The notes under the pieces: model-generated | Seen by the model: the letters and a program-made list of their open reading frames with translations, nothing else | Told to the model about the DNA's origin: nothing | Database searches by the model: none | Program-made: the position numbers and the translations under genes | Part shown: piece by piece, positions 1 through 47,456 of the stretch | How positions within the stretch are numbered: position 1 is the first letter of the stretch | Layout: each line of letters opens with the position of its first letter | Assembly (NCBI GenBank): GCA_964412585.1 | Contig: CAYPPJ010000007.1 | Span: 1-47,456 of the forward strand | Length of the DNA stretch: 47,456 nt | Reading direction: 5' to 3' | Source: an uncultured Candidatus Saccharibacteria bacterium | GTDB taxonomy: Bacteria; Patescibacteriota; Minisyncoccia; Phycocordibacterales; PALSA-1337

Positions 1-626
<626 letters not shown>

Positions 627-699
627 AATTTTGAAAGTCGCAGTTACGAGTTTGCATGGTTTACATTACTTGAGATAATGAGGTTCATATTGAATCCTG

Positions 700-812
700 T
701 GTTCTGGTGGTTTGGCGCTATGGCAACACCCGTTCCCATTCCGAACACGGCAGTTAAACGTAGTTGCGGCGATGATAGTCCTAAGGGGCGAAAGTAGCTT
801 GCCGCCGGAACA
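700..812 (+). rRNA. rrf: 5S rRNA (ends approximate)
   Basis: cacccgttcccattccgaacacggcagttaa and gaaagtagcttgccgcc motifs; terminal helix gttctggtgg / ccgccggaac. Confidence 0.93.
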
Positions 813-935
813 GAGGATTCAATACAATGCAGAGTGCAATAATTTCAATACACGTTTAGACAAAATGCCAGGGAAGACCTGGCATTTTTGTTTGCTGATT
901 TGCATCATTGAGAGTACTATGTGGATACAAAATAT

Positions 936-1730
936 ATGGCAGAAGAACTCTCACAACAGCGCAAAATTAGAAATAAGTTCTCTCAACTCGTAGATGCGTA
1001 TACGAAATACCGTCGCGACTACCCTGATAGGGTATACGATTTGATATACGAATTCTGTCCGAACAGGGATGCGCAGGTTCTCGATGTTGGCTGCGGTACA
1101 GGCATAGTGACAAAACGGCTCGCTGAGCATTTCAGGCATGTTGTTGGTACCGACAAGGAGGAAGGCATGCTTGCTGTGGCTCGGCTAACCATGGGCAAAT
1201 CGGCTGGCACGGGGAAACCGGTCACATTTGTAAATACAGCAGTTGAATCTATGCCATTTGAAACGGGAACATTTGATTTGGTCACGGCAGCTTCGGCATA
1301 TCATTGGTTCGACTATGGAGCAGCTGGGAAGGAGATATACAGGGTCTTGAAGCCTGAAGGGAAACTGTGCGTATTTTGGAAGCATCAGCGTGACAAGACT
1401 TTCGCCAACCTTCCTATATTTGCATATAACAATTTGAAAAAATTCGTATCTGATGTACCACGAAGCAACAAAGGTCCAATTCGGGAGCAGCTCTTTCTGA
1501 ATGCAGGATTCACTAAGGTCCGACTCGAGGAGTTTAATTTTGATGAAGTATACTCTGTTGAAGAAGTGCTCGGATACATCCAGTCACATTCAACCTACAA
1601 TTTGTTAGACGCTGAACAGAAGAAAGCGTACATGGACCTGAATAGGGAAGCCGTCGGTCAGCATCTCACCGAGGGAATATTCATTTTTCAGTACAAAATG
1701 GTTATGTACTTTGTAGAGAAAAAATTTTAA
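936..1730 (+). CDS. Class I SAM-dependent methyltransferase (Methyltransf_11-like); ORF open from GTG 921, ATG 936 preferred
   Basis: VLDVGCGTG motif I, FDLVTAASAYHWFD, EIYRVLKPEG, N-terminal FS..Y..YR..YP signature. Confidence 0.88.
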   Translation: MAEELSQQRKIRNKFSQLVDAYTKYRRDYPDRVYDLIYEFCPNRDAQVLDVGCGTGIVTKRLAEHFRHVVGTDKEEGMLAVARLTMGKSAGTGKPVTFVNTAVESMPFETGTFDLVTAASAYHWFDYGAAGKEIYRVLKPEGKLCVFWKHQRDKTFANLPIFAYNNLKKFVSDVPRSNKGPIREQLFLNAGFTKVRLEEFNFDEVYSVEEVLGYIQSHSTYNLLDAEQKKAYMDLNREAVGQHLTEGIFIFQYKMVMYFVEKKF

Positions 1731-1738
1731 GATAAGCA

Positions 1739-2395
1739 CTATTCTTTGATCAGTTTCTCGGTGAAGCCAGCACTCACTAAATATTCAAATGCCGACCAGA
1801 CATCTGCAGGAATCTCCTGCTCGATCTGAAATCCTTTCTGTGGATATAATTTGATGCGTTGAAGATCGCCGACTATCGCATTGATGACATCGTCCTTTCC
1901 ACGCGAACCGGCGACGTACTCATCAAAGGAAAGCGGGGGAGAGGTTACGATGAGCTCGATATCTGGTAGCCACATTTTACCCGTCGCATACACTCGTCGT
2001 TCTGCATACGGTTTTTGAACGAGAATGATTCGTCGTGGAGTAATATTTCGAACGCGCAACTCTTCAAGTGCAAACTTATAGTTCTCTCCGGTATTCTGTG
2101 ATCGGTTCTCAATAATAATACTTTGCGAGAGAACACCCTTTTGAATCGCAATTGCAGAAAATATTTCAGCCTCAGATGAGCCAACGAATTTCTCGCGTCC
2201 AGGTTTGTGATTGTGTATTGATCCTGATCCCGCAAACAAAAGTAAAGGTGCGTACTTCTGTAAAAACAAATCAGCCGCGTACTCAGCAACTCGCGTGTCA
2301 CTACTTCCGAGTACGAATAACAAGTCAGAGGGTTTGAGCTCTTGATGCATCAGCATGTAGTCCCAAATAATACGTGCAGCTTTGTCTGTGTTCAT
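1739..2395 (-). CDS. YdcF / DUF218 (ElyC/SanA-like) family protein
   Basis: LFVLGS, LLFAGS, SEAE, IIIENRSQNTGEN, ILVQKPYAERR pattern typical of DUF218. Confidence 0.85.
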   Translation of the reverse strand: MNTDKAARIIWDYMLMHQELKPSDLLFVLGSSDTRVAEYAADLFLQKYAPLLLFAGSGSIHNHKPGREKFVGSSEAEIFSAIAIQKGVLSQSIIIENRSQNTGENYKFALEELRVRNITPRRIILVQKPYAERRVYATGKMWLPDIELIVTSPPLSFDEYVAGSRGKDDVINAIVGDLQRIKLYPQKGFQIEQEIPADVWSAFEYLVSAGFTEKLIKE

Positions 2396-2859
2396 AAAAT
2401 GATTCTAGCATTGTTGAGAGGCAATAACTTAAATCACAACAGCAAAAAGTACCAAAAAATCTGGGGATAAATAATTAGGATACAGATTCATCAATGAGGC
2501 AAATCTTTAATTAATATTGAGAATTTTAGAAGAGTAGGATAGGAGTTAAATATGGGTTAGCTCAGGACTTGGAAGCGAAGGAAATGCTAATTTTACCACA
2601 AATTTATCGTAACGATTTTACTTGGTGTAATGAAATCTTGTTATACATAGATTGTAGTGTTTATTAATGTTTATGTAGGTATGCCTAAGGAGATTTTTCG
2701 CGAGTTCTGCGGTGCTGAATGCTGGGTACTGCCGCACTGGAGCCACCTAGTACTTTCGTTGTGATGAACCTAGCTGTCATAGTGATCTTGAATGCGAGCC
2801 AAATATTCCTTGGCCTAAAACTGGTGCTTTAAGCATCCTGGAAGGCTATAATTTTAGGG

Positions 2860-5800
2860 ATGAGCAACCAGGGTACAACTCAACAAAATCTAGCTTCCCA
2901 AGGTACGGTCTTGGAGTTCATTCCGATTAACCGAGCATCCGAGATAACCAAGTACAGAAAGGATTATATTGGACAGCTGTGTCGTGCCGGCAAATTGGTT
3001 ACCCGACGAAATGGTCGTCAGTGGCTGGTTGAAAAGTCATCGATTTTGGCTCACAAAAAAGCTGCCGATGAGTTTTATAATTTGGCACCACAAACAGCGC
3101 AGGTAGTTACACCTGTTCTGCCTGTAGTAGAGACACCTGTCACTCCGCCCCCAATCCCTTGGACCTTCACCTATGATGAGGATACACGTCCGCTATTGCC
3201 AGTATTGAAACCCAAGGCATTCGCCACAACGGCAATTCCTGAAAAACAAAAGTCTGAGGTGGTCCATTCAGTACAGGCCGCAAAAAAACGGGGAGTTGCT
3301 GCAACATCAAAGCCTTCGACATTATTTACACATCATCTTCAAACGGCTGTTATTGTGACGACATTGATCTGTGTCGTTTCATTGGCTGGCGCAGTATCTC
3401 TTGGTCAGCATGGTGCGAAAGTCGCTTTTGAAAAAAGTTCGAACATGTTTAGTGCGGGTCAGGAAAGTGGACAGACAGCCTCATTGTTTGACTGGATATC
3501 TGCGCGAAAGAAATCAGCAGTTGTTGTCATTCGTGAATTTTTGGGCATAGAGGATCAACAGCCACAGGTCGTTGTCGTCACAGCTACCAGTACACCTGTT
3601 ATAGTCAATCAAGCTAAACCTGTAGCGGTCACACAGCCGCCACGTACGAACTACGTCTATTCATCCGATCCATCGTTGGCGGATCGTATCGATAGGGTGC
3701 AACAGAATCTTGATGAGTTTAAAAAATTTCAACAGTTACAGACGTATACTATTTACGAAAATGTGAGTAATGGCTTATCGTCGGTCGGAGGGGGTTCATC
3801 GAGTAATTTTACTGGTTCAAATCTAAACGGTGTTACTATTACTGGCTCATCATTTTCGGGCACGACCGGAGTATTTTCTTCTAGTGTGAGTGTGGGAGGC
3901 GCCCTCTCTGTTACCGGATCAACAACGTTGGCCGATCTCACTGTGGGGTCTTTGGAGGGTCCGCTCCAGGCGATCGGTGGCGTGGTCTCAGCTACATCAA
4001 CACTTTCCTCGGTGTATGGTGGTACTGGTCATAGTAGCTACGCTGAGGGTGATGTACTCTATGGCAATTCAAACGGCGACCTTTCTACGTTGGCGCGCTC
4101 CTCAAATGGGCTAGTCCTCAAACTGGTTGGTGGTGTGCCATCATGGCAGGCTGACCTTATGGGAAGTGGTGGTGGTTCGTCAGCGTGGGCGACATCAAGC
4201 GACAACTTGCTTGTGTATCCAAGTGATTCGATGGATGTAGTTGTTATTGGATCGAACGCGACGACTTCTTCGGGGAATATATTTGAAGTGGTGGGTAGTA
4301 CGAAGTTAGGAGGAGTGAATGATGTGGCAACAATTTCGAAACTCTTGGTTAGCGGTTCTTCAACATTGCAGAGACTGACATTCACCCAGGCTACAGGCAC
4401 GTCAGCTACAACAACAAATTTGTTTGCAACACACGCCTCATCAACCGATTTGCATGCGACCGCCGCGGCATTCGGTACTCTTTCGGTCGGGTCACTTACT
4501 GGTCTCTTGCAATCAGCGAACGGCCTCGTCTCTGCTTCCTCAACACTTTCCATTGCATATGGCGGAACAGGTACTTCGACAAAACCTTCGTATGGTCAGG
4601 TACTTCTCGGTCAGGCTGATGGGACATACACATTGATTGCAACGAGCTCACTTGGTTTTCCAACGCCGCAAGATCTCTCCCCGTACCTCACCTCAGCAAA
4701 CGCGGCTACCACCTATCTCAATCTTACCAACTGGTATGCCACCACCACCGATGGTCTTGATGAAGGGGTAGTCAATCTCTACTACACCGACCCTCGAGTC
4801 CAGACATACCTCAATTCGGTTGCAAAAGGATTCTTCTTCTCAACGACCTCAGCAGCTTACTGGGATTCAACACAGTCACGTTGGGCGACAACCAGTACCG
4901 ATTACTGGAAGAGTCAGAACAATTTCTTTTCTACCACGTCAGTCGCATACTGGGACTCGACTCAATCACGTTGGGCGACGACATCAAGTGATTACTACGT
5001 AAATGCCTCGACGACTATTCCAAAGACGTATACCAACAATACGTTTACGGGCGCTAATACATTCAATGGCGGCCTCACCGTCGGTTCTCTCACTGGCCCA
5101 TTGCAGGCATTGAATGGTGCTGTCTCCGCCTCTTCAACACTGTCGATTGCATATGGCGGTACAGGTACTTCAACACTTCCAACATATGGAAAATTGTTGG
5201 TGGGAAATACACGCGGTGGATATGACTATGTCGCCACATCCACACTTGGACTTCTTCAATTGTCTGATCTTGTCGCGTATCTCACAAGTGCAAATGCCGC
5301 TTCAACATATTTGAGTTTGGCAAACTGGTACTCGACAACCACCGACCAACTTGCTGAAGGCTCGACACATCTCTACTACACCGACCCCCGAGTCCAGACA
5401 TACCTCAACTCGGTTGCAAAAGGGTTCTTCTTCTCAACAACTTCAGCAGCTTACTGGGACTCGACTCAATCACGTTGGGCGACGACATCAAGTGATTACT
5501 ACGTAAATGCCTCGACGACTATTCCAAAGACGTATACCAACAATACGTTTACGGGCGCTAATACATTCACCGGACTACAGACCTTTGGTAACAACATCTC
5601 TTTTGGCGGTGCTCAATTGAACGCGAGTGCGTTGACATACGGCAACCTCCTCATGTTTAACGGAACCAACTGGGTAAATACATCGACATCGTCACTCGGT
5701 ATTACAGGTGGATCATCATTCGGGTATCTCTTCCCGGGGAATGCGACGTCAACACTGCTCGCATTTAATGGAGGCCTTACTTCGTATGCAACATCGACTA

Positions 5801-8800
5801 TTGGTGACGGTACACAAGCAGGAGGACTTACTATCAATGGCGGTGCGACCACGACGGGGAATGCGTATTTTGGAGGAAATGTTTACTTCCCGGGTTCAGG
5901 TATCTGGAATTCCAGTGGCAGAGTTGGTATCGCCACCACAAGCCCAAATGGTTTGTTGTCGATTGATGGATTAACTCTTGGTCCTACAAACGTATCAGTT
6001 CCTGTCTTAAACATAGTTGATACAACGACTCGAGTCAGTATTTTTGATAATGGGTTTAATGCCCCAAATATTCTTACTATTTTGGGTGGAATTGGCGGAA
6101 GCACAGCCGGTGGTTCAGGATTTTCTGGAGGTTTAGGTGGTTCGGTCAGCATAACGGCTGGAAAAGGAGGAAATGCGCCGTCAAGTAATACAAATGGTGA
6201 TGGTGGAAGTATTACGCTTCAGTCTGGATCGCCAGGAAGTGGCGCGGGTACCGCCGGCTCTTATGGTAAGATTTTGTTAAATTCAAATGGCGGCAACGTC
6301 GGCGTCGGCACCACCTCGCCATACGCCAAGCTCTCAGTTGAAGGATCTTCTGTTCTCGGCAACAATGCTCTCGCTGGTTACTTCACCGCAACTACTACAA
6401 CTGCTTCAGTTTTTCCATACGCTTCAACCACCGGACTCACTATCAGTAAACTGTATGATTCAACAGGATCTCTTGGTACCAACGGCATGGTTCTTCAGAC
6501 CAATGGATCAGTTTCAACCTGGGTCGCCACATCATCACTCGGTATTACTGGTGGCGCCTCCGCCTTCACCTCACTCACTGATACCTTTGCATCATATGCA
6601 GGGAAGTCAGGACAGCTTGTTGCGGTTAACTATGGAGAAACGGGCCTCACTTCATTCTCTACATCAACACTTGGTCTTCTCACCACCAACGTGGCAGAGG
6701 GATCGAATCTGTACTACCAGGATGCGCGGGTGAATTCGTATATCAACGCCTCGACAACGATTCCGAAGACGTATACAGCTAATACCTTTGCCGCAACAAA
6801 CATATTTAATGGCAGTGTCGGTGTCGGTACGACGAGCCCATTCGCTAAACTTTCTATTTCTACAACTGCCCAGCAAGATGGCGCACTGCCTCTTTTCGTA
6901 GTAGCTTCAACGACTAATACCACTTTGTTCAACGTGTTGGGAAATGGCAACGTCGGTGTCGGTACCACTTCACCATACGCAGCACTGTCAGTCGTTGGTC
7001 CTGCAGGACCTATTGGAGGCAGTGCACCTACAGCCTTTGCAGTATATGGAGGAACAGGGTTTAATCGTGGCGGAGGAATAGATTTGTATGCGGGAACGGG
7101 TCAATCTATTGGGGGCACGATTAATATCGTTGCTGGCCCCGGAATAGTCGACGGTATTGGCGGTGACGTGGTAATCACTGGTGGTGCAGCGCCATCAAAT
7201 TCGACTGGAGGCTCCGTATATATTACTGGTGGGGGAAGTTCCTTCGGCAGTAGTAATTTGGGGGGAGATGTTCAAATCAATGCGGGCTCCGCGTCTCTTG
7301 GGTATGGAAAGATATTGTTAGCCACAACGGGAGGCAACGTCGGCATCGGCACCACTTCGCCATACGCCAAGCTCTCCGTCGTTGGCCAAGTTGTCAGTGC
7401 CTACTTCACCGCTACCACTTCAACCGCATCCACCTTCCCATACGCTTCAACAACAGCTCTTACGGTATCAGGAACAAACGGACTCAAACTGGCAACCGGC
7501 TTGAATGGTCCTCTCCAGGCAGTCGCTGGCCTCGTCTCTGCTTCTTCAACTCTGTCTACAGTATATGGAGGTACTGGTCTTCCAACAAAGCCAGCATATG
7601 GTCAGATTCTCTTGGGCCAGGCTGATGGTTCGTACGCTCTCACGGCAACTTCATCACTCGGTATTACTGGTGGTGTGTCAGCTTTCACGTCATTGACTGA
7701 TGCATTCAATTCATATTCAGGGCGAGCAGGGCAATTGGTTGGAGTTGACTATGGTGCTACCGGTCTCACCTCGTTCTCAACGTCAACACTCGGTCTTCCT
7801 CAGTTCTCAGATCTCTCTGCATATCTCACCACATCAAATGCGGCGTCCACATATTTGAGTTTGGCGAATTGGTATGCCACAACCACGGATGGTTTGGATG
7901 AAGGATCAATTAATAAATATTATTCCAATACTCTCGTTAATTCATATATTCACGCTTCGACAACCATTCCTAAGCTATATACTGCGAATACATTTACTGC
8001 CGGACAAACATTTAATGGCGGAGTGACTATTGATTCTTTGAATGGTCCGCTTCAAGCATTGAGTGGCGTGGTGTCAGCAACTTCGACGTTGTCGACTGTG
8101 TATGGTGGTACCGGTCTTTCGACAAAGCCGACTTATGGCCAAGTCCTATTGGGTCAGGCGAATGGTTCGTACGCTCTAGCAGCGACTTCTTCCCTTGGTT
8201 TCGACGAGTCGCAGTGGATAACATCTGGTTCCAATATTCAGTACAACACGGGAAATGTGAGTGTCGGTACAACGTCCGCACAAGCCCGACTCAATCTTGA
8301 AGCTGTTGCGGGCGGCTCAACTCGCGAGGCACTTATCAAGGCGAGTGTTTCTGATAGTGGAAATGACGCGTTCTATGTCTCTAATGGTACCGGATCTGAC
8401 AATCATTTTGCACCACTTTTTGCTGGCTACAATAATACAAGCAACTCATTGTGGTCATTGAGTTTTACTGGACTTACTGACTCTACTAATGACGCGTCGG
8501 ATTCATCAAACTTTGGATTGATCCGGTTCAATACGTACCAAGCAACAAATCCTACGGATCCTTTGAATAGCACGCTTTCTGCGATTTCAAATAGGAAATT
8601 GTTTACATTTGAAAATGGTCCGGCAACTCTCATGACTCTTGCTGCAAGTGGTAACTTGGGCATCGGCACCACCTCTCCATATGCCAAGCTCTCAGTCGTT
8701 GGACAGGTTGTCGGTGCATACTTCACCGCTACCACTTCGACCGCTTCTACCTTCCCATATGCTTCAACAACAGCTCTTACGGTATCAGGAACAAACGGAC

Positions 8801-11800
8801 TCAAACTGGCAACCGGCTTGAATGGTCCTCTCCAGGCAGTCGCTGGCCTCGTCTCTGCTTCTTCAACTCTGTCTACAGTATATGGAGGTACTGGTCTTCC
8901 AACAAAGCCAGCATATGGTCAGATTCTCTTGGGCCAGGCTGATGGTTCGTACGCTCTCACGGCAACTTCATCACTCGGTATTACTGGTGGTGTGTCAGCT
9001 TTCACGTCACTCACCGATACCTTTGCATCGTATGCAGGGAAGTCGGGACAGCTTGTTGCGGTTAACTATGGAGAAACGGGCCTAACGACTTTTGCCACAT
9101 CTTCACTTGGACTTGTTAGCTCCCAATGGACAACTTCAGGGTCAACTATTTCATATAACACCGGAAATGTAGGCATTGGCTCTTCTACTCCATTTGCTAC
9201 GTTATCTATTGTCGGAAACGTAAATCAGGCTGCAACACCATATTTTGCAATTGCGTCTTCATCAACCATTGCACCATTCTTGCAAGTAGCATCTTCCTCA
9301 AACTTCCAGGTTGATGGCGGTGTATTGGAACCAATGCACCGTGGTAGGCTTGGTAACTCGGCCGGAGGATCAGTAATGGCCAACCCTAACTCAGTTTTTG
9401 TCTCTGGTAACTATGCCTATATTGCGGTGTATAGTTCAAATGCACTTGAAATAGTTGATATTTCAACCTCGACCCCAGTGCATAAAGGGAAACTCGTTCA
9501 CGGTACTGGTGGTGCACTTTTGACCAACCCGCGCTCAGTCTTTGTCTCGGGTAATTATGCCTATGTGGCAGTTGGTGGCAGTAACGCGCTCGAAATCATT
9601 GACGTATCAAATCCTGCAAACCCAGTTCACAAAGGATCGATTACTAACGGAACGGGTGGTGCCGCTTTGTCTACACCTTACCAAGTGTATGTCTCAGGTA
9701 ATTATGCGTATGTCGCGTCAAATGGTAGCAATGCTCTCGAAATCATTGATATATCAAATCCCGCGAATCCAGTTCACAAAGGAAAGCTTACCCATAATAC
9801 AGGGGGTGCCTCATTGAGTGCTCCATACCATGTGTACGTAGTCGGAAATAATGCATATGTCGCCGCGAGTGGTGCCCTCGAAATTGTCGATGTCACAAAT
9901 CCTGCGGCACCTGTTCATCGCAGTAAACTTACTGATGGTACGGGTGGCGCATCACTGACCAATCCTCAGTCAGTCTTCGTCTCGGGTAATCATGCATATG
10001 TTGCCGATTTTAGTGGCGCACTTGAAATCGTGGATATTTCGAATCCTTATGCACCAGTTCATCGAGGCAAACTTACTAATGGCACAGGTGGTGCGTCACT
10101 GGTCGGTCCGCGTTCAGTCTTTGTCTCAGGAAACTATGCATACATTGCTGATGGCTCAGGTGACGCACTTGAAATTGTGGATGTTAGCAATCCATTGAAC
10201 CCAGTTCACAAAGGTAAAATAGTAGATGCGCAGGGCGGCTCAGCGCTCGACAACCCAGCATCTGTTTTCGTCTCTGGTAACTATGCATATGTGGCAGCAT
10301 CGGCAAGTTATGCATTTGAAGTAGTTGATGTGGGAGCCGTAAATATTTCGAACGCGCAGATCGGAACACTCAAAGTCGGCAACTTCTCCGTAGATAACTT
10401 TGCTCAGTTCAACAACAATTTGTTTGTAAAAAATAATTTGAATGTAGGAGGAAGTACGTTGATAGATGGAACCTTAGTAGTTACGGGATCGACGGGTACC
10501 ACAACAGCATCAACAGCAACAACATCGGCACTATTTATGGGCAATATTCTTGTTGGGACACCATCGACTGGTTCCACCACTCCATATTCACGTCTCTCGG
10601 TATATGGGGCAGGTACGGGAACTGGCCAGATTTTTGAGCTTACAGACAATGCGTCAAATACCATTGCTCGATTCCTTGATAATGGGACAGGATATTTTGC
10701 GGGCAATATTGGTTTTGGCACCACTTCGCCATATGCAAAACTCTCGGTCGAAGGATTTTCTGTTCTCGGTAACTCCGCATTAGCAGGTTACTTCACTGCA
10801 ACCACCACCACAGCATCAGTATTTCCATACGCTTCAACCACAATGGTCAGCGCAACCACAGCATCAACCACCAACCTCATCATCTCAGGTCTCCCAAGCT
10901 GTAGCTCAACAAGTGCTCTTACGACAAACTCAAGTGGTGTCGTAGCTTGTGGACCAATATCGGGTGGGTCAGCATTCTCGTGGACTCCAGGAACAAACTA
11001 CGGAGTTGCTGTTAACTCAACTTCAACCCCAATCTGGTTCCAGAATGGTCTCATGGCTTCAAGCACAGCCTACCTAACCTATGCAACCACCACCGCTCTC
11101 ACTGTCACAGGTAACGCATACTTCCCAGGAAACGGTATCTGGAATTCGAGTGGATTCCTTGGTATCGGAACAACTTCGCCATATGCCGCACTCTCGGTCG
11201 TCGGCGCATCTGGTGTTGTTGCAGACAAATACTTTGCGACATCGACGACGGCTACGAGTACGTTTGCGGGAGGGTTGAACGTTGGCTCGGGGAATCTCTT
11301 GTATGATCTTTCAACCGGCGTTACTTCCGCATCCGCATTCCAGACAGGAAACCTCAACTTTGATACTGATGCAGGTATGGTCTCATGGGCAGATCTTCCA
11401 CTATCAAGTGCATCGAACGGAACCATCGAAGGGTATAGTGCTTCTTTGAATGGTAGTACTACGATCAGTGTCTATGGCGTCTCAGCAGGATCTGGCTGGT
11501 TGCAAAATGATTATCCGCGTGTCGCAATCGGCAGTACTACTGCGCCGAGTTCAAAATTGACAGTCTTTGGTAATGGCACAGGAGCCAACGGACTCTTCGA
11601 ATTAGTCGACAACGCTTCTACGACTCGTTTCAAGGTGCTTGATAACGGAAAAGTTGGTATCGGTACCACATCTCCGTACGCAACTCTTTCTGTTCAGAAC
11701 AATTACGCGAGCGGTAATACTACGCTCTTCGCCGTCGCTTCATCAACTGCCGCAAACGCAAGTACCGCAAGCAATCTCTTCAATATCTCAAATACCGGTG

Positions 11801-12921
11801 TCTTCACAACAAATACGACGGATGCGGCTAATGCTACTTCCACCATCAACGGTAACCTGTACGTCAACGGCACCGTGCGCTCGACACTCTCATATGTCGG
11901 TGACTTGATCTTTGCAAACAATTTTAGCTTTGCCGAAGCGCCTCTTGATGGTACTACGCAGGGAATCTTGCTCCGCAATCAGCGTGGTGAAGATGCGCTC
12001 ACAATCGATGAGCGAGGAAATTTGTCGCTCGTTGGAGATATTTGTTACAAGGGCAAGCAATGTTTCGGTGCATCTCTCAATGATCTTGAGAGTGACTTGG
12101 GCGCATTGGCATCAACCACTTCAAATCGATTGTTCTCGGCTCAGACTACGACGATGTCATCATTGTCTGAGTTGGGCGCCTCAATAGCGAATATCAACCA
12201 ATCTGTCGCCAACCTTGATGCGAATCTTAATACCTTGAGCGCAAGTTCAACTCTCCTTGAGGCCGTCGCTTCATCAACCGCCGATAGGCTTGCGTCATCA
12301 ACGGCTGAGACGTTGGTAAGTTCACCATCATTCCTAGAACGAATCTTCAATACCTTCATGGAATTCTTGAAATCAGCTATCGCACGCATCAAGAGTATCT
12401 TCGTTGGGGAATTGCATGTTGAAGAAAAACTCTGTGTAGATGATGTCTGTATCAATAAAGATCAACTCAAAGCACTCCTTATTAGTGCAGGTGGAACCTC
12501 TGCATCATCGACACCACCAGTGGCAACGACGACACCTCCTCAGCAGAATGTCATGCCGCAGACACCTTCTGTTTCAGAACCAGTAGTGACCCCAACTCCG
12601 GTTGCGCCAGTTACGAGTACCTCGACCCCGGAAACGGCAAGTTCTACTGCACCAGTAACACCGAGTACACCGGTTGAACCTGAGGCATCAGCAAGTACCA
12701 CGCCACAGAGTTCACCAGCATCACCTGAACCAGTATCTCCACCAACTCCAGAGCCAGTTGTTACACCATCACCTGAGCCTGCTGTAGAACCTGTACCGGC
12801 CCCAGCACCTGAAGTAGTTCCGGTTCCTGAACCAGCTCCAGAACCAGTGGTTGTGCCAGCGCCGGAGCCAGCGCCTGCCCCAGCTCCAGCGCCTGCGGTA
12901 GATTCCGGAACAGATCAATAA
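2860..12921 (+). CDS. Giant (3353 aa) membrane-anchored fibre/adhesin-like protein: N-terminal HTH, TM helix, tail-fibre-like G[IV]GTTSPYAKLSV repeats, 7x LVIVD propeller, amphipathic helix, Pro/Glu-rich tail
   Basis: Uninterrupted 10-kb ORF. HTH-like FIPINRASEITKYRKDYIGQLCRAGKL...NGRQWLVEKSS; hydrophobic TAVIVTTLICVVSLAGAVSL; repeated GNVG[IV]GTTSP motifs; TATAAT 7 nt before ATG. Confidence 0.9.
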   Translation: MSNQGTTQQNLASQGTVLEFIPINRASEITKYRKDYIGQLCRAGKLVTRRNGRQWLVEKSSILAHKKAADEFYNLAPQTAQVVTPVLPVVETPVTPPPIPWTFTYDEDTRPLLPVLKPKAFATTAIPEKQKSEVVHSVQAAKKRGVAATSKPSTLFTHHLQTAVIVTTLICVVSLAGAVSLGQHGAKVAFEKSSNMFSAGQESGQTASLFDWISARKKSAVVVIREFLGIEDQQPQVVVVTATSTPVIVNQAKPVAVTQPPRTNYVYSSDPSLADRIDRVQQNLDEFKKFQQLQTYTIYENVSNGLSSVGGGSSSNFTGSNLNGVTITGSSFSGTTGVFSSSVSVGGALSVTGSTTLADLTVGSLEGPLQAIGGVVSATSTLSSVYGGTGHSSYAEGDVLYGNSNGDLSTLARSSNGLVLKLVGGVPSWQADLMGSGGGSSAWATSSDNLLVYPSDSMDVVVIGSNATTSSGNIFEVVGSTKLGGVNDVATISKLLVSGSSTLQRLTFTQATGTSATTTNLFATHASSTDLHATAAAFGTLSVGSLTGLLQSANGLVSASSTLSIAYGGTGTSTKPSYGQVLLGQADGTYTLIATSSLGFPTPQDLSPYLTSANAATTYLNLTNWYATTTDGLDEGVVNLYYTDPRVQTYLNSVAKGFFFSTTSAAYWDSTQSRWATTSTDYWKSQNNFFSTTSVAYWDSTQSRWATTSSDYYVNASTTIPKTYTNNTFTGANTFNGGLTVGSLTGPLQALNGAVSASSTLSIAYGGTGTSTLPTYGKLLVGNTRGGYDYVATSTLGLLQLSDLVAYLTSANAASTYLSLANWYSTTTDQLAEGSTHLYYTDPRVQTYLNSVAKGFFFSTTSAAYWDSTQSRWATTSSDYYVNASTTIPKTYTNNTFTGANTFTGLQTFGNNISFGGAQLNASALTYGNLLMFNGTNWVNTSTSSLGITGGSSFGYLFPGNATSTLLAFNGGLTSYATSTIGDGTQAGGLTINGGATTTGNAYFGGNVYFPGSGIWNSSGRVGIATTSPNGLLSIDGLTLGPTNVSVPVLNIVDTTTRVSIFDNGFNAPNILTILGGIGGSTAGGSGFSGGLGGSVSITAGKGGNAPSSNTNGDGGSITLQSGSPGSGAGTAGSYGKILLNSNGGNVGVGTTSPYAKLSVEGSSVLGNNALAGYFTATTTTASVFPYASTTGLTISKLYDSTGSLGTNGMVLQTNGSVSTWVATSSLGITGGASAFTSLTDTFASYAGKSGQLVAVNYGETGLTSFSTSTLGLLTTNVAEGSNLYYQDARVNSYINASTTIPKTYTANTFAATNIFNGSVGVGTTSPFAKLSISTTAQQDGALPLFVVASTTNTTLFNVLGNGNVGVGTTSPYAALSVVGPAGPIGGSAPTAFAVYGGTGFNRGGGIDLYAGTGQSIGGTINIVAGPGIVDGIGGDVVITGGAAPSNSTGGSVYITGGGSSFGSSNLGGDVQINAGSASLGYGKILLATTGGNVGIGTTSPYAKLSVVGQVVSAYFTATTSTASTFPYASTTALTVSGTNGLKLATGLNGPLQAVAGLVSASSTLSTVYGGTGLPTKPAYGQILLGQADGSYALTATSSLGITGGVSAFTSLTDAFNSYSGRAGQLVGVDYGATGLTSFSTSTLGLPQFSDLSAYLTTSNAASTYLSLANWYATTTDGLDEGSINKYYSNTLVNSYIHASTTIPKLYTANTFTAGQTFNGGVTIDSLNGPLQALSGVVSATSTLSTVYGGTGLSTKPTYGQVLLGQANGSYALAATSSLGFDESQWITSGSNIQYNTGNVSVGTTSAQARLNLEAVAGGSTREALIKASVSDSGNDAFYVSNGTGSDNHFAPLFAGYNNTSNSLWSLSFTGLTDSTNDASDSSNFGLIRFNTYQATNPTDPLNSTLSAISNRKLFTFENGPATLMTLAASGNLGIGTTSPYAKLSVVGQVVGAYFTATTSTASTFPYASTTALTVSGTNGLKLATGLNGPLQAVAGLVSASSTLSTVYGGTGLPTKPAYGQILLGQADGSYALTATSSLGITGGVSAFTSLTDTFASYAGKSGQLVAVNYGETGLTTFATSSLGLVSSQWTTSGSTISYNTGNVGIGSSTPFATLSIVGNVNQAATPYFAIASSSTIAPFLQVASSSNFQVDGGVLEPMHRGRLGNSAGGSVMANPNSVFVSGNYAYIAVYSSNALEIVDISTSTPVHKGKLVHGTGGALLTNPRSVFVSGNYAYVAVGGSNALEIIDVSNPANPVHKGSITNGTGGAALSTPYQVYVSGNYAYVASNGSNALEIIDISNPANPVHKGKLTHNTGGASLSAPYHVYVVGNNAYVAASGALEIVDVTNPAAPVHRSKLTDGTGGASLTNPQSVFVSGNHAYVADFSGALEIVDISNPYAPVHRGKLTNGTGGASLVGPRSVFVSGNYAYIADGSGDALEIVDVSNPLNPVHKGKIVDAQGGSALDNPASVFVSGNYAYVAASASYAFEVVDVGAVNISNAQIGTLKVGNFSVDNFAQFNNNLFVKNNLNVGGSTLIDGTLVVTGSTGTTTASTATTSALFMGNILVGTPSTGSTTPYSRLSVYGAGTGTGQIFELTDNASNTIARFLDNGTGYFAGNIGFGTTSPYAKLSVEGFSVLGNSALAGYFTATTTTASVFPYASTTMVSATTASTTNLIISGLPSCSSTSALTTNSSGVVACGPISGGSAFSWTPGTNYGVAVNSTSTPIWFQNGLMASSTAYLTYATTTALTVTGNAYFPGNGIWNSSGFLGIGTTSPYAALSVVGASGVVADKYFATSTTATSTFAGGLNVGSGNLLYDLSTGVTSASAFQTGNLNFDTDAGMVSWADLPLSSASNGTIEGYSASLNGSTTISVYGVSAGSGWLQNDYPRVAIGSTTAPSSKLTVFGNGTGANGLFELVDNASTTRFKVLDNGKVGIGTTSPYATLSVQNNYASGNTTLFAVASSTAANASTASNLFNISNTGVFTTNTTDAANATSTINGNLYVNGTVRSTLSYVGDLIFANNFSFAEAPLDGTTQGILLRNQRGEDALTIDERGNLSLVGDICYKGKQCFGASLNDLESDLGALASTTSNRLFSAQTTTMSSLSELGASIANINQSVANLDANLNTLSASSTLLEAVASSTADRLASSTAETLVSSPSFLERIFNTFMEFLKSAIARIKSIFVGELHVEEKLCVDDVCINKDQLKALLISAGGTSASSTPPVATTTPPQQNVMPQTPSVSEPVVTPTPVAPVTSTSTPETASSTAPVTPSTPVEPEASASTTPQSSPASPEPVSPPTPEPVVTPSPEPAVEPVPAPAPEVVPVPEPAPEPVVVPAPEPAPAPAPAPAVDSGTDQ
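4948..5569 (+). repeat. Identical 118-bp direct repeat inside the giant gene (4948-5065 = 5452-5569), plus a near-identical pair ~4777-4886 / ~5371-5480
   Basis: Base-by-base comparison by eye; offset 504 nt, in frame. Confidence 0.85.
7444..9009 (+). repeat. Identical 249-bp direct repeat (7444-7692 = 8761-9009)
   Basis: Base-by-base comparison, offset 1317 nt. Shadow ORFs 7505..7696 and 8822..9085 share the same first ~60 aa. Confidence 0.9.
9334..10335 (+). repeat. Seven ~47-49-aa LVIVD repeats (predicted 7-bladed beta-propeller)
   Basis: Unit VH[KR]GK...GTGGA.L..P.SVFVSGNYAYVA...ALEIVD[IV]SNP counted seven times. Confidence 0.88.
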
Positions 12922-12937
12922 CACACATACTATATAT

Positions 12938-15235
12938 ATGACATTCACACCTAAAAAAATACTTATAGCCCTCGGACTTCTCAGTGTATTTGTCGTTGGA
13001 GGCATCCATGGAGTGCGCGCGGCAACTATCAGTAGTACTGTTCCCGGGTCCGTAACTTCAGGTCTTGTCGGCTGGTGGACTATGGATGGTACAGATATGC
13101 TCAATGGAGCAGCCTTGGATAAGAGTGGAAATGGGAATTCTGCGGCACTGGTGAATATTGCGACATCTACTTTCTACAGGGCAGGCAAGATTGGACAAGC
13201 GTTCAATTTTGATGGTGTGAATGATTATCTACTTGTACCAAGTTCTTCCTCTCTTCCTGCTGAACAGCCGATGAGTATTTCAGTCTGGGTTAAGCCTGAT
13301 AATGCCACAGCCGGTTTCGTGCTCGCCTCGCGCCCTTTCTCGGGAAATGGATGGAATATTACGTATGCGTTTGGTAATAGACTCATGTTTCAACATGATG
13401 GCGTTGGAGATTTATCTGCTCGAACAACTTTTAACTTCGGTGCGTTTTCTACTACTCAATGGACACACCTCGTTGTAACATGGGATGGAACTACAGATGC
13501 AACCCATGTTCTCATCTATAAAAATGGCGTCATCCAGGCGCATGATACAGATACAAATGGTTCCAGCATGACGAGTACGAGTGGCCAGCCGCTCTATATT
13601 ACCTCTGACCAAGGTGGTGGCGGTTTTTTCAAAGGATCTATGGATGATTTTCGAATGTATGACCGCGTTCTCTCCACCACAGAAATTAGTCAGATTTACG
13701 CGGCGGGCTTGGCTACTGGCAAGCAGGCTGCTTCACCCCAAGTAACCGGAACTACTTCCTGCTCAACGGGACTATCGTGTGGCCTCGTCGGGTACTGGAC
13801 ATTTGATGGCAAGGATACTCCATGGACATCTGCAACAGCTGCCACTACCCTCGACAAGTCGGGAAGTGGTAACACGGGGACGTTGACCAGTATGAATCAG
13901 TCGAAAGCTCCTGTACAAGGAAAGATTGGCCAAGGACTGAAGTTCGATGGAGTGGACGATACGGTGAGTATTGCTCACAACGCGAGCATCAAACCAACAG
14001 CCGCAATCTCGATTAATTTTTGGTTCAATCCAAGCAATGTAAATTCGTCCGCAGTCCAGACGATTTTGTCCACTACTCAAAGCGGAGGTTATTCGGTGGC
14101 ACTTAATGGAACTTCTGCTTCCGGTACATGCAATGCAAACTCCTTTTGTTTTTTTGTGAATGTTGGCGGTACGTATTATATTACCAATTATGCAAAATCA
14201 AATTTTAAAAATAATACGTGGTATTTATTCACGGGGACATATGATGGAAATACGAATAGGATGTACATAAATGGACAACAGATAGATACTGTTTCCCAAT
14301 CTGGAACAATCAATTATACAAGTAATACGCCAGTATGTTTGGCCTCGGAGCCAAATGCGTCTGCCTGTATAGATGGAAATTACTTCAACGGCTTGATGGA
14401 TGATGTCCGCGTCTACAATCGCGCTCTTTCTGCTGTTGAAGTTAGACAACTTTACAACTTGGGTGCTACTTCCAAGCAGGCTGTTTCACCAGTAGTAACA
14501 TCAACCTCGTGTTCATACGGTCTCTCGTGTGGTCTTCTCGGGTACTGGACCTTCGATGGGAAGGATGTCAATTGGTCAACAGGATTAGCAAGTGACAAGT
14601 CGGGAAATCTCAACACTGGATCGATGCTCAATATGTCGACGACAAGTAGTCCGATACCTGGAAAATCAGGTCAAGGACTGAAGTTTGATGGTGCTAATGA
14701 CGCCATAAATGCAGGGTCAACTTCTTCGTTGACCGATATTCAGAACCAAGGTGGGGGAGGTATGACGGTTGCATTTTGGATAAATCCGGATTCAAATTCG
14801 ACGAAATATATACTTGCAAAAGGAGGTGCAAATAATGGCAGTGGAACATGGTCGATACTCAAGGCCTCAAACACAAATCCCGCACGTCTATCCTTCAATA
14901 AAGAAGGGGGTACAGATGCGTCAAAAAATTATAATAGCTTACTTGTCTCCGGTGTATGGCAGCATATTGTTTTAACATGGGATGGCACGATGGCGGTCAG
15001 TACCGGTGTTCTGGTCTACCGAAATGGTGTTTTGGTATCAAACGTGACAGGGACCGATGGTGCGAGCGCAAATTCTGATTCGGGCAATGCTTTGTGCATG
15101 GGCAATCTTTCTACTATTGGTTCAGCAAATTGTGCTACCTCTGGTTCTGCAGATATGAAGCTCGACGACGTGATGATTTATAACAGAGTATTGAGTGCAG
15201 CTGAGGTTCGTCAATTGTATAATAGAAGCAAATAA
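12938..15235 (+). CDS. Secreted protein with three LamG (concanavalin A-like jelly-roll) domains
   Basis: Signal peptide. Three units GL[VL]G[WY]WT[MF]DG...DKSGNGN...GKIGQ...FDG.[DN]D...W.H.V.TWDG...MDD[FV]R[MV]YNR.LS..E[IV].QLY. Confidence 0.9.
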   Translation: MTFTPKKILIALGLLSVFVVGGIHGVRAATISSTVPGSVTSGLVGWWTMDGTDMLNGAALDKSGNGNSAALVNIATSTFYRAGKIGQAFNFDGVNDYLLVPSSSSLPAEQPMSISVWVKPDNATAGFVLASRPFSGNGWNITYAFGNRLMFQHDGVGDLSARTTFNFGAFSTTQWTHLVVTWDGTTDATHVLIYKNGVIQAHDTDTNGSSMTSTSGQPLYITSDQGGGGFFKGSMDDFRMYDRVLSTTEISQIYAAGLATGKQAASPQVTGTTSCSTGLSCGLVGYWTFDGKDTPWTSATAATTLDKSGSGNTGTLTSMNQSKAPVQGKIGQGLKFDGVDDTVSIAHNASIKPTAAISINFWFNPSNVNSSAVQTILSTTQSGGYSVALNGTSASGTCNANSFCFFVNVGGTYYITNYAKSNFKNNTWYLFTGTYDGNTNRMYINGQQIDTVSQSGTINYTSNTPVCLASEPNASACIDGNYFNGLMDDVRVYNRALSAVEVRQLYNLGATSKQAVSPVVTSTSCSYGLSCGLLGYWTFDGKDVNWSTGLASDKSGNLNTGSMLNMSTTSSPIPGKSGQGLKFDGANDAINAGSTSSLTDIQNQGGGGMTVAFWINPDSNSTKYILAKGGANNGSGTWSILKASNTNPARLSFNKEGGTDASKNYNSLLVSGVWQHIVLTWDGTMAVSTGVLVYRNGVLVSNVTGTDGASANSDSGNALCMGNLSTIGSANCATSGSADMKLDDVMIYNRVLSAAEVRQLYNRSK

Positions 15236-15240
15236 TTTTT

Positions 15241-18200
15241 ATGAAGCAGCATCACCTTAAAACTTCATATGTATATGCCTTGGCGGCGATAGTAGTAATT
15301 GGGCTTGTCGTCAATATACCACATATCATTCAGACGCCTCGTGAAGTTTTGGAAACTGTCGCAACGCACTCTTCGGCAGTCCATCAAACCGCAGCCGTTG
15401 CGGACTTCAACTCAAATCTCGTTCTTCAGTATTCATTCGATGATGGTGCCGCTGCCGATCTATCTGGTCGCGGAAACACAGGTATTGTAGCCGGTGGCGC
15501 AGTATCGAATGTCGGACAGATAGGCAGCGCTCTCGTGTTTGATGGTATCGATGACACGATCAATGCCGGGTCGGCGGCTTCACTCGATGATATTGGGTCA
15601 CAGGGAGGTATGACCGTGTCATTCTGGATCAACCCACGTTCAAACGCACTTGGGTATCTGTTTGCGAAAGGATCAGCGTCGAATAATAGTGGCACATGGT
15701 CAATTCTTAAAAGTTCTGCCACAAGTCCCGCACGCATATCGTTTGGCAAAGAAGGTGCAGCTGATATGAATGCTAATTTTAATAGTGTTCTGGTTGATAA
15801 TGTCTGGCAACACATTGTTCTTACGTGGGATGGAAACATGAGCAGTGGTGTAAATCTGTATAGAAACGGGGTCGCTATGTCAGGTGGAGTTACTGTTGCT
15901 GGTAGTGGAGCGAATAGTGATGCAGCCCACAATCTCATGATCGGTTCGCTCAACGGCACCTCTGGGTTTGCCGATGTCTCCATGGATGACGTACGCGTGT
16001 ATAACCGAGTGCTTACTTCTGCAGAAATAGGGGAGCTTTATTCGTTGGGAGGAAGTGTGGTGTCGCCACCGTCGCCAATCAATGGGTTATGTGGAAGTTC
16101 AGTCAACGCCTGTTCAGCGGGAACTCTTTCGGATTCGACTGACACCGCGACAGAAAACGTGTGGAGCTGTATTGGGTCCATTGGAGGAACCACTGCTTCA
16201 TGCTCGGCTCCGATTTTGTCCCAAGCCACCTCATATAACCTGACTGTTTCCAAGAATGGCACCGGGGCTGGCACGGTTACTGGTTCTGGTATTTCTTGCG
16301 GGACTGATTGTTCGGAATCTGTCGGATCAGGTACGGTTATTACACTCTCGGCCACCGCATCGTCCGGCTCCACATTTACTGGGTGGAGCGGTGGAGGATG
16401 TTCAGGAACTTCTTCGTGTTCCGTAACCATTTCTTCAAATACGGCCGTGACGGCAACATTTAATACGCAAAGCGTAGCGCCAGATCCGGGGCAGCAACCT
16501 TCTCCAGCGGGCAACCGTGTGGATCTGCTGAATAGTTCAGGGGGAGTTGCGAATACGTTCGCGACAATCCAGGCATGTGCCAGTGTGGCACAATCAGGCC
16601 AAACCTGCGCTGTCTACCCAGGAACATACAATGAACGTGTAAATGTGTCGAATTCCGGAACGTCTGCAAGTCCGATCACATTTAGGGCCGCGTCTGCGAC
16701 AAAACCTGTTGTGCGCGCTTTCAGTCTTTCAAACAAAAGTTATATAACTATTGATGGCTTCGAGTTAACACATCGCGCAATGACTCATGAAAGTACGTTA
16801 AATGCCTATGCGAGTGCCTACGTGAGTGGTGGTACCGGTGTTCGTATTACTAACAATTTTATCCACGATACAGACGGTCCGTGCACTAGTTTTGAAAATC
16901 TTTCTTTCCTTACTATTAGCGGCAACACCTTGGACCATTGCGGGGTGGCCACCACAATTATTGGAGTACCGACGGGTGGAACATTCACGATAACTGCTGG
17001 TGTAAATGATACAGTCAAAATTCGTCTTAACAATGCAACGTCATACAATGTCACCCTCACTTCGGGCACGCGCACGTTGCAACAGGTGTGCGCAGATATT
17101 AATAGTCAGGCAAGCGGAGTATATTGTCATGCCGAAGGTGCTGACAAACAGGTTCATATAAATCCAATTACGGTTGGTCCATCAACGTCAGTTATTTTAG
17201 AAAATGTCGCTCACGATGCATATGCGGCGTTGGGACTTGGTGTCGGAAACGAAACCCAGATATCACATACGGCCGCATTTCAATCCGCGAGCGGCGCGGG
17301 ATCAACTGATGTCCTGGTAGAAAATAACCGCGTTTCTCGTGTCAGCGACTTCCTGCTTCCAAAAGGGTCCAGATATGTCTATCGCAATAATATATTAGGT
17401 CCGTCTGATATTGGTACGGCCATCCATATTGATGGCGTACAAAGCAATGCCCCCGAAAACTTCCTTCTTATTGAAAACAATCTATCAACTAATAATTCGA
17501 GCTCAGATAACCATTTCTTTTTGACGTCTGCATATTCAGCCAACTGGATTGTTCGATACAACAGATCGTTCCAAAGCAAAGGGGGGCAGGCGTGGGGGTG
17601 CGGGCCGTGCGGTACCATGGGCAGCTTTTCGCATTACAATAATACGTGGTACGACACTGTCTCGTATTATTTTGGCTGGAATCAGCTCGGATTGACCGCA
17701 TCACCCAACAGTCTTTCCCGTAATAATATCTGGTATCGTGCCGTTCGTAATCCTGGCGGCAATCCATACTATAGTGGCGCGGGGACGGTTTTGGACAAAG
17801 ATTACGACGTGGTCTTCGAATCCGGCAACGCGCAAGAAGTTCATGCGATAACAACTGACCCACTTTTCGTGAATATGTCGTCAGGGGACTTTGCGCTTCA
17901 ATCCTCATCTCCAGCAATTGACCATGGGGGACCATTAACGACCACTGTTACGGCTGGTACCAATTCAACTTCACTCCAGGTCACCAACGCAGGCCCATTC
18001 CAAGATGGTTGGGCAGGAGTCGGTCATGATTGGATCGCTGTGGGCACATCAGGTAATTACAGCGAAATAGGTTCTATTAACTATGCGAATAACACAATCA
18101 CGTTGCGCACACCGTTGTCGTGGTCCGCGGGTGCTCCAGTGTATTTGTTCAAAGATTCGACCGGACGACAAGTGCTCTATGGTCCAGCACCCGATATAGG

Positions 18201-21200
18201 TGCGTATGAGTATGGAGGAGGAGCGCTGGTACTGCCGCCTGCAAATCCAATTCTTCCATCGAACCCACCAGTTCTTCCGGCAAATCCAGTAACATGTACT
18301 TCATTTACGTATTCTGCATGGGGAACATGCACGTCGGGGTCACAAACTAGAAACATTCTTACGAGCAGTCCAAGCGGATGTACGGGAGGAGTTCCTGTTA
18401 CCAGTCAAAGTTGCACGGTTACTCCAATCGTACCACCACCACCTGTACCAGCAATCAATGCTTCATGCTCGAATACACTAAATCAGTGCATTGCCGGAAA
18501 TTACACTGATCTTCCAGATACATCCGCAAATCACGAGTGGTCATGTCTTGGTTCAGGTACAGGGATTAATGTGTCTTGTTCGTTAGCAAAGACGGTAGCA
18601 CCAGCGAATGTAACGGTGCCAGTAGTTCCAAATCAGCCGCCTGTTACATCGCCGAATAGATCAGATTTAACCCCATCACCTCAACCACCAACGGCACCGC
18701 AACGGGTTGTCCAAAAAGTCATTCAGACTACAATAACCCCAAACAAATCACCCTATCGTTCGATTAGCGATGCGGATCTTGATTCTGCAACTTCAACAAA
18801 GCAGTCTATTTCTGATTCTGAACAGCCGCGTTCTCGCAGTTCATTTTTTGAACGAGTTAAGGAGATGTTTCGGTATGTTTATTCACGAATATTGAATGGT
18901 GTAGATCGTCTATTTGGAAATGCTGGCAGAACTCAAACCGCCGCTGTTGCTGACTTCAATTCAAGCCTCGTAGCTCACTACACCTTTGATGATGGAACAG
19001 CGACCGATTCTTCCGGAAAAGGGAATAATGGTTCTTTTGTCGGTTCGCCAACAGCAGCCACTGGTATCATCGGAGGTGCGCTCCAGTTCAATGGTTCAGG
19101 TGACGGAGTCAATGCACCGATTCCGGTTAGTTCTAACGGGATGACCGTCTCAATGTGGGTGAAGACTACGAGCACAAGTCTCCAGACACTCTTCACGCGA
19201 GGTGGGGCGGGTAGTGGATATGCCTTTGATTATCGTTTTGGCAATAGACTCAATTTTGAGCACAATGGCTCAACTGATCTCGCAGCGCGTACAAAATCTT
19301 CAAGTACCCTCACTCCAGGAACATGGTATCATGTCGTGTTTACGTGGGATGGATCAACATCCGCAAGTCACGTTGTATTCTATAACAACGGAGTATCGTT
19401 GCCCCATGATATCGAAAGTGACGGAGTGGCTCTAAGTGATACGGCAGGCTTCACTCCAGTCATTGGCTCTAGTTTTAATGGTGTTATCGACGACGTTCGC
19501 ATCTATAACCGAGCTCTTTCAGCTCAAGAAGTCACCGATCTCTATACTGCTGGCGGAGGATCAGTGCCAGCCTCGCCGCCCGCAGCACCTGCAGGTCAAA
19601 ATAATACTCCTGCGAATACGTCGCCAAACAACACACCAGCAAATCAACCAGCTAACGATACCCCTGCACAGAATGCGGCACCGGCGCAGGCAAATGCCGC
19701 TACCTGTAACACTTCTGACATTCAAACCGCGGTTAATACGGTTGCCGACGGGGGAGTCGTGCTCGTTCCTGCGGGAACCTGCACCTGGACCTCTCCGGTA
19801 ACGATTACGAATAAGTCGATAATACTCAAAGGTGCGGGAATTGATCAGACAATTATTACAGAAAATCTTGCGGTAAGTGATAGTTCGCTCCATATCAATA
19901 GCGCTCTTGGTAGGCCTGTTCGGGTAACAGGATTTACCTTCGAAGGAAGAAATACTCGTGACAATTATGCTTCGATTGGCATCTCTGGTCCGCCCAATCA
20001 ACCGTTGTTCCGTGTTGATCACATCAAGTTCAACAACGTCACAGAACGAGGCATTATCGCCAATGGCGTATACGGTCTCATCGATCATAATATTTTTATA
20101 AGAAATCCGACAGAAGGTTCGCCGACGCTTGTCTCGGTGATGGGTGACTCTGATGCTTCGTGGAATCGACCGCAAGACATGGGTACGTCAAACGCGGTAT
20201 TTATAGAGGATAATATTTTTGTCCATAATATAAATGCCAATGGCCCGTTCGATATGTATCGAGGCGCACGCTATGTGTTTCGAAATAATAATGTGTATGG
20301 TAACAATTTGGGCCATCATGGCTTCGATAGTGATCTTCGTGGAGAAGTAAATTTTGAAGTTTATAATAATTGCTTCGTGAATGCAGCACCCGCAGAGCGT
20401 ACGCCGTACGTTCTCCATCCCTATAGCGATTGTTCGGTCCATCCACTTCCTGCCACAACTCCTTATGCCCACGGTGTTGTCTTCGAATTCCGTTCAGGAT
20501 CGGGGGTGATCTTTAATAATACGGTGACTCGAGTCCCGACAGGGAATAATGGAGGCTATTATGATTACTTTACGCTACTCAGAAACTATCGCAGTGGAGA
20601 CGGGTATATTACCAACAATGGAGGCGTCTTTCCGTGGGATGGACATAGCCCGTGGAACGGCTCGTGCAATGGGACAAATCCGCTCGATGGTAATCTACTC
20701 GACCTCGATACCAATGGTGATGGTGTTGCTGACAAGAGTTCGGGCTATCCATGCAAGGATCAAATTGGTCGTACATCGGGTGTTGGTGCAGACGGAAAAC
20801 AGACCCTGTCTCCCGTGTATTCATGGAATAATAATTTTCAAGGAGCCGTGGGAGGACATATCGTGACGGGTGGTTACGCAACATTCCAATGTCCAAAAGT
20901 TGGCAGTACTTTTGTCTCAAAGGTTGATAAGCCCGCTCCTGGCGCTCCATATACGTGGGTGTGCAAAAATAATGCATCGGGCGTGGATTATACATTGTCT
21001 GATCTGGTCAACTACCACATCAAAGAAGGCCGCGATTATTTTAATGGAGTTGCTCGTCCTGGATATTCTCCGTATGTATATCCTCACCCGCTTACCGTCA
21101 GTGGATTTTTATCGGATGCAGGCGGTCCGGTAATCACGGTGCCGGTAGGGAATGCTGCTCCTTCTGTGGCGGTGCCCGTAACGCCTCCGACTATCGCTCC

Positions 21201-24200
21201 CGCTACTCCGGTTGTGCCCCCAGCGACGCCTGTGGTGACACCTCCAGTAACTCCACCTGTTACTCCAAATCCAATCGTTCCAAACCAACCTCCTGTCACG
21301 CCGCCAATTTCTCCTACTGTACAAAATACTATTCCACCAGTTCAGGTGACAACGAATACTCCGAACGTGGTAACTCGTACTCCGACAGTAGTGAGGAATG
21401 GTAATGTAAATACCGTAAAAAAGTCACCATACCGTTCGTTAAGCGATGCTGATATTGATACTGCAACGTCGTCTACCCAAGAGACCACATCTACTCCTGA
21501 GACTTCATTCTTTGGACGGATAAAAGAAATATTCCACTACGTTTACTCTCGCATCCTCAATGGTGTCGATCGTATATTTGGCTACGTAGGAACTACTCAA
21601 ACTGCAGCTGTTGCAGATTTCGATTCAAATCTCGTTGCCTACTATTCCTTTGATGATGGCACAGCTACAGACAATTCAGGCCATGGAAATGGGGGGACCA
21701 TCACCGGAGCCACGCCCGTCGCGGGAAAAGTTGGGGGAGCATTATCATTCTCGACGGGAAGTTCAGTATCAATCGGTAAAAAACTTTTTACTTCATATCC
21801 AGCCACTCTGTGCGCGTGGGTCAAAGTGGAATTGAAAGGGAATGGTCAGTCGTCAAAAATTATTGGTAATAGCGGACTTGATCTAGTTGCGCTCGAAAGT
21901 GATGGTCAGGAAAGATTTGTTGTATACAACGGATTAAAAGATATTTTTACACCGTATTCGAGTAGATATTCAGCCGGAGAGTGGCATCATGTGTGTGGTA
22001 TGGCCGATGCGGGGGCCCAGGTGAATATATACGTCGACGGTGTGCTCGCGGTTGGTCCGTCAACTATTGGTATTGCAAGCACATACTGGAATGCGGTTGT
22101 GGGCAGTAATTTTTCAGGAATTATAGATGAGGTGCGCGTTTATAATTCGACGTTGAGCGCAAGTCAAGTTGCTGATGTCTATAATTTTTCTGGCGGCGGA
22201 AGTTCGAGTGGTACAGGAAGTGGTACTGGCACAGGAACTGGAACAGGTACAGGCACGGGAACAGACGCCGGGACTGGTACCGGAACAGGGGCGGGAAATC
22301 CACCGGCTGCCCCTGTAGTTGCAGGATCATGTTCCGCAACACTCAATACATGTATGGTGGGCACGTTCGCGGATGTGGCTGATACATCAACTGAGCAGAA
22401 GTGGTCCTGCGTCGGTTCGGGCGGAGGCACGACTGCATCATGTTCGATTCCGGTACCCGTTGTGATACCTGATCCCGTTATTCCAACGCCAGATCCGCTC
22501 CCAAATCAGCCGATTTCAAGCGAGCTCATCCCATCTGATCGTCTCTATGATTGGGCAAATAACGTAGGGGTCATGGGAGGTATTCCTGTTGGTCGTTCGG
22601 TCTGTGCGAGCGTCAAAGATGCGCCGTACAATGCGGTGGGCGATGGTGTTGCTGATGACACGTTGGCAATCGTTGCAGCCATTCGCGCTTGCGCGGGCAA
22701 AAGTCAGGCGGTCTATTTTCCTGCGGGGACGTACAAGTTTACCGATAAAATAATTGATCAGGGCACGGGTAGAACATCAGCCAACTTTACCTACAGCAAT
22801 ACTACATTCCGCGGAGCGGGAATGGGTAAAACGATATTGAAGCTCAACACAAACAATCCTATTTATGTAGGTAACGGAGATTGGCCACCACCAGAACCAA
22901 CAGTGTATGTAACAGGTGGAGCGATGCGTGGCAGCTACTCACTCACCGTTGATGATGCAAGCAGTATTGCAGTAGGAAAACTCATCACCATCACACAACT
23001 CAATCCGGATTGGGTTCATTCGAATAGTCGATTCTACGGAGGAGGCCCTGTCGACGATGGACACGAGAAGAATCGTCTCATGGCTATTACCGTGCTCGTA
23101 AAAAGTAAGTCGGGCAGCACGATTACTATCGACCATCCATTGCCGATAGACATGCCAAACTCACCGATGATCACGGTGTGGACCAATATCGTGAAGGGAA
23201 CAGGATTTGAGGATATGACACTCGATATGTCATCAAGTGGTGCGCAGTCAGGCATCTTGTTCAATCAAGTATATGGGTGCTGGGTGAAGGGTGTTGAAAT
23301 AAAAAAAGCAGTCAATCGTTTCTTATGGTTTACCACAGTCTCGAATTGTGAAGTGCGCGATTCATATTTCCATGATGCTACCGTTACCAAAAAAGAAGGT
23401 GTGGATTTTTATCAAAATGACACCTTCAATCTGATTGAAAATAATATTTTGGTGCGCGCGGGTGGTCCGATGATTATTCTCGGTGACTTTGGCGGAGGAG
23501 TTTCTATGAATGTAGTCGCCTACAATTATCTTGAGGATCAGGAAGGCTGGAGCGATGTGGTGCCGTATGCACTTTCTGACAACCACGGTGCGCACAATAT
23601 GTTCAATCTGTTTGAAGGTAACGTTGCACAAAATATTTCTTCAGACGGCTACTATGGCGGCGCGTCGCATGAGACATTGTTCCGCAATAGATTTACCAGT
23701 GTCTATGGCAAAGCTCCCAATCGCAATTATGATTATCTGTGGCAGTACGCTATTCACTTGGGTCACTGGGCCGTTAATTACAATGTAGTAGGTAATGTGC
23801 TGGGCTCACCTGGTTATGCGTCGGTGTATCAACCATCAACGCTCAATTATGCAGGCGAGATCAAGGCAATTTACCGTCTGGGTTTTCCAGATTGTTGTAA
23901 CTCGGGCTTTTCAGGTACCGGTTCAAATCCAACAAATAGTTTGACCTTCGATACAAATGTTGAGGCAACATTGATTCGTCATGGAAATTTTGACTACCTG
24001 AGCAACACCACAAAATGGAGTCCGAACATTTCCGTCCGCTCACTGCCAGCATCATTGTATCTGCGCGGTCAGCCATCATGGTGGAATACGTGGGGGGCAA
24101 CAGCATTCCCACCGATAGGTCCTGATGTATCTGGGTATGCGCAAGAGCTCCCAGCTAAGCTACGTTATCGTGCGATACAGCGGGGAAATGACGTTGCACC

Positions 24201-24894
24201 TCCAGTAAATCAGCCAGCCCATCAACCTTTGATATGCAGTACGTTTACCTACTCCGCATGGGGAACATGCACGGCTGGCACGCAATCGCGCTCAGTTCTG
24301 ACCAGTGGTCCTTTTGCATGTACAGGTGGTCAGCCGGTCACTTCGCAAAGTTGTACGGATGTGCCAGTGGTTCCACCGGTCAATGCACGCTGCTCAACAG
24401 TGGTCGACCGATGTTCCACTGGCATCTATACGGACATGAATGATTCAACGTTACTTACCATATGGTCATGTCGTGGTTCCAACGGCGGGGAAAGTGTCTC
24501 ATGTTCATTGCCAAAGGTAGATCCTACAATTGACGTAGCCCCCGCAAACCTTCCCGCACCTCAGGTGATTCAAAAGCCATTGGTAGTGACTCCGCCATTG
24601 TTGGCGCCTGTTGCTGAGAGGATTATTTCTAACATAAGCCAGACGGAGCAAGGTATATCAACACGTCTGAGTTCGTACGGTCAAAATACTGTCCAGGCGC
24701 TCAGGAATAAATCCCCGTATCGACTTATTACTGATAGTGATTTGGCGACATCGTCAGAATCTGACGATGCCTCAGCGCTCAACGTATCGCAATGGAAAGG
24801 GGCGATGACCTTCTCTGAGCGAGTATCCGAGGTTTTGAGCTATATTGTTCAACGTATTTTAAATGGAGTGGCCAAGGTAAAGGGTTATTTCTAG
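15241..24894 (+). CDS. Giant (3217 aa) surface protein of three tandem modules (LamG + right-handed beta-helix, polysaccharide lyase/hydrolase-like + Cys-rich and Pro-rich linkers + amphipathic tail)
   Basis: N-terminal TM; three LamG units; AVYPGTYNE...DPLFVN...PDIGAYEY; DIQTAVNTVADGGVVLVPAGTC; AVGDGVADDTLAI...VYFPAGTY (Pectate_lyase_3-like); InlB-B/Flg_new-like unit YNLTVSKNGTGAGTV...FTGWSGGGCSG. Confidence 0.88.
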   Translation: MKQHHLKTSYVYALAAIVVIGLVVNIPHIIQTPREVLETVATHSSAVHQTAAVADFNSNLVLQYSFDDGAAADLSGRGNTGIVAGGAVSNVGQIGSALVFDGIDDTINAGSAASLDDIGSQGGMTVSFWINPRSNALGYLFAKGSASNNSGTWSILKSSATSPARISFGKEGAADMNANFNSVLVDNVWQHIVLTWDGNMSSGVNLYRNGVAMSGGVTVAGSGANSDAAHNLMIGSLNGTSGFADVSMDDVRVYNRVLTSAEIGELYSLGGSVVSPPSPINGLCGSSVNACSAGTLSDSTDTATENVWSCIGSIGGTTASCSAPILSQATSYNLTVSKNGTGAGTVTGSGISCGTDCSESVGSGTVITLSATASSGSTFTGWSGGGCSGTSSCSVTISSNTAVTATFNTQSVAPDPGQQPSPAGNRVDLLNSSGGVANTFATIQACASVAQSGQTCAVYPGTYNERVNVSNSGTSASPITFRAASATKPVVRAFSLSNKSYITIDGFELTHRAMTHESTLNAYASAYVSGGTGVRITNNFIHDTDGPCTSFENLSFLTISGNTLDHCGVATTIIGVPTGGTFTITAGVNDTVKIRLNNATSYNVTLTSGTRTLQQVCADINSQASGVYCHAEGADKQVHINPITVGPSTSVILENVAHDAYAALGLGVGNETQISHTAAFQSASGAGSTDVLVENNRVSRVSDFLLPKGSRYVYRNNILGPSDIGTAIHIDGVQSNAPENFLLIENNLSTNNSSSDNHFFLTSAYSANWIVRYNRSFQSKGGQAWGCGPCGTMGSFSHYNNTWYDTVSYYFGWNQLGLTASPNSLSRNNIWYRAVRNPGGNPYYSGAGTVLDKDYDVVFESGNAQEVHAITTDPLFVNMSSGDFALQSSSPAIDHGGPLTTTVTAGTNSTSLQVTNAGPFQDGWAGVGHDWIAVGTSGNYSEIGSINYANNTITLRTPLSWSAGAPVYLFKDSTGRQVLYGPAPDIGAYEYGGGALVLPPANPILPSNPPVLPANPVTCTSFTYSAWGTCTSGSQTRNILTSSPSGCTGGVPVTSQSCTVTPIVPPPPVPAINASCSNTLNQCIAGNYTDLPDTSANHEWSCLGSGTGINVSCSLAKTVAPANVTVPVVPNQPPVTSPNRSDLTPSPQPPTAPQRVVQKVIQTTITPNKSPYRSISDADLDSATSTKQSISDSEQPRSRSSFFERVKEMFRYVYSRILNGVDRLFGNAGRTQTAAVADFNSSLVAHYTFDDGTATDSSGKGNNGSFVGSPTAATGIIGGALQFNGSGDGVNAPIPVSSNGMTVSMWVKTTSTSLQTLFTRGGAGSGYAFDYRFGNRLNFEHNGSTDLAARTKSSSTLTPGTWYHVVFTWDGSTSASHVVFYNNGVSLPHDIESDGVALSDTAGFTPVIGSSFNGVIDDVRIYNRALSAQEVTDLYTAGGGSVPASPPAAPAGQNNTPANTSPNNTPANQPANDTPAQNAAPAQANAATCNTSDIQTAVNTVADGGVVLVPAGTCTWTSPVTITNKSIILKGAGIDQTIITENLAVSDSSLHINSALGRPVRVTGFTFEGRNTRDNYASIGISGPPNQPLFRVDHIKFNNVTERGIIANGVYGLIDHNIFIRNPTEGSPTLVSVMGDSDASWNRPQDMGTSNAVFIEDNIFVHNINANGPFDMYRGARYVFRNNNVYGNNLGHHGFDSDLRGEVNFEVYNNCFVNAAPAERTPYVLHPYSDCSVHPLPATTPYAHGVVFEFRSGSGVIFNNTVTRVPTGNNGGYYDYFTLLRNYRSGDGYITNNGGVFPWDGHSPWNGSCNGTNPLDGNLLDLDTNGDGVADKSSGYPCKDQIGRTSGVGADGKQTLSPVYSWNNNFQGAVGGHIVTGGYATFQCPKVGSTFVSKVDKPAPGAPYTWVCKNNASGVDYTLSDLVNYHIKEGRDYFNGVARPGYSPYVYPHPLTVSGFLSDAGGPVITVPVGNAAPSVAVPVTPPTIAPATPVVPPATPVVTPPVTPPVTPNPIVPNQPPVTPPISPTVQNTIPPVQVTTNTPNVVTRTPTVVRNGNVNTVKKSPYRSLSDADIDTATSSTQETTSTPETSFFGRIKEIFHYVYSRILNGVDRIFGYVGTTQTAAVADFDSNLVAYYSFDDGTATDNSGHGNGGTITGATPVAGKVGGALSFSTGSSVSIGKKLFTSYPATLCAWVKVELKGNGQSSKIIGNSGLDLVALESDGQERFVVYNGLKDIFTPYSSRYSAGEWHHVCGMADAGAQVNIYVDGVLAVGPSTIGIASTYWNAVVGSNFSGIIDEVRVYNSTLSASQVADVYNFSGGGSSSGTGSGTGTGTGTGTGTGTDAGTGTGTGAGNPPAAPVVAGSCSATLNTCMVGTFADVADTSTEQKWSCVGSGGGTTASCSIPVPVVIPDPVIPTPDPLPNQPISSELIPSDRLYDWANNVGVMGGIPVGRSVCASVKDAPYNAVGDGVADDTLAIVAAIRACAGKSQAVYFPAGTYKFTDKIIDQGTGRTSANFTYSNTTFRGAGMGKTILKLNTNNPIYVGNGDWPPPEPTVYVTGGAMRGSYSLTVDDASSIAVGKLITITQLNPDWVHSNSRFYGGGPVDDGHEKNRLMAITVLVKSKSGSTITIDHPLPIDMPNSPMITVWTNIVKGTGFEDMTLDMSSSGAQSGILFNQVYGCWVKGVEIKKAVNRFLWFTTVSNCEVRDSYFHDATVTKKEGVDFYQNDTFNLIENNILVRAGGPMIILGDFGGGVSMNVVAYNYLEDQEGWSDVVPYALSDNHGAHNMFNLFEGNVAQNISSDGYYGGASHETLFRNRFTSVYGKAPNRNYDYLWQYAIHLGHWAVNYNVVGNVLGSPGYASVYQPSTLNYAGEIKAIYRLGFPDCCNSGFSGTGSNPTNSLTFDTNVEATLIRHGNFDYLSNTTKWSPNISVRSLPASLYLRGQPSWWNTWGATAFPPIGPDVSGYAQELPAKLRYRAIQRGNDVAPPVNQPAHQPLICSTFTYSAWGTCTAGTQSRSVLTSGPFACTGGQPVTSQSCTDVPVVPPVNARCSTVVDRCSTGIYTDMNDSTLLTIWSCRGSNGGESVSCSLPKVDPTIDVAPANLPAPQVIQKPLVVTPPLLAPVAERIISNISQTEQGISTRLSSYGQNTVQALRNKSPYRLITDSDLATSSESDDASALNVSQWKGAMTFSERVSEVLSYIVQRILNGVAKVKGYF

Positions 24895-24978
24895 GCGTAT
24901 ACTGCCAATTGAAGGCTCATACTATATATGAGATAATGGGATTGTCGTACGTACTATTATTTATCACGTTTTACTCAC

Positions 24979-25998
24979 ATGGACCCCATAGCACCAGCTA
25001 CCCAGACGCCGGCTCCTCAGACACCGGTTTCTACCCCTGTACCTCAGATTAGCCCAGCGGGTTCGTTTGATGGGCCAGTAGCGTTGACCAAGTTCGCATG
25101 GAAGATGTTTACCAAGAACTGGAAGACGTTGGGACTTATTATGCTTGTACCGATAGTATTGTATGTAGCAGGGATGCTCCTTATGATTACAAAATCTTCA
25201 GCAGGCTCAGTTATTGGATTTATACTGATCATCGCTGAGTACGTATTTTTTATCGCAGCGATTCCTGCGTCTATTCAAGCAGTACATCGATTGACTGTTG
25301 AACCGAATACTCCCGTGTCAGTGAAATCTCAGTATAAATTTGGATTTAGTGTATTTTGGTCGTTCATTCTCCTGATGATTATTATGGGTGCGGTGAATAT
25401 GGGATCGTCAGTATTGTTTGTTATTCCGGGGATTGTGGTCATGGTTTATGCTGTGTTTAGTTATTACACGCTGACTATCGATGGTAAGAGAAACTTCGCC
25501 GCACTTACCGAAAGCTTCTCATTGATCCGTGGCCGTTGGTGGAAAGTATTTGGCCGACTCTTGTTCTCGTGTCTTATCGGTCTTGTGGTCTATATCGTTG
25601 CCGTACTCATTGCCCCTGTCCTCTCACTGTTACCTGAAGTGTTGGCGATTATTCTTGGTGTTATTCTCGCGCTGGCCGTTGCAGTGTTTGGTTGGACCTT
25701 TGGCATTGCGTACTTCTATCGCCTTTATGTTTCCCTCAAAGAATCACGTTCTGCAAATGTTCCTACGGGGACATTCAAGGGTTGGCTTATCGCCTTTCTC
25801 TGTATTGGTGTTATTTCACCTCTCATATTGATCCCTATTATGTCAGCGGTTGTTCTCACATCGTTGAACTCAGCCCGTATGAAGGGACTTGAGGCTCAAC
25901 AGAATGCTCAGGGTCGCATGGCCGAAATCCAACGAATGATTGATGCCGAGAACCTAAAGTCAATGCAGCAGGGAACGTCTGTACCAGTTCAACACTAA
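24979..25998 (+). CDS. Multi-pass membrane protein with C-terminal type IV pilin-like helix
   Basis: About 7 hydrophobic segments; SFSLIRGRWWKVFGRLL motif; C-terminal SAVVLTSLNSARMK. Confidence 0.7.
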   Translation: MDPIAPATQTPAPQTPVSTPVPQISPAGSFDGPVALTKFAWKMFTKNWKTLGLIMLVPIVLYVAGMLLMITKSSAGSVIGFILIIAEYVFFIAAIPASIQAVHRLTVEPNTPVSVKSQYKFGFSVFWSFILLMIIMGAVNMGSSVLFVIPGIVVMVYAVFSYYTLTIDGKRNFAALTESFSLIRGRWWKVFGRLLFSCLIGLVVYIVAVLIAPVLSLLPEVLAIILGVILALAVAVFGWTFGIAYFYRLYVSLKESRSANVPTGTFKGWLIAFLCIGVISPLILIPIMSAVVLTSLNSARMKGLEAQQNAQGRMAEIQRMIDAENLKSMQQGTSVPVQH

Positions 25999-26007
25999 TC
26001 ATTACAT

Positions 26008-26859
26008 ATGAAGTTTTTTTCTCACTTCAAGCATTCAGTGTATAGTCCTTCCTTCTATCATGACAGGAAGGTTGCTCCATTGGGACACGCGTTTGGCTAT
26101 TTCTTCATACTGATCTTGTGTACGAGTGTGATCGCGACGATAGTCTTCATGCTCCTCGGTGTGCCGAAGCTGCAAAAGTATACCTCTCCCGAGTTCGTCT
26201 CGCAGGTTGTCAGTTATTTTCCAGCAGAGTTAACAGTTACCTTGAAGGGTGGACAGGCCTCGACGAATGTGAGTGAACCTTACGCTATCCCTATACCAGC
26301 GACGCTCTTTTCTGAATTACAGATGAAACCTGCCGGCTCGCGTGTGGAGAATTTCATTGTCATTGATACGACGCACCCGTTTGTCCTTACTGATTTTGCA
26401 TCCTACAAGACCGCACTATTACTCACCAAGGATTTCATAGTGGTCGAGGATCGAAATGGTAAGATAACAGTCAATCCACTCAAATCGTTCCCTGATGCCG
26501 TCATAGATCAAACTCTGGTGCTCAACTTGATGAACAAGGCAGTACCGTATATCAAGACGTTGATGCCACTCATGATCCCGATCGTGCTTGTTGGTTCATA
26601 CATTGGATACGTCATCGGTTATTTATTCCTTCTCCTGATTTCTTCGTTGATTGTCTGGATCGTCTATATGATTCAAAAGAAGGGGATTAGCTATGGCACC
26701 TGTTACAAACTTGGACTCTATGCGGTGACTCTACCGATCATTATTGACCTCATTCTGTCAGCTACTTCTATTGGTTCGAGTCCGTGGTATGTCACTCTTA
26801 TACTCATACTCATTGTCATGCTCGCTAACATCCGCGATGCGGAACCAGCCCATATATAA
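26008..26859 (+). CDS. DUF1189-like membrane protein
   Basis: F.HSVYSP.FY...GHAFGYFFILIL N-terminus, extracellular middle, three C-terminal TMs with YKLGLYAVTLP. Confidence 0.65.
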   Translation: MKFFSHFKHSVYSPSFYHDRKVAPLGHAFGYFFILILCTSVIATIVFMLLGVPKLQKYTSPEFVSQVVSYFPAELTVTLKGGQASTNVSEPYAIPIPATLFSELQMKPAGSRVENFIVIDTTHPFVLTDFASYKTALLLTKDFIVVEDRNGKITVNPLKSFPDAVIDQTLVLNLMNKAVPYIKTLMPLMIPIVLVGSYIGYVIGYLFLLLISSLIVWIVYMIQKKGISYGTCYKLGLYAVTLPIIIDLILSATSIGSSPWYVTLILILIVMLANIRDAEPAHI

Positions 26860-26861
26860 TC

Positions 26862-27617
26862 ATGTCTTCCTGGTCACAGCGCCGAAAATCAGTCTATGCA
26901 GTTGTCATCTTCATCATTGTGGTGGGTGTGATTGGCGTTCCTGGATTTTATTTATTTTATCAAGCGCCAACATGTACCGATAGGGTCATGAACGGAAATG
27001 AGCAGGGAGTTGATTGTGGCGGTTCATGTCAGCGACTCTGTCAAACATCATTTCTCCAGCCATCATTGGCATGGACGCGTTTTGAACAGGTAGCACCAGG
27101 TCTCTACAATCTTGCGGCTTATATCGTGAACCCAAATATCGAGGCTGAGGCGTTGAATGTACCATATCATCTTGCGCTGTATGATGATCGTGGCGTGTTG
27201 ATTACCGACACTACGGGCCGCGTGACGTTGCCACCCCATCGCAACACCATCGCCTTCCAAGGGGCGGTCAATGTGGGCAAACGTGTTCCTTCCAAGGCAC
27301 TTTTTGAATTTACCGCGGCCCCAGATTGGCACAAAAAGAAAGATGTGCTCGCGGCAATCGCTGTTGGTGACAAAAAATATGCCGAAGACTCTCTCGGCTC
27401 GTCTTTGATCGTCACCCTCAAAAATACGAGCGTGTATCCGATCGTCAATGTGGGCGTCTACACGGTCTTATACGACAAGGACAACAATGCTCTCGGATTT
27501 TCCAAGACATTTGTAGATGAAATACCGCCAAAGGGAAGCGCCCTCGCACCTTTTACATGGCCAGTTGATAGGAAAGGAGCTGTTATCTCCATCGAAGTTC
27601 TCCCGGTCTCTGAATAG
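26862..27617 (+). CDS. Membrane-anchored conserved hypothetical protein with PTC.D...NGNE.GVDCGGSC..C Cys motif and FxLYD-like C-terminal domain
   Basis: N-terminal TM, Cys motif, VYTVLYDKDNNALG segment. Confidence 0.7.
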   Translation: MSSWSQRRKSVYAVVIFIIVVGVIGVPGFYLFYQAPTCTDRVMNGNEQGVDCGGSCQRLCQTSFLQPSLAWTRFEQVAPGLYNLAAYIVNPNIEAEALNVPYHLALYDDRGVLITDTTGRVTLPPHRNTIAFQGAVNVGKRVPSKALFEFTAAPDWHKKKDVLAAIAVGDKKYAEDSLGSSLIVTLKNTSVYPIVNVGVYTVLYDKDNNALGFSKTFVDEIPPKGSALAPFTWPVDRKGAVISIEVLPVSE

Positions 27618-27646
27618 GTGTATACTACCCGCACCTCCACTATTGT

Positions 27647-28810
27647 ATGAATTCATTGCCTCCACAATCGAGTTCTTCATATCGCCTGGGAAGTAATCTC
27701 CGTCGACGCATGGATTGGTGGCTTTTTGGCGCGACAATCCCTATTCTTGCTGCAGGATTGATGACCATGTACTCGTTTACCGGAAATAACACCTTTGCCA
27801 GTCACCAGTTTATTTGGATCATCGTCGCAATCGCACTCTTTTTTACCGTTAGTTTTATTGATGTCCGTTTTTTGCGATCAACATGGGTCTCGGTGCTCGC
27901 GTTTAGTGTATCCGCACTGTTACTGGCGGGCCTGTTTGTGTTCGGTACGGTAACCAATGGTTCGCGCTCATGGTTTGACTTGGGTAGTTTCTCATTTCAA
28001 CCATCTGACTTTGCCAAGCTGGCAATCATGGTTATTTTGGCAAAGTATTTTTCGCGCAGGCATATTGAGATCGCGAATATCAGACACATACTCGTCTCAG
28101 GAACATACGCATTTATTTTGTTTGCACTCGTACTCGGTAGTCCCGATCTTGGTTCGGCCATGATTATATTTTTTATCTGGCTGGGCATGGTCACCGTCTC
28201 AGGCATTTCAAAGAAGCATTTGTTCGCTATGCTCGGCATTGGGCTCGTTGTCTTTGGTTTGCTGTGGGGGTTTGGGTTTAAAGAATATCAAAAAGACCGC
28301 ATCAGAAATTTCATCGATCCCTTGGCGGATATTCACGGTGCGGGGTACAACGCATATCAGTCGACCGTAGCGGTTGGTTCAGGACAATTTTGGGGCAAGG
28401 GATTGGGATATGGCACGCAATCTCGTCTCAAATTCCTTCCGGAGTATCAGACAGACTTTATTTTTGCGGCATTTTCTGAAGAGTGGGGTTTTGCGGGGGT
28501 TGTTATTTTGTTCACGCTGTACGGCATTATCATTTGGCGAATTGTCAAAAACTCGCTCAACGGAGCCACCAATTTCGAGATACTGTTTGGCGCTGGAGTA
28601 GCAGTATTTTTCATCGTACATATTGTGATCAATGTGGGTATGAATATGCACCTATTGCCGGTGACGGGAACGCCGCTGCCGTTCATGAGTTATGGTGGTA
28701 CGCACGTTCTGACAGAATTTCTTGCGCTCGGGGTCGTCGTGGCGATGCGACGCTACTCTCGTCCGGCGCACAAAGATGCAGTGAAAAATGAATTTATCGG
28801 ACCACAGTAG
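27647..28810 (+). CDS. rodA: SEDS peptidoglycan glycosyltransferase RodA
   Basis: GSRSWFDLGSFSFQPSDFAKL, PDLGSA, GYNAYQS..AVGSG..WGKG.G.G.Q, PEYQTDFIF...EEWGF, PVTG.PLPFMSYGG. Confidence 0.92.
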   Translation: MNSLPPQSSSSYRLGSNLRRRMDWWLFGATIPILAAGLMTMYSFTGNNTFASHQFIWIIVAIALFFTVSFIDVRFLRSTWVSVLAFSVSALLLAGLFVFGTVTNGSRSWFDLGSFSFQPSDFAKLAIMVILAKYFSRRHIEIANIRHILVSGTYAFILFALVLGSPDLGSAMIIFFIWLGMVTVSGISKKHLFAMLGIGLVVFGLLWGFGFKEYQKDRIRNFIDPLADIHGAGYNAYQSTVAVGSGQFWGKGLGYGTQSRLKFLPEYQTDFIFAAFSEEWGFAGVVILFTLYGIIIWRIVKNSLNGATNFEILFGAGVAVFFIVHIVINVGMNMHLLPVTGTPLPFMSYGGTHVLTEFLALGVVVAMRRYSRPAHKDAVKNEFIGPQ

Positions 28811-28889
28811 TGTTGGGGGCGGCATCTGAGTGCACACTGCTCCGAACTCTCTTCACAGTCCCGCCGGATTGAATGTAAGTTGGTCGCTT

Positions 28890-30029
28890 TTACTTATGTA
28901 CCGCGTACACTTCTGCAACGTCATCTAACATTTTTTCAAGTGAGAATTGTTTTGAAACGCGCTCTTTGAGAGCGGTGCCACTCTTTTTGCGTTCTTCAGG
29001 ATGTTCGATCATAAATGAGAGGGCGTGAGCAAGTTCGCGGATATTCTTTGGCTGAACTAATACACCTGATTTCATATCTTCAATAATCTCAGGAATGCCG
29101 CCAACGGTCGTGGCAATGACTGGTAATGAGGCATGTCCCGCTTCAAGAATGGTGTAGGGGAGACCTTCTTTGAGTGATGGGAGCACAAATATAGTGAATG
29201 CTTTCAAATATTCCGCGGCGTGATCCATGTAGCCAGCAAGAAAGACGTATTGCTCGAGTTTCTTTTCTTTGATGAGTGCTTGGAGGTTGTCTTTTTCTTG
29301 ACCATCACTGATGATGACCGAAATGGCTTGAGGGTATTGTTCAATCACTGAGGTCATCGCATTGATGAGATACGACAACCCTTTGTTTGGATGAAGTTCG
29401 GCGATAGTGCCGATGACAATTTTTTTGTTAAATTCAGGAATCGGCATGCCGATATGTTTTGCGATAGACTGCTTTGCGCCGTCTACTGATATGAATGTTG
29501 GGGATTTGATGCCGAGCGGGATGAGACGAAGCTTTTCTTTTATCCAAGGAAAGTTGAGTGTTTGAGCGTATTCGCGTTCTGACAAAAGTATTGTGGTGTG
29601 ACAGAGCATCATGGTGATCCATGAGAAGAATATAATCGCAAGACGTTGATGAATAGGCCTGCTCTCGTTGAATGTCCAGCCGTGGACGGTATATATAATG
29701 GATTTGACGCCAAGAATTCTTCCCGCGAGCGCGCCAAGACCAGCAGCTTTTGGACTGTGGACGTGAAGGATGTCGGGGCGACGGTGGCGAATGACGGAGA
29801 TGATTTCTTTGAGTGAGCCAGCGTCTTTGCCAATAGCAATATCGCGACCCATAGCCGCAATCGAATGAGTATAGATGCCGGCTGCCTCAAGACGGGTGCG
29901 CAAGGTGCCATTTCCCCCAAGCGCTACCGCGACTTCGTGCCCTCGATCCTTCATGGAGACCGCAAGATCAAATACGTGCCTTTGGGCACCACCCCAATTT
30001 GATTTGGTTATGAGATAGAGTATCTTCAT
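28890..30029 (-). CDS. GT4 family glycosyltransferase (start ATG 30029; the track's upstream extension is unlikely)
   Basis: MKILYLITKSNWGGAQRHV, PDILHVHS, FVLPSLKEGLPYTILEAG, VIATTVGGIPEII. Confidence 0.92.
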   Translation of the reverse strand: MKILYLITKSNWGGAQRHVFDLAVSMKDRGHEVAVALGGNGTLRTRLEAAGIYTHSIAAMGRDIAIGKDAGSLKEIISVIRHRRPDILHVHSPKAAGLGALAGRILGVKSIIYTVHGWTFNESRPIHQRLAIIFFSWITMMLCHTTILLSEREYAQTLNFPWIKEKLRLIPLGIKSPTFISVDGAKQSIAKHIGMPIPEFNKKIVIGTIAELHPNKGLSYLINAMTSVIEQYPQAISVIISDGQEKDNLQALIKEKKLEQYVFLAGYMDHAAEYLKAFTIFVLPSLKEGLPYTILEAGHASLPVIATTVGGIPEIIEDMKSGVLVQPKNIRELAHALSFMIEHPEERKKSGTALKERVSKQFSLEKMLDDVAEVYAVHK

Positions 30030-30107
30030 CACGTATACGCTAGCAAAAATAAGGCTTTTCGGCAAACGCTCTTGATACAACCATAAAATCATGGTAAGGT
30101 GTTGCCT

Positions 30108-31466
30108 ATGACTTCTATCGCTAGTAGCCGCCGAATCATATTCCTGATCCTGGGTGACCTCATCGGATACGTCTTTTCCCTCATTTTGACGCTCACCATT
30201 CGTTACGAGGCTTTGCCGAGTCGCGGTTTGTTTTACGACCACATCTCGTCTTTTGCTATATTGTTTGTCATTTTCTTACTTATTAGTTTCAGTGCAGGGC
30301 TCTATGATAAGCAGTCAATCGTACTTCGGGGACGTGTCGAAGGGTCACTTGTGCGGGTTCAGATTATCAACTTTCTGATCGGCATTGCATTCTTCTATTT
30401 TGCGCCAGTGGCTATTGCGCCAAAAGCAAATCTGTTCATCTATATTATTATCTCCACCGCAGTACTGATTGTTTGGCGTCGTATCATGTTTCCCGTTGTC
30501 ACCATCTCTCGAAAACAGTCAGCTGTTCTTGTAGGAGCGGGCGAAGATGTTGGTGATATTTTTGATGAGATTAATACGACCGGTCGTTACGGCCTGGTAT
30601 TCAAGGAACAAGTTATACCAAGTGACGTGGTTGGCGATACGGTCAAACGCATCTCAGCCGCTGTTCAACAGGCCGGTGCGTCTATTATTGTTGCTGACCT
30701 CCATGACCGCCGAATTGAGGCAGCCATACCGTTTTTGTATTCGCTTATTTTCTCGGGGGCTCAGATTATCGATGCAAGCAAAATGTATGAATCGATCTTT
30801 GATCGTATCCCACTCTCGATGGTGGGAGAGCGTTGGCTTATAGAAAACTCGGGAACAGCGCTGGGTACCCGTCATGTCTATGATGGCCTCAAGCGCACCG
30901 TTGATGCGTGCATCGCGGTAATTGGAGGCTTAGTGTCGTTGGTATTTTATCCGTTTGTATACATTGCTATTAAGCTCGATGATAAGGGGCCAATTTTCAT
31001 TTCCCAAGATCGTGTTGGGTACAAAGGCAAGACGGTGCGGATTATTAAGTTTAGGACGATGTCAGGTAATGATAATGGAAAATATGGAGCTGCTGGTGTC
31101 ACCAAGAACGTTGTTACTCGAGTCGGCTCCTTCCTTCGTCGATCGCGTATCGATGAACTTCCTCAGTTTTGGAATGTTATAAAAGGAGACCTATCAATGG
31201 TTGGTCCGCGCCCAGAACTACCATCGCTCGTAGCTATTTATAAAAATGAGATTTCATACTATGAATCCCGCCACCTGGTAAAGCCGGGACTATTTGGTTG
31301 GGCACAGATATATCATGAAAGCCATCCGCATCATGAGATTGCTACCGAGGAGACGCGCAATAAACTTTCCTATGATATGTACTATATAAAGAACCGTTCA
31401 CTCATGCTTGATCTCAAGATCGTATTAAGGACGCTTCAGATCCTTATCCGAAGGAGTGGGAGGTAA
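30108..31466 (+). CDS. Polyprenyl-phosphate sugar-1-phosphate transferase (WcaJ/WbaP-type 'sugar transferase')
   Basis: Four N-terminal TMs; KR.VD...; IIKFRTM; TRVGSFLRRSRIDELPQFWNVIKGDLSMVGPRPE; VKPGLFGWAQI; DMYYIKNRS..LD.KI. Confidence 0.92.
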   Translation: MTSIASSRRIIFLILGDLIGYVFSLILTLTIRYEALPSRGLFYDHISSFAILFVIFLLISFSAGLYDKQSIVLRGRVEGSLVRVQIINFLIGIAFFYFAPVAIAPKANLFIYIIISTAVLIVWRRIMFPVVTISRKQSAVLVGAGEDVGDIFDEINTTGRYGLVFKEQVIPSDVVGDTVKRISAAVQQAGASIIVADLHDRRIEAAIPFLYSLIFSGAQIIDASKMYESIFDRIPLSMVGERWLIENSGTALGTRHVYDGLKRTVDACIAVIGGLVSLVFYPFVYIAIKLDDKGPIFISQDRVGYKGKTVRIIKFRTMSGNDNGKYGAAGVTKNVVTRVGSFLRRSRIDELPQFWNVIKGDLSMVGPRPELPSLVAIYKNEISYYESRHLVKPGLFGWAQIYHESHPHHEIATEETRNKLSYDMYYIKNRSLMLDLKIVLRTLQILIRRSGR

Positions 31467-31510
31467 TTGGGCTATATTCGCTTCGCTCATAGAGCGTCGG
31501 CGTTCGGATG

Positions 31511-31536
31511 TTGTAAATGCGAAAAGGCATTTACAA
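31511..31536. terminator. Perfect 10-bp inverted repeat between sugar transferase and secD
   Basis: ttgtaaatgc-gaaaag-gcatttacaa; function (terminator or operator) not determinable. Confidence 0.45.
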
Positions 31537-31566
31537 ATCCTCACTTCTAGCTATAATACCCCCCAT

Positions 31567-33051
31567 ATGCTAAAACATCGCGCACGAGCTGTTATGCTCC
31601 TCATTGTCGCCGCAGCTATCGGCTATTTTGTTTATGTATCTGACCAGCCAGGCAGTACATTTCCATTTCGTCTTGGTCTCGACCTCTCGGGCGGAACTCA
31701 TCTCGTATATCAGGCTGATGTCTCAAAGTTGGCAGCTACGGACATAGGCGATTCCATGTCGTCTCTTAGGGATGTCGTCGAACGTCGCGTCAACCAGTTT
31801 GGCGTCAGCGAGCCATTGGTGCAGACCGAAGAAGCCAAAACTCTCAGTTCAAAAGAGAGTGCGTACAAACTTATTGTTGAGTTGCCCGGAGTGACTGATG
31901 CAGAGGAGGCCGCGCGATCTATTGGTGCGACACCGTCTCTTGAGTTCAAATTGGTGACGGCAGATGCTATGCGCTCATTCCAGGCTTCGAGTACTGAGAT
32001 CGCAAGCACAACCTTGCAGCAGGCGGCTTATATGGCTCTTTTCACACCGACTGGTCTCAATGGTAGTATGGTGGCAAAAGCAACACTCGAATTTAATACC
32101 ACAACCAATCAGCCAATTGTTGGGTTGACCTTTACTAGTGATGGTCGAGATCTGTTTGCGAAACTTACCAAAGATAACATAGGGAACTACCTCGGTATTT
32201 TCCTTGATGGAAAAGATATCTCTGTTCCTGTTGTGCGAGATGCTATTGTTGATGGCAAAGCCCAGATCAGTGGTTCATTTACGATCGATGAAGCCAAGCG
32301 TCTAGTCCGTGACCTCAACTACGGCGCTCTTCCTGTTCCTATCAAACTTATTTCTACACAAACTATCGGTCCATCACTTGGTCAGGCAGCAGTCAACGGA
32401 GGCATCAAGGCAGGCGTTGTTGCGTTCATCATCATTGCCATATTCCTGATCATTTGGTACCGCGTGCCAGGAGTTATTGCCGTCATTGCTCTGGCGTGTT
32501 ATATCGCTCTCAACCTTGCAATCTTCAAGATTGGTGTTTCGCCGGCACTTTTAGTGATTGTGCTTTTCTTTGGATTTTTGTCCATGTGGTGGCACCGAGG
32601 ATTTCTATTTGGTATTCCGGTTGCCTACATTCTCCTGGCACTTATTCCAGGAGCCTTGAGCCCCGTCACTCTTACCGCGACCGGTATCGCGGGGTTCATC
32701 CTCTCTATCGGTATGGCTGTCGACGCAAACATTCTCATCTTTGAGCGCATGAAGGAGGAGTTGGCTCGTGGCCACGGTATTTGGGAAGCTATGCATGAAG
32801 GCTTTGACCGCGCCTGGTTGTCTATCCGTGACTCGAATACCTCGAGTATCATTACTGGTATTATCTTGTTTGCTTTTGGCAGTAGCGCAGTGATCACTGG
32901 TTTTGCACTCGTCTTCGTTGTCGGCGTGGTCGTCTCTATGTTCACGGCTATCACTGCTTCACGTCTGTTCCTCTATGCGGTGGCACCGACCAAGACGAGC
33001 AAGCTTACGTCATTCCTTATCAGCAATGGATTCCGCCGTTCGCGGTCATAA
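31567..33051 (+). CDS. secD: Protein translocase subunit SecD (start ATG 31567)
   Basis: RLGLDLSGG, ERRVNQFGVSEP, VELPGV, GALPVP, IGPSLG, GIAGFILSIGMAVDANILIFERMKEE, IRDSNTSS. Confidence 0.96.
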   Translation: MLKHRARAVMLLIVAAAIGYFVYVSDQPGSTFPFRLGLDLSGGTHLVYQADVSKLAATDIGDSMSSLRDVVERRVNQFGVSEPLVQTEEAKTLSSKESAYKLIVELPGVTDAEEAARSIGATPSLEFKLVTADAMRSFQASSTEIASTTLQQAAYMALFTPTGLNGSMVAKATLEFNTTTNQPIVGLTFTSDGRDLFAKLTKDNIGNYLGIFLDGKDISVPVVRDAIVDGKAQISGSFTIDEAKRLVRDLNYGALPVPIKLISTQTIGPSLGQAAVNGGIKAGVVAFIIIAIFLIIWYRVPGVIAVIALACYIALNLAIFKIGVSPALLVIVLFFGFLSMWWHRGFLFGIPVAYILLALIPGALSPVTLTATGIAGFILSIGMAVDANILIFERMKEELARGHGIWEAMHEGFDRAWLSIRDSNTSSIITGIILFAFGSSAVITGFALVFVVGVVVSMFTAITASRLFLYAVAPTKTSKLTSFLISNGFRRSRS

Positions 33052-33060
33052 TATACATAT

Positions 33061-33954
33061 ATGTGGGTTATAAAATATAGAAAAATCTTTTACTCGCTTT
33101 CCTTGATACTCGTTATTGCGGCGATTGTCGCACTTTCCATCTGGGGAGTGAAGCCGGGCATTGATTTTACCGGCGGTACACTCGTTGAGGTTTCCTATCC
33201 AGAGACGATGCCGACCCAAGATGAAGTTGCGACGAAGTTGGCAGTTCTTGATTCGTCTGCCTCGATTCGTCCAACAGGAACCGATGGATACATCATCCGC
33301 ATGAAGCCGATCGAACAAGGCGAGAAGACTGCAGTCAATGCCGCGCTTTCTATCGATGGCACGCACAAGATAGTTGAAAAGAATTTCTCTTCGATTGGTC
33401 CAATACTCGGATCAGAGGCTCTTCGTAAATCACTCTGGTCTATCGTCCTTGTCGTTATTGCCATTGTCCTCTTTATTACTTTTGCATTCCGTAAGGTCTC
33501 AGAGCCAGTTTCTTCTTGGAAATATGGATTGGCAGCGATCGTTGCGCTTGCACATGACGTTATTATTCCGACAGGCGTCTTTGCTGTCCTTGGTCATTTT
33601 ATCGGCTACGAGGTGGACACACTGTTCGTGACTGCGCTTTTGGTGGTCTTGGGTTTTTCAGTTCACGATACTATCGTGGTGTTCGATCGTGTCCGAGAAA
33701 ATCTCCACACCCAATCGCAGAAACCGTTTGATGAAGTTGTCGGCATGAGCGTTGGTCAAACCTTCACTCGTTCGATTAATACCTCATTGACTACGTTGAT
33801 TGCGCTTGTTGTCCTGTACGTTCTCGGTGGTTCAACCACAGAACATTTCTCACTCGCTCTTATTATTGGTATTGCTGCCGGTACCTATTCTTCTATCTTT
33901 GTTGGCTCACCACTGTTGGTGACCATGGAGAAGTTTGCTCGCAAGAAGAAATAA
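33061..33954 (+). CDS. secF: Protein translocase subunit SecF
   Basis: GIDFTGGT, IGPILGSE, ALAHDV, LGFSVHDTIVVFDRVREN, QTFTRSINTS, GTYSSIF. Confidence 0.97.
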   Translation: MWVIKYRKIFYSLSLILVIAAIVALSIWGVKPGIDFTGGTLVEVSYPETMPTQDEVATKLAVLDSSASIRPTGTDGYIIRMKPIEQGEKTAVNAALSIDGTHKIVEKNFSSIGPILGSEALRKSLWSIVLVVIAIVLFITFAFRKVSEPVSSWKYGLAAIVALAHDVIIPTGVFAVLGHFIGYEVDTLFVTALLVVLGFSVHDTIVVFDRVRENLHTQSQKPFDEVVGMSVGQTFTRSINTSLTTLIALVVLYVLGGSTTEHFSLALIIGIAAGTYSSIFVGSPLLVTMEKFARKKK

Positions 33955-33959
33955 TTTCT

Positions 33960-34898
33960 CTAGAGTCCTAGATAGTGCAAAAATTCTTTGAGCTCGTCAC
34001 CTTCGATCACTCGGTATGAGTTTGGGGGTAATGTGTCGAGCTTTATATTCAATATCTCGGTGCGAGTGATATTCTCAACTTCTGCAAAAAAGAGTGACAC
34101 CATCTGACGTACACGGCTGTCTGTTTCGGCGACGCGAATACTGAAAAGACTATCGCTCATCATATGTACAGTACACTGGATAGGGACGGATGGAGCGCCG
34201 TGGATTCCTGCGCCGCGTGTATCTTTTTGACCGAGAATAACACCAGCCTCCATTTTTTCCTTGAAGTTCGGTTTGACCGGATTGACTGTGCGTACCGCAT
34301 AGACTTTCATGTGTGAGTGGGCGGGGTTGAGGAGACGATTCACAATACGACGGTCATTAGTGAGAATAACCAGGCCATCTGAATGTGTATCAAGTCCACA
34401 CACGGGGAAGACGTTTTTGAGATGAATTTTCTGACTGATGCTGGTGCCCTTGGTAGTTGGCTCGGTGCTGATCCCGCGTGCTTTGTTGTACGCATAATAG
34501 ACATAAGCTTCCTGCGGACGGTTGGCGCGCAGTTCGATAATGTCGGTTTCCTGAATTTGTTCGCCAATGACGGCAAGTCGGCCATTGATGGTCACTGCAC
34601 GTTTCTTGATAAGTTCATCGGCGCCGGCACGAGTGCAGTAGCCTTTCCAGGAAAGATACTTGTTGATGCGCATGGGGAATTCGCCGGGTGCACGAGTGGG
34701 AATAGGGGAAGGGCCTTTGGTGCGGACTGGTGTCATAAGACCCTGGCTCCGCTCACTTTGTTCGCGGGTTGGTTTGGTGAATGTGGAAGTGATAGGTGAG
34801 CTGGTCGGGCGCGACGAACGAGCTGGTGCACCAAATCGTGTACGGCCTGATGGTCGTGCTTTTCGAGGGAATTGGGGCTTGAATGAGGAGTTTTTCAT
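33960..34898 (-). CDS. RsuA/RluB/RluF-family pseudouridine synthase homolog with S4 domain; catalytic motifs divergent
   Basis: MRINKYLS..GYCTRAGADELI...VTING (S4), YNKARG, CGLD.HSDGLVILTND, KVYAV. Confidence 0.8.
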   Translation of the reverse strand: MKNSSFKPQFPRKARPSGRTRFGAPARSSRPTSSPITSTFTKPTREQSERSQGLMTPVRTKGPSPIPTRAPGEFPMRINKYLSWKGYCTRAGADELIKKRAVTINGRLAVIGEQIQETDIIELRANRPQEAYVYYAYNKARGISTEPTTKGTSISQKIHLKNVFPVCGLDTHSDGLVILTNDRRIVNRLLNPAHSHMKVYAVRTVNPVKPNFKEKMEAGVILGQKDTRGAGIHGAPSVPIQCTVHMMSDSLFSIRVAETDSRVRQMVSLFFAEVENITRTEILNIKLDTLPPNSYRVIEGDELKEFLHYLGL

Positions 34899-35160
34899 AG
34901 GATGTAATGAGAGCGCACTGTACCATGAAATGATTAAAATGGCGAGGTATTTGAACTATTCGGGATTTCCGAATAGTTGAAGTCAGTATGTGCAAAATAT
35001 GCACGTACTGGTGTAGATAAAAGCAATATGCAAAAAGTTAGATAATTCTGTCCACAGAATACACACAGCTTTATCACTCGTTTAGATTTTTGTCGACGTG
35101 TATTCATAGTATATTTGCAACAACGCCTGCACTCGTATTATTCCTGCCTAATATATTTAT

Positions 35161-35688
35161 ATGAAAAAAATCAATACAAAGCAGCAACAAAATGTATCAA
35201 AAAATAGTGTTGTACTTTACACAAATACAGATGGTAATGTCGAACTGCGTGCCGATGTGAAGAAGGATACGTTGTGGGCGACCCAAGAACAGATTGCTCA
35301 AATATTTGGTACCACAAAACAAGTTATTAGTTGGCACACAGTAAATATTTTCAAAGAAGGTGAGTTGAATAAAATTTCAGTTGTCAAAGAATCTTTGACA
35401 ACTGCCGCTGACGGTAAAAGATACAAAACAAACTTCTACAACCTCGACTCCATCATCGCCGTCGGCTACCGCGTCAATTCCAAGAAAGCTACACAGTTTC
35501 GCATCTGGGCCACCACCATCCTCCGCACCTATCTCGTCTCTGGTCATGCACTCAATACGCACGTACTTACCACATCGCCAGATAAATTCATCGGCCTCGA
35601 CGAAGCTGTGGCACTGCTCAAATCATCGAAGCATCCGGGGAAATTGAAGGGGAATCTCATACTCAAAATCAAGAAGGAGGTGGTGTAG
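35161..35688 (+). CDS. RhuM-family protein (short form, N-terminal domain)
   Basis: LWATQEQIAQIFGTT...ISWH..NIFKEGEL, FYNLDSIIAVGYRVNSKKATQFRIWAT. Confidence 0.88.
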   Translation: MKKINTKQQQNVSKNSVVLYTNTDGNVELRADVKKDTLWATQEQIAQIFGTTKQVISWHTVNIFKEGELNKISVVKESLTTAADGKRYKTNFYNLDSIIAVGYRVNSKKATQFRIWATTILRTYLVSGHALNTHVLTTSPDKFIGLDEAVALLKSSKHPGKLKGNLILKIKKEVV

Positions 35689-35698
35689 AGGAGTAGTG

Positions 35699-35747
35699 TA
35701 AACAAAAAGCCCGCCTTGCGAACAGAGGTCTTCTGTTGCAAAGCGGG
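35699..35747 (-). terminator. Intrinsic terminator downstream of the Clp-N gene
   Basis: Long hairpin cccgc-cttgc-gaacaga / tctgtt-gcaa-agcggg followed by a T run on the minus strand. Confidence 0.65.
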
Positions 35748-35781
35748 AGCACGTGATGTCTGACGTACGCGAACCGACGCT

Positions 35782-36228
35782 TTAGCGCAACCCTTCTTTG
35801 GGGAATTTGGCCAGCGTCTCTTTGTAATTGATCTTGAGCTTTTTCAGCACCTGAGCCGCCAGGCCGTCTCCTTCGTAGAGGATGCCGAGAAACAGATGCC
35901 ATGGCTCGATATGGTCGAGGCCAAACTCGTGTTTGGCAATCCGTCCTGCGAGCCCGATAACTTTTTGGGAACGCGGGGTCAGCCTCATTTGTCCGTAGCT
36001 TTTACGAGGCACCACTTCCCCCACTTCTTTGATGATAGTCTTCCAGATCTTGACGTTGTCGAGGCCTACAAGCTTGTTGAGGACAATCACCGTATCATGG
36101 TCTTGGCAGAGCGACAGCATCAGATGTTCGGTACAAATGACGTCGCTGTGCATCTCGCTGGCAAGAAGGCCTGCGAATGAGATGACCGTTGAGGTCGCGT
36201 GTGAACGTACGACATTTGGAATGTTCAT
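35782..36228 (-). CDS. Stand-alone Clp N-terminal (double Clp-R repeat) domain protein, copy 1 (start ATG 36228)
   Basis: ICTEHLMLSL and LTPRSQKVIGLA...IEPWHLFLGILYEGDGLAAQVLKK; no AAA+ module; TTGACA-16-TAAGGT promoter upstream. Confidence 0.85.
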   Translation of the reverse strand: MNIPNVVRSHATSTVISFAGLLASEMHSDVICTEHLMLSLCQDHDTVIVLNKLVGLDNVKIWKTIIKEVGEVVPRKSYGQMRLTPRSQKVIGLAGRIAKHEFGLDHIEPWHLFLGILYEGDGLAAQVLKKLKINYKETLAKFPKEGLR

Positions 36229-36254
36229 TATTTGTCTTTCGTTGGGCTGGTGAC

Positions 36255-36282
36255 ACCTTACCTCAAGGAAGAGGAATGTCAA
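36255..36282 (-). promoter_or_regulatory. sigma70-type promoter for Clp-N copy 1
   Basis: Minus strand TTGACA (36282-36277), 16-nt spacer, TAAGGT (36260-36255). Confidence 0.55.
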
Positions 36283-36345
36283 GAATGGCGGTATAAACAA
36301 AAAGCCCGTCTCCCAAAATAGACCCAAAAATGCTACCATCACCCC

Positions 36346-36633
36346 ATGAATCCTCCCGAATCCAACCCGCCCACCCTCGAGAGCCTCTCAGCCGAGATTG
36401 CCGCTCTCAAAGCCCGTAATACCCGCGTCGAAGCCGCCAAAGGCTGGGAAACCAGCGCCACCCGCAGGATCCTCATTGCCGCGTTCACCTATATCGTCAT
36501 CGTCCTCTTCTTCCTCGCCGCCGGCCTGCCCAAGCCATTCGTCAATCCAATCGTGCCCACCGTCGGGTTCCTCTTGTCCACGCTGTCGCTCGAGTACGTG
36601 AGGAGGAGGTGGGGTTTAAATAAAAACAAGTAA
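36346..36633 (+). CDS. Small conserved hypothetical membrane protein (coiled coil + 2 TM)
   Basis: RN.RVE..K.WETS.TRR...FTY...PF.N.IVPT.GFLLSTLSL pattern; TGc-TACCAT 6 nt before ATG. Confidence 0.75.
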   Translation: MNPPESNPPTLESLSAEIAALKARNTRVEAAKGWETSATRRILIAAFTYIVIVLFFLAAGLPKPFVNPIVPTVGFLLSTLSLEYVRRRWGLNKNK

Positions 36634-36649
36634 TCGGTATTTAATTTTT

Positions 36650-36868
36650 ATGATTAAAGATAATTGGTTCAAGTTAGTGATTGTTGTTCTGGCGATTGTG
36701 GGTATTATTCTCGGTTTTAATTATGGTGAAGCAAGAGATACTTCAGAGAAACAGTTGCAAATTTTAAAAATTTGTATGGGCACAGTCAATCCAGATTCGC
36801 TAAAGGATTACGAATCGCTGAAAATCAATCTTGGGCTATGTGATAAGTTGAGCAGAGAATTTAGGTAA
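36650..36868 (+). CDS. Small hypothetical protein with N-terminal signal anchor
   Basis: IKDNWFKL + hydrophobic stretch; AT-rich leader before ATG. Confidence 0.55.
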   Translation: MIKDNWFKLVIVVLAIVGIILGFNYGEARDTSEKQLQILKICMGTVNPDSLKDYESLKINLGLCDKLSREFR

Positions 36869-36890
36869 ATTTATTATTCACATCTTTTCC

Positions 36891-36916
36891 ACCTCGAGAC
36901 CTTCTCGAGGTCTTTT
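36891..36916 (+). terminator. Probable intrinsic terminator
   Basis: acctcgaga-cct-tctcgaggt followed by ctttt. Confidence 0.5.
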
Positions 36917-37036
36917 GGTTTGCTATAATCCTGATACAAGAAATTCCCCTCCGCACAACTCAATAATTATGTCCCAAATTGCAACTATTTTTTAGGGAAA
37001 TGGCTAGATTAGCAATGCCTCGTAATTTAATATACT

Positions 37037-37906
37037 ATGTACATTACACCTCCATTATCGCCGGTTATGATTAACAAGAAGATATTATCTCGTGTTGAAA
37101 CAAAGCCTTATTTTCAGAAAGGTGACTTTGTTTTGTATCACGGAGACTCACTGAGTATCCTCGCTCAGTTACCTGAAAATTCAATAGATATGATTTTCGC
37201 AGATCCACCGTACAATCTCTCGAATGGTGGCTTTAGTGTTCATGCAGGAAAGATGGTCAGTGTCGACAAGGGTGACTGGGATAAGAGTAAAGGATTCAAA
37301 GATGACTACGATTTCCATCATCGTTGGTTAGAAGCATGCAAACGCGTCTTGAAACCGAATGGAACACTGTGGGTGAGCGGGACATATCATTCGATTTATC
37401 AGTGTGGTCATGCGTTGCAATCATTGGGATACCATATCCTCAATGATATCTCATGGTTCAAACCAAACGCATCTCCAAACTTGAGTTGCAGATTTTTTAC
37501 TGCAAGTCACGAGACTATTATTTGGGCTCGCAAAGACAAGAAGGGTAAGCACACCTTCAATTATCAGGACATGAAGACCAAAGAGTGGCCTGATGATTTT
37601 TTCAAGAATGGGGGAAAACAGATGAGAAGTGTGTGGCATATTCCTGAAACAGAAAGTGTTTGGACAGTTGGTACACCAAAGAAAGAAGAGAAGATTTACG
37701 GAAAGCACCCAACCCAGAAACCTCTGGAACTATTAAAGAGGATTGTGCTGGCGAGTACTAATAAAGGAGAAATTATTCTCGATCCATTCGCTGGGAGTTC
37801 AACAACCGGAATTGCTTCGATTATGCATGGCCGAAAGTTTTTGGGTATTGATATGGACAAAGGGTTTCTAGATTTATCAAAGAAGAGGGCGTTAGATATA
37901 ATATAG
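37037..37906 (+). CDS. Beta-class N6-adenine DNA methyltransferase, DpnA-like (start may be ATG 37067)
   Basis: IFADPPYNLSNGG, VDKGDWD, GKQMRSVW, KHPTQKPLELLKRI, ILDPFAGSSTTG. Confidence 0.92.
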   Translation: MYITPPLSPVMINKKILSRVETKPYFQKGDFVLYHGDSLSILAQLPENSIDMIFADPPYNLSNGGFSVHAGKMVSVDKGDWDKSKGFKDDYDFHHRWLEACKRVLKPNGTLWVSGTYHSIYQCGHALQSLGYHILNDISWFKPNASPNLSCRFFTASHETIIWARKDKKGKHTFNYQDMKTKEWPDDFFKNGGKQMRSVWHIPETESVWTVGTPKKEEKIYGKHPTQKPLELLKRIVLASTNKGEIILDPFAGSSTTGIASIMHGRKFLGIDMDKGFLDLSKKRALDII

Positions 37907-37911
37907 CTATC

Positions 37912-38529
37912 ATGAAAAATGAAAGTCTGAATTTGCTGAATAATAAGGAAGTAATTCGTTGGTGTTACGAAGCTATTACGGAAGTTTCCTTGATGAATAC
38001 GGAAAGCAGTAAAAATCTTGAGGAATCAAAAAAGATTGAACAAGATTGGGGAAATAAAGTAATCAAAACAATCGGTGGCAAGCAGTGGACGACGGTTCTC
38101 TGTCAGGAGCTTGTAATGGAAGCACTAATTAAACTTGGCAGGAAACATGTTAGAAAAACTAAACCTATGCAGAGTTCACTTAGGGATAAGAGTTATGATC
38201 CTGATCTTGAGTGTGATGATTATGTCTATGAGGTAAAAGGTAGGAGCTGGACTACTCCAGGAACTGCAGGTGAAAAAATACTTGGAGTTCCGTTGAAGTA
38301 TGGTGAATTACCTCGTCTATATAAAAAACCGCTCCAGATTATATTAGTCGGATATCAGGAATATGAGGCACGTGAGAAGTTTGCGTTTGGAGATTTGCTG
38401 GATTCGAAAAATCAAACAAAGGAACTTCATGAAAGCCTGGCTTTTTATAAGGAGCAGGAGATTGAATACGTTGCTTTTACGGATATCTTAAAAAAGATTG
38501 GATTTAAGTATGGTTGTTGGAAAAAATAA
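37912..38529 (+). CDS. Putative PD-(D/E)xK restriction endonuclease
   Basis: PDLECDDYVYEVK motif; 5 nt downstream of the MTase; family not recognised. Confidence 0.6.
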   Translation: MKNESLNLLNNKEVIRWCYEAITEVSLMNTESSKNLEESKKIEQDWGNKVIKTIGGKQWTTVLCQELVMEALIKLGRKHVRKTKPMQSSLRDKSYDPDLECDDYVYEVKGRSWTTPGTAGEKILGVPLKYGELPRLYKKPLQIILVGYQEYEAREKFAFGDLLDSKNQTKELHESLAFYKEQEIEYVAFTDILKKIGFKYGCWKK

Positions 38530-38636
38530 GAGGATCTTGATAAATCAACAAATTGCCTCCCGGCATTTGTATAAATATTTTGTCAGGAAGGACATCTGGG
38601 CTATTGCTTTTTTAACTTTCATGATATAATTACGTG

Positions 38637-39070
38637 GTCCAGAAGTTAAAAACGGATGGATGACGGACTGATACATAATTTTATTAGCATAAAGAGAGCG
38701 TTGCAAAACCCTATCGGATAGCTGATGAGATTATCTCGTCAGTTTGTCCAATGGGTTTTTGTTCTTTTGGTTAGATAGATCCTTTCAGCTACTGGTTAGA
38801 TGGTTGATGGGGTTTATTTAACAGTAACTGGCATGACCCTGAAAAAGCCAGCAGGTGATGGTCTGACCATTCCATCAATAAATGGCGAATAAATTCGCTC
38901 GTTGCTTTCCAACCGTGGACGGCTATATGTTATGTCAACATTGGAATGGCAACTGGATAAAGTTTCTTGCAGGAAACTGGGGAAATAGAAAACGCCCCCT
39001 AAAGAGCGTTTTCAAGAAAAAGTCCGCTTAGATTTTTTCACACAATAGACCCTTTGGGGTCTTTTGTGTT
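38637..39070 (+). ncRNA. Candidate structured non-coding RNA (unassigned)
   Basis: TGa-TATAAT at 38622-38630, no ORF >=60 aa in 38530-39192, at least 6 hairpins, terminator-like stem at 39040-39068. Confidence 0.35.
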
Positions 39071-39222
39071 CATTGGTAATTATAACCCATGAGTTCACTA
39101 TCCTATATTTTTTCTGTGTATAACGCAAGTCAGCTTCCATCCAAGGGAGTTTTTACTGGGTTGTCATTTGTTAATAAAGTTGTATAGTTAAATTGCAATT
39201 AAGTAATTTTAATATAAATAAT

Positions 39223-39456
39223 ATGAAGAAATATATATTTTTGCTTGCTCTAGTTTTCTGCGCATTTTCTCTTGTCTCCTCAGTCGAGGCAAAAACCATA
39301 AAAGTTAAGTCTTATTACAAACCATCTACCGGCACTTACATTAATTCTTATTACAAAACATCTTCAAATAAGACAAAGTTGGATAATTATTCAACTAAAG
39401 GCAATTACAATCCTTACACAGGAAAAAAGGGCTACGTGAATCCCTATAAATGGTAG
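39223..39456 (+). CDS. Small basic secreted protein with K.DNYSTKGNYNPYTGKKG motif
   Basis: Signal peptide MKKYIFLLALVF...VEA, then VKSYYK.S.GTY.NSYYKT..N.TK.DNYSTKGN.NPYTG. Confidence 0.75.
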   Translation: MKKYIFLLALVFCAFSLVSSVEAKTIKVKSYYKPSTGTYINSYYKTSSNKTKLDNYSTKGNYNPYTGKKGYVNPYKW

Positions 39457-39458
39457 AG

Positions 39459-40103
39459 ATGAAGAAATTTATTATTGAAAATTGGTTTAAATTGACCATT
39501 GTTGGAATCGTTATTTTGATTGGTTTATTTTTACTTTTTTACTTTATTATTTTTATTCCTCAAAAGGAACAGCAAATGCTCGTTAGACAGGCCGAAGAGA
39601 GGGCTAAACTTGAGGAATTACAAAAGGAAAAAGAATTGAGTGATCCTAAATCGGATAAATATATTGTTACTTATGACAAAGAAGGTAATCCATTGGATTG
39701 GACTGTTTTGACAAGGGCGTCCGTTATTCTTAATGACACTTTAACTACTTATCAAGAAGTACTACCTGTAATACAAAAAACTCAAACGACTGAGCGGGAA
39801 ATTCTTTCAAAGCTTTATAGTGTCTTGAAGAGTCCATATCTTGAGGATAAAGCTAGTTGGCAGAATTTAATAAATCACGATGAAGCTTATATAGCTTCAG
39901 GTGAAAAAGTCATCACACTACTTTCTAATCTGATTAAAAATTATCAAGGTTTACATACTGCTGTTAGTATGAGAGATCCACAGCTGTATCTTTATTACGA
40001 AGAAGAAATTTCAAAACTTGAAGCACAAAAGTCATTAATTATGAAGGATTATTCGGATAAAGAAGCTAAGAAAAAGTATTACGCTAGTTTTTTGTCGTCA
40101 TAA
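39459..40103 (+). CDS. Hypothetical membrane-anchored helical protein
   Basis: IIENWFKL + TM, then coiled-coil-like region; AT-rich. Confidence 0.65.
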   Translation: MKKFIIENWFKLTIVGIVILIGLFLLFYFIIFIPQKEQQMLVRQAEERAKLEELQKEKELSDPKSDKYIVTYDKEGNPLDWTVLTRASVILNDTLTTYQEVLPVIQKTQTTEREILSKLYSVLKSPYLEDKASWQNLINHDEAYIASGEKVITLLSNLIKNYQGLHTAVSMRDPQLYLYYEEEISKLEAQKSLIMKDYSDKEAKKKYYASFLSS

Positions 40104-40158
40104 TAACTAAATTCAGTTAGTTTTTGGGGCATAATTCAGTCATGTTATAATCCCTCCC

Positions 40159-41394
40159 ATGCCCCCAACGCCCGCCTCCCACAATTCCAACCCCACCCCC
40201 TCGAACCCTCAACCCCGCAAAATATTCGGCCTGAACCGCAACATTTTCATACTGGGCCTCACGAGTTTCTTCAACGACTTCTCCAATGAAATGATCCTCT
40301 CGGCATTCCCGGCCTTCTTTACCTCGGTACTCAAGGCGGGGGCGGCATCGCTGGGGCTGGTGGAGGGTATTGCTGATGGGGCATCCAACATTCTCAAGAT
40401 CTATTCCGGTCAGCTCTCGGACAAACTCAAGAAGCGTCGCATATTCATCTTCCTCGGCTATGGCATGTCCGTCATCATCAGACCCTTCTACATGGTCATG
40501 GGCTCGGTGGCCGGAGTCTTGGGACTCAGGGTGGTTGATCGTATCGGCAAAGGGGTCAGGGAAGCGCCACGCGATGTGATCATCTCGGTCTCATCACAAG
40601 CAGGGGAAATGGGTCGCTCATTTGGCTACCACCGCGCCATGGATACGGCGGGCGGTATCTTGGGACCTCTGGCCGCATACCTCATCTTGGCGCGCTGGCC
40701 GGGCGGGTTCAATATTATTTTCATAAGTGCGTTTGTGATCGGCCTCATTGCGGTGGCCACCATCTTCTTTGTCAAAGACGTGGTCATCGCTCGTGACGGT
40801 CAGGGCGTGCGCATCTTTTCCCTGCAAACCTTCCGCTCATTCTCGCCACGCTTCAAATGGTATCTCGTAGCCATCTTCATTTTCTCCATAGGCTCACTGC
40901 CATCGGCACTCCTCTTGTTGCAGACCACCAACATCGGCTTGATGATCGCCTCCATCCCGCTCTACTACATGGTCTACAGTATTTCATTCACTCTTTTTTC
41001 ATATGCGGCAGGCAAGCTCTCGGACAAGATCGGCACCTCGCGTGTCTTGGCATTCGGCTATGCGATCTTGGCGCTTTCATACATCGCACTGATGACCTCG
41101 ACGACGCCGCTGACGTTGGGATTTGCATTTGCAGTCATGGGACTCTTTTCGGCCTGCACTGACTCGACACAGCGCGCTTTTGTGGCAAAGACCACACCCG
41201 AATATGAACGCGGCACGGCTTACGGTATGTACAATGCGGTGGTGGGATTTGGGATTATGATTTCGGGCATTCTTGGCGGCATTATCTGGCAGTCGTGGGG
41301 ACCAACGACGGCACTCCTGATTGCGGAGGCGGTGGTTGTGGTGGGGCTTATTGTGTTTTATGCCAGCACGAAAGTGGGAAGGGGGAATATTTGA
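40159..41394 (+). CDS. MFS transporter
   Basis: About 12 TMs; GQLSDKLKKRR, RVVDRIGKGVREAPRD, GKLSDKIGTSR, ERGTAYGMYN. Confidence 0.93.
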   Translation: MPPTPASHNSNPTPSNPQPRKIFGLNRNIFILGLTSFFNDFSNEMILSAFPAFFTSVLKAGAASLGLVEGIADGASNILKIYSGQLSDKLKKRRIFIFLGYGMSVIIRPFYMVMGSVAGVLGLRVVDRIGKGVREAPRDVIISVSSQAGEMGRSFGYHRAMDTAGGILGPLAAYLILARWPGGFNIIFISAFVIGLIAVATIFFVKDVVIARDGQGVRIFSLQTFRSFSPRFKWYLVAIFIFSIGSLPSALLLLQTTNIGLMIASIPLYYMVYSISFTLFSYAAGKLSDKIGTSRVLAFGYAILALSYIALMTSTTPLTLGFAFAVMGLFSACTDSTQRAFVAKTTPEYERGTAYGMYNAVVGFGIMISGILGGIIWQSWGPTTALLIAEAVVVVGLIVFYASTKVGRGNI

Positions 41395-41406
41395 TATAAT
41401 AAACCC

Positions 41407-42648
41407 ATGAAAAAATCTATATTTTTTGTTTTGTTGTTTTCAGTATCAGCAGTAACGTTCTGCGTACATCCCTCAGTTTCTCAGGCCTCATGGTGGAATC
41501 CTTTCACATGGTTTTCCAAGTCGTCGAGTGTTCAGATTAATACTGTAGTTTCTTCTGGTGTAGAGTCACCGTCGAAGAAAATTGCCCAGATTAGTATCTC
41601 CACACCTACTTATGATGATGTCCTTGAACCAGGGGCAACTGTACCACTTGAGTTTACATCTGTTTCAGGGGCGCAAACATATAACGTTAGTATTGTGTTG
41701 ACGGGCAAGTCCGCATCACCACACGTTTTAGATTTGACCCTTACAAACACAAAAGGAACAATCACTATTCCGCAGACACAAAATTCATATCTGGTAGGTG
41801 GCTCATTGGATGGTAGTGAGCTCGTGGTACAAGCACTTGATAAAGATGGAAGAATAGTTGGGTATGGCAGAAATCAAATTCGTATTCTGCCACAAGCATC
41901 TAATCCGAACCTACTTAAAGCAAGTTCTTATATAGTAAGTGGCAATGGTGGAGCTGTTACGTTAACTTTTGGGTCACTAACAAAACCATTGGTGCGTCGC
42001 GAAGTAGATATCTCGTGTGTAAATACATATACACTCGCATCGATTGATGGGCTTGCCTGCGGTAAGATTCTGTCTCTAGGTTCTGGTGCATACACAAAAA
42101 AATTGTCTACCAAAAGGAATATTTTTACAGATCGCGATATTACTATTGTGGTCGGTGTAAAATATTTTGATGCACAAGGACAAGAAGTGAATCCTTCTGG
42201 TATCGATGACGAATCCTTTGTCACTATCAAAATAACAAAACCGACACCTGGTGCGCCCGTTGTAGAGGATGCAAAACCTGGCATATCAGCTATTTCACAG
42301 GAAATCTTGGATCAAAAGAAAACTGAACAGAATTGCCCGGCAGACGGTGCGGCATTCGTCAAGAAATTTATTGCAGACAAAGGCCAATTTCCGGGTGTTT
42401 CCAACTATGCTTTTGATAAGATTGTTGGTACTCCGGAATATCATTACAACAGATCATCACAGGCTTGTTTCGTAAAATTGACCCATACTATCTCGGCTTC
42501 CAGCGCAACAGTATTTGTCAGTGAAATCAGGGATGTGCATAGTACAAAACTGATAACATCTTCAGTGTGGTCGTCTGAAAAAGAACTTGGCAAACATCCG
42601 ACAAAAGAAGAATTTGACGCCGAAGCTCAGCAGCTTATGAGAGATTGA
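41407..42648 (+). CDS. Secreted hypothetical protein (beta-sandwich-like)
   Basis: Signal peptide ending SQA followed by SWWNPFTWF; beta-rich body. Confidence 0.7.
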   Translation: MKKSIFFVLLFSVSAVTFCVHPSVSQASWWNPFTWFSKSSSVQINTVVSSGVESPSKKIAQISISTPTYDDVLEPGATVPLEFTSVSGAQTYNVSIVLTGKSASPHVLDLTLTNTKGTITIPQTQNSYLVGGSLDGSELVVQALDKDGRIVGYGRNQIRILPQASNPNLLKASSYIVSGNGGAVTLTFGSLTKPLVRREVDISCVNTYTLASIDGLACGKILSLGSGAYTKKLSTKRNIFTDRDITIVVGVKYFDAQGQEVNPSGIDDESFVTIKITKPTPGAPVVEDAKPGISAISQEILDQKKTEQNCPADGAAFVKKFIADKGQFPGVSNYAFDKIVGTPEYHYNRSSQACFVKLTHTISASSATVFVSEIRDVHSTKLITSSVWSSEKELGKHPTKEEFDAEAQQLMRD

Positions 42649-42672
42649 TGTAAGTTTTGGTACAATACCTTC

Positions 42673-43395
42673 ATGAAAAACTATTCAATCTACAACGCCT
42701 CGTCCGAGAATATGTCAGCAGTTGCGGATAATTCCGTTGATAGTATCGTTTTTGCTCCGCCATATAATATCAACACTCCTTATAGCGACCGAGAGAAGTA
42801 TGACCACAAATCATTCGAAGAATATCGAGACATGCTTAGTCGCATTATCCGGGAGTGTTTTCGTGTTCTCAAACCGACGGGACTTTTCATCAATGAATCT
42901 GCGGACACAATTTATTCTGATGGTAAGCTGATAGCGCTCTCGGGATTGATTCAGAAATTGTGTCTTGATGCGGGATTCAAGATCAAAGAACGACATATTA
43001 ATTTTCTACAATCTGAAGCAGGTGTTGAGCTTGTCGATAGGGAACATAACTGGTCAAAAGTAGACTATTATTCAGAAGACAACGCCCACTCCAACTGTCA
43101 TCAGTGGATTGTTATGGCAAAAGATCCGTCTACAACCTTCGAAGGTGACAAGGGTAAGATTTTTTATATCAATTATCCGTCAGACGAAGAAGGTCATCCG
43201 TGTCCATTCTCACCGGAACATGTACGGATCTTCCTTGATTTGTTGAAGTTTGCTAAAGGGATGACTGTTCTCGAGTCTTTTATGGGAACGGCGCGACTCG
43301 GTGTGGAGGTTGTCAGCAGGGGTGGGAACTACGTGGGTTATGAGTTGGAGAAAAAACATTTCGAAACGGCTCAAAATAAATTTGCCGCCATCTAG
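42673..43395 (+). CDS. Beta-class N4-C/N6-A DNA methyltransferase homolog with degenerate motifs (APPY; ESFMGTA)
   Basis: VDSIVFAPPY, ECFRVLKPTG, GHPCPF, VLESFMGTARLG, GYELEK. Confidence 0.75.
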   Translation: MKNYSIYNASSENMSAVADNSVDSIVFAPPYNINTPYSDREKYDHKSFEEYRDMLSRIIRECFRVLKPTGLFINESADTIYSDGKLIALSGLIQKLCLDAGFKIKERHINFLQSEAGVELVDREHNWSKVDYYSEDNAHSNCHQWIVMAKDPSTTFEGDKGKIFYINYPSDEEGHPCPFSPEHVRIFLDLLKFAKGMTVLESFMGTARLGVEVVSRGGNYVGYELEKKHFETAQNKFAAI

Positions 43396-43414
43396 GTGTA
43401 GAAATGTGTGTGTA

Positions 43415-43454
43415 TAAAAAATTCGAGGCGGCACGGAAGGGTTCCGTACCGCCT
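43415..43454 (-). terminator. Probable intrinsic terminator between convergent genes
   Basis: aggcgg-cacggaa / ttccgta-ccgcct hairpin with an A run at its left (T run on the minus strand). Confidence 0.55.
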
Positions 43455-43464
43455 GAAGTGATCG

Positions 43465-43821
43465 TTAGCCAAACAAATGGTGTGTAATGATGATTATCAC
43501 CAAGCACAGTACTGCTGTGGTTAAGACAGATAAAGCTCGGCCTACAAACATGCCGACCCTTATGCTCCAGAAGGCTGTTTCGCTGTAGTCGCCTTGTTCC
43601 ACCATCAACCCAATGCAGATGGAGAGGATTTGGTAGTAGTTCACAGGCCCGGACCCGAGGGATTGGAAGAGCCAATAGAATAATGTGCTCATTACAAGAC
43701 ATCGGGTGACTGCACGAAGCTGTTTGAGGGCAATTTTCCTGACTGCGCATTTGATCCCGATAGAAGTTCCTCCTGCACGGTAGTACCCTGTGCGGAAACC
43801 GCTGGCGAATGTTGCATTCAT
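43465..43821 (-). CDS. Hypothetical membrane protein (118 aa)
   Basis: ATG start, hydrophobic segments, own canonical promoter and terminator; no family recognised. Confidence 0.5.
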   Translation of the reverse strand: MNATFASGFRTGYYRAGGTSIGIKCAVRKIALKQLRAVTRCLVMSTLFYWLFQSLGSGPVNYYQILSICIGLMVEQGDYSETAFWSIRVGMFVGRALSVLTTAVLCLVIIIITHHLFG

Positions 43822-43872
43822 AGTTTTTGGGAGCTGCTGGTAACAGTGGTGTCACCGAAGTAATTTAAGCCA

Positions 43873-43901
43873 ATTATGGCATTATTGTCATGTTTTGTCA
43901 A
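43873..43901 (-). promoter_or_regulatory. Near-consensus sigma70 promoter
   Basis: Minus strand TTGACA (43901-43896), 17 nt, TGc-CATAAT (43878-43873). Confidence 0.7.
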
Positions 43902-43907
43902 ACGAAT

Positions 43908-43946
43908 AAAAAACCGCCCCGTGGACGATTGCTCGTCTGCGAGGCG
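43908..43946 (-). terminator. Intrinsic terminator downstream of Clp-N copy 2
   Basis: cgcc-ccgtggacga / tcgtctgcg-aggcg hairpin plus T run on the minus strand. Confidence 0.6.
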
Positions 43947-43965
43947 AAATGGTTGTTGTGCGGGA

Positions 43966-44445
43966 CTAGCTGGCGTTCGCGACGGTGGCCGCCTCGACCC
44001 GTTCATCACCGCCGCCTCCAGTGAGGCGGGAGAGGAGTGGGTCAAAAAAGACGCCGTGCATGTTCAGGACCTCGGCGGTGACGCTATTGCCCTCCTTGAG
44101 GATCCCCAAGAGCAGATGCTGGGGCTCCATGGATGTACTGCCCAGCTCGCGAGCAATATCAGCGGAAATGTCGAGGACGTGCGTTAGTCGAGGTGACAGC
44201 CTCAGCGCGTTTCCTGGAAGTGGCTCATCATTCGGTCGCACACATTGTTCGGTGTCAGTGAAGATGCGTTCCTGATCGAAAAAGATCTTGCTACCAATGA
44301 AAGCGATGAACTCGGGGCTGACGCAGAGCGCCATGAGCGCGTGTTCCGTGCTGGTGAATTGTCGGCCGTGCTTCTCGGCCATCGAAGTGGCCGTGGTGAG
44401 GATTTCTGTTGTTGAAGGTGCGAGGATATGCTTGTTGATGATCAT
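43966..44445 (-). CDS. Stand-alone Clp N-terminal domain protein, copy 2 (ATG 44445 preferred; open to 44481)
   Basis: TSTEHALMAL and LSPRLTHVLDISADIARELG...EPQHLLLGILKEGNSVTAEVLNMHGV; TTGACT-17-TATTAT promoter upstream. Confidence 0.85.
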   Translation of the reverse strand: MIINKHILAPSTTEILTTATSMAEKHGRQFTSTEHALMALCVSPEFIAFIGSKIFFDQERIFTDTEQCVRPNDEPLPGNALRLSPRLTHVLDISADIARELGSTSMEPQHLLLGILKEGNSVTAEVLNMHGVFFDPLLSRLTGGGGDERVEAATVANAS

Positions 44446-44580
44446 AATCAGACGCTTTGGGGAGTTGATGTTGACTATCACTACAGTAACTGTTCGGAGA
44501 AGATAATACGTCTAGATTGACGCGAAGTCAATGGGAGTTTTTGGGTGTATACTATACATATTATTCCTTCTCATATTTTT

Positions 44581-44979
44581 ATGACCACACCATTCTTCAC
44601 AAACATTGAACGTGATACGCTTGCCAACGAAAACTTCCGCACGGTTGTATATACCGCGCCTCATTGCCAAGTGGTTCTCATGTGTCTCCAGCCTGGTGAA
44701 GAGATTGGCGTCGAGACGCACGAGCACAACGATCAGTTTTTCCGCTTTGAGCAGGGGACAGGAAAGGCGGTGATTGCAGGAAAAGAATATAGTATAGAAA
44801 ATGGTACCGCCATCCTCGTGCCCGCAGGTACCGAGCACAACATAATTAATACCGGTTCAGAAAAAATGAAAATGTACACTATTTATTCACCAGCTCACCA
44901 TATTGAAGGGCGCATTCATGTCACCAAGGCAGATGCGGTTGCTGATGTAGAGGATGAAAAGTTTGGTGACAAGGAATAA
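44581..44979 (+). CDS. Cupin domain protein
   Basis: NENFR.VVYT..H.QVVLM.L.PGEEIG.E.H...DQFFRFEQG.G; VPAG.EHNIINTG; YTIYSPAHH. Confidence 0.9.
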   Translation: MTTPFFTNIERDTLANENFRTVVYTAPHCQVVLMCLQPGEEIGVETHEHNDQFFRFEQGTGKAVIAGKEYSIENGTAILVPAGTEHNIINTGSEKMKMYTIYSPAHHIEGRIHVTKADAVADVEDEKFGDKE

Positions 44980-45009
44980 CACATCTCATCAACAGGTTGT
45001 GACTACCAA

Positions 45010-45025
45010 GTGAACCCCCGTTCAC
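45010..45025. promoter_or_regulatory. Gram-positive-type LexA (SOS) box abutting the dinB -10 element
   Basis: gtGAAC-cccc-GTTCac palindrome; TATAAT at 45027-45032. Confidence 0.7.
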
Positions 45026-45038
45026 CTATAATGTAGGG

Positions 45039-46352
45039 ATGAAATTGCATGCCAATTCAGCTGATTTTCCACGCGCCATCATGCATGTCGACGGTGATTC
45101 ATTTTTTGTTTCTTGCGAGATTGCACGACGTCCAGGGTTGCGGGGAAAACCAGTCGTCACCGGTCTCGAACGTGGCATCGCTTCAGCCATGAGCCCCGAA
45201 GCAAAGAAAGCTGGCGTTCATCGCGGCATGCGTATCGGTGATATGCGACGTGTGTGTCCTGGCGTTATCATCCTTCCGTCCGACTACACCATGTATGCGC
45301 AATATGCTCGCCGAATGTATTCCATCGTCCGTCGATACACCGATGTTGTTGAGGAATACAGTATCGATGAATGTTTTGCTGATCTGACCGATTCACCATG
45401 TACTCGTTGTGCTCAGCCGTTGTCATATGAAGAAATCGCGCGCCGGATACAGCGAGATCTCTATGAGTTGCTCGGTGTTACATTTTCACTCGGACTTTCG
45501 GTCAACAAGGTCATGGCCAAAGTCGCTTCAAAATGGAACAAGCCAAACGGATTCACTGTGATTGGGCGCAGTTCGATCCCTGAATATTTGAAAGTGTTAC
45601 CTGTTGGGAAAATCTGGGGCATCGGTTCAAGTACGACTACGTATTTGAAAAAATTGGGTATTGAAACGGCGCTTGATTTGGCGACCAAAGATCATTCATG
45701 GATTGATGATCACTGCGACCTGCCAGTGGCGCGCATTTACGAAGAGTTACGGGGCAATAAAGTGTTGGAACTTTCGACCGATTCGCATGCTGACTATGCG
45801 TCCGTTCAGCGTACTCAAACATTTCGACCACCTTCAAAGGACAGGGAATTTTGTTGGTCTCAATTGTCACAACATGTCGAGGATGCCTGTATCTATCTCC
45901 GAAAAGATGCGCGCATAGCTACAAAAGTTTCATTTTTTCTGAAGACACAAGATTTTGAATATTTAGGTGAAGAAATCCCACTTCCCGAAGCAACTGCAGA
46001 GCCTCAAGAAATTCTCCGCGCTCTTCGTTCGCGCTTCGATGCATTATTTGTACCAACAATTAAGTATCGTACTACCGGTGTCACGCTCTTCGGCCTGCGT
46101 TCGCGTGAAATGCGGACCGTTTCATTGTTCGGCGATTCGGCACAATTGGAAAAAGTAAGTGGAGTTACACGCGCCGTTGATATGTTGGCACAAAAGTTTG
46201 GCCGAGGAGTCGTATTTCTCGGCTCGAGTCTGCGCGCATTGCATCATGATGTGAAAGAACATTCTCGGCTTCATGCTGGTCACGGACGCATACATTTATC
46301 ATCAGAAAAACGGAAGCATTTTGACCTGATTTTTCTCGGGGAGGTGAGGTGA
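45039..46352 (+). CDS. dinB: Y-family DNA polymerase IV-like
   Basis: HVDGDSFFVSCE, SPEAK..GV, YSIDECFADLT, GLSVNKVMAKVASKWNKPNG, IWGIG. Confidence 0.92.
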   Translation: MKLHANSADFPRAIMHVDGDSFFVSCEIARRPGLRGKPVVTGLERGIASAMSPEAKKAGVHRGMRIGDMRRVCPGVIILPSDYTMYAQYARRMYSIVRRYTDVVEEYSIDECFADLTDSPCTRCAQPLSYEEIARRIQRDLYELLGVTFSLGLSVNKVMAKVASKWNKPNGFTVIGRSSIPEYLKVLPVGKIWGIGSSTTTYLKKLGIETALDLATKDHSWIDDHCDLPVARIYEELRGNKVLELSTDSHADYASVQRTQTFRPPSKDREFCWSQLSQHVEDACIYLRKDARIATKVSFFLKTQDFEYLGEEIPLPEATAEPQEILRALRSRFDALFVPTIKYRTTGVTLFGLRSREMRTVSLFGDSAQLEKVSGVTRAVDMLAQKFGRGVVFLGSSLRALHHDVKEHSRLHAGHGRIHLSSEKRKHFDLIFLGEVR

Positions 46353-46428
46353 TCTTGTTCACAGAATACTCACAGGTTTGTTCAGGTTTTTTGTAACAAA
46401 AAATGAGGACCTGTGTTATTTTTACCTC

Positions 46429-46971
46429 ATGGTTACAGAAAATAGTGTCAAAAAAATATCCACAAATACTGTACCTCTTCAAATAATTGAACGGCGCATA
46501 CTTGTTATACGTGGAATGAGAGTAATGATTGATGCTGATTTGGCTGAATTGTATGGGGTTTCTACAATGCAACTTAATCAGGCTGTTAGAAGAAACTTTA
46601 GGCGTTTCCCAAGTGACTTCATGTTTCAACTCTCCGCTTCAGAAAAAGCAGAGGTTATCACAAATTGTGATAACCTCACTAAACTTAAATTTTCTCACCA
46701 CTTGCCACACGTCTTTACCGAACACGGCGTGGCCATGCTTTCATCTGTCCTTCGTAGTGAGCGTGCTGTCCAGGTAAACATCTTCATTATCCGTGCTTTT
46801 ATTAAAATTCGCGAAATTCTGGCATCAAACAAAGAGTTGGCATACAAAGTAGAAGAAATGGAGAGGGAACAGCGAGTTCAGAATCGTCACATCAACGCTA
46901 TTTATTCGATTTTAGATAAATTGATCGCGGAACCAGTAAAGTCAAAAAGCTCCTTCGGGTTTGTTAAATAA
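46429..46971 (+). CDS. ORF6N domain-containing protein (phage antirepressor-like DNA-binding)
   Basis: IRGMRVMIDADLAELYGV...LNQAVRRN..RFP.DFMFQL, FTEHGVAMLSSVLRS.RA.QVNI.IIRAF. Confidence 0.9.
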   Translation: MVTENSVKKISTNTVPLQIIERRILVIRGMRVMIDADLAELYGVSTMQLNQAVRRNFRRFPSDFMFQLSASEKAEVITNCDNLTKLKFSHHLPHVFTEHGVAMLSSVLRSERAVQVNIFIIRAFIKIREILASNKELAYKVEEMEREQRVQNRHINAIYSILDKLIAEPVKSKSSFGFVK

Positions 46972-47046
46972 CTGCTAAACTAGACAATAAATTATACATT
47001 ATTGTCAATGATTTTGACCCCCTTTTTCACCGCCCTGTTGAGGCTC

Positions 47047-47074
47047 TTGACTTTATTTCCTCTCCCTGTAAGAT
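47047..47074 (+). promoter_or_regulatory. Candidate rRNA promoter
   Basis: TTGACT-16-TAAGAT followed by C-rich agaccc, ~335 nt upstream of 16S. Confidence 0.5.
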
Positions 47075-47410
47075 AGACCCTACGTCCTGAAAAGCAGGGC
47101 GGTACCTTGAAAGTCATATAAAGTAATGAGAATGTACAATATTTTCTGAACCTCCTTAACTAGAGGTGAAAGAAAAGATATTTTGTGGTGCTCTTAGCGG
47201 GGCTCATAAAGTAGTGCAAGTACAAAGAATATTCCAATATAATAAATTCCAATTAAAAGAATGAGCTATGAGAAAACAGTAAGTGAAATATGAAATTAAA
47301 AAGTTGCGTCTCGATTTCTTCAGCCTTACGGCTTCAGAAACTCTCGACGTGAATTTTGCTGAGAAGCAAAATTCAAGCGCTTTCTATTTTGTTCCGTTCG
47401 CTTATAGTTA

Positions 47411-47456
47411 AGAGTTTGATCCTAGCTCAGGATGAACGCTGGCGGCGTGGATAAGG
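47411..47456 (+). rRNA. rrs: 16S rRNA 5' end (truncated by window; true 5' end a few nt upstream)
   Basis: agagtttgatcctagctcaggatgaacgctggcggcgtg. Confidence 0.95.

Follow-up and report, generated by a model that had tools for sequence, protein, structure and literature searches.

How the ultra-small CPR/Patescibacteria recognize other cells and hold on to them is, to our knowledge, little understood beyond the type IV pili of Saccharibacteria, and we know of no CPR giant surface protein or lectin that has been characterized experimentally. Three very large neighboring genes (g1, g2 and g3) in a contig of an uncultured Candidatus Saccharibacteria bacterium raise the question of whether they encode one surface apparatus and, if so, of what kind. 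The window analyzed here is the whole stretch of 47,456 nt in which these genes lie. With a probability of roughly 0.6, the locus is a chromosomal cell-surface cluster of a Patescibacteria (Paceibacteria-like) bacterium from wastewater, composed of an anchored fiber, a partner lectin and fused LamG-beta-helix units. It is a novel form of an already known, uncharacterized class of surface cluster; the analysis of g1-g3 does not establish a new mechanism.

Comparable proteins have been reported before. In the accessible parts of the sources, giant membrane proteins are described in Vampirococcus lugosii (PMC8080830) and CPR genomes are said to abound in concanavalin-type lectins (10.1101/2025.02.25.640227), both being presumed to function in attachment. 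Like the products of this locus, these proteins belong to the same phylum-level group, are very large and membrane-localized, and are rich in adhesion domains. The accessible parts of both reports list proteins, whereas the pair of a fiber gene followed by a 3xLamG gene, the LamG-headed cassettes and the triple fusion are not described there.

Layout of the locus and the fiber gene g1

The three genes and two short elements beside them are as follows:

2847..2852, + strand: perfect TATAAT hexamer, read directly, 7 nt 5' of the g1 ATG
2860..12921, + strand: g1, ORF of 3353 aa, predicted repetitive surface fiber
12926..12937, + strand: CATACTATATAT, abutting the g2 ATG, with a second exact copy at 24918-24929
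12938..15235, + strand: g2, ORF of 765 aa, predicted secreted protein with three LamG domains
15241..24894, + strand: g3, ORF of 3217 aa, three tandem LamG plus beta-helix modules

A preliminary description had reported three close genes of ~7300 codons, with which the ORF coordinates agree: all three lie on the + strand, are separated by 16 nt (g1-g2) and 5 nt (g2-g3), and comprise 7335 codons. The ORFs are unbroken in six independent assemblies (JGI and Logan among the sources). Flanking the locus are rRNA, methyltransferase, DUF218, DUF1189, FtsW/RodA, glycosyltransferases and SecDF. A hydropathy scan detects a single hydrophobic segment per protein, each time N-terminal.

The single strand, the short gaps and the junctions, at which the scan found no + strand terminator-like site, fit an operon layout, and g1, g2 and g3 are probably co-transcribed. 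The TATAAT hexamer is a candidate -10 box which, given its distance from the g1 ATG, would imply a near-leaderless transcript. A consensus scan did not find a full promoter at this site, and promoter and terminator consensus scans of the locus gave matches at chance level. Contigs from RNA-labelled runs cross both junctions, but with flat, DNA-like coverage over 30 kb; because the runs labelled as metatranscriptomes cover genes, intergenic DNA and both strands at a flat 40-90x, the operon cannot be read from them. The element CATACTATATAT has 2 exact copies and 9 matches at ≤2 mismatches, compared to 3.2 expected.

Within g1, we distinguish seven elements:

2935..3057, + strand: HTH_17-like domain (DYIGQLCRAGK...GRQWLV), predicted cytoplasmic, aa 26-66
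3322..3408, + strand: sole TM segment of g1 (signal anchor), aa 155-183, from the hydropathy scan
3472..3483, + strand: QTAS, aa 205-208, 23 aa past the TM segment
9307..10359, + strand: LVIVD repeats (Pfam PF08309), seven by the ALE[IV][IV]D motif
12325..12411, + strand: cationic amphipathic helix PSFLERIFNTFMEFLKSAIARIKSIFVGE, aa 3156-3184
12412..12480, + strand: conserved Cys element LHVEEKLCVDDVCINKDQLKALL, aa 3185-3207
12502..12918, + strand: Pro/Ser/Thr-rich C-terminal tail, from the translation

In our reading, g1 would be a type-II-oriented giant fiber with a cytoplasmic HTH-like domain and one TM segment, exposing outside the cell ~3100 residues of tail-fiber-like repeats, including the seven LVIVD repeats, and ending in the amphipathic helix, the Cys element and the Pro-rich tail. 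Its internal repeats are up to 100% identical, and there are 7 YGGTG and 8 G[IV]GTTSPxxxL motifs. PF08309 matches six stretches above the gathering score (E 7e-56, 185.8 bits), and the seven ALE[IV][IV]D motifs are found at aa 2195-2485; LVIVD repeats usually form a beta-propeller. No relatives of g1 were found in PDB, PHROG or PADLOC.

The g1-type N-domain followed by a TM segment is also present in the fibers of other loci (L045, L052, L053, L062, L064 and L076). Its match to Pfam HTH_17 is sub-threshold (21.6 bits, E 2.7e-4; cut-off 27 bits). The predicted topology of g1 would fit that of ToxR-like membrane-tethered DNA-binding regulators, and one idea is that the cytoplasmic HTH-like domain might make the fiber a ToxR-like contact sensor; the DNA-binding domain of ToxR is an OmpR-type winged helix, not HTH_17.

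At the other end of the protein, the helix has the top hydrophobic moment of g1 (0.63) and a net charge of +2, and its position is kept in the C-termini of relatives' fibers. The LHVEEKLCVDDVCINKDQLKALL element is near-identical in the fibers of L013, L015, L016, L029 and L053, and Pro/Ser/Thr-rich tails like that of g1 are found in most related fibers. A homology query with the g1 C-terminus gave 2 matches only. Peptidase_S74 (PF13884) is present in related fibers (L011, L013, L015, L016, L029 and L078), and the Pfam search gave no match to it in g1.

The LamG protein g2 and the three modules of g3

g2 starts with a signal peptide (aa 1-28, ending in GVRA, with A as the next residue) and matches Laminin_G_3 (PF13385) with three domains (248 bits, E 4e-74; cut-off 27.6). 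The AF2 model consists of three beta-sandwiches joined by floppy linkers, with a pTM of 0.53 that leaves the inter-domain arrangement undefined. Best Foldseek matches are laminin LG1-3, neurexin, and sialidase and neurotoxin lectin domains. The protein is accordingly predicted by model and sequence to be secreted and unanchored, with LamG domains of the concanavalin-like fold. Most likely, it would be carried on the g1 fiber as a ligand-binding partner. Laminin LG1-3 (5xau, 5mc9), located at the end of a coiled coil, likewise has three consecutive LG domains and is the top fold match, but with a TM of ~0.2 and g2 domains that are not predicted to pack, the likeness is an analogy only. A pseudo-threefold packing of the g2 LamG domains on a trimeric fiber is not supported by the model, given the floppy linkers and the low pTM.

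The LamG fold is also common to the haloarchaeal Tat-fimbriae protein TafC (NF052521; PMC11821415), which is matched by g2 (E 3e-35) and g3 (E 8e-22). Both scores, 121.9 and 77.9 bits respectively, are far below the 410-bit cut-off of this family, and export here appears to be Sec-type, not Tat.

The third gene starts with a signal anchor (aa 12-33) and is divided into modules A (aa 1-1231), B (aa 1232-2119) and C (aa 2120-3217):

15385..15408, + strand: QTAAVADF copy 1, aa 49-56, 16 aa past the TM segment
16468..18285, + strand: module A right-handed beta-helix, ending ...DIGAYEY
18745..18924, + strand: module A tail KSPYRSISDADLD...SFFERVKEMFRYVYSRILNGVDRLFG, helix at nt 18838-18924
18934..18957, + strand: QTAAVADF copy 2, aa 1232, module B start and fusion joint
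19648..21195, + strand: module B beta-helix, polysaccharide-lyase-like by homologues, AF2 and Foldseek
21424..21588, + strand: module B tail KSPYRSLSDADID...SFFGRIKEIFHYVYSRILNGVDRIFG, helix at nt 21502-21588
21598..21621, + strand: QTAAVADF copy 3, aa 2120, module C start and fusion joint
22423..24270, + strand: module C beta-helix, pectate-lyase/tailspike-like N-terminus (Pfam PF12708)
24709..24891, + strand: module C tail KSPYRLITDSDL...TFSERVSEVLSYIVQRILNGVAKVKGYF, g3 C-terminus, helix at nt 24805-24891

PF13385 matches g3 with three domains (210 bits; cut-off 27.6), confirming the proposal that the second and third genes have LamG domains in common, with three copies in each. For the right-handed beta-helix fold, the evidence covers modules B and C, and consists of weak matches only for module A (NCBIfam choice_anch_Q; the GH120 xylosidase 3vst in PDB, E 6e-4). 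Homologues of module A are genes of L007 and L025. Module C matches PF12708 at 45.3 bits (cut-off 27) and the putative pectin lyase 7chu in PDB (E 2e-5), and has 33% identity to a gene of L014. In sequence searches of PDB, g1 and each beta-helix had no match, or at most weak N-terminal cap matches.

Module B is the one g3 module for which a structure model was made (AF2; pLDDT 75.8, pTM 0.80). Its beta-helix has no Pfam or CAZy-type family match. Top Foldseek matches of the model are PL6 chondroitinase B (1dbg/7o78), alginate lyases and Vibrio RbmB (E 7e-6 to 1e-4, TM 0.3-0.38), and the Foldseek probability is 1.0 for PL6, RbmB, GH55 and GH87. These PL6 lyases and RbmB are the best structural matches, but at an identity of 10-17% and a TM of 0.3-0.4. 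Polar residues invariant in the module B family alignment are R122, D146, E187, D202, R208, R212, N214 and H224.

Together with the N-terminal signal or anchor of each protein, these folds uphold the earlier view of g1-g3 as exported surface proteins comprising a fiber, a LamG protein and lyase/hydrolase-fold beta-helix modules. Calling g3 a 'tri-enzyme' would be an inference at the level of fold; beta-helices can be adhesins, with PfbA among the module C matches, which counts against an enzyme reading. Judging from their domains, g1-g3 may bind and degrade a polysaccharide that is carried by a host cell or present in the matrix.

Relatives indicate how g3 arose. Standalone homologues of module B (43-69% identity; P0044, P0063, P0066, P0071 and P0080) consist of a TM segment, QTAAV(A/S)DF and LamG upstream of the module. 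In L007, a g1-like fiber is accompanied by a g2 orthologue (36% full-length identity) and by four individual LamG and beta-helix genes, and in L078 LamG genes are found with three TM-QTAAV-LamG-beta-helix genes that are separate from one another and have dockerin at their ends. In both loci, each g3-type module is thus encoded by a gene of its own, with a signal anchor at the start and dockerin or a PG-binding domain as the tail, and dockerin-like modules also end P0060 and P0071. This comparison shows g3 to be a fusion of three units that relatives encode separately. We assign g3 to a class of 'LamG-headed' exoproteins, in which a signal anchor is followed by a QTAAVADF linker, LamG, a variable payload and a tether. 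In g3, three such units with beta-helix payloads have been joined in a single anchored chain. The second and third units begin at the internal QTAAVADF copies, and each unit ends in a lineage-specific KSPYR motif and a cationic amphipathic helix where relatives have a dockerin or PG-binding tail.

The logic of g3 is the same as that of cellulosomal cohesin-dockerin display, in that multiple enzymes acting on glycans would be held at the cell surface. Unlike in the cellulosome, cohesin and dockerin (PF00404) have no Pfam match in g1-g3; in their place, g3 has covalently fused units, a single N-terminal anchor and its amphipathic helices. Exoenzymes in these reduced genomes may be re-tethered in different ways, through dockerin, through PG-binding domains or, as here, through fusion and amphipathic helices.

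Several of these features are also those of phage tail fibers and tailspikes (7chu, CBA120 TSP2, Depo32), which share with g1 a repetitive fiber with G[IV]GTTSPxxKL-type motifs, with g3 the right-handed lyase/hydrolase-fold beta-helix, and with the g1-g2 order an adhesin or partner gene directly downstream of the fiber gene. The region could accordingly be a phage-derived receptor-binding module, a prophage or tailocin remnant, to which the Peptidase_S74 of many related fibers, the matches of g2 to PHROG virion structural families via its LamG domains and the resemblance of module C to phage E2 ORF18 can be added. We regard this as extremely improbable: the locus is chromosomal, with housekeeping flanks and no virion or other phage genes nearby, its proteins carry N-terminal signals or anchors, and g1 lacks both a PHROG match and S74. 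Furthermore, a tailspike is a homotrimer, whereas g3 has three different beta-helices in one chain, and IMG/VR holds 26 weak relatives of g2 (24-32% identity) compared to at least 522 in cellular genomes. Prophage and defense readings were both set aside, the PHROG matches being via LamG only, PADLOC giving nothing and the IMG/VR relatives being weak.

The QTAAVADF motif and the amphipathic helices

The preliminary description had placed QTAS at nt 3472, QTAA at nt 15385 and helix starts at 12328, 18841, 21505 and 24808, all of which we locate there. Its [ST]F.ER[IV] helix set does not hold in full, since the copy at 21505 reads SFFGRI and falls outside the pattern, and its QTA[AS] list had overlooked the two internal g3 copies at aa 1232 and 2120. 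By shuffling, [ST]F.ER[IV] is expected 0.001 times; QTA[AS] is expected 0.30 times in g1 (P>=1 = 0.26), so the QTAS match of g1 alone is not above chance. TASVF is found at the equivalent position of the L053 fiber.

Besides g3, QTAAVADF follows the signal anchor in the standalone P0044, P0063, P0066, P0071, P0080 and L078 genes, and QTAAV is limited to one LamG subfamily and some fiber C-termini. From this distribution, QTAAVADF reads as the N-terminal boundary of one LamG subfamily, preceded by a TM segment, a cohesin-like domain (one L078 gene) or a helix; in g3, copies 2 and 3 each lie 5-6 residues downstream of a helix. A 250-aa query across a g3 junction matched almost solely a widespread TSP1-like Cys domain (CTSFTYSAWGxC).

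The g3 helices have the top hydrophobic moment of g3 and a net charge of +2. With pS 0.78 against pN 0.12 between copies A and B, purifying selection acts on this strongly amphipathic helix. What the helices of g1 and g3 have in common is their physico-chemistry. A profile from the three g3 helices did not find the g1 helix, and a profile of relatives' fiber C-termini (variant-2, TQTAAV-bearing type) ranked the g1 helix first in the window at E=0.15 and did not find g3, so homology between the helices of the two genes is unproven. A profile of the KSPYR-plus-helix tail found only g3's own fragments among 1.84e9 representatives and no match in any other ORF of the window.

The 'shared sorting-like motifs' of the preliminary description are not borne out by these profile searches across proteins: the g3 tail recurs nowhere besides g3, QTAAV is confined to one LamG subfamily, whose boundary it marks, and to some fibers, and a helix with no homologue among 1.84 billion proteins is no general sorting signal. 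Pfam and NCBIfam gave no sorting-domain match in g1-g3, and the hydropathy scan showed no C-terminal TM segment of the kind needed for a sortase/exosortase-type signal. Sortase LPXTG, PEP-CTERM/exosortase, GlyGly-CTERM and T9SS CTD were thereby ruled out, the hydrophobic segments being N-terminal only. Also rejected was a DNA recombination cassette of helix and QTAAV, the codon usage of the copies (g3, L078) being wholly different and their synonymous sites saturated.

Most likely, the helix would be the part by which each g3 unit docks, either onto the surface of the membrane or onto a partner protein. E. coli PBP5 and PBP6 provide a precedent for exported enzymes anchored in the membrane by C-terminal amphipathic helices; as in g3, a cationic amphipathic helix ends the exported enzyme module, but just one of the three g3 helices is C-terminal, the other two being internal, and no sequence relationship is established.

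Alternatively, g3 could be a secreted polyprotein that is cut at joints of helix, 5-6 residues and TQTAA before V into three enzymes, the same motif marking anchor removal in the standalone proteins. Module C ends in a helix without QTAAV, as cleaved A and B would, and the joint is kept at protein level with synonymous sites saturated. In standalone homologues, QTAAV is always 16-23 aa past the signal anchor, and AAVADF immediately follows the hydrophobic region in P0066. Signal peptidase I follows a small-residue -3/-1 rule, which T-A-A suits. This reading is nevertheless unlikely: at 16-23 residues past the TM segment, the site is rather distant for signal peptidase I, the charged internal helices are no true h-regions, protease genes are absent beside the locus, and the L078 motif after the cohesin-like domain resembles a plain domain boundary. 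Its broader version, in which helix, short spacer and TQTAA before V form an unrecognized Patescibacterial processing signal for anchor removal, g3 cutting and fiber maturation as well, is one we find quite unlikely. If true, g3 would yield three enzymes, each keeping a C-terminal amphipathic docking helix, and the TQTAAV hexapeptide near the C-terminus of the L007, L019, L067 and L078 fibers would mark an equivalent maturation step.

The fiber-LamG pair across Patescibacteria

g2 has 522 relatives, nearly all from Patescibacteria MAGs. Loci with >3 kb of sequence upstream of the 3xLamG gene were considered evaluable (n=54). In 32 of these 54 Patescibacteria loci, a g1-like fiber gene lies immediately upstream of the 3xLamG gene on the same strand, and the spacing is ≤30 nt in 16/39 pairs. 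In L078, the C-terminal part (tail) of the fiber has 63% identity to that of g1. This recurrence identifies the fiber-3xLamG pair as a conserved unit across Patescibacteria. The synteny expected for the three genes stands for this pair, while g3-like genes are variable accessories: since g3-like beta-helix genes adjoin the pair in few loci (L007, L014, L025 and L078), the three-part 'machine' is no fixed unit.

The adjacency could also be incidental, with three unrelated and functionally uncoupled large surface genes, given that surface-protein genes are abundant in these genomes and that most fiber-LamG loci lack g3-like genes. That order, strand and tight spacing recur in 32/54 loci from many Patescibacteria lineages, and that all three components are found again in L007 and L078, makes this very unlikely. 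We infer that the products of g1, g2 and g3 are physically associated.

What the cluster acts on is a separate matter. LamG-headed beta-helix genes are members of the clusters of L007, L014 and L078, and the payloads of LamG-headed neighbors elsewhere are Beta_helix, GH5 with CBM, or PG_binding. Instead of host attachment or penetration, the cluster may serve nutrient scavenging or matrix remodeling in a wastewater biofilm by binding and breaking down polysaccharides outside the cell, the fiber being a general adhesin or envelope component. The GH5 cellulase plus CBM4_9 and PL-like beta-helix payloads, the wastewater and riverine metagenomes of origin, the dockerin/cohesin modules of L078, which recall cellulosome-type polysaccharide degradation, and the dependence of CPR on complex carbon stated in the accessible part of one report (10.1101/2025.02.25.640227) all point this way. 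We hold this reading to be tentative and somewhat doubtful. Sequence does not tell whether the substrate is a host-envelope glycan or free EPS, a giant fiber with a conserved partner lectin is more typical of cell-cell recognition, and every cultivated Patescibacteria is an episymbiont according to the accessible part of PMC11623550. For this organism, we assume an epibiotic lifestyle from phylum membership.

Under the preferred reading of an anchored fiber with partner lectin and fused units, the locus becomes a recurring and searchable arrangement, consisting of a giant fiber gene, a secreted 3xLamG gene and, often, LamG-headed glycan-active enzymes nearby, which offers concrete candidates for work on adhesion and substrate specificity.

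Gene block and synteny

The three genes of the block are as follows.

2860-12921, forward strand: g1, repetitive surface fibre gene, ORF of 3353 aa
12938-15235, forward strand: g2, secreted protein with three LamG domains (3xLamG), ORF of 765 aa
15241-24894, forward strand: g3, fusion of three LamG plus beta-helix modules (A, B and C), ORF of 3217 aa

The narrow gaps and the total of about 7300 codons reported in the preliminary description were confirmed by measurement (16 nt between g1 and g2, 5 nt between g2 and g3, 7335 codons). Six independent wastewater metagenome assemblies, from JGI and Logan, contain the same intact ORFs, so that g3 is not an assembly chimera. Each protein has a single hydrophobic segment, N-terminal in all three.

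A g2-family alignment was scanned against 185,579 species-representative genomes, yielding 522 relatives, of which the best 79 loci were retained. Within these, a g1-like fibre lies directly upstream and on the same strand in 32 of the 54 loci with more than 3 kb upstream, and in 16 of 39 fibre-LamG pairs the LamG ATG falls at -4 to +30 nt from the fibre stop, like g1-g2. This adjacency and tight spacing show the fibre-3xLamG pair to be co-conserved, with the enzyme genes as variable accessories beside it. The synteny proposed for the three genes thus holds for g1 and g2 and not for g3: g3-type beta-helices stand beside the pair in only four loci (L007, L014, L025 and L078), and none of the other loci or proteins recovered has a triple fusion as in g3. 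Genes often found downstream of the pair are extra tandem LamG genes, or LamG-headed genes with Beta_helix, GH5 and CBM4_9, fn3 or PG_binding domains.

Two related loci illustrate the unfused state. In L007, a 461-kb contig with a full-length g2 orthologue (36% identity), a g1-like fibre is followed by four LamG-headed genes, all separate and ~1000 aa long. An anchor and a PG-binding tail are present in every one of the four, and three have beta-helix homology to g3 (modules B and A, plus a Pfam Beta_helix gene). The fibre of L078 is the nearest to g1, matching its tail at 63% identity; it precedes a pilin-LamG gene, genes of the 2xLamG and g2-like types, and three separate TM-QTAAV-LamG-beta-helix genes, of which the two complete ones end in a dockerin.

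The few named relatives are all labelled 'Patescibacteria group bacterium', and the g2 family is almost confined to Patescibacteria MAGs; IMG/VR contains just 26 g2 relatives, all weak. No phage genes were found in the window around g1-g3. At the start of the window are the 3' part of a 23S rRNA gene and a 5S gene, downstream of which lie a methyltransferase gene and a divergent DUF218 gene. On the 3' side of g3 are, in order, a 339-aa gene without assigned function, DUF1189, a gene for a 251-aa protein without assigned function, FtsW/RodA, glycosyltransferases and SecD/SecF, and farther 3' a pseudouridine synthase, a RhuM-like gene, two DNA methylases, an MFS transporter and a Y-family polymerase.

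Architecture of the three proteins

The only Pfam match above cut-off in g1 is to LVIVD repeats. An HTH_17 match at aa 26-66 (2935-3057) is sub-threshold (21.6 bits against a 27-bit cut-off); it is followed by a Pro-rich linker and a TM segment at aa 155-183, a topology similar to that of membrane-tethered regulators. The remainder is extracellular and highly repetitive, with seven YGGTG modules, eight G[IV]GTTSPxxxL motifs and seven LVIVD blades, some repeats being up to 100% identical. The HTH-like domain and TM recur in the fibres of six other loci (L045, L052, L053, L062, L064 and L076), and other related fibres carry plain signal peptides instead. This HTH_17-like domain (DYIGQLCRxGK...GRxW.V) is cytoplasmic and conserved ahead of the TM in many giant Patescibacterial fibres; L052 has it in two copies.

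No relatives of g1 were found in PDB, PHROGs or PADLOC, and its C-terminal ~200 residues have two word-sharing relatives among 5.8e9 proteins. When fibres are recovered via synteny, their C-termini form a conserved family with two variants. Many related fibres have a Peptidase_S74 domain ahead of this region; Pfam finds none in g1.

Variants of the fibre C-terminus
Variant 1 (g1, L013, L015, L016, L029, L053): SS.SF[ILM]..I, helix, IFV.EIHVEEKLCVDDVC[VI]NKDQLKA[LM]L, low-complexity tail
Variant 2 (L007, L019, L030, L065, L067, L078 and the homologous protein P0058): S.SFI.RVA.AV, helix, ATLAVF.RVETQTAAV..GLEMTDQ.TG..YCVTI.NG.W.K..G.C, Pro-rich tail

In g2, three Laminin_G_3 domains follow a signal peptide (...GVRA|A). 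An AF2 model built on a 52-sequence alignment contains three confident beta-sandwiches joined by low-confidence linkers (pTM 0.53), so that no fixed arrangement of the domains is predicted. Foldseek matched it to laminin LG1-3, neurexin LNS, trans-sialidase lectin and clostridial neurotoxin Hc domains; the TafC fimbrial model scored far below cut-off.

Self-comparison of g3 resolves three tandem modules. Each comprises (T)QTAAVADF, a LamG domain, a right-handed beta-helix of ~500-600 aa, a linker, KSPYRxIxDxDL and a helix of 27 aa with the pattern [ST]F.[EG]R[VI].E[VMI][FL].Y[VI]..RILNGV..[LIV].G. Modules A and C have in addition a 4-Cys domain after the LamG (joined by Flg_new_2 in module A) and, after the beta-helix, a TSP1-like CTSFTYSAWGxC domain with a second 4-Cys domain. 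The module B beta-helix has standalone homologues at 43-69% identity; its model, made with homologues in the input (pLDDT 75.8, pTM 0.80), best matches PL6 chondroitinase B and alginate lyases, RbmB, a phage pectin-lyase-like protein, GH55 and GH87, at TM-scores of just 0.3-0.38. The start of module C matches PF12708 above threshold and resembles 7chu and PfbA, and module A gives weak matches only. We therefore speak of three putative glycan-active beta-helices, a designation made at the level of the fold.

Taken together, these architectures are compatible with a display system in which the N-terminal TM of g1 would act as anchor and project the long fibre outward. The g2 protein, secreted without an anchor and encoded directly 3' of the fibre in many genomes, would most plausibly bind the fibre and confer ligand (glycan) recognition. 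The single anchor of g3 would display three different beta-helix modules, each with its own LamG head, and the C-terminal amphipathic helix of each module may associate with the membrane surface or with a partner. The target of such a system may be either a host envelope or free polysaccharide.

Two further observations concern g3 domains. The TSP1-like Cys domain (~40 aa, CTSFTYSAWGxC...QTR...C; g3 aa 1022-1061 and 3013-3055, ~18304-18423 and ~24277-24405) is widespread, occurring as tandem arrays in unrelated environmental proteins, some with cytochrome c. Among full-length homologues of the module B beta-helix, P0064 is the closest (57-58% identity, in L008, a contig of SRR24524903); it sits within an array of beta-helix proteins with FlgD-Ig/T9SS-like C-terminal domains, apparently from a non-CPR organism, which suggests horizontal exchange of this type of beta-helix between phyla.

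QTAAV and helix motifs

The preliminary description regarded QTA[AS] and [ST]F.ER[IV] as shared sorting-like motifs. Its coordinates are all right; the copy at nt 21505 reads SFFGRI and not F.ER. It had missed that g3 has QTAAVADF twice more, internally at aa 1232 and 2120, in both cases 5-6 residues past a helix. In shuffled g1, QTA[AS] is expected 0.30 times and [ST]F.ER[IV] 0.001 times, so the g1 QTA[AS] match is not significant alone. Across the 79 related loci (361,295 ORF residues), [TSE]Q[TR]AA[VI] occurs 5 times against 0.13 expected, twice at enzyme N-termini and three times ~170 residues from fibre C-termini.

The placement of the segment in related proteins does not fit a sorting role. 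Five standalone homologues (P0044, P0063, P0066, P0071 and P0080) and three L078 genes open with a signal anchor, followed after 16-23 residues by [ST]Q[TR]AAV[AS]DFNSSLVAHYTFDDG and a LamG domain, and in one L078 gene a cohesin-like domain precedes the QTAAV segment. QTAAVADF is thus the N-terminal boundary of one LamG subfamily, regardless of the preceding element, and its internal copies in g3 mark joints of once-separate units. The helix-TQTAA|V unit could also be read as a processing signal, with g3 as a polyprotein; we consider this improbable. A shared DNA cassette for helix-QTAAV was ruled out by codon usage.

The helix tail is likewise restricted. A KSPYR plus helix profile matched g3 fragments only among 1.84 billion representative proteins, and none of module B's relatives has this ending, their C-termini carrying dockerin, PG_binding_1 or FlgD-Ig domains. 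The element is lineage-specific rather than a general sorting signal. Between helices A and B of g3, synonymous sites are saturated (pS 0.78) while pN is 0.12, indicating purifying selection on the peptide; the three helices are old copies. No other segment of g3 is as amphipathic as these three (muH 0.61-0.63, net charge +2). Within g1, the first rank likewise goes to the g1 helix; profile searches found no link between the g1 and g3 helices.

Transcription signals and relation to known systems

The region is present in four runs labelled metatranscriptome, with contigs crossing both gene junctions. Depth stays flat (40-90) whether read over genes, over intergenic DNA or over the divergent gene upstream, and for rRNA it rises only 5-10x; this signal is DNA-like and uninformative on transcription. 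Consensus scans gave matches at chance level, and no terminator-like site lies between the three genes. A perfect TATAAT stands 7 nt upstream of the g1 ATG. Since g3 is followed by an 84-nt gap and four further tightly spaced co-directional genes, the transcription unit may extend beyond these three.

Among the closest described systems are two uncharacterised groups from CPR bacteria, ConA-type lectins and giant surface proteins (10.1101/2025.02.25.640227; PMC8080830). Phage tail fibres and tailspikes, PL6-type lyases and cohesin-dockerin display are others. The locus has the defining features of LamG, LVIVD and the beta-helix fold, and lacks those of S74 tail fibres, sortase/exosortase signals, dockerin systems and TafC. 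To what is described of such uncharacterised CPR surface proteins it adds a fibre-LamG pair that is conserved, an architecture of LamG-headed cassettes, and a fusion whose amphipathic tails are orphans.

Several minor observations concern L078 and its relatives. A 301-aa protein (L078 5102-6007), between the fibre and LamG genes, fuses a type IV pilin-like N-terminus (FTLIELLVVISIIGLL) to LamG, a hint that pili and the LamG family may be connected. Dockerin-like ends on LamG-headed beta-helix proteins (L078 10654-13218, 14758-17148 and 17264-20116; P0060 and P0071), one of which starts with a cohesin-like domain, suggest that cohesin-dockerin assembly may take place on CPR cell surfaces.

Others concern the window itself. 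The 12-mer CATACTATATAT occurs twice exactly, at 12926-12937 (abutting the g2 start codon) and 24918-24929 (between g3 and the next gene), flanking the g2-g3 block, with looser copies just 5' of further gene starts (33047, 35105). A role as an AT-rich promoter or initiation element is possible. An A7 homopolymer at 12953-12959 (g2 codons 5-7) is A7 in all six metagenome assemblies and A6 in a 22.7-kb contig of run X5, where it would frameshift g2; this could reflect slipped-strand phase variation or an assembly error. Contigs from runs X2-X4 all break at 2873/2928, just inside the g1 start. They are identical to the window across 13352-24043 and ~1% different from 24276 on (55 substitutions and 2 indels, to 29829), suggesting a strain boundary or recombination breakpoint within the last 600 nt of g3. 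The RhuM-like and two N6/N4 DNA methylase genes (35161-35688, 37037-37906, 42673-43395) surround a low-GC stretch (38001-40000, 0.354 vs ~0.47), possibly a restriction-modification or mobile island. Finally, the 23S rRNA 3' end (1-629) has a ~277-nt insertion at 56-333 relative to the bacterial LSU model, within which positions 127-329 match the Rfam group I intron (43.5 bits, E 1.2e-9; gathering score 50); contigs from RNA-labelled runs contain 55/56 to 333/334 joints, with flanks of just 21-28 nt that possibly derive from other organisms' rRNA.

Follow-up and report, generated by a model that had tools for sequence, protein, structure and literature searches.

The locus described here raises the question of whether one very long reading frame specifies a single surface protein or several. 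In our window, a 47,456-nucleotide stretch of DNA from an uncultured, ultra-small bacterium of the Patescibacteria, the ORF at 15241–24894 (+) forms a single frame of 3217 aa in which one N-terminal signal anchor is followed by three cassettes. Patescibacteria are thought to be attached to other cells, and to our knowledge hardly any of their huge surface proteins has been characterised. Because the candidate cut sites and the anchor of this protein are explicit short motifs, conserved across paralogues and species, the question of whether the chain stays whole or is cut is directly testable. As detailed below, the 3217-aa protein may be a rare bacterial surface polyprotein.

A QTAAVADF motif opens each cassette and is followed by a lectin-like LamG domain, in cassettes 1 and 3 by small Cys domains, then by the payload, a Pro-rich linker and, at the end, the tail. 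The first-pass annotation had described modules with shared starts and ends, the first start following the signal anchor and the last tail forming the true C-terminus, and this description holds. The signal anchor and its 18-aa linker occupy nt 15241–15384 (+), and in the whole protein only the anchor helix (aa 12–30, nt 15274–15330) is hydrophobic enough for a transmembrane segment (Kyte-Doolittle 2.23). The motif begins at aa 49, 1232 and 2120 (nt 15385, 18934 and 21598), the KSPYR element of the tail at aa 1169, 2061 and 3157 (nt 18745, 21421 and 24709), and the RILNGV element at aa 1216, 2104 and 3205. The stop codon lies 7 residues past the end of the third tail. The gene just upstream (12938–15235, +), which ends 5 nt ahead of the start of the large gene, encodes a secreted protein with three LamG domains (Pfam, three stretches, E 4e-74). 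Downstream lies a gene for a DUF7847-like multi-pass membrane protein (24979–25998, +), which serves as a synteny anchor.

All features of the large gene lie on the forward strand. In cassette 1, motif copy 1 (QTAAVADFNS, 15385–15414), with its proposed A-V-A/D-F processing site, is followed by a LamG domain (Laminin_G_3, Pfam PF13385, E 1e-21; 15415–16065), by a four-Cys domain (aa 283–325, the Cys pattern being read directly from the sequence) together with an InlB B-repeat-like Flg_new_2 domain (aa 335–409; Pfam PF18998, 32.9 bits) at 16087–16467, and by payload 1, a predicted right-handed beta-helix (16513–18240). A TSP1-like Cys domain and a second four-Cys domain, also read from sequence (18268–18576), resemble the equivalent stretch of cassette 3. 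Tail 1 (18742–18933) comprises KSPYRSISDADLD, a Ser/Thr/acid spacer, an amphipathic helix (nt 18841–18918) and a 5-aa spacer, NAGRT. Junction 1 is motif copy 2 (QTAAVADFNS, 18934–18963), after which come the LamG domain of cassette 2 (PF13385, E 4e-25; 18964–19575), payload 2, an all-beta domain with a beta-helix-like N-terminal cap motif (19696–21120), and tail 2 (21418–21597), in which KKSPYRSLSDADID, a spacer and an amphipathic helix precede YVGTT. Junction 2 is motif copy 3 (QTAAVADFDS, 21598–21627). Cassette 3 consists of a LamG domain (PF13385, E 9e-19; 21628–22215), a Gly-Thr repeat linker and four-Cys domain read from sequence (22216–22500), payload 3, a pectate-lyase-like beta-helix by its match to Pfam PF12708 (22501–24210), a TSP1-like Cys domain and four-Cys domain (24238–24540), and tail 3 (24706–24894), which ends the protein with ...RILNGVAKVKGYF and the stop codon.

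The threefold repeat is real and, within the window, its tail is confined to this gene. When a profile of the tail was run against all six-frame ORFs of the window, it found the three copies (domain E 1e-47, 6e-44 and 3e-29), with the next-best match at E 0.86. The three motif and tail copies use synonymous codons unlike one another, which indicates that the repeat is maintained at the protein level, by selection, and rules out gene conversion or a recent repeat. At least six independent assemblies carry the gene intact: L006 and L007 have it at 99.7% identity, and it is present with zero differences in 22–24 kb contigs from metatranscriptome runs X6–X8 and in a 36-kb DNA contig from run X1. 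That an assembly or frameshift error has fused three adjacent genes is vanishingly improbable: some short contigs do end within the gene (L008 at nt 22329, in the Gly-Thr linker and four-Cys stretch, and L023/X5 at nt 19694), but the frame is unbroken in the independent full-length assemblies, the orthologue in another species has identical in-frame junctions, and the junctions share neither a start codon nor a ribosome-binding site or a signal peptide. Internal translation starts were likewise rejected, as only one Met lies close to a junction (KEMF, in tail 1); AAGGAG abuts its ATG without a gap, and junction 2 has no such Met.

The scaffolds of the three cassettes are homologous, and the central payloads differ, both as had been claimed. 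The LamG heads score 68–89 bits against the PF13385 cut-off of 27.6 and are mutually 31–36% identical; the tails are 32–44% identical. An AF2 model of the cassette 2 LamG domain (pLDDT >90) gave carbohydrate-binding jelly rolls (AbnA domain 4, clostridial toxin Hc-N) as its best Foldseek/PDB matches. Among the three payloads, by contrast with these heads and tails, no mutual similarity was detectable (hhalign probability <2%). Payload 1 is 67% identical to its counterpart in cassette 1 of L017 and scores 19 bits against Pfam Beta_helix, under the cut-off of 25.9, while its orthologue in L016 scores 29–32 bits, over the cut-off. Payload 2 is 51% identical to that in cassette 2 of L017; it had no Pfam or PDB sequence match, and its single-sequence AF2 model (pLDDT 43.5) is unreliable. 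Payload 3 scores 47–48 bits against PF12708 (cut-off 27), with PDB profile matches to 7chu, a 'putative pectin lyase' (E 5e-7), and to 3zpp. Such PDB sequence matches as the payloads gave were weak and spanned the N-terminal cap only, and no close characterised homologue was found by PDB sequence and profile searches. The suggestion that the gene delivers three glycan-active enzymes is thus a prediction, which for payloads 1 and 3 rests on Pfam beta-helix matches (for payload 1, through its orthologue); payload 2 matches no family.

What, then, is the motif that opens each cassette? In all 10 copies (10/10) it reads A-V-[A/G/S] before D-F, with A at –3 and a small residue at –1, a pattern that satisfies the –3/–1 rule of signal peptidase. 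In the stand-alone proteins P0006, P0035 and P0038, the anchor-then-motif layout of the large protein recurs, with the motif 10–24 residues past the N-terminal membrane helix. Between the window protein and the L017 orthologue, conservation of the motif is 100%, compared to 0–20% identity for the flanking spacers (0% for the five residues ahead of motif copy 2) and 38–73% for the LamG domains. The best reading is that the motif marks a mature N-terminus, and A-V-[A/G/S]/D-F is a candidate type I signal-peptidase site; in the uncleaved chain, the residues across the proposed cut site would read ..GRTQTAAVADFNSS.. Many sequences, however, meet the –3/–1 rule and stay uncut. Furthermore, the proposed site lies 18–24 residues past the N-terminal helix and 12–19 past the tail helices, rather than at a helix end, and this spacing far exceeds a normal c-region, which counts against a cut by signal peptidase. 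Q-T at –6/–5 and D-F at +1/+2 are likewise invariant, and as signal peptidase needs neither, the motif would suit a protease of its own, or a role in binding, equally well. The sequence 'QVAPVATF' in an adaptor protein of L016 was discounted as a motif copy, since it aligns with the first cohesin strand; its likeness to the motif was put down to chance.

The motif could instead be an N-terminal structural part of one LamG subfamily, its junctions arising from tandem duplication of the frame, with no role in processing or sorting. The first LamG strand, NS.L[VI]..Y.FD, always follows the motif directly, and tail-then-motif junctions would arise automatically if a mature region were duplicated in tandem. 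We nonetheless consider this quite improbable. P0006 has the motif without a LamG domain, other LamG domains of the window (in ORF 12938–15235) lack it, and its complete conservation against L017 exceeds that of the LamG domains themselves. In addition, AF2 leaves the motif unpacked, in a low-confidence coil that links the tail helix to the first LamG strand, outside the sandwich.

The tail is a module of ∼60 residues, with K-S-P-Y-R..S-D-x-D followed first by a spacer of acidic and Ser/Thr residues and then by a cationic amphipathic helix that includes Y-I-x-x-R-I-x-N-G; the consensus across the three cassettes is KSPYR..[ST]D.D, acidic spacer, and helix with ..Y[VI]..RILNGV. It had been proposed that the tail helix is amphipathic, and it is, as well as cationic: hydrophobic moments are 0.56–0.81, compared to 0.34–0.50 for shuffles (p about 0.01 for most), and net charges are +1 to +6. 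AF2 places the helix of tail 1 at aa 1202–1224 (pLDDT about 79), with low-confidence coil after it. In relatives, several stand-alone proteins have the tail as their true C-terminus, namely cohesin proteins (L015, L016, L020-22), an fn3-type protein (L012/L014) and the 106-aa P0006. An internal junction was originally viewed as a C-terminal tail joined to a mature N-terminus, and the relatives bear this out, as in their stand-alone proteins the tail forms the end and the motif comes after an N-terminal signal anchor. No transmembrane segment was found in the tail, in contrast to sorting signals of the LPXTG/sortase, PEP-CTERM and GlyGly-CTERM types, and it has no match among NCBIfam or Pfam families. 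Nor do the tails match Peptidase_S74, the self-cleaving, intramolecular C-terminal chaperone of phage tailspikes, at E values up to 10. With zero matches to curated C-terminal signals, Peptidase_S74 and the sortase type among them, known families were rejected. On its sequence, the tail is a lineage-specific C-terminal module, new to Pfam and NCBIfam. Since it ends stand-alone secreted proteins of relatives, we read it as a surface anchor, and infer that it fixes the protein carrying it to the cell surface, whether by lying in-plane in the membrane or by docking on a conserved receptor.

Of these two possibilities, docking deserves separate consideration. The tail would then serve in protein docking or oligomerisation instead of anchoring in lipid: its helix would bind a conserved surface receptor, or bundle cassettes or chains through coiled coils, and this could hold for a cleaved as for an uncleaved chain. 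The Y-[IV]-x-x-R-I-x-N-G core is invariant across paralogues and species, which is unusual for lipid-binding helices; R-I-x-N-G within it is odd for a generic helix of this kind and hints at a specific partner. The hydrophobic positions show 3–4 spacing, and the cassette-1 enzyme of relatives swaps tail for dockerin at the same position. A conserved cluster of membrane-protein genes also sits just downstream of tail-bearing genes, but this cluster is present as well in relatives that lack a tail gene (L024–L029). A specific link between the tail and DUF7847/DUF1189 is weakened, as relatives have these genes directly after an rRNA operon, with no tail gene. Given that no candidate partner was identified, and that a cationic amphipathic helix suits membrane binding, we regard docking as unlikely.

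We located contigs of relatives through protein homologues of the neighbouring gene, followed by contig look-ups. In another species, whose neighbour gene product is 51% identical, the same three cassettes occur in the same order, with identical junctions, plus a fourth. From this comparison of sequences, the cassette fusion is old, being shared with the four-cassette species. At the syntenic locus of the Ca. Taylorbacteria MAG nzgw447, P0006 is an 'empty frame' of anchor, motif and tail, so that related species have 0, 3 and 4 cassettes at the same locus. In more distant relatives, cassette 1 occurs as a stand-alone enzyme with the motif at its start and a dockerin at its end. At this locus, the cassette-1 enzyme with Dockerin_1 is accompanied by a cohesin+fn3+dockerin adaptor and, adjoining the enzyme, a small cohesin protein with the tail as its C-terminus. 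These tail-ending cohesin proteins begin with ordinary cleavable signal peptides, and in the cohesin/dockerin genomes the tail is confined to the one protein needed to keep the complex attached to the cell. Cohesin and dockerin are present only in relatives L015, L016 and L020-22; neither Cohesin nor Dockerin_1 matched the 3217-aa protein or the window ORFs scanned (2860–15235, 24979–34898 and ten others).

The first-pass annotation had anticipated single-module genes with the same ends among relatives, and this was borne out at one end only: the orthologue of cassette 1 (L016 3-2477) has the motif at its N-terminus but ends in Dockerin_1, with no tail. Stand-alone cassettes 2 or 3 with both ends were not found among the relatives, which makes duplication of the frame followed by swapping of payloads possible. 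One caveat here is that databases seem to miss very long proteins, and hence the absence of matches is weak evidence. Protein databases did not return the 3217-aa and 3998-aa proteins, nor was there a Pfam record, and one search listed only matches of <400 aa. A word-indexed protein search with the tail returned only a fragment of the same protein, and no tail turned up when GTDB genomes, JGI metagenome contigs and viral contigs were scanned by pattern. An exhaustive search of representatives with the tail gave self-fragments, P0006, three spurious repeat proteins and nothing else. Synteny scans based on the neighbouring gene yielded nzgw447 only among genomes and no match among metagenomes.

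These data bear on two readings of the gene. In the first, the product would be a Sec-exported, cell-surface multi-enzyme precursor of a Ca. Taylorbacteria-like Patescibacterium found in wastewater, in which each tail helix and the following ..QTAAVA act as a pseudo-signal peptide. Cuts at the N-terminal site and at both junctions would release three putative enzymes, each held on the surface by its own tail. The dockerin on a motif-started enzyme implies that the N-terminal anchor of that enzyme is removed. A whole chain, moreover, needs only its N-terminal helix as anchor, and a tail per cassette is most economically explained by separation. There is also a precedent. In the pestivirus Erns-E1 polyprotein, an in-plane amphipathic helix anchor ending in A-x-A is cut by signal peptidase (PMC8310223, PMC3937272), although this helix has no h-region (PMC8310223). 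By analogy, we count this case in favour of cleavage here: in both, an amphipathic helix anchor without an h-region is followed by a small-x-small site and the next protein in the same chain. The two proteins have no sequence relationship, however, and Erns-E1 is viral, is processed at the eukaryotic ER and has its A-x-A at the helix end, with proven cleavage, while the candidate sites here lie 12–19 residues beyond. We put cleavage of a Sec-exported precursor at each junction, into three separately anchored putative enzymes, at nearly an even chance.

In the second reading, the chain would remain uncleaved, with the whole multi-enzyme held by the N-terminal transmembrane helix, the internal tails pinning the cassettes flat to the membrane or wall, and the motif serving as a conserved hinge or recognition element between cassettes. 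The ORF is continuous in all assemblies, and surface enzymes that combine several catalytic units and stay uncut are common. For signal peptidase, the proposed site has an atypical geometry, and the internal tails, being amphipathic, could bind lipid with no free end. This reading nevertheless leaves unexplained why the same motif follows the signal anchors of unrelated single proteins and precedes a dockerin-bearing enzyme, and why –1 is limited to A, G and S; it also makes the tails redundant beside the N-terminal anchor. We hold an uncleaved chain to be quite possible, if somewhat doubtful. As for how a cleaved polyprotein would be cut, the tail plus ..QTAAVA/DF may constitute a previously undescribed sorting device of the Patescibacteria, a reiterable internal pseudo-signal peptide recognised by ordinary signal peptidase; this proposal is tentative and, as it stands, rather unlikely.

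Some features of the proposed polyprotein recall known bacterial systems. Cellulosome-type cohesin–dockerin display likewise places several lectin or enzyme units on one cell surface, and the relatives have this exact layout. Unlike that type, the window protein has no cohesin or dockerin, its units are covalently joined in one frame, each with its own tail, and the anchor is a helix-ended tail rather than an SLH domain or sortase signal. In E. coli, the periplasmic enzymes PBP5 and PBP6 are held at the outer face of the cytoplasmic membrane by C-terminal amphipathic-helix anchors, which are poorly conserved and occur once per protein. The proposed anchoring is analogous, in that a secreted enzyme would be surface-held by a short terminal amphipathic helix, but the window tail combines an invariant RIxNG core with a KSPYR..SDxD box upstream of it, and is reiterated internally. 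Staphylococcal Atl (amidase plus glucosaminidase) and C. difficile SlpA are exported precursors that yield several surface-retained polypeptides, using dedicated proteases and wall-binding repeats. In contrast to the window protein, they have no reiterated identical junction motif or amphipathic tail per unit. Omnitrophota, which are also ultra-small, encode giant surface proteins with lectin/CBM-like and dockerin-type domains (bioRxiv 10.1101/2023.11.21.568195). The window protein resembles these as a very large extracellular protein of an ultra-small bacterium; the Omnitrophota giants are 10–25 times longer, with many transmembrane segments, built-in C39/S8 peptidase domains and no defined junction motif, whereas the window protein has explicit candidate cut sites.

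In this lineage, direct fusion to the tail and concatenation would have taken over from the dockerin/cohesin display of relatives. One small clade shows a switch between non-covalent cohesin–dockerin display and covalent concatenation with an anchor per unit. The tail and motif are possible search handles for the surface proteome of the lineage, and perhaps display tags. If the proposed pseudo-signal-peptide device is real, it would parallel, in bacteria, the way viral envelope polyproteins are processed, and would be an evolutionary alternative to cohesin–dockerin display in which cassettes are shuffled in and out.

The window gene is a single uninterrupted ORF (15241-24894, + strand) that starts 5 nt past the gene for a secreted protein with three LamG domains and encodes 3217 aa. 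Read from its translation, QTAAVADF lies at aa 49, 1232 and 2120, KSPYR at aa 1169, 2061 and 3157, and RILNGV at aa 1216, 2104 and 3205, in exact agreement with the nucleotide positions that the first-pass annotation had given for the repeated motif and tail. Only aa 12-30 form a segment of transmembrane strength, and the third tail ends seven residues short of the stop codon. When the six-frame ORFs of the window were searched with a profile built on the three tails, these copies (E 1e-47 to 3e-29) were recovered and no others (next best E 0.86). Assembly artefact is ruled out by two JGI contigs (L006 and L007) with 99.7% identity across the entire gene, and by three 22-24 kb contigs from metatranscriptome runs and one 36-kb DNA contig with zero differences. 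Codons for the invariant residues are unlike among copies (for A-A-V-A: GCA GCC GTT GCG, GCC GCT GTT GCT and GCA GCT GTT GCA). This rules out recent gene conversion as the source of the repeat and indicates that motif and tail are kept by protein-level selection.

Some contigs depart from this sequence. A strain in run X14 (activated sludge, about 96-97% identical) has lost 12 nt in frame, through three 4-nt deletions, at 21259-21273 in the Pro-rich linker preceding tail 2, while its junction-1 contig shows zero differences; linkers are free to vary, junctions are not. A JGI contig (L023, 3851-4073) and a metatranscriptome contig from run X5 match the gene up to nt 19694, in the linker past LamG 2, and then share the same unrelated sequence (CAGTGCATGCAAAGTTGCAAACATGTATTAA...), which introduces a stop codon and may represent a minority structural variant or a population insertion. 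Contig L008 (1-3615) has unrelated genes (AAA/clamp-loader-like and others) joined at nt 22329, in the Gly-Thr repeat of cassette 3; the resulting 846-aa 'single cassette' reflects a real rearrangement or else a chimera that the assembly formed at a simple repeat. Elsewhere in the window, a second giant ORF (2860-12921, + strand, 3353 aa) contains long repeats rich in Gly, Ser and Thr as well as LVIVD repeats (Pfam E 7e-56). This ORF, which the tail profile did not match, has another kind of amphipathic helix near the C-terminus (SFLERIFNTFMEFLKSAIARIKSIF), then ..EKLCVDDVCINKDQLKALL and a Pro-rich end. Between 37000 and 40100 lies a low-GC island (0.35-0.41 versus about 0.47 elsewhere) in which an N6/N4 DNA methylase gene (37037-37906) is accompanied by two ORFs without a family; a RhuM-family ORF and a Clp_N ORF are just upstream. 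The island has the appearance of a mobile or restriction-modification segment that was acquired.

In every cassette, the motif is followed immediately by a Laminin_G_3 domain (Pfam E about 1e-19 to 4e-25). AlphaFold2, run on the segment from tail 1 through junction 1 to LamG 2, models the LamG domain with pLDDT above 90; in the PDB it most closely matches carbohydrate-binding jelly rolls, namely the lectin-like half of clostridial toxin Hc and the arabinanase AbnA (domain 4). Besides LamG, cassettes 1 and 3 have small four-Cys domains together with a TSP1-like Cys domain, and cassette 1 has an InlB B-repeat. By Pfam, payload 3 belongs to the pectate-lyase-like family PF12708 (above threshold), and payload 1 has a Beta_helix score below threshold, that of its L016 orthologue being above; payload 2 matched no family, and its single-sequence model was unusable (pLDDT 43.5). 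Profile-profile comparison detected no relationship between payloads (probabilities below 2%) except a beta-helix cap-like N-terminal motif; the three are thus unlike. All three are putative enzymes.

The tail comprises a box (K-S-P-Y-R-x-[IL]-[ST]-D-x-D), a Ser/Thr/acid spacer of 15-30 residues, and a helix ([ST]-F-x-x-R-[VI]-x-[ED]-[VIM]-x-x-Y-[VI]-x-x-R-I-L-N-G-V), modeled for tail 1 at aa 1202-1224 with pLDDT about 79. Across the window and its relatives, the tail helices have hydrophobic moments of 0.56-0.81 over 18 residues, versus shuffle means of 0.34-0.50, and net charges of +1 to +6; they are thus amphipathic, as the first-pass annotation proposed. No Pfam or NCBIfam model matches the tail or the motif. 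Direct tail searches came back nearly empty; an exhaustive search recovered P0006, a 106-aa protein of Ca. Taylorbacteria MAG nzgw447 consisting of a membrane helix, a linker, QTEAVGDFNSSMIARYT, SPY and a helix ending ...RIMNGVRKITVVFW. On one side its gene has 23S-5S rRNA genes, on the other the run of genes that it shares with the downstream side of the window gene: a DUF7847-like membrane protein (68% identical), DUF1189, a protein of 251 aa, FtsW, GT4, sugar transferase and SecDF. P0006 is a cassette-free frame.

Loci of relatives were found using the downstream membrane protein (24979-25998, + strand) as a synteny anchor. L017 (anchor 51% identical) encodes a 3998-aa orthologue in which window cassettes 1, 2 and 3 recur in unchanged order at 67%, 51% and 75% identity, joined by a fourth with just 27% identity to cassette 2. 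Each of its three internal junctions is a tail followed by QTAAVADF, and its C-terminus is a tail. Between the two proteins, all ten residues of the motif agree (100%) at both junctions, versus 0-20% identity for the five preceding residues and 38-73% for the LamG domains. Concatenation is older than the split from the L017 lineage. In L012/L014 (anchor 57%), the tail closes the upstream gene, behind a Pro-rich linker that itself follows an fn3-like domain. In L015, L016 and L020-22 (anchor 44-57%), a 246-280-aa protein with an ordinary cleavable signal peptide (..ASA|ATLS..), a cohesin domain and a linker has the tail at its C-terminus. Adjoining it are a cohesin+fn3+dockerin adaptor, which bears an N-terminal membrane helix, and a stand-alone cassette 1 orthologue (39-50% identical) that shows TAAVADFNSS at the contig edge, then LamG, a four-Cys domain and beta-helix 1, and ends in Dockerin_1 with no tail. 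The adaptor and the small tail-bearing cohesin protein form a compact cohesin-dockerin set that spans 1956-4744 in L015, 2540-5336 in L016 and 4818-7560 in L020. In these genomes the tail is confined to the one protein needed to fasten the complex to the cell, so cell-surface anchoring is the simplest reading of its role. The tail is well supported as a lineage-specific C-terminal module of secreted proteins, and the invariant R-I-x-N-G of its helix suggests that it binds a specific partner instead of plain lipid.

Other relatives have the rRNA operon directly 5' of the anchor gene with no tail gene, which marks the site as a variable surface-protein locus. In several relatives the locus has 23S-5S rRNA genes directly upstream (L004 1-990; L025 4402-10000; L026 1-1400). 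The 23S 3' part in L004 is ~260 nt longer than the matched model positions, and L025 has LAGLIDADG ORFs within a stretch without called genes, presumed to be the rRNA region; these features suggest rRNA insertions or introns.

The ten motif copies read Q-T-[A/E]-A-V-[A/G/S]-D-F, with -3 invariably Ala and -1 limited to Ala, Gly and Ser. Small residues at -3 and -1 are the von Heijne rule for type I signal peptidase. Two truncated proteins (P0035 and P0038) show a membrane helix, 12-20 residues, QTAAVSDF[SN]S and LamG, and the motif is well supported as marking where the mature protein begins after an N-terminal signal anchor. A motif-starting enzyme with a dockerin would need no docking if its N-terminal helix stayed, which argues that the helix is removed near the motif. 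Since AlphaFold2 places FGNAGRTQTA, after the tail 1 helix, in low-confidence coil and starts the first LamG strand only past D-F-N-S, the motif is predicted to be a linear element outside the LamG sandwich.

The best explanation of these data is a polyprotein that would be cut into three tail-retained lectin-enzyme units. At each junction, tail helix and ..QTAAVA would act as a pseudo-signal peptide, and each unit released from the precursor would be held by its own tail. There is precedent at the pestivirus Erns-E1 junction, where signal peptidase cleaves without a hydrophobic core, after an in-plane amphipathic anchor helix ending A-x-A (PMC8310223). That signal peptidase repeatedly processes a surface polyprotein in this bacterium is a fair possibility; against it, the site lies 18-24 residues past the N-terminal helix and 12-19 past the tail helices, far above the usual c-region. 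A serious rival, plausible if not the favored outcome, is an uncleaved chain pinned by its internal helices. It is also possible that the motif serves a dedicated protease or a binding function, as Q-T and D-F are invariant too and signal peptidase needs neither. A purely structural motif belonging to a LamG subfamily is less likely, given that the motif persists in P0006, which has no LamG domain, and is absent from the window's other LamG domains.

As for origin, the proposal that three ancestral genes were fused has support for cassette 1 only; the frame may alternatively have been duplicated in tandem, with payloads exchanged later. Among the papers searched, none described a cohesin-dockerin set or such a tail in Patescibacteria. 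In its workings the window protein resembles cellulosome-style display, and perhaps a viral envelope polyprotein too, yet it belongs to neither group. We class it as a form of modular surface enzyme display, in which concatenation would have taken over from non-covalent dockerin display in the window lineage.

Follow-up and report, generated by a model that had tools for sequence, protein, structure and literature searches.

Two genes encoding stand-alone ClpC-type N-domains at the ends of a hypervariable segment in a Candidatus Taylorbacteria genome

Results

Two genes for free-standing Clp N-domains

The 0.86 Mb genome of an ultra-small wastewater bacterium (Candidatus Taylorbacteria) carries two minus-strand open reading frames, separated by 8.2 kb in the ORF list, that appear to be functional paralogous genes, each encoding a ClpC-type N-terminal domain, the part of such an unfoldase that binds substrates and adaptors, and nothing else. 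They are called clpN-1 and clpN-2 here, and the window is the whole stretch of DNA that was analysed (47,456 nucleotides).

35782..36228 (stop codon counted), minus strand: clpN-1, stand-alone Clp_N double-repeat protein of 148 aa
43966..44445 (stop codon counted), minus strand: clpN-2, stand-alone Clp_N double-repeat protein of 159 aa

ClpN-1 starts with the ATG at MNIPNVV (a GTG at 36342 opens the longest frame), and ClpN-2 with the ATG at MIINKH, a start common to its orthologs. The Pfam search of both proteins returned Clp_N (PF02861) as the sole family matched, with 44.2 bits (E = 2e-11) for ClpN-1 and 40.7 bits (E = 3e-10) for ClpN-2 at a gathering cut-off of 20.7 bits, and both genes were also recovered by a Clp_N scan of the whole genome. 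AlphaFold2 models of ClpN-1 (pLDDT 93.4, pTM 0.89) and ClpN-2 (pLDDT 88, pTM 0.84) form a 4+4-helix double repeat, with 8 core helices each and the Clp_N fold beginning at residue 10; the C-terminal tail of ClpN-2 (~18 aa) is disordered. With the ClpN-2 model, the only one submitted, Foldseek gave ClpC/ClpC1 N-domains as the best matches (TM 0.7-0.8) and also matched ClpB N-domains, and the significant PDB sequence matches were all ClpC-type N-domains or the single entry 'Clp amino terminal domain protein'. The Pfam matches, the models and Foldseek thus bear out an earlier note on this DNA, made from the sequence alone, which had described two paralogs consisting only of a Clp N-domain.

Promoters and terminators

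Candidate transcription signals were located on both sides of each gene.

36229..36290, minus strand: clpN-1 promoter region, with a TTGACA -35 (~36281-36276), ~16 nt, a TAAGGT (TAnnnT) -10 and a short leader
35696..35723, minus strand: clpN-1 terminator-like hairpin and T-run (35723-35709), from the scan
36291..36311, no strand: second copy of a 21-nt direct repeat, 90% identical to the first, from the repeat search
44446..44531, minus strand: clpN-2 promoter (TTGACT-17-TATTAT at 44531-44503) and 5' leader of ~57 nt
43912..43930, minus strand: clpN-2 terminator-like hairpin, followed by TTTTTTATT, from the scan

Overall, the promoter scan found 24 elements, barely above the 18.5 ± 4.5 expected by chance, and the terminator scan was clearer, with 15 against 8.0 ± 2.8; the main support for the predicted elements comes from conservation across species rather than from the scans. 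The clpN-2 promoter matched 10 of 12 consensus positions, and both of its hexamers are invariant in the orthologs of genomes G067 and G022. Downstream, ~35 nt of the leader are nearly invariant across those two genomes and the present one (G000), whereas the coding sequences are merely 38-67% identical, and an inverted TTGACT...AGTCAA lies within the conserved promoter and leader. When the three orthologous regions upstream of clpN-1 were aligned, the TTGACA -35 and the TCTTGACATT block were invariant, as were three letters (T, A, T) of the -10 hexamer; because this -10 is weak, the consensus scan missed the promoter. A hairpin and T-run were present at all six ortholog 3' ends, including those of the clpN-1 orthologs in loci L009 and L125 and of the clpN-2 orthologs in G067 and G022, and the stems differ. 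The earlier note had assigned each gene a promoter and a terminator of its own; this holds up, since the elements recur in the orthologs, and clpN-1 and clpN-2 are predicted to be transcribed independently. Metatranscriptome contigs span the whole region at a flat depth, which does not in itself prove that the two genes are transcribed.

The terminator tail of clpN-1 is one copy of the 21-nt direct repeat, and the two copies flank the 595-bp clpN-1 cassette on both sides. In L125, the same 21-nt motif serves as the terminator of the upstream His_Phos gene.

The genes as intact units

That similarity is confined to the N-terminal 150 residues of ClpC-type proteins might suggest that clpN-1 and clpN-2 are decaying 5' fragments of once full-length clp genes, a possibility that the earlier note had set against its own interpretation. 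In a tblastn search of the window with the ClpB-like protein of this genome and three proteins of the ClpC type, matches were restricted to residues 3-158, and no AAA+ remnant was detected downstream of clpN-1 or clpN-2, even at E = 10. Decay is further opposed by terminators lying 36-59 nt beyond each stop codon, by frames that are intact in five related loci with a conserved start, by pN < pS in every clpN pair (omega 0.20-0.61), and by the conserved promoters. We consider the fragment explanation extremely improbable.

Assignment to class I Hsp100 (ClpA, ClpB or ClpC), whether as a full-length gene or as a pseudogene of one, was rejected on the lack of AAA+ D1/D2 modules after the N-domain, the presence of terminators, and the location of AAA_2 matches elsewhere.

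Ancestry, distribution and rate of change

ClpN-1 and ClpN-2 are 26% identical and were placed in one clade (support 98/94), with the ClpB-like N-domains of the CPR in a separate clade (support 100/99). Identity between the ClpN proteins and the N-domain of the genome's own Hsp100 is ~17% (phmmer E = 0.09 and 0.46). By these comparisons, the two proteins are old paralogs that were not derived from the resident Hsp100 N-domain, which falls outside their clade. Homologs of ClpN-1 with ~50% identity were found in the syntenic loci L009 and L125, and orthologs of ClpN-2 (67% identity in G067, 38% in G022) at the same MFS|Cupin junction. Any stand-alone Clp_N gene is carried by only 5 of the 93 species genomes of the genus, and one was clear in only 2 of 24 genomes from the order's other families, so the presence of two copies, which the earlier note had called unexpected, is indeed unusual for the lineage. 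A family profile search returned 25,628 representatives, many with 2-7 tandem Clp_N modules, and 1019 proteins had a length below 1.75 times that of the query; the Taylorbacteria ClpN proteins formed their own clade, and the closest relatives outside it were at most 30% identical.

Values of dN for clpN ranged from 0.21 to 0.69, compared with 0.02-0.21 in the flanking genes, and change at the protein level was 2-15 times faster than in those genes. ClpN forms a small accessory family that evolves fast and is confined to a few genomes of Candidatus Taylorbacteria. Relaxed constraint, and not an arms race, could account for the high dN.

Genomic neighbourhood

The two genes form the ends of a hypervariable 8-kb segment, which is flanked by conserved housekeeping genes.

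36346..43901, no strand: variable cargo between the paralogs (Pfam, PADLOC)

The cargo comprises two small membrane proteins, a type II methyltransferase with a restriction endonuclease (37037-38529, matched by PADLOC as MTase_II and REase_II), a low-GC stretch, an MFS transporter, a 413-aa secreted protein, an orphan-like methyltransferase (42673-43395), and a 118-aa ORF unit with a promoter and terminator of its own. Cargo content varies among G000, G022, G067, G009, G076 and L009, and the slot at the MFS|Cupin junction is occupied by clpN-2, by an unrelated ORF, or by none. RhuM and ORF6N neighbours matched the PADLOC candidates PDC-S05/S23. Enrichment in defence islands had been proposed as a check, and the neighbourhood did prove rich in defence genes (the type II restriction-modification system, the orphan methylase, and the RhuM/ORF6N-type candidates); neither ClpN protein matched a family in PADLOC-DB 2.0 at E ≤ 0.01. 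In G000, L009, L125 and G022, a RhuM-like gene is found no more than one gene away from a ClpN gene. The loci behind the link to RhuM and restriction-modification genes share ancestry, and the link does not count as independent support for a functional connection. The stand-alone Clp_N genes of G028, G039, G048 and G109 have neither kind of neighbour. A phage family of unknown function, phrog_35667, matched ClpN-1 at 4e-8, and the viral contigs that were searched held no close relative of ClpN.

The resident Clp machinery

The genome encodes one ClpP and one Hsp100, a ClpB-like protein of 902 aa. AAA_2 matches were confined to contig C6, and the ClpB-like protein was the only one matched by AAA_2 both in this genome and in all 18 congeners that were at least 90% complete. 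Its LGF loop, which is conserved throughout the order, aligns with the loop by which ClpC docks on ClpP. A search of the genome did not find ClpX, ClpA, HslU, Lon, ClpS, or a homolog of the arginine kinase McsB.

In the order's only Hsp100, a complete ClpB middle domain occurs together with a ClpP loop of the ClpC type, a combination that may outweigh the two small genes in its importance for CPR physiology.

Ligand-pocket residues

In ClpC numbering, the residues of the phosphoarginine pockets are T7, T31/E32, T81 and T105/E106, and their pairing into pockets was inferred from published work (PMC13345244, PMC12583610). All ClpN family members keep T33-E34-H35 in repeat 1 and (S/T)84-P85-R86 in repeat 2, and the LLLGIL-EG helix is conserved. 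In repeat 2, EP(Q/E/W/R)H takes the place of GTEH. ClpN-2 has Ala and ClpN-1 has Ser at the position equivalent to T7, and the N-terminal F-T-x-R-A motif and the lysine equivalent to K85 have been lost from both proteins. This comparison of pocket residues with those of ClpC, which the earlier note had suggested, indicates that the residues of one phosphoarginine-type pocket (TEH of repeat 1 with (S/T)-P-R of repeat 2) are probably retained and that the other pocket is probably lost. Since TEH and TPR also occur as structural features of the Clp_N repeat in general, their retention is no proof of a ligand pocket.

Discussion

Possible functions of the ClpN proteins

Clp_N domains have a hydrophobic groove that accommodates unfolded segments, and polar pockets for small acidic or phospho ligands. 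Each ClpN protein might act as a free ligand-binding head in which one polar pocket is retained, binding clients or effectors in trans and either keeping these away from the genome's sole cytosolic Clp machine or delivering them to it; that machine would be the ClpB-like Hsp100 with its ClpC-type docking loop, together with ClpP. We favour this explanation, in which the genes are functional accessory Clp_N-only paralogs serving clients of ClpB-like/ClpP, and hold it tentatively, at somewhat less than an even chance; some role in modulating Clp-dependent proteolysis seems the most economical reading. The amino-acid sequences change rapidly while the promoter is conserved, which suggests a fast-evolving ligand, perhaps a toxin or a protein of a phage or mobile element. 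Since the ClpN proteins are so unlike the N-domain of the resident unfoldase, true decoy mimicry of that domain is doubtful. In a more specific and improbable version, Taylorbacteria and the wider order would run cytosolic proteolysis on the ClpB-with-ClpP-loop machine as the sole partner of ClpP, and the ClpN proteins would be its interchangeable, strain-specific specificity heads, delivering or shielding targets such as phage or mobile-element proteins; if so, the Clp protease would be part of the accessory defence repertoire.

The genes are rare and slot-resident, with dN far above that of their neighbours, a pattern that hints at a conflict role rather than housekeeping. ClpN might belong to a conflict system independent of Clp, sensing or, as a decoy, capturing a protein of a phage or mobile element within a defence island. 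The hypervariable slot adjoining PADLOC candidates and a restriction-modification system, the nearby RhuM-like genes, fast protein evolution under a conserved promoter, and the match to phrog_35667 are all consistent with this idea. However, ClpN matches no PADLOC model and has no effector domain or close relative in the viral contigs, the RhuM association is confined to loci that descend from a common ancestor, and the stand-alone Clp_N genes of other relatives lack these RhuM and restriction-modification neighbours; we judge this explanation unlikely. ClpN could also be a ClpT-like subunit that docks on the ClpP ring or the ClpB-like hexamer and regulates assembly or gating instead of binding substrates, given the shared architecture and a genome with only ClpP and one unusual partner. 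A core assembly factor would, however, be expected to co-occur with ClpP, and ClpN is absent from ~95% of congeners, essentially all relatives keep the ClpB-like gene regardless of ClpN, and subunits of conserved machines do not typically diverge so rapidly; we regard such a role as quite improbable.

It is very improbable that the ClpN proteins are ligand-responsive transcriptional repressors and antibiotic sponges of the ClpC2 type. The fold is that of a ClpC-type N-domain, one phosphoarginine-type pocket appears to be kept, as in ClpC2 (PMC13345244), and the inverted TTGACT...AGTCAA in the conserved clpN-2 promoter and leader is a possible operator, but proteins of 148 and 159 aa whose fold starts at residue 10 have no N-terminal DNA-binding domain, and identity to the resident N-domain is low. 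A genome with one ClpP, one Hsp100 and two divergent Clp_N-only genes under conserved promoters offers a compact test case for a free Clp_N head: stand-alone Clp N-domains number in the thousands in sequence databases and few have a known role, the known cases being ClpC2/ClpC3, which are antibiotic sponges and regulators, and ClpT in plastids.

Comparison with known systems

The ClpN proteins share the 4+4-helix double repeat of the ClpC/ClpC1 N-domain (Bacillus subtilis, Staphylococcus aureus, Mycobacterium tuberculosis; PDB 2K77, 2Y1Q, 3WDC, 5HBN), and like it keep the LLLGIL-EG helix, the repeat-1 TEH, and the (S/T)-P-R with which repeat 2 begins; in contrast to ClpC/ClpC1, they are not joined to an AAA+ ring, and identity is only 21-26%. 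They resemble ClpC2 and ClpC3 ('small Clp protein') in being small, with a ClpC-type N-domain and without an ATPase, and, as in ClpC2, a single phosphoarginine-type pocket out of two is probably kept in their sequence. Phosphoarginine and the cyclic peptides directed at ClpC1 are ligands of ClpC2, which is a competitor of ClpC1 (PMC10030653, PMC13345244, PMC10864484). However, ClpC2, found in Actinomycetota rather than Patescibacteria, is an autorepressor of ~250 aa whose N-terminal domain serves DNA binding and oligomerisation, and its C-domain is ~40% identical to the ClpC1 N-domain (PMC13345244), compared with the ~17% between ClpN and the resident Hsp100 N-domain. In the profile search, ClpC2 homologs combined HTH_17 with Clp_N, and neither ClpN-1 nor ClpN-2 matched HTH_17. 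The decoy role that the earlier note had drawn from ClpC2/ClpC3 is accordingly a weak analogy, given the missing DNA-binding domain, the low identity, the motif losses, and a genome in which neither McsB nor ClpS was found.

ClpT is a stand-alone Clp_N protein of ~150-180 aa. The plant chloroplast proteins ClpT1 and ClpT2 are thus Clp_N-only proteins of similar size in a Clp system, and are likened to ClpN by architecture alone; in the ClpPR ring, ClpT proteins are core accessory subunits and are conserved, whereas the clpN genes are rare, fast-evolving accessory genes. The ClpT family is discussed elsewhere (PMC8889267). ClpN-1 and ClpN-2 belong to the large, mostly uncharacterised class that NCBI names 'Clp protease N-terminal domain-containing protein', a kind already known and widespread, to which this pair adds a member.

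Free ClpC-type N-domains in the source genome

The source genome (G000) has two intact paralogous genes encoding free ClpC-type N-domains, which lie in the following open frames.

35782-36342, minus strand: open frame of clpN-1
43966-44481, minus strand: open frame of clpN-2

When the first ATG is used, these frames give proteins of 148 aa (ClpN-1, MNIPNVV...) and 159 aa (ClpN-2, MIINKH...), and proteins of identical lengths are already in the public protein collection. Both matched Pfam Clp_N (44.2 bits for ClpN-1 and 40.7 bits for ClpN-2; cut-off, 20.7), and residues ∼10-140 of both aligned with the N-domains of the ClpK, ClpG, ClpB and ClpA models of NCBIfam. AlphaFold2 predicted an eight-helix double repeat for ClpN-1 (pLDDT 93.4, pTM 0.89) and for ClpN-2 (pLDDT 88, pTM 0.84), the latter with a disordered tail of ∼18 residues. 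The top Foldseek matches of the ClpN-2 model were the N-domains of ClpC and ClpC1 (TM 0.7-0.8), with ClpB N-domains a close second, and all matches in a PDB sequence search were ClpC-type N-domains or a single entry named 'Clp amino terminal domain protein'. Open frames, Pfam and AlphaFold2 thus bear out the earlier note's description of two minus-strand proteins of these lengths made only of the double repeat. The alternative that note had raised, that the genes are decaying fragments of full-length clp genes, was ruled out; no AAA similarity or remnant lies downstream, the frames are intact, and pN was smaller than pS in every comparison, so the genes are constrained and are not pseudogenes.

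Distribution and gene order

Stand-alone Clp_N genes of any kind were found in 5 of the 93 species genomes of the genus: G000, with two; G067 and G022, with ClpN-2 orthologs (about 67-68% and 38% identity, respectively); and G109 and G028, with distant genes. In the rest of the order, represented by 24 genomes of other families, they were clear only in G039 and G048.

Gene order at clpN loci of the source genome and its relatives
G000: SecD, SecF, PsiSyn, RhuM, clpN-1, 8 kb cargo, clpN-2, Cupin, DinB, ORF6N
L009: Cupin, clpN-1 type, RhuM, PsiSyn ... SecF, SecD
L125: C5 MTase, RE fragment, His_Phos, clpN-1 type, orf, RhuM
G067: DinB, Cupin, clpN-2, MFS
G022: PsiSyn, RhuM, TM95, MTase ... MFS, clpN-2 type, Cupin, RhuM2, DinB; without clpN-1
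G009 (L132, G009:C54): MFS, unrelated 117-aa ORF (848-1201, minus strand), Cupin
G076 (L133): MFS directly abutting Cupin; slot empty

From the arrangements across these seven loci we therefore conclude that clpN-1 and clpN-2 flag both edges of a recombination-prone slot amid conserved genes. The most parsimonious scenario has RhuM and Cupin originally separated by one gene or a tandem pair, with a later cargo insertion that split it, and differential loss. The single gene at L009 is not a ClpN-2/ClpN-1 deletion chimera, being ClpN-1-like over its entire length. An obligatory Cupin-ClpN pair was also ruled out, since 47 of the 93 genus genomes have the cupin and only 5 have ClpN, and it is further contradicted by G076, where MFS abuts Cupin, and by G009, where an unrelated ORF lies between them. 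The MFS/Cupin junction, occupied by clpN-2 in G000, G067 and G022, is itself a small hypervariable slot, with the genes on either side 75-95% conserved.

A 21-nt direct repeat derived from a terminator tail (35696-35716 and 36291-36311, 90% identical) flanks the 595-bp clpN-1 cassette, and contigs from environmental RNA runs carry three alternative junctions (35721, 36354 and 36515), of which one matches the His_Phos 3' end of L125. Repeat and junctions together suggest that the cassette is present or absent by strain.

Conserved transcription signals

A consensus scan placed a promoter, TTGACT-17-TATTAT, upstream of clpN-2 (44531-44503), and a hairpin with a T-run right after the stop codons of clpN-2 (43930-43912) and clpN-1 (35723-35709). 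The promoter scan on its own is weak (24 sites, compared with 18.5 ± 4.5 in shuffles); the terminator scan gave 15 sites, compared with 8.0 ± 2.8. Much stronger support for these predicted signals comes from ortholog comparison. The clpN-2 -35, -10 and ∼35 nt of the leader are nearly invariant across G000, G067 and G022, despite protein identities of only 38-67%; three clpN-1 loci share a perfect TTGACA and a TAnnnT -10; and a hairpin with a T-run, the stems differing, is found at 6/6 ortholog 3' ends. Since promoters, leaders and terminators recur in orthologous loci, the view that each gene is a self-contained promoter-gene-terminator unit was confirmed. Transcription is predicted to start near 44495 for clpN-2 and near 36255 for clpN-1. 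Contigs from four metatranscriptome runs give even coverage across the entire 10 kb, which is no proof of expression because it is compatible with DNA carry-over.

The clpN-2 promoter/leader (44446-44531, minus strand) and its counterparts at L007 and L030, over the promoter and ∼35 nt of leader, are far better conserved than the coding sequence. TTGACT (the -35) recurs there in inverted form as AGTCAA(C), and the two may constitute an operator for some regulator.

Rapid evolution under constraint

Nei-Gojobori estimates for clpN-2 and neighboring genes (omega values are rough, as synonymous sites are near saturation)
ClpN-2, G000 and G067: dN 0.21, omega 0.20
ClpN-2, G000 and G022: dN 0.69, omega 0.61
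ClpN-2, G067 and G022: dN 0.59, omega 0.26
Cupin, all three pairs of these genomes: dN 0.05-0.06, omega 0.03-0.05
MFS, all three pairs: dN 0.04-0.05, omega 0.07-0.08
DinB, all three pairs: dN 0.10-0.19, omega 0.06-0.11
Mtase1, G000 and G022: dN 0.02, omega 0.02

Among the ClpN-1 types dN was ∼0.4, compared with 0.21-0.33 for RhuM and 0.09-0.16 for SecD/SecF. By these estimates the clpN genes clearly evolve far faster than all surrounding genes. Rapid protein change combined with a near-invariant promoter and leader favors a functional, regulated gene whose surface would be free, or driven, to change.

Origin of the ClpN pair

ClpN-1 and ClpN-2 share 26% identity. In a maximum-likelihood tree, they and their orthologs formed a single clade (support 98/94), apart from a tight clade of CPR ClpB-like N-domains (100/99), so that the comparison with the genome's own ClpB proposed in the earlier note gave a clear separation. 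Identity to the N-domain of the resident Hsp100, the genome's ClpB-like unfoldase, was 17%, which together with the separate clades rules out a recent duplicate of that domain, and tblastn with the resident protein did not recover the clpN genes. Because of the low identities, the separate clades and the lack of a tblastn match, we regard the two as old mutual paralogs not derived from the resident Hsp100.

In species-representative genomes, the closest outside relatives were N-domains of full-length ClpC-like ATPases from Clostridia and Thermotogota (25-30% identity). A word-based close-homolog search returned only 3-4 relatives per ClpN protein, and a scan of genome contigs with ClpN-2 alone as query gave no match. 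A phage origin was rejected, there being only three weak viral matches (23-26% identity); in PHROGs the sole match was weak, to a family of unknown function. Clp_N-only proteins number thousands in collections, including HTH_17 + Clp_N (ClpC2-like) forms and proteins of 2-7 tandem modules, and the ClpN pair is a lineage-specific new addition to this large, poorly understood class. Multi-module proteins lead the profile search, the extreme being 14 matched stretches within a protein of 1762 aa. In G039, which belongs to a different family of the order, two adjoining ∼300-aa genes carry two Clp_N modules each (L034, G039:C1, 6706-8625).

Putative ligand-pocket residues

The ClpN family was compared column by column with 101 other short Clp_N proteins. 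Retained were the repeat-1 T-E-H (ClpC T31/E32/H33), the (S/T)-P-R opening of repeat 2 (ClpC T81-P82-R83) and the H-LLLGIL-EG helix. The repeat-2 G-T-E-H (Glu in 98% of the others) is E-P-(Q/E/W/R)-H in the ClpN family; the N-terminal F-T-(E/D)-R-A-R motif is lost, with Ala (ClpN-2) or Ser (ClpN-1) at the ClpC T7 position; and in place of the Lys that 93% of the others have at the K85 equivalent, ClpN-2 has Thr and ClpN-1 Gln. In ClpC, E32 marks one phosphoarginine pocket and E106 the other, resting-state control involves contacts at T7 and K85, and K85 is contacted by all ClpC1-directed cyclic peptides (PMC12583610). ClpC2 retains one pocket, involving a Thr near the domain start and a Thr of the second TEH (PMC13345244). 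If the residues pair in this way, as we infer, the pocket retained in the ClpN proteins would be the other one (T81 with T31/E32), and the ClpC2-type pocket would be gone. The retained TEH/TPR-type residues are also structural in Clp_N, and arginine kinase is not encoded in G000.

Clp machinery of the genome

G000 (856 kb, 94% complete; the window is its contig C7) has one ClpP and one Hsp100.

C6:17700-20408, minus strand: resident Hsp100, 902 aa, outside the window (orthologs, L035-L042)

Against the ClpB equivalog this protein matched from end to end, long middle domain included, with a score of 1215 bits. An AAA_2 search of G000 gave no other match, and in 18/18 congeners at least 90% complete no strong match besides the ClpB-like protein, from which we conclude that the genus lacks ClpX, ClpA and HslU. 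McsB and ClpS were looked for in G000 and not found. FtsH is present (Peptidase_M41 on contig C2), and the sole Lon_C match falls within an open frame of 509 aa that carries the Walker A motif GPPGTGKS and that we take for a ComM/YifB-like gene.

Between the sensor region and FRPEFLNR, the resident Hsp100 has ...MEKLGFSHTSGNRDKEN..., with a loop of the ClpP-docking type, MEKLGFSHTSG. A 90-residue piece containing the loop scored 74-84 bits against ClpC/ClpC1 chains, its LGF standing opposite their AGF, VGF or LGF ClpP-docking tripeptide, compared with 50-59 bits and a required ∼10-residue gap against ClpB chains. All eight orthologs sampled, some of them from the genus and some from other families of the order, carried the (L/I/M)GF insert. 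A ClpC-type loop in a ClpB-like protein, conserved in the order, argues that the Clp machine addressable by free N-domains is probably a ClpP-coupled ClpB/ClpC hybrid, and this Hsp100, with its ClpC/ClpA-type loop, is probably the sole ClpP partner. More surprising than the clpN genes themselves is the lack of ClpX together with a sole Hsp100 in this order that is a ClpB bearing a ClpP loop of the ClpC type.

Defense-rich surroundings and cargo

PADLOC identified the following genes around the clpN pair.

35161-35688: RhuM, candidate system PDC-S05/S23
37037-38529, plus strand: type II MTase and REase
42673-43395: second MTase
46378-46971: ORF6N, candidate system PDC-S05/S23

Neither ClpN protein matched any PADLOC model. 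The defense-island character of the surroundings is real, and to this extent, with PADLOC candidates and restriction-modification genes adjacent, the neighborhood envisaged in the earlier note stands. The ClpN-RhuM adjacency, however, is synteny inherited inside a single genus and gives no independent sign of a functional tie, and RhuM and restriction-modification neighbors are missing from the distant stand-alone Clp_N genes (G028, G039, G048 and G109).

The unit at 37037-38529 comprises an N6/N4 DNA methylase, 96.5% identical in G022, then a 205-aa ORF without a Pfam match, for which PADLOC gives a hit to a type II restriction enzyme (2.6e-27); it is likely a compact type II restriction-modification system. 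Within the low-GC part of the cargo (GC 0.35 at 38-40 kb) lies an 87-aa ORF, hydrophobic near its N-terminus (39193-39456, plus strand); its match to phrog_29674 of unknown function (6.5e-15) hints that part of the cargo may be phage-derived. Right after the clpN-2 terminator, a unit at 43426-43901 (minus strand) opens with a strong promoter-like site, TTGACA-17-CATAAT with an upstream TG (11/12 matches), followed by a 118-aa ORF (43465-43821) that looks hydrophobic and has no Pfam, PHROG or Rfam match, and by a terminator with a 13-bp stem (43454-43426). A known ncRNA was ruled out by the lack of Rfam, tRNA or tmRNA matches, and the unit is missing in G067, where clpN-2 abuts MFS.

Possible roles and relation to known systems

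The clpN genes are accessory, slot-resident and fast-evolving, with conserved transcription signals, and do not derive from the resident Hsp100. ClpN-1 and ClpN-2 could act in trans as ligand-binding heads, sequestering or delivering clients of the ClpB-like/ClpP machine. Alternatively, they might bind a rapidly changing foreign protein. A role as a ClpT-like core subunit is unlikely because the distribution of the genes is patchy.

The engineered 'BAP' ClpB appears to have a natural equivalent in the resident Hsp100. As for the mycobacterial ClpC2 and ClpC3 to which the earlier note likened the pair, the broad notion that a free N-domain competes for ligands is common to both, but the pair does not belong to that group, as the architecture differs and the ClpN proteins, unlike what that analogy would imply, do not resemble the N-domain of the resident unfoldase.

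What the first reader, a model, noticed from the sequence alone, without database searches (positions are those of the whole stretch)
38622..39070. Strong promoter firing into ~430 nt of ORF-free, hairpin-dense sequence: candidate novel ncRNA
Seen: TGa-TATAAT (38622-38630) with no ATG at +1, unlike the other such promoters in this window. Stems at 38705-38759 (~25 bp with G-U pairs), 38828-38851, 38858-38870, 38885-38898, 38901-38953 (with inner stems), 38961-38978 and 38989-39012; terminator-like stem 39040-39068; tggttagat direct repeats at 38768 and 38793. G-U-compensated stems favour RNA-level structure. It sits right after the R-M pair. I could not match it to tmRNA, RNase P, SRP, 6S or tRNA.
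Basis: partly seen in the sequence, partly recalled or inferred. Interest (0 to 1): 0.7.

Follow-up and report, generated by a model that had tools for sequence, protein, structure and literature searches.

The report
Abundant small-protein mRNA with structured leader
The supposed new non-coding RNA is a real, very abundant and highly folded transcript, but it is the messenger for an unannotated, conserved 49-amino-acid protein preceded by a 245-base structured leader, so it is a missed small gene rather than a new RNA class.

Summary
Three true wastewater metatranscriptomes assemble a discrete RNA covering about 38646-39027. It is at least as deep as this organism's own residual 23S signal, while neighbouring genes are absent or much lower.

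No Rfam family, tRNA or tmRNA matches. The region is the most structured 400-nt stretch of the window on the + strand.

It is not ORF-free. The 49-codon ORF at 38882-39031 has seven small homologs (34-59 aa) among 1.84 billion protein representatives. All share the motif KFAxCFP..DG.M.C.HWNGxW.

Six homologous loci show protein-type evolution. Third codon positions differ twice as often as first or second positions. Eight of ten invariant residues use several synonymous codons.

Every homolog appears to be a stand-alone unit of promoter-like site, long ORF-free leader and small ORF, usually followed by a terminator. The leaders are strongly folded but unrelated in sequence.

The locus is therefore a highly expressed small-protein gene that the gene callers missed, in a CPR/Patescibacteria-like bacterium, with a 245-nt structured 5' UTR. 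The protein's function is unknown. The first 140 nt of the leader are unusually invariant between strains, which leaves room for an RNA-level role. Covariation was not significant.

The parts
38622..38630 (+). Extended -10 promoter TGATATAAT. The transcription start is inferred at about 38637.
   Evidence: 4 TGNTATAAT sites, all + strand and intergenic; the same motif lies 6-7 nt before the ATG of leaderless genes at 40159 and 41407. RNA contigs start at 38646 and 38649.
38637..38881 (+). 245-nt 5' UTR (leader), highly structured. Its first ~140 nt are invariant in two related strains.
   Evidence: Leader z = -5.5 and 5' domain z = -4.2. X27 shows 0/129 differences in 38650-38778 and X32 shows 1/151 in 38612-38762, against 7.5-9.5% in flanking genes.
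38692..38768 (+). Long imperfect hairpin (inner arms 38705-38731 / 38733-38759) whose 3' side runs into a U-rich tract. It is a possible attenuator or stabiliser.
   Evidence: (I1). The regulatory function is inferred only.
38770..38822 (+). Second long hairpin of the leader. It contains both TGGTTAGAT copies.
   Evidence: (D7). In the related strain 38790 U.G changes to C-G and 38779/38813 becomes a mismatch.
38828..38851 (+). Hairpin with a 5-bp stem and a 14-nt loop.
   Evidence: 38832/38847 changes from C-G to U-A in the related strain.
38856..38877 (+). Hairpin just upstream of the start codon (6-bp stem, alternative to the MFE hairpin 38857-38871).
   Evidence: 38860/38873 changes from G-C to A-U in the related strain, and the variant's MFE adopts this hairpin.
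38882..39031 (+). Small ORF of 49 aa: MANKFARCFPTVDGYMLCQHWNGNWIKFLAGNWGNRKRPLKSVFKKKSA. It is a member of an unnamed small-protein family.
   Evidence: 7 small homologs, E 2.7e-8 to 1.2e-4; invariant C18, H20, N22, G23, W25; codon-position differences 0.24/0.21/0.50, and 8 of 10 invariant residues use several synonymous codons; three-stranded beta-sheet model.
39040..39069 (+). Intrinsic terminator of the unit (core stem 39047-39062 plus a T-run).
   Evidence: I4. Equivalent terminators follow the small ORF in L095, L097, L098 and L099.

Best explanation
Region 38622-39075 is a monocistronic, very highly expressed gene for a conserved 49-aa protein.

An extended -10 promoter (TGATATAAT) starts transcription at about 38637. 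The first 245 nt form a 5' UTR folded into a 5' hairpin, two long hairpins and several short ones. The ORF at 38882-39031 is then translated from an A-rich start context with no Shine-Dalgarno sequence, as in its homologs. Transcription stops at the hairpin and T-run at 39040-39069.

Shown:
- The transcript exists and is abundant.
- The ORF is under protein-level purifying selection across homologs.
- The architecture of promoter-like site, long ORF-free leader and small ORF recurs in the six homologous loci, and a terminator was found after the ORF in four of them plus the window.

Inferred:
- The exact RNA ends and the transcribed strand.
- That the dense leader structure gives the mRNA its stability (hence its abundance) and/or gates translation or elongation. 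The long hairpin followed by a U-tract could act as an attenuator.
- That the protein is a small beta-sheet domain with conserved Cys/Cys/His and a charged tail, binding a metal or a macromolecular partner.

The protein's biochemical function is unknown.
For: Transcription:
- Contigs of three true metatranscriptomes lie exactly on 38646-39022, 38649-38991 and 38705-39027, at depths 14.7, 5.3 and 10.3. Flanking genes show 0 in two runs and 2.9-5.9 in the third.
- The organism-specific 23S pieces in run X14 have depth 5-8.

Coding:
- Exhaustive phmmer of the 49-aa ORF found 7 small proteins with a shared N-terminal motif and aligned start codons.
- In 20 aligned codons of 7 genes, pairwise differences are 0.236, 0.214 and 0.495 at codon positions 1, 2 and 3. 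Eight of ten invariant residues use more than one synonymous codon.
- Putative RNA pairings between conserved codons (UUUCC / GGAA) are broken without compensation in 3 of 7 sequences (read from the alignment).

Architecture:
- All six homologous loci have 290-570 nt of ORF-free DNA upstream and no shared neighbouring genes.
- Terminators follow the ORF in the window and in 4 of 6 homologs.
- Leaders are strongly folded in 5 of 7 (z -3.6 to -6.8).

Not a known RNA.

Not tied to its neighbours: 69 loci with REase homologs and the loci with homologs of the downstream 217-aa gene lack any similar sequence.
Against: - There is no direct evidence of translation (no ribosome profiling or peptide data).
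- The family is tiny (8 sequences), and the window's own protein is absent from a 15-billion-protein collection.
- The start codon has no Shine-Dalgarno sequence and sits at the foot of a hairpin.
- RNA contigs stop 15-45 nt before the terminator, so the 3' end is uncertain.
- Contigs carry no strand information, so the + strand is inferred from the promoter, the terminator and the 30 kcal/mol folding advantage.
- The extreme invariance of 38612-38778 between strains is not explained by the coding function.
- The structure model is only moderate (mean pLDDT 67) and has no significant fold match.
Confidence: 0.8

Rival explanations
1. Dual-function RNA. Besides encoding the 49-aa protein, the structured 5' part, especially the invariant first ~140 nt, acts as a riboregulator or protein-binding RNA in its own right. 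It might even be released as a ~130-nt species by termination at the long hairpin plus U-tract. This would resemble RNAIII, SgrS or SR1.
For: The 5' 130-150 nt are invariant in two strains whose flanks differ by 7.5-9.5%. The leader has an exceptional folding z-score. The hairpin 38692-38768 is followed by a U-rich run. The RNA is very abundant.
Against: No homolog of the leader was found anywhere, and leaders of homologous genes share no sequence. Covariation is not significant. Assembled RNA contigs run continuously from leader into ORF, with no sign of a separate short species. The invariance could reflect recent recombination.
Confidence: 0.12
2. Pure non-coding structural RNA of a new class. 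On this view the 49-codon ORF is fortuitous, and the protein-like hits are ORFs called over homologous RNAs.
For: No Rfam match. Very strong + strand structure, including inside the ORF: z is -1.4 to -4.8 in ORFs of all homologs. This strain's gene callers never called the ORF.
Against: Third-position substitution excess and synonymous-codon turnover at invariant residues. Start codons align, and the C-terminal tails vary as in real small proteins. Nucleotide similarity between homologs is confined to the coding N-terminus. Candidate RNA pairings within the ORF are broken without compensation.
Confidence: 0.04
3. An RNA or leader functionally tied to its neighbours. It would be a regulator or accessory of the upstream restriction-modification pair, or a long attenuating leader of the downstream 77-aa / 217-aa / MFS genes.
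For: It lies directly between these genes in a low-GC, defence-island-like stretch.
Against: None of 69 loci encoding 59-88% identical REase homologs has a similar sequence, and most have the next gene within 30 nt. Homologs of the 217-aa gene lack it too. The small-ORF homologs have entirely different neighbours. The unit has its own terminator, and the 77-aa gene has its own promoter-like site at 39161-39188.
Confidence: 0.03

Closest known systems
Unannotated bacterial small ORF-encoded proteins (under 50 aa) on stand-alone transcripts previously listed as sRNAs
   Same: Monocistronic promoter-leader-sORF-terminator unit, missed by gene callers. It looks like an sRNA gene, is highly expressed, and is conserved only within a narrow lineage.
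   Different: The 5' UTR is unusually long (245 nt) and strongly folded. The family has no name, no Pfam/NCBIfam/PHROG model and no solved relative.
Dual-function RNAs such as Staphylococcus RNAIII (hld), SgrS (sgrT) and Bacillus SR1 (from my own knowledge)
   Same: An abundant, multi-hairpin RNA of several hundred nt that also carries a small ORF.
   Different: No evidence here for a trans-acting role and no target complementarity was tested. There is no sequence or structural homology, so this is a resemblance in layout only.
Large structured bacterial RNAs (RNase P RNA, tmRNA, 6S, OLE, ROOL, GOLLD, HEARO)
   Same: Size (~400 nt), abundance, dense helices, and a possible 5'-3' closing helix at 38664-38669 / 39021-39026.
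   Different: No covariance-model match even at E <= 10. Related CPR contigs carry canonical tmRNA (L021) and RNase P RNA (L099). The 3' part is protein-coding.

Membership tests
Unnamed small-protein family (P0127, P0128, P0130-P0134) | N-terminal Met followed within 2-4 residues by KFA, then C-(F/R)-P | tested here: met
   The alignment A2 shows MANKFARCFP in the window against MSKFARCFP, MAKFAKCFP, MSNKFAICFP, MASAKFAKCFP and MTSKKFAYCRP.
Unnamed small-protein family (P0127, P0128, P0130-P0134) | Core C-x-H-(W/F/H)-N-G-x-W about 10 residues after the first Cys | tested here: met
   C18, H20, N22, G23 and W25 are invariant in all 8 sequences. phmmer E-values run from 2.7e-8 to 1.2e-4 against 1.84 billion representatives.
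Unnamed small-protein family (P0127, P0128, P0130-P0134) | Evolves as a protein (third-position excess, synonymous turnover) | tested here: met
   Differences are 0.236, 0.214 and 0.495 at codon positions 1, 2 and 3. Eight of ten invariant residues use more than one codon.
Unnamed small-protein family (P0127, P0128, P0130-P0134) | Stand-alone unit with a long ORF-free upstream region and its own terminator | tested here: met
   Upstream gaps are 290-570 nt in L094-L099. Terminators were found in the window and in 4 of 6 loci.
Known structured RNA families (Rfam 15: RNase P, tmRNA, 6S, SRP, riboswitches, ribozymes, OLE/ROOL/GOLLD/HEARO and others) | A covariance-model score at or near the family's gathering threshold | tested here: not met
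   There are no gathering-level hits in the region. At E <= 10 only three spurious hits of 15-22 bits appear. ARAGORN finds none.
Novel structured ncRNA (generic criteria) | Significant base-pair covariation among homologs | tested here: inconclusive
   Only one partial divergent strain is available, with 12 differences in 257 nt. It shows two compensatory pairs, but p is about 0.13 in simulation, and the variant's MFE is no better than that of random mutants.
Novel structured ncRNA (generic criteria) | Absence of a conserved protein-coding frame | tested here: not met
   The ORF at 38882-39031 is conserved and evolves as coding sequence.
Riboswitch or attenuator leader | An aptamer or leader element conserved in sequence and structure upstream of homologous genes | tested here: not met
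   Leaders of the six homologs show no similarity to the window's leader (blastn; covariance model R1). Only L097 and L099 share an element with each other.
Type I toxin-antitoxin small ORF | A hydrophobic membrane peptide with an overlapping antisense RNA | tested here: not met
   The peptide is polar and basic and is predicted to be all-beta. An antisense RNA could not be tested because the contigs are unstranded.

The most novel reading that the evidence does not exclude
The 245-nt leader, and above all its strain-invariant first ~140 nt with the long hairpin and U-tract, is a functional RNA element of a new kind in CPR bacteria. It would be either a ligand- or protein-responsive attenuator controlling the small protein, or the riboregulator half of a dual-function RNA. 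The family-wide habit of placing this small ORF behind long, strongly folded but sequence-unrelated leaders would then reflect that function.
Probability: 0.18. Interest if true: 0.6.

Novelty: new member of a known kind. Interest (0 to 1): 0.35.

Why it matters
This is a clear example of a small protein gene that looks like an sRNA and escapes gene callers. This strain's 49-aa sequence is absent from a collection of 15 billion predicted proteins, yet its RNA is among the most abundant transcripts of the organism in wastewater metatranscriptomes.

CPR/Patescibacteria are largely uncultured and much of their proteome is unknown. A tiny, highly expressed, lineage-restricted protein with conserved Cys/Cys/His and Trp residues is a reasonable target for structural and interaction studies.

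The finding also shows that strong RNA-folding signals and the absence of an Rfam hit do not by themselves indicate a new ncRNA class.

Tried and rejected
- **Rfam and ARAGORN.** Rfam at gathering and at E <= 10, plus ARAGORN, gave nothing.
- **Motifs seen by eye.** An AAAGUCCG / GCUUA resemblance to RNase P P4 and a CUGAUGA hammerhead-like core were rejected. There is no model match, no GAAA element, and relatives carry canonical RNase P and tmRNA.
- **Phage and plasmid blastn (distant mode).** No match.
- **Viral contig scans.** Two exact 20-mer scans of viral contigs and a protein-motif scan gave nothing.
- **Six-frame pseudo-protein query.** A query against the 5.8-billion-protein index gave nothing, because short matches cannot reach significance there.
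- **Synteny route through the downstream 217-aa gene.** One weak genome hit plus homologs at 43-64% identity, none with the element.
- **Synteny route through the REase.** 69 metagenome loci, none with the element.
- **Covariance model of the 5' domain.** No hit in 464 kb of held CPR DNA.
- **Repeat-based ideas.** A DGR, retron or MITE origin was rejected. There are no second copies in the window and the locus assembles as single-copy. The 9-nt inverted repeat flanking the unit is explained by two promoter-like TCATGnnTATAAT sites.
- **Other ORFs.** The 30-aa ORF called by JGI (38800-38892) loses its ATG in the related strain. No conserved upstream leader peptide exists.
- **Mislabelled runs.** Runs X2-X5 are labelled metatranscriptomic but behave as DNA (flat ~40x depth, contigs up to 93 kb). 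They were not used as expression evidence.
- **Protein fold.** Foldseek against the PDB gave only generic beta-meander matches at E >= 0.36.

Full report
**1. The observation**

The listed sequence features are real.
- TGATATAAT lies at 38622-38630. It is one of only four TGNTATAAT matches in the window, all on the + strand and all between genes. Two of them sit 6-7 nt before the ATG of leaderless genes (40159, 41407), whereas this one has no ATG at the expected start.
- All listed stems, the terminator (39040-39069, core 39047-39062 plus a T-run) and the two TGGTTAGAT copies are present.
- The folding is far beyond chance and favours the + strand. The MFE is -153.8 kcal/mol (z -7.66) against -123.3 kcal/mol (z -6.22) for the complement.
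- Among 231 sliding 400-nt windows, the three best GC-corrected + strand values all overlap this region (z -4.5).
- The upstream genes are a type II methyltransferase and restriction enzyme.
- Rfam (whole window at gathering score; the region at E <= 10) and ARAGORN give nothing relevant.
- The one wrong element is 'ORF-free'. A 49-codon ATG ORF lies at 38882-39031.

**2. Is it transcribed?**

Public runs holding this sequence come from wastewater, activated sludge, river and groundwater samples.
- Four runs labelled as metatranscriptomes behave like DNA, with flat ~40x depth and contigs up to 93 kb. I ignored them.
- Three other metatranscriptomes each assemble a contig lying wholly inside the region: 38646-39022 (depth 14.7), 38649-38991 (5.3) and 38705-39027 (10.3).
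- In two of these runs nothing else is covered within 35000-42000. In the third run only scattered pieces appear, at depths of 2.9-5.9.
- In the first run the pieces of 23S rRNA specific to this organism have depth 5-8. The RNA is therefore as abundant as the residual rRNA.
- The contig starts fit a transcription start at about 38637, 7 nt after the -10 box.
- The contig ends fall 15-45 nt short of the terminator. This may reflect coverage decay, difficulty reading the GC hairpin, or 3' trimming.
- Contigs carry no strand. The + strand is inferred from the promoter, the terminator and the folding asymmetry.

**3. Looking for relatives of the RNA**

- All contigs carrying the neighbouring proteins are the same strain.
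- The organism is CPR/Patescibacteria-like. The REase has 75-85% identical homologs labelled Kaiserbacteria, Moranbacteria, Parcubacteria and Minisyncoccia. The 23S also carries a group I intron.
- Neither the 69 metagenome loci with REase homologs nor the loci with homologs of the downstream 217-aa gene contain anything similar.
- Phage, plasmid and viral collections also contain nothing similar.
- A covariance model of the 5' domain finds nothing in 464 kb of held DNA.
- Two related strains were found in read data. X27 has 12 differences in 38650-38906, all at or after 38779: 0 of 129 before that point and 11 of 95 between 38779 and 38873. Its MTase and MFS pieces differ by 9.5% and 7.5%.
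- X32 has 1 difference in 151 nt over 38612-38762, but 9% divergence just downstream of the unit.
- The substitutions include two compensatory pairs (38832/38847 C-G to U-A; 38860/38873 G-C to A-U). One is a U.G to C-G change, four lie in loops, and one predicted pair is hit on both sides and becomes a mismatch.
- Simulation shows that two or more such compensatory pairs arise by chance with p of about 0.13. The variant's folding energy is no better than that of random mutants. Covariation is therefore not established.

**4. The turning point**

To test the small-protein rival, I searched the 49-aa translation exhaustively against 1.84 billion protein representatives.
- Seven small proteins of 34-59 aa matched, with E from 2.7e-8 to 1.2e-4. 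Two large repeat proteins (Sushi, FN3) were spurious matches.
- The small proteins align from their start codons and share KFAxCFPxxDGxMxCxHWNGxWIxFP. C18, H20, N22, G23 and W25 are invariant, and the charged tails vary.
- I fetched the DNA of six of them (L094-L099). Over 20 aligned codons in 7 genes, pairwise differences are 0.236, 0.214 and 0.495 at codon positions 1, 2 and 3.
- Eight of the ten invariant residues are encoded by more than one synonymous codon; the other two, Lys and Trp, use a single codon here. This is the signature of selection on a protein, not on an RNA.
- Nucleotide similarity between loci is confined to this coding N-terminus.
- Apparent RNA pairings between conserved codons (UUUCC of Cys-Phe-Pro with GGAA of Trp-Asn-Gly) are broken without compensation in three of seven sequences.
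- The gene was never called in this strain. JGI instead called a 30-aa ORF in another frame, whose ATG is lost in the related strain. The exact 49-aa sequence is absent from a 15-billion-protein collection.

**5. Architecture of the family**

- Each homolog sits alone among unrelated neighbours: LexA-like/DinB, a tRNA, ribonucleotide reductase and RNase P RNA, or an antitoxin.
- Each has 290-570 nt of ORF-free DNA upstream. I read extended -10-like promoters 135-310 nt before the ATG by eye in four of them (the tool confirms one).
- The start contexts are A-rich and lack a Shine-Dalgarno sequence.
- The scan finds a terminator soon after the stop codon in four of six homologs, as in the window.
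- The leaders are strongly folded in five of seven (z -3.6 to -6.8), and the ORFs are also folded (z -1.4 to -4.8).
- The leaders share no sequence with one another. The exception is a ~130-nt element common to L097 and L099 that Rfam does not know.
- No conserved leader peptide exists.

**6. The protein**

- There is no Pfam, NCBIfam, PHROG or PDB sequence match.
- AlphaFold2 with the 8-sequence alignment gives a three-stranded antiparallel sheet (residues 5-10, 15-20, 25-29) with pLDDT of about 84 in the core. The tail is disordered, and the mean pLDDT is 67.
- Foldseek finds only generic beta-meander matches at E >= 0.36.
- The conserved Cys8, Cys18 and His20 lie on adjacent strands, and the tail is basic. 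A metal site or disulfide, and binding to a macromolecular partner, are therefore reasonable guesses, but they are inference only.

**7. Conclusion and mechanism**

Most likely (about 0.8), the region is a monocistronic, very highly expressed small-protein gene made of four parts:
1. a promoter at 38622-38630;
2. a 245-nt structured 5' UTR at 38637-38881;
3. a 49-aa ORF at 38882-39031;
4. a terminator at 39040-39069.

The dense structure probably stabilises the mRNA and may gate expression. The 38692-38768 hairpin followed by a U-tract looks like an attenuator, and the start codon sits at the foot of a hairpin. These regulatory steps are inferred, not shown.

The unexplained residue is the near-perfect invariance of the promoter and first ~140 nt of leader between strains that differ by 7.5-12% around it. 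This keeps alive a dual-function or cis-regulatory RNA reading (about 0.12-0.18). A purely non-coding RNA is now unlikely (about 0.04). A functional link to the R-M pair or the downstream genes is also unlikely (about 0.03).

**8. Novelty and interest**

This is a new, unannotated member of an undescribed small-protein family. It lies in an ordinary kind of transcription unit with an unusually long, folded leader.

It is of moderate interest, for three reasons:
- It is a caveat for ncRNA discovery.
- It is an abundant small protein of CPR bacteria.
- It is a possible entry point to leader-RNA regulation in that group.

It is not a new RNA class.

Noticed in passing
window 56-392 (within the 23S rRNA 3' part, 1-629): The 23S gene carries a 337-nt ORF-less insertion. 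It matches the group I intron model at 43.5 bits (E 1.2e-9, below the gathering score). One metatranscriptome contig joins 55 to 393, so the insertion is removed from the RNA.
   Followed up: partly
window 2847-2860, 40146-40159, 41395-41407, 45027-45039: TATAAT boxes lie 6-7 nt before the ATG of four genes (the giant 3353-aa ORF, the MFS gene, the 413-aa ORF and the DinB homolog). This indicates widespread leaderless mRNAs. A TCATGnTATAAT flavour recurs.
   Followed up: partly
window 39079-39084 (- strand), with 39085-39092: A second perfect TATAAT with an upstream TCATGGGT faces into the unit from the right. Together with the real promoter it forms a 9-nt perfect inverted repeat (38625-38633 / 39076-39084). 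It precedes only an 11-codon ORF. It may be an antisense promoter or chance.
   Followed up: partly
window 35161-35688, 37037-38529, 41407-43395: The neighbourhood resembles a defence island. It holds a RhuM / PDC-S05-like protein, a CcrM/HinfI-like MTase with an REase, and a second MTase (42673-43395) after an unknown 413-aa ORF. GC drops to 0.32-0.40 across 37000-40000.
   Followed up: partly
L023-L091 (REase homolog loci): The 205-aa REase is unusually conserved across many CPR lineages (most loci 65-85% identical at the amino-acid level). In most loci it is followed within 30 nt by a ~250-aa ORF (an MTase in L093), which is the reverse of the gene order in the window.
   Followed up: partly
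L097 45-185 and L099 1535-1685: Two homolog loci share a ~130-nt structured element upstream of the small ORF. It has a long closing helix, a GGTAATTT..CTACCTA motif and a GCGGGTTTT terminator. Rfam has no match for it, so it is a candidate leader or sRNA in its own right.
   Followed up: partly
L099 2196-2541; L021 11439-11837: Canonical RNase P RNA (120 bits) lies just downstream of one small-ORF homolog. Canonical tmRNA (108 bits) lies beside smpB in a relative. These CPR lineages therefore have standard housekeeping RNAs.
   Followed up: yes
L010 1771 onward (junction at window 38865): One JGI contig switches at 38865 to unrelated GC-rich sequence encoding a 117-aa ORF. This is most likely a chimeric assembly.
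   Followed up: partly
runs X2-X5 laid on window 36500-41000: Runs labelled METATRANSCRIPTOMIC show flat ~40x depth and contigs up to 93 kb, so they behave as DNA. Contig breaks at 36504 and 40205 with small bubble contigs suggest strain polymorphism at the edges of the low-GC segment.
   Followed up: partly
window 2860-12921 and 15241-24894: There are two giant ORFs, of 3353 and 3217 aa. They were not analysed.
   Followed up: no
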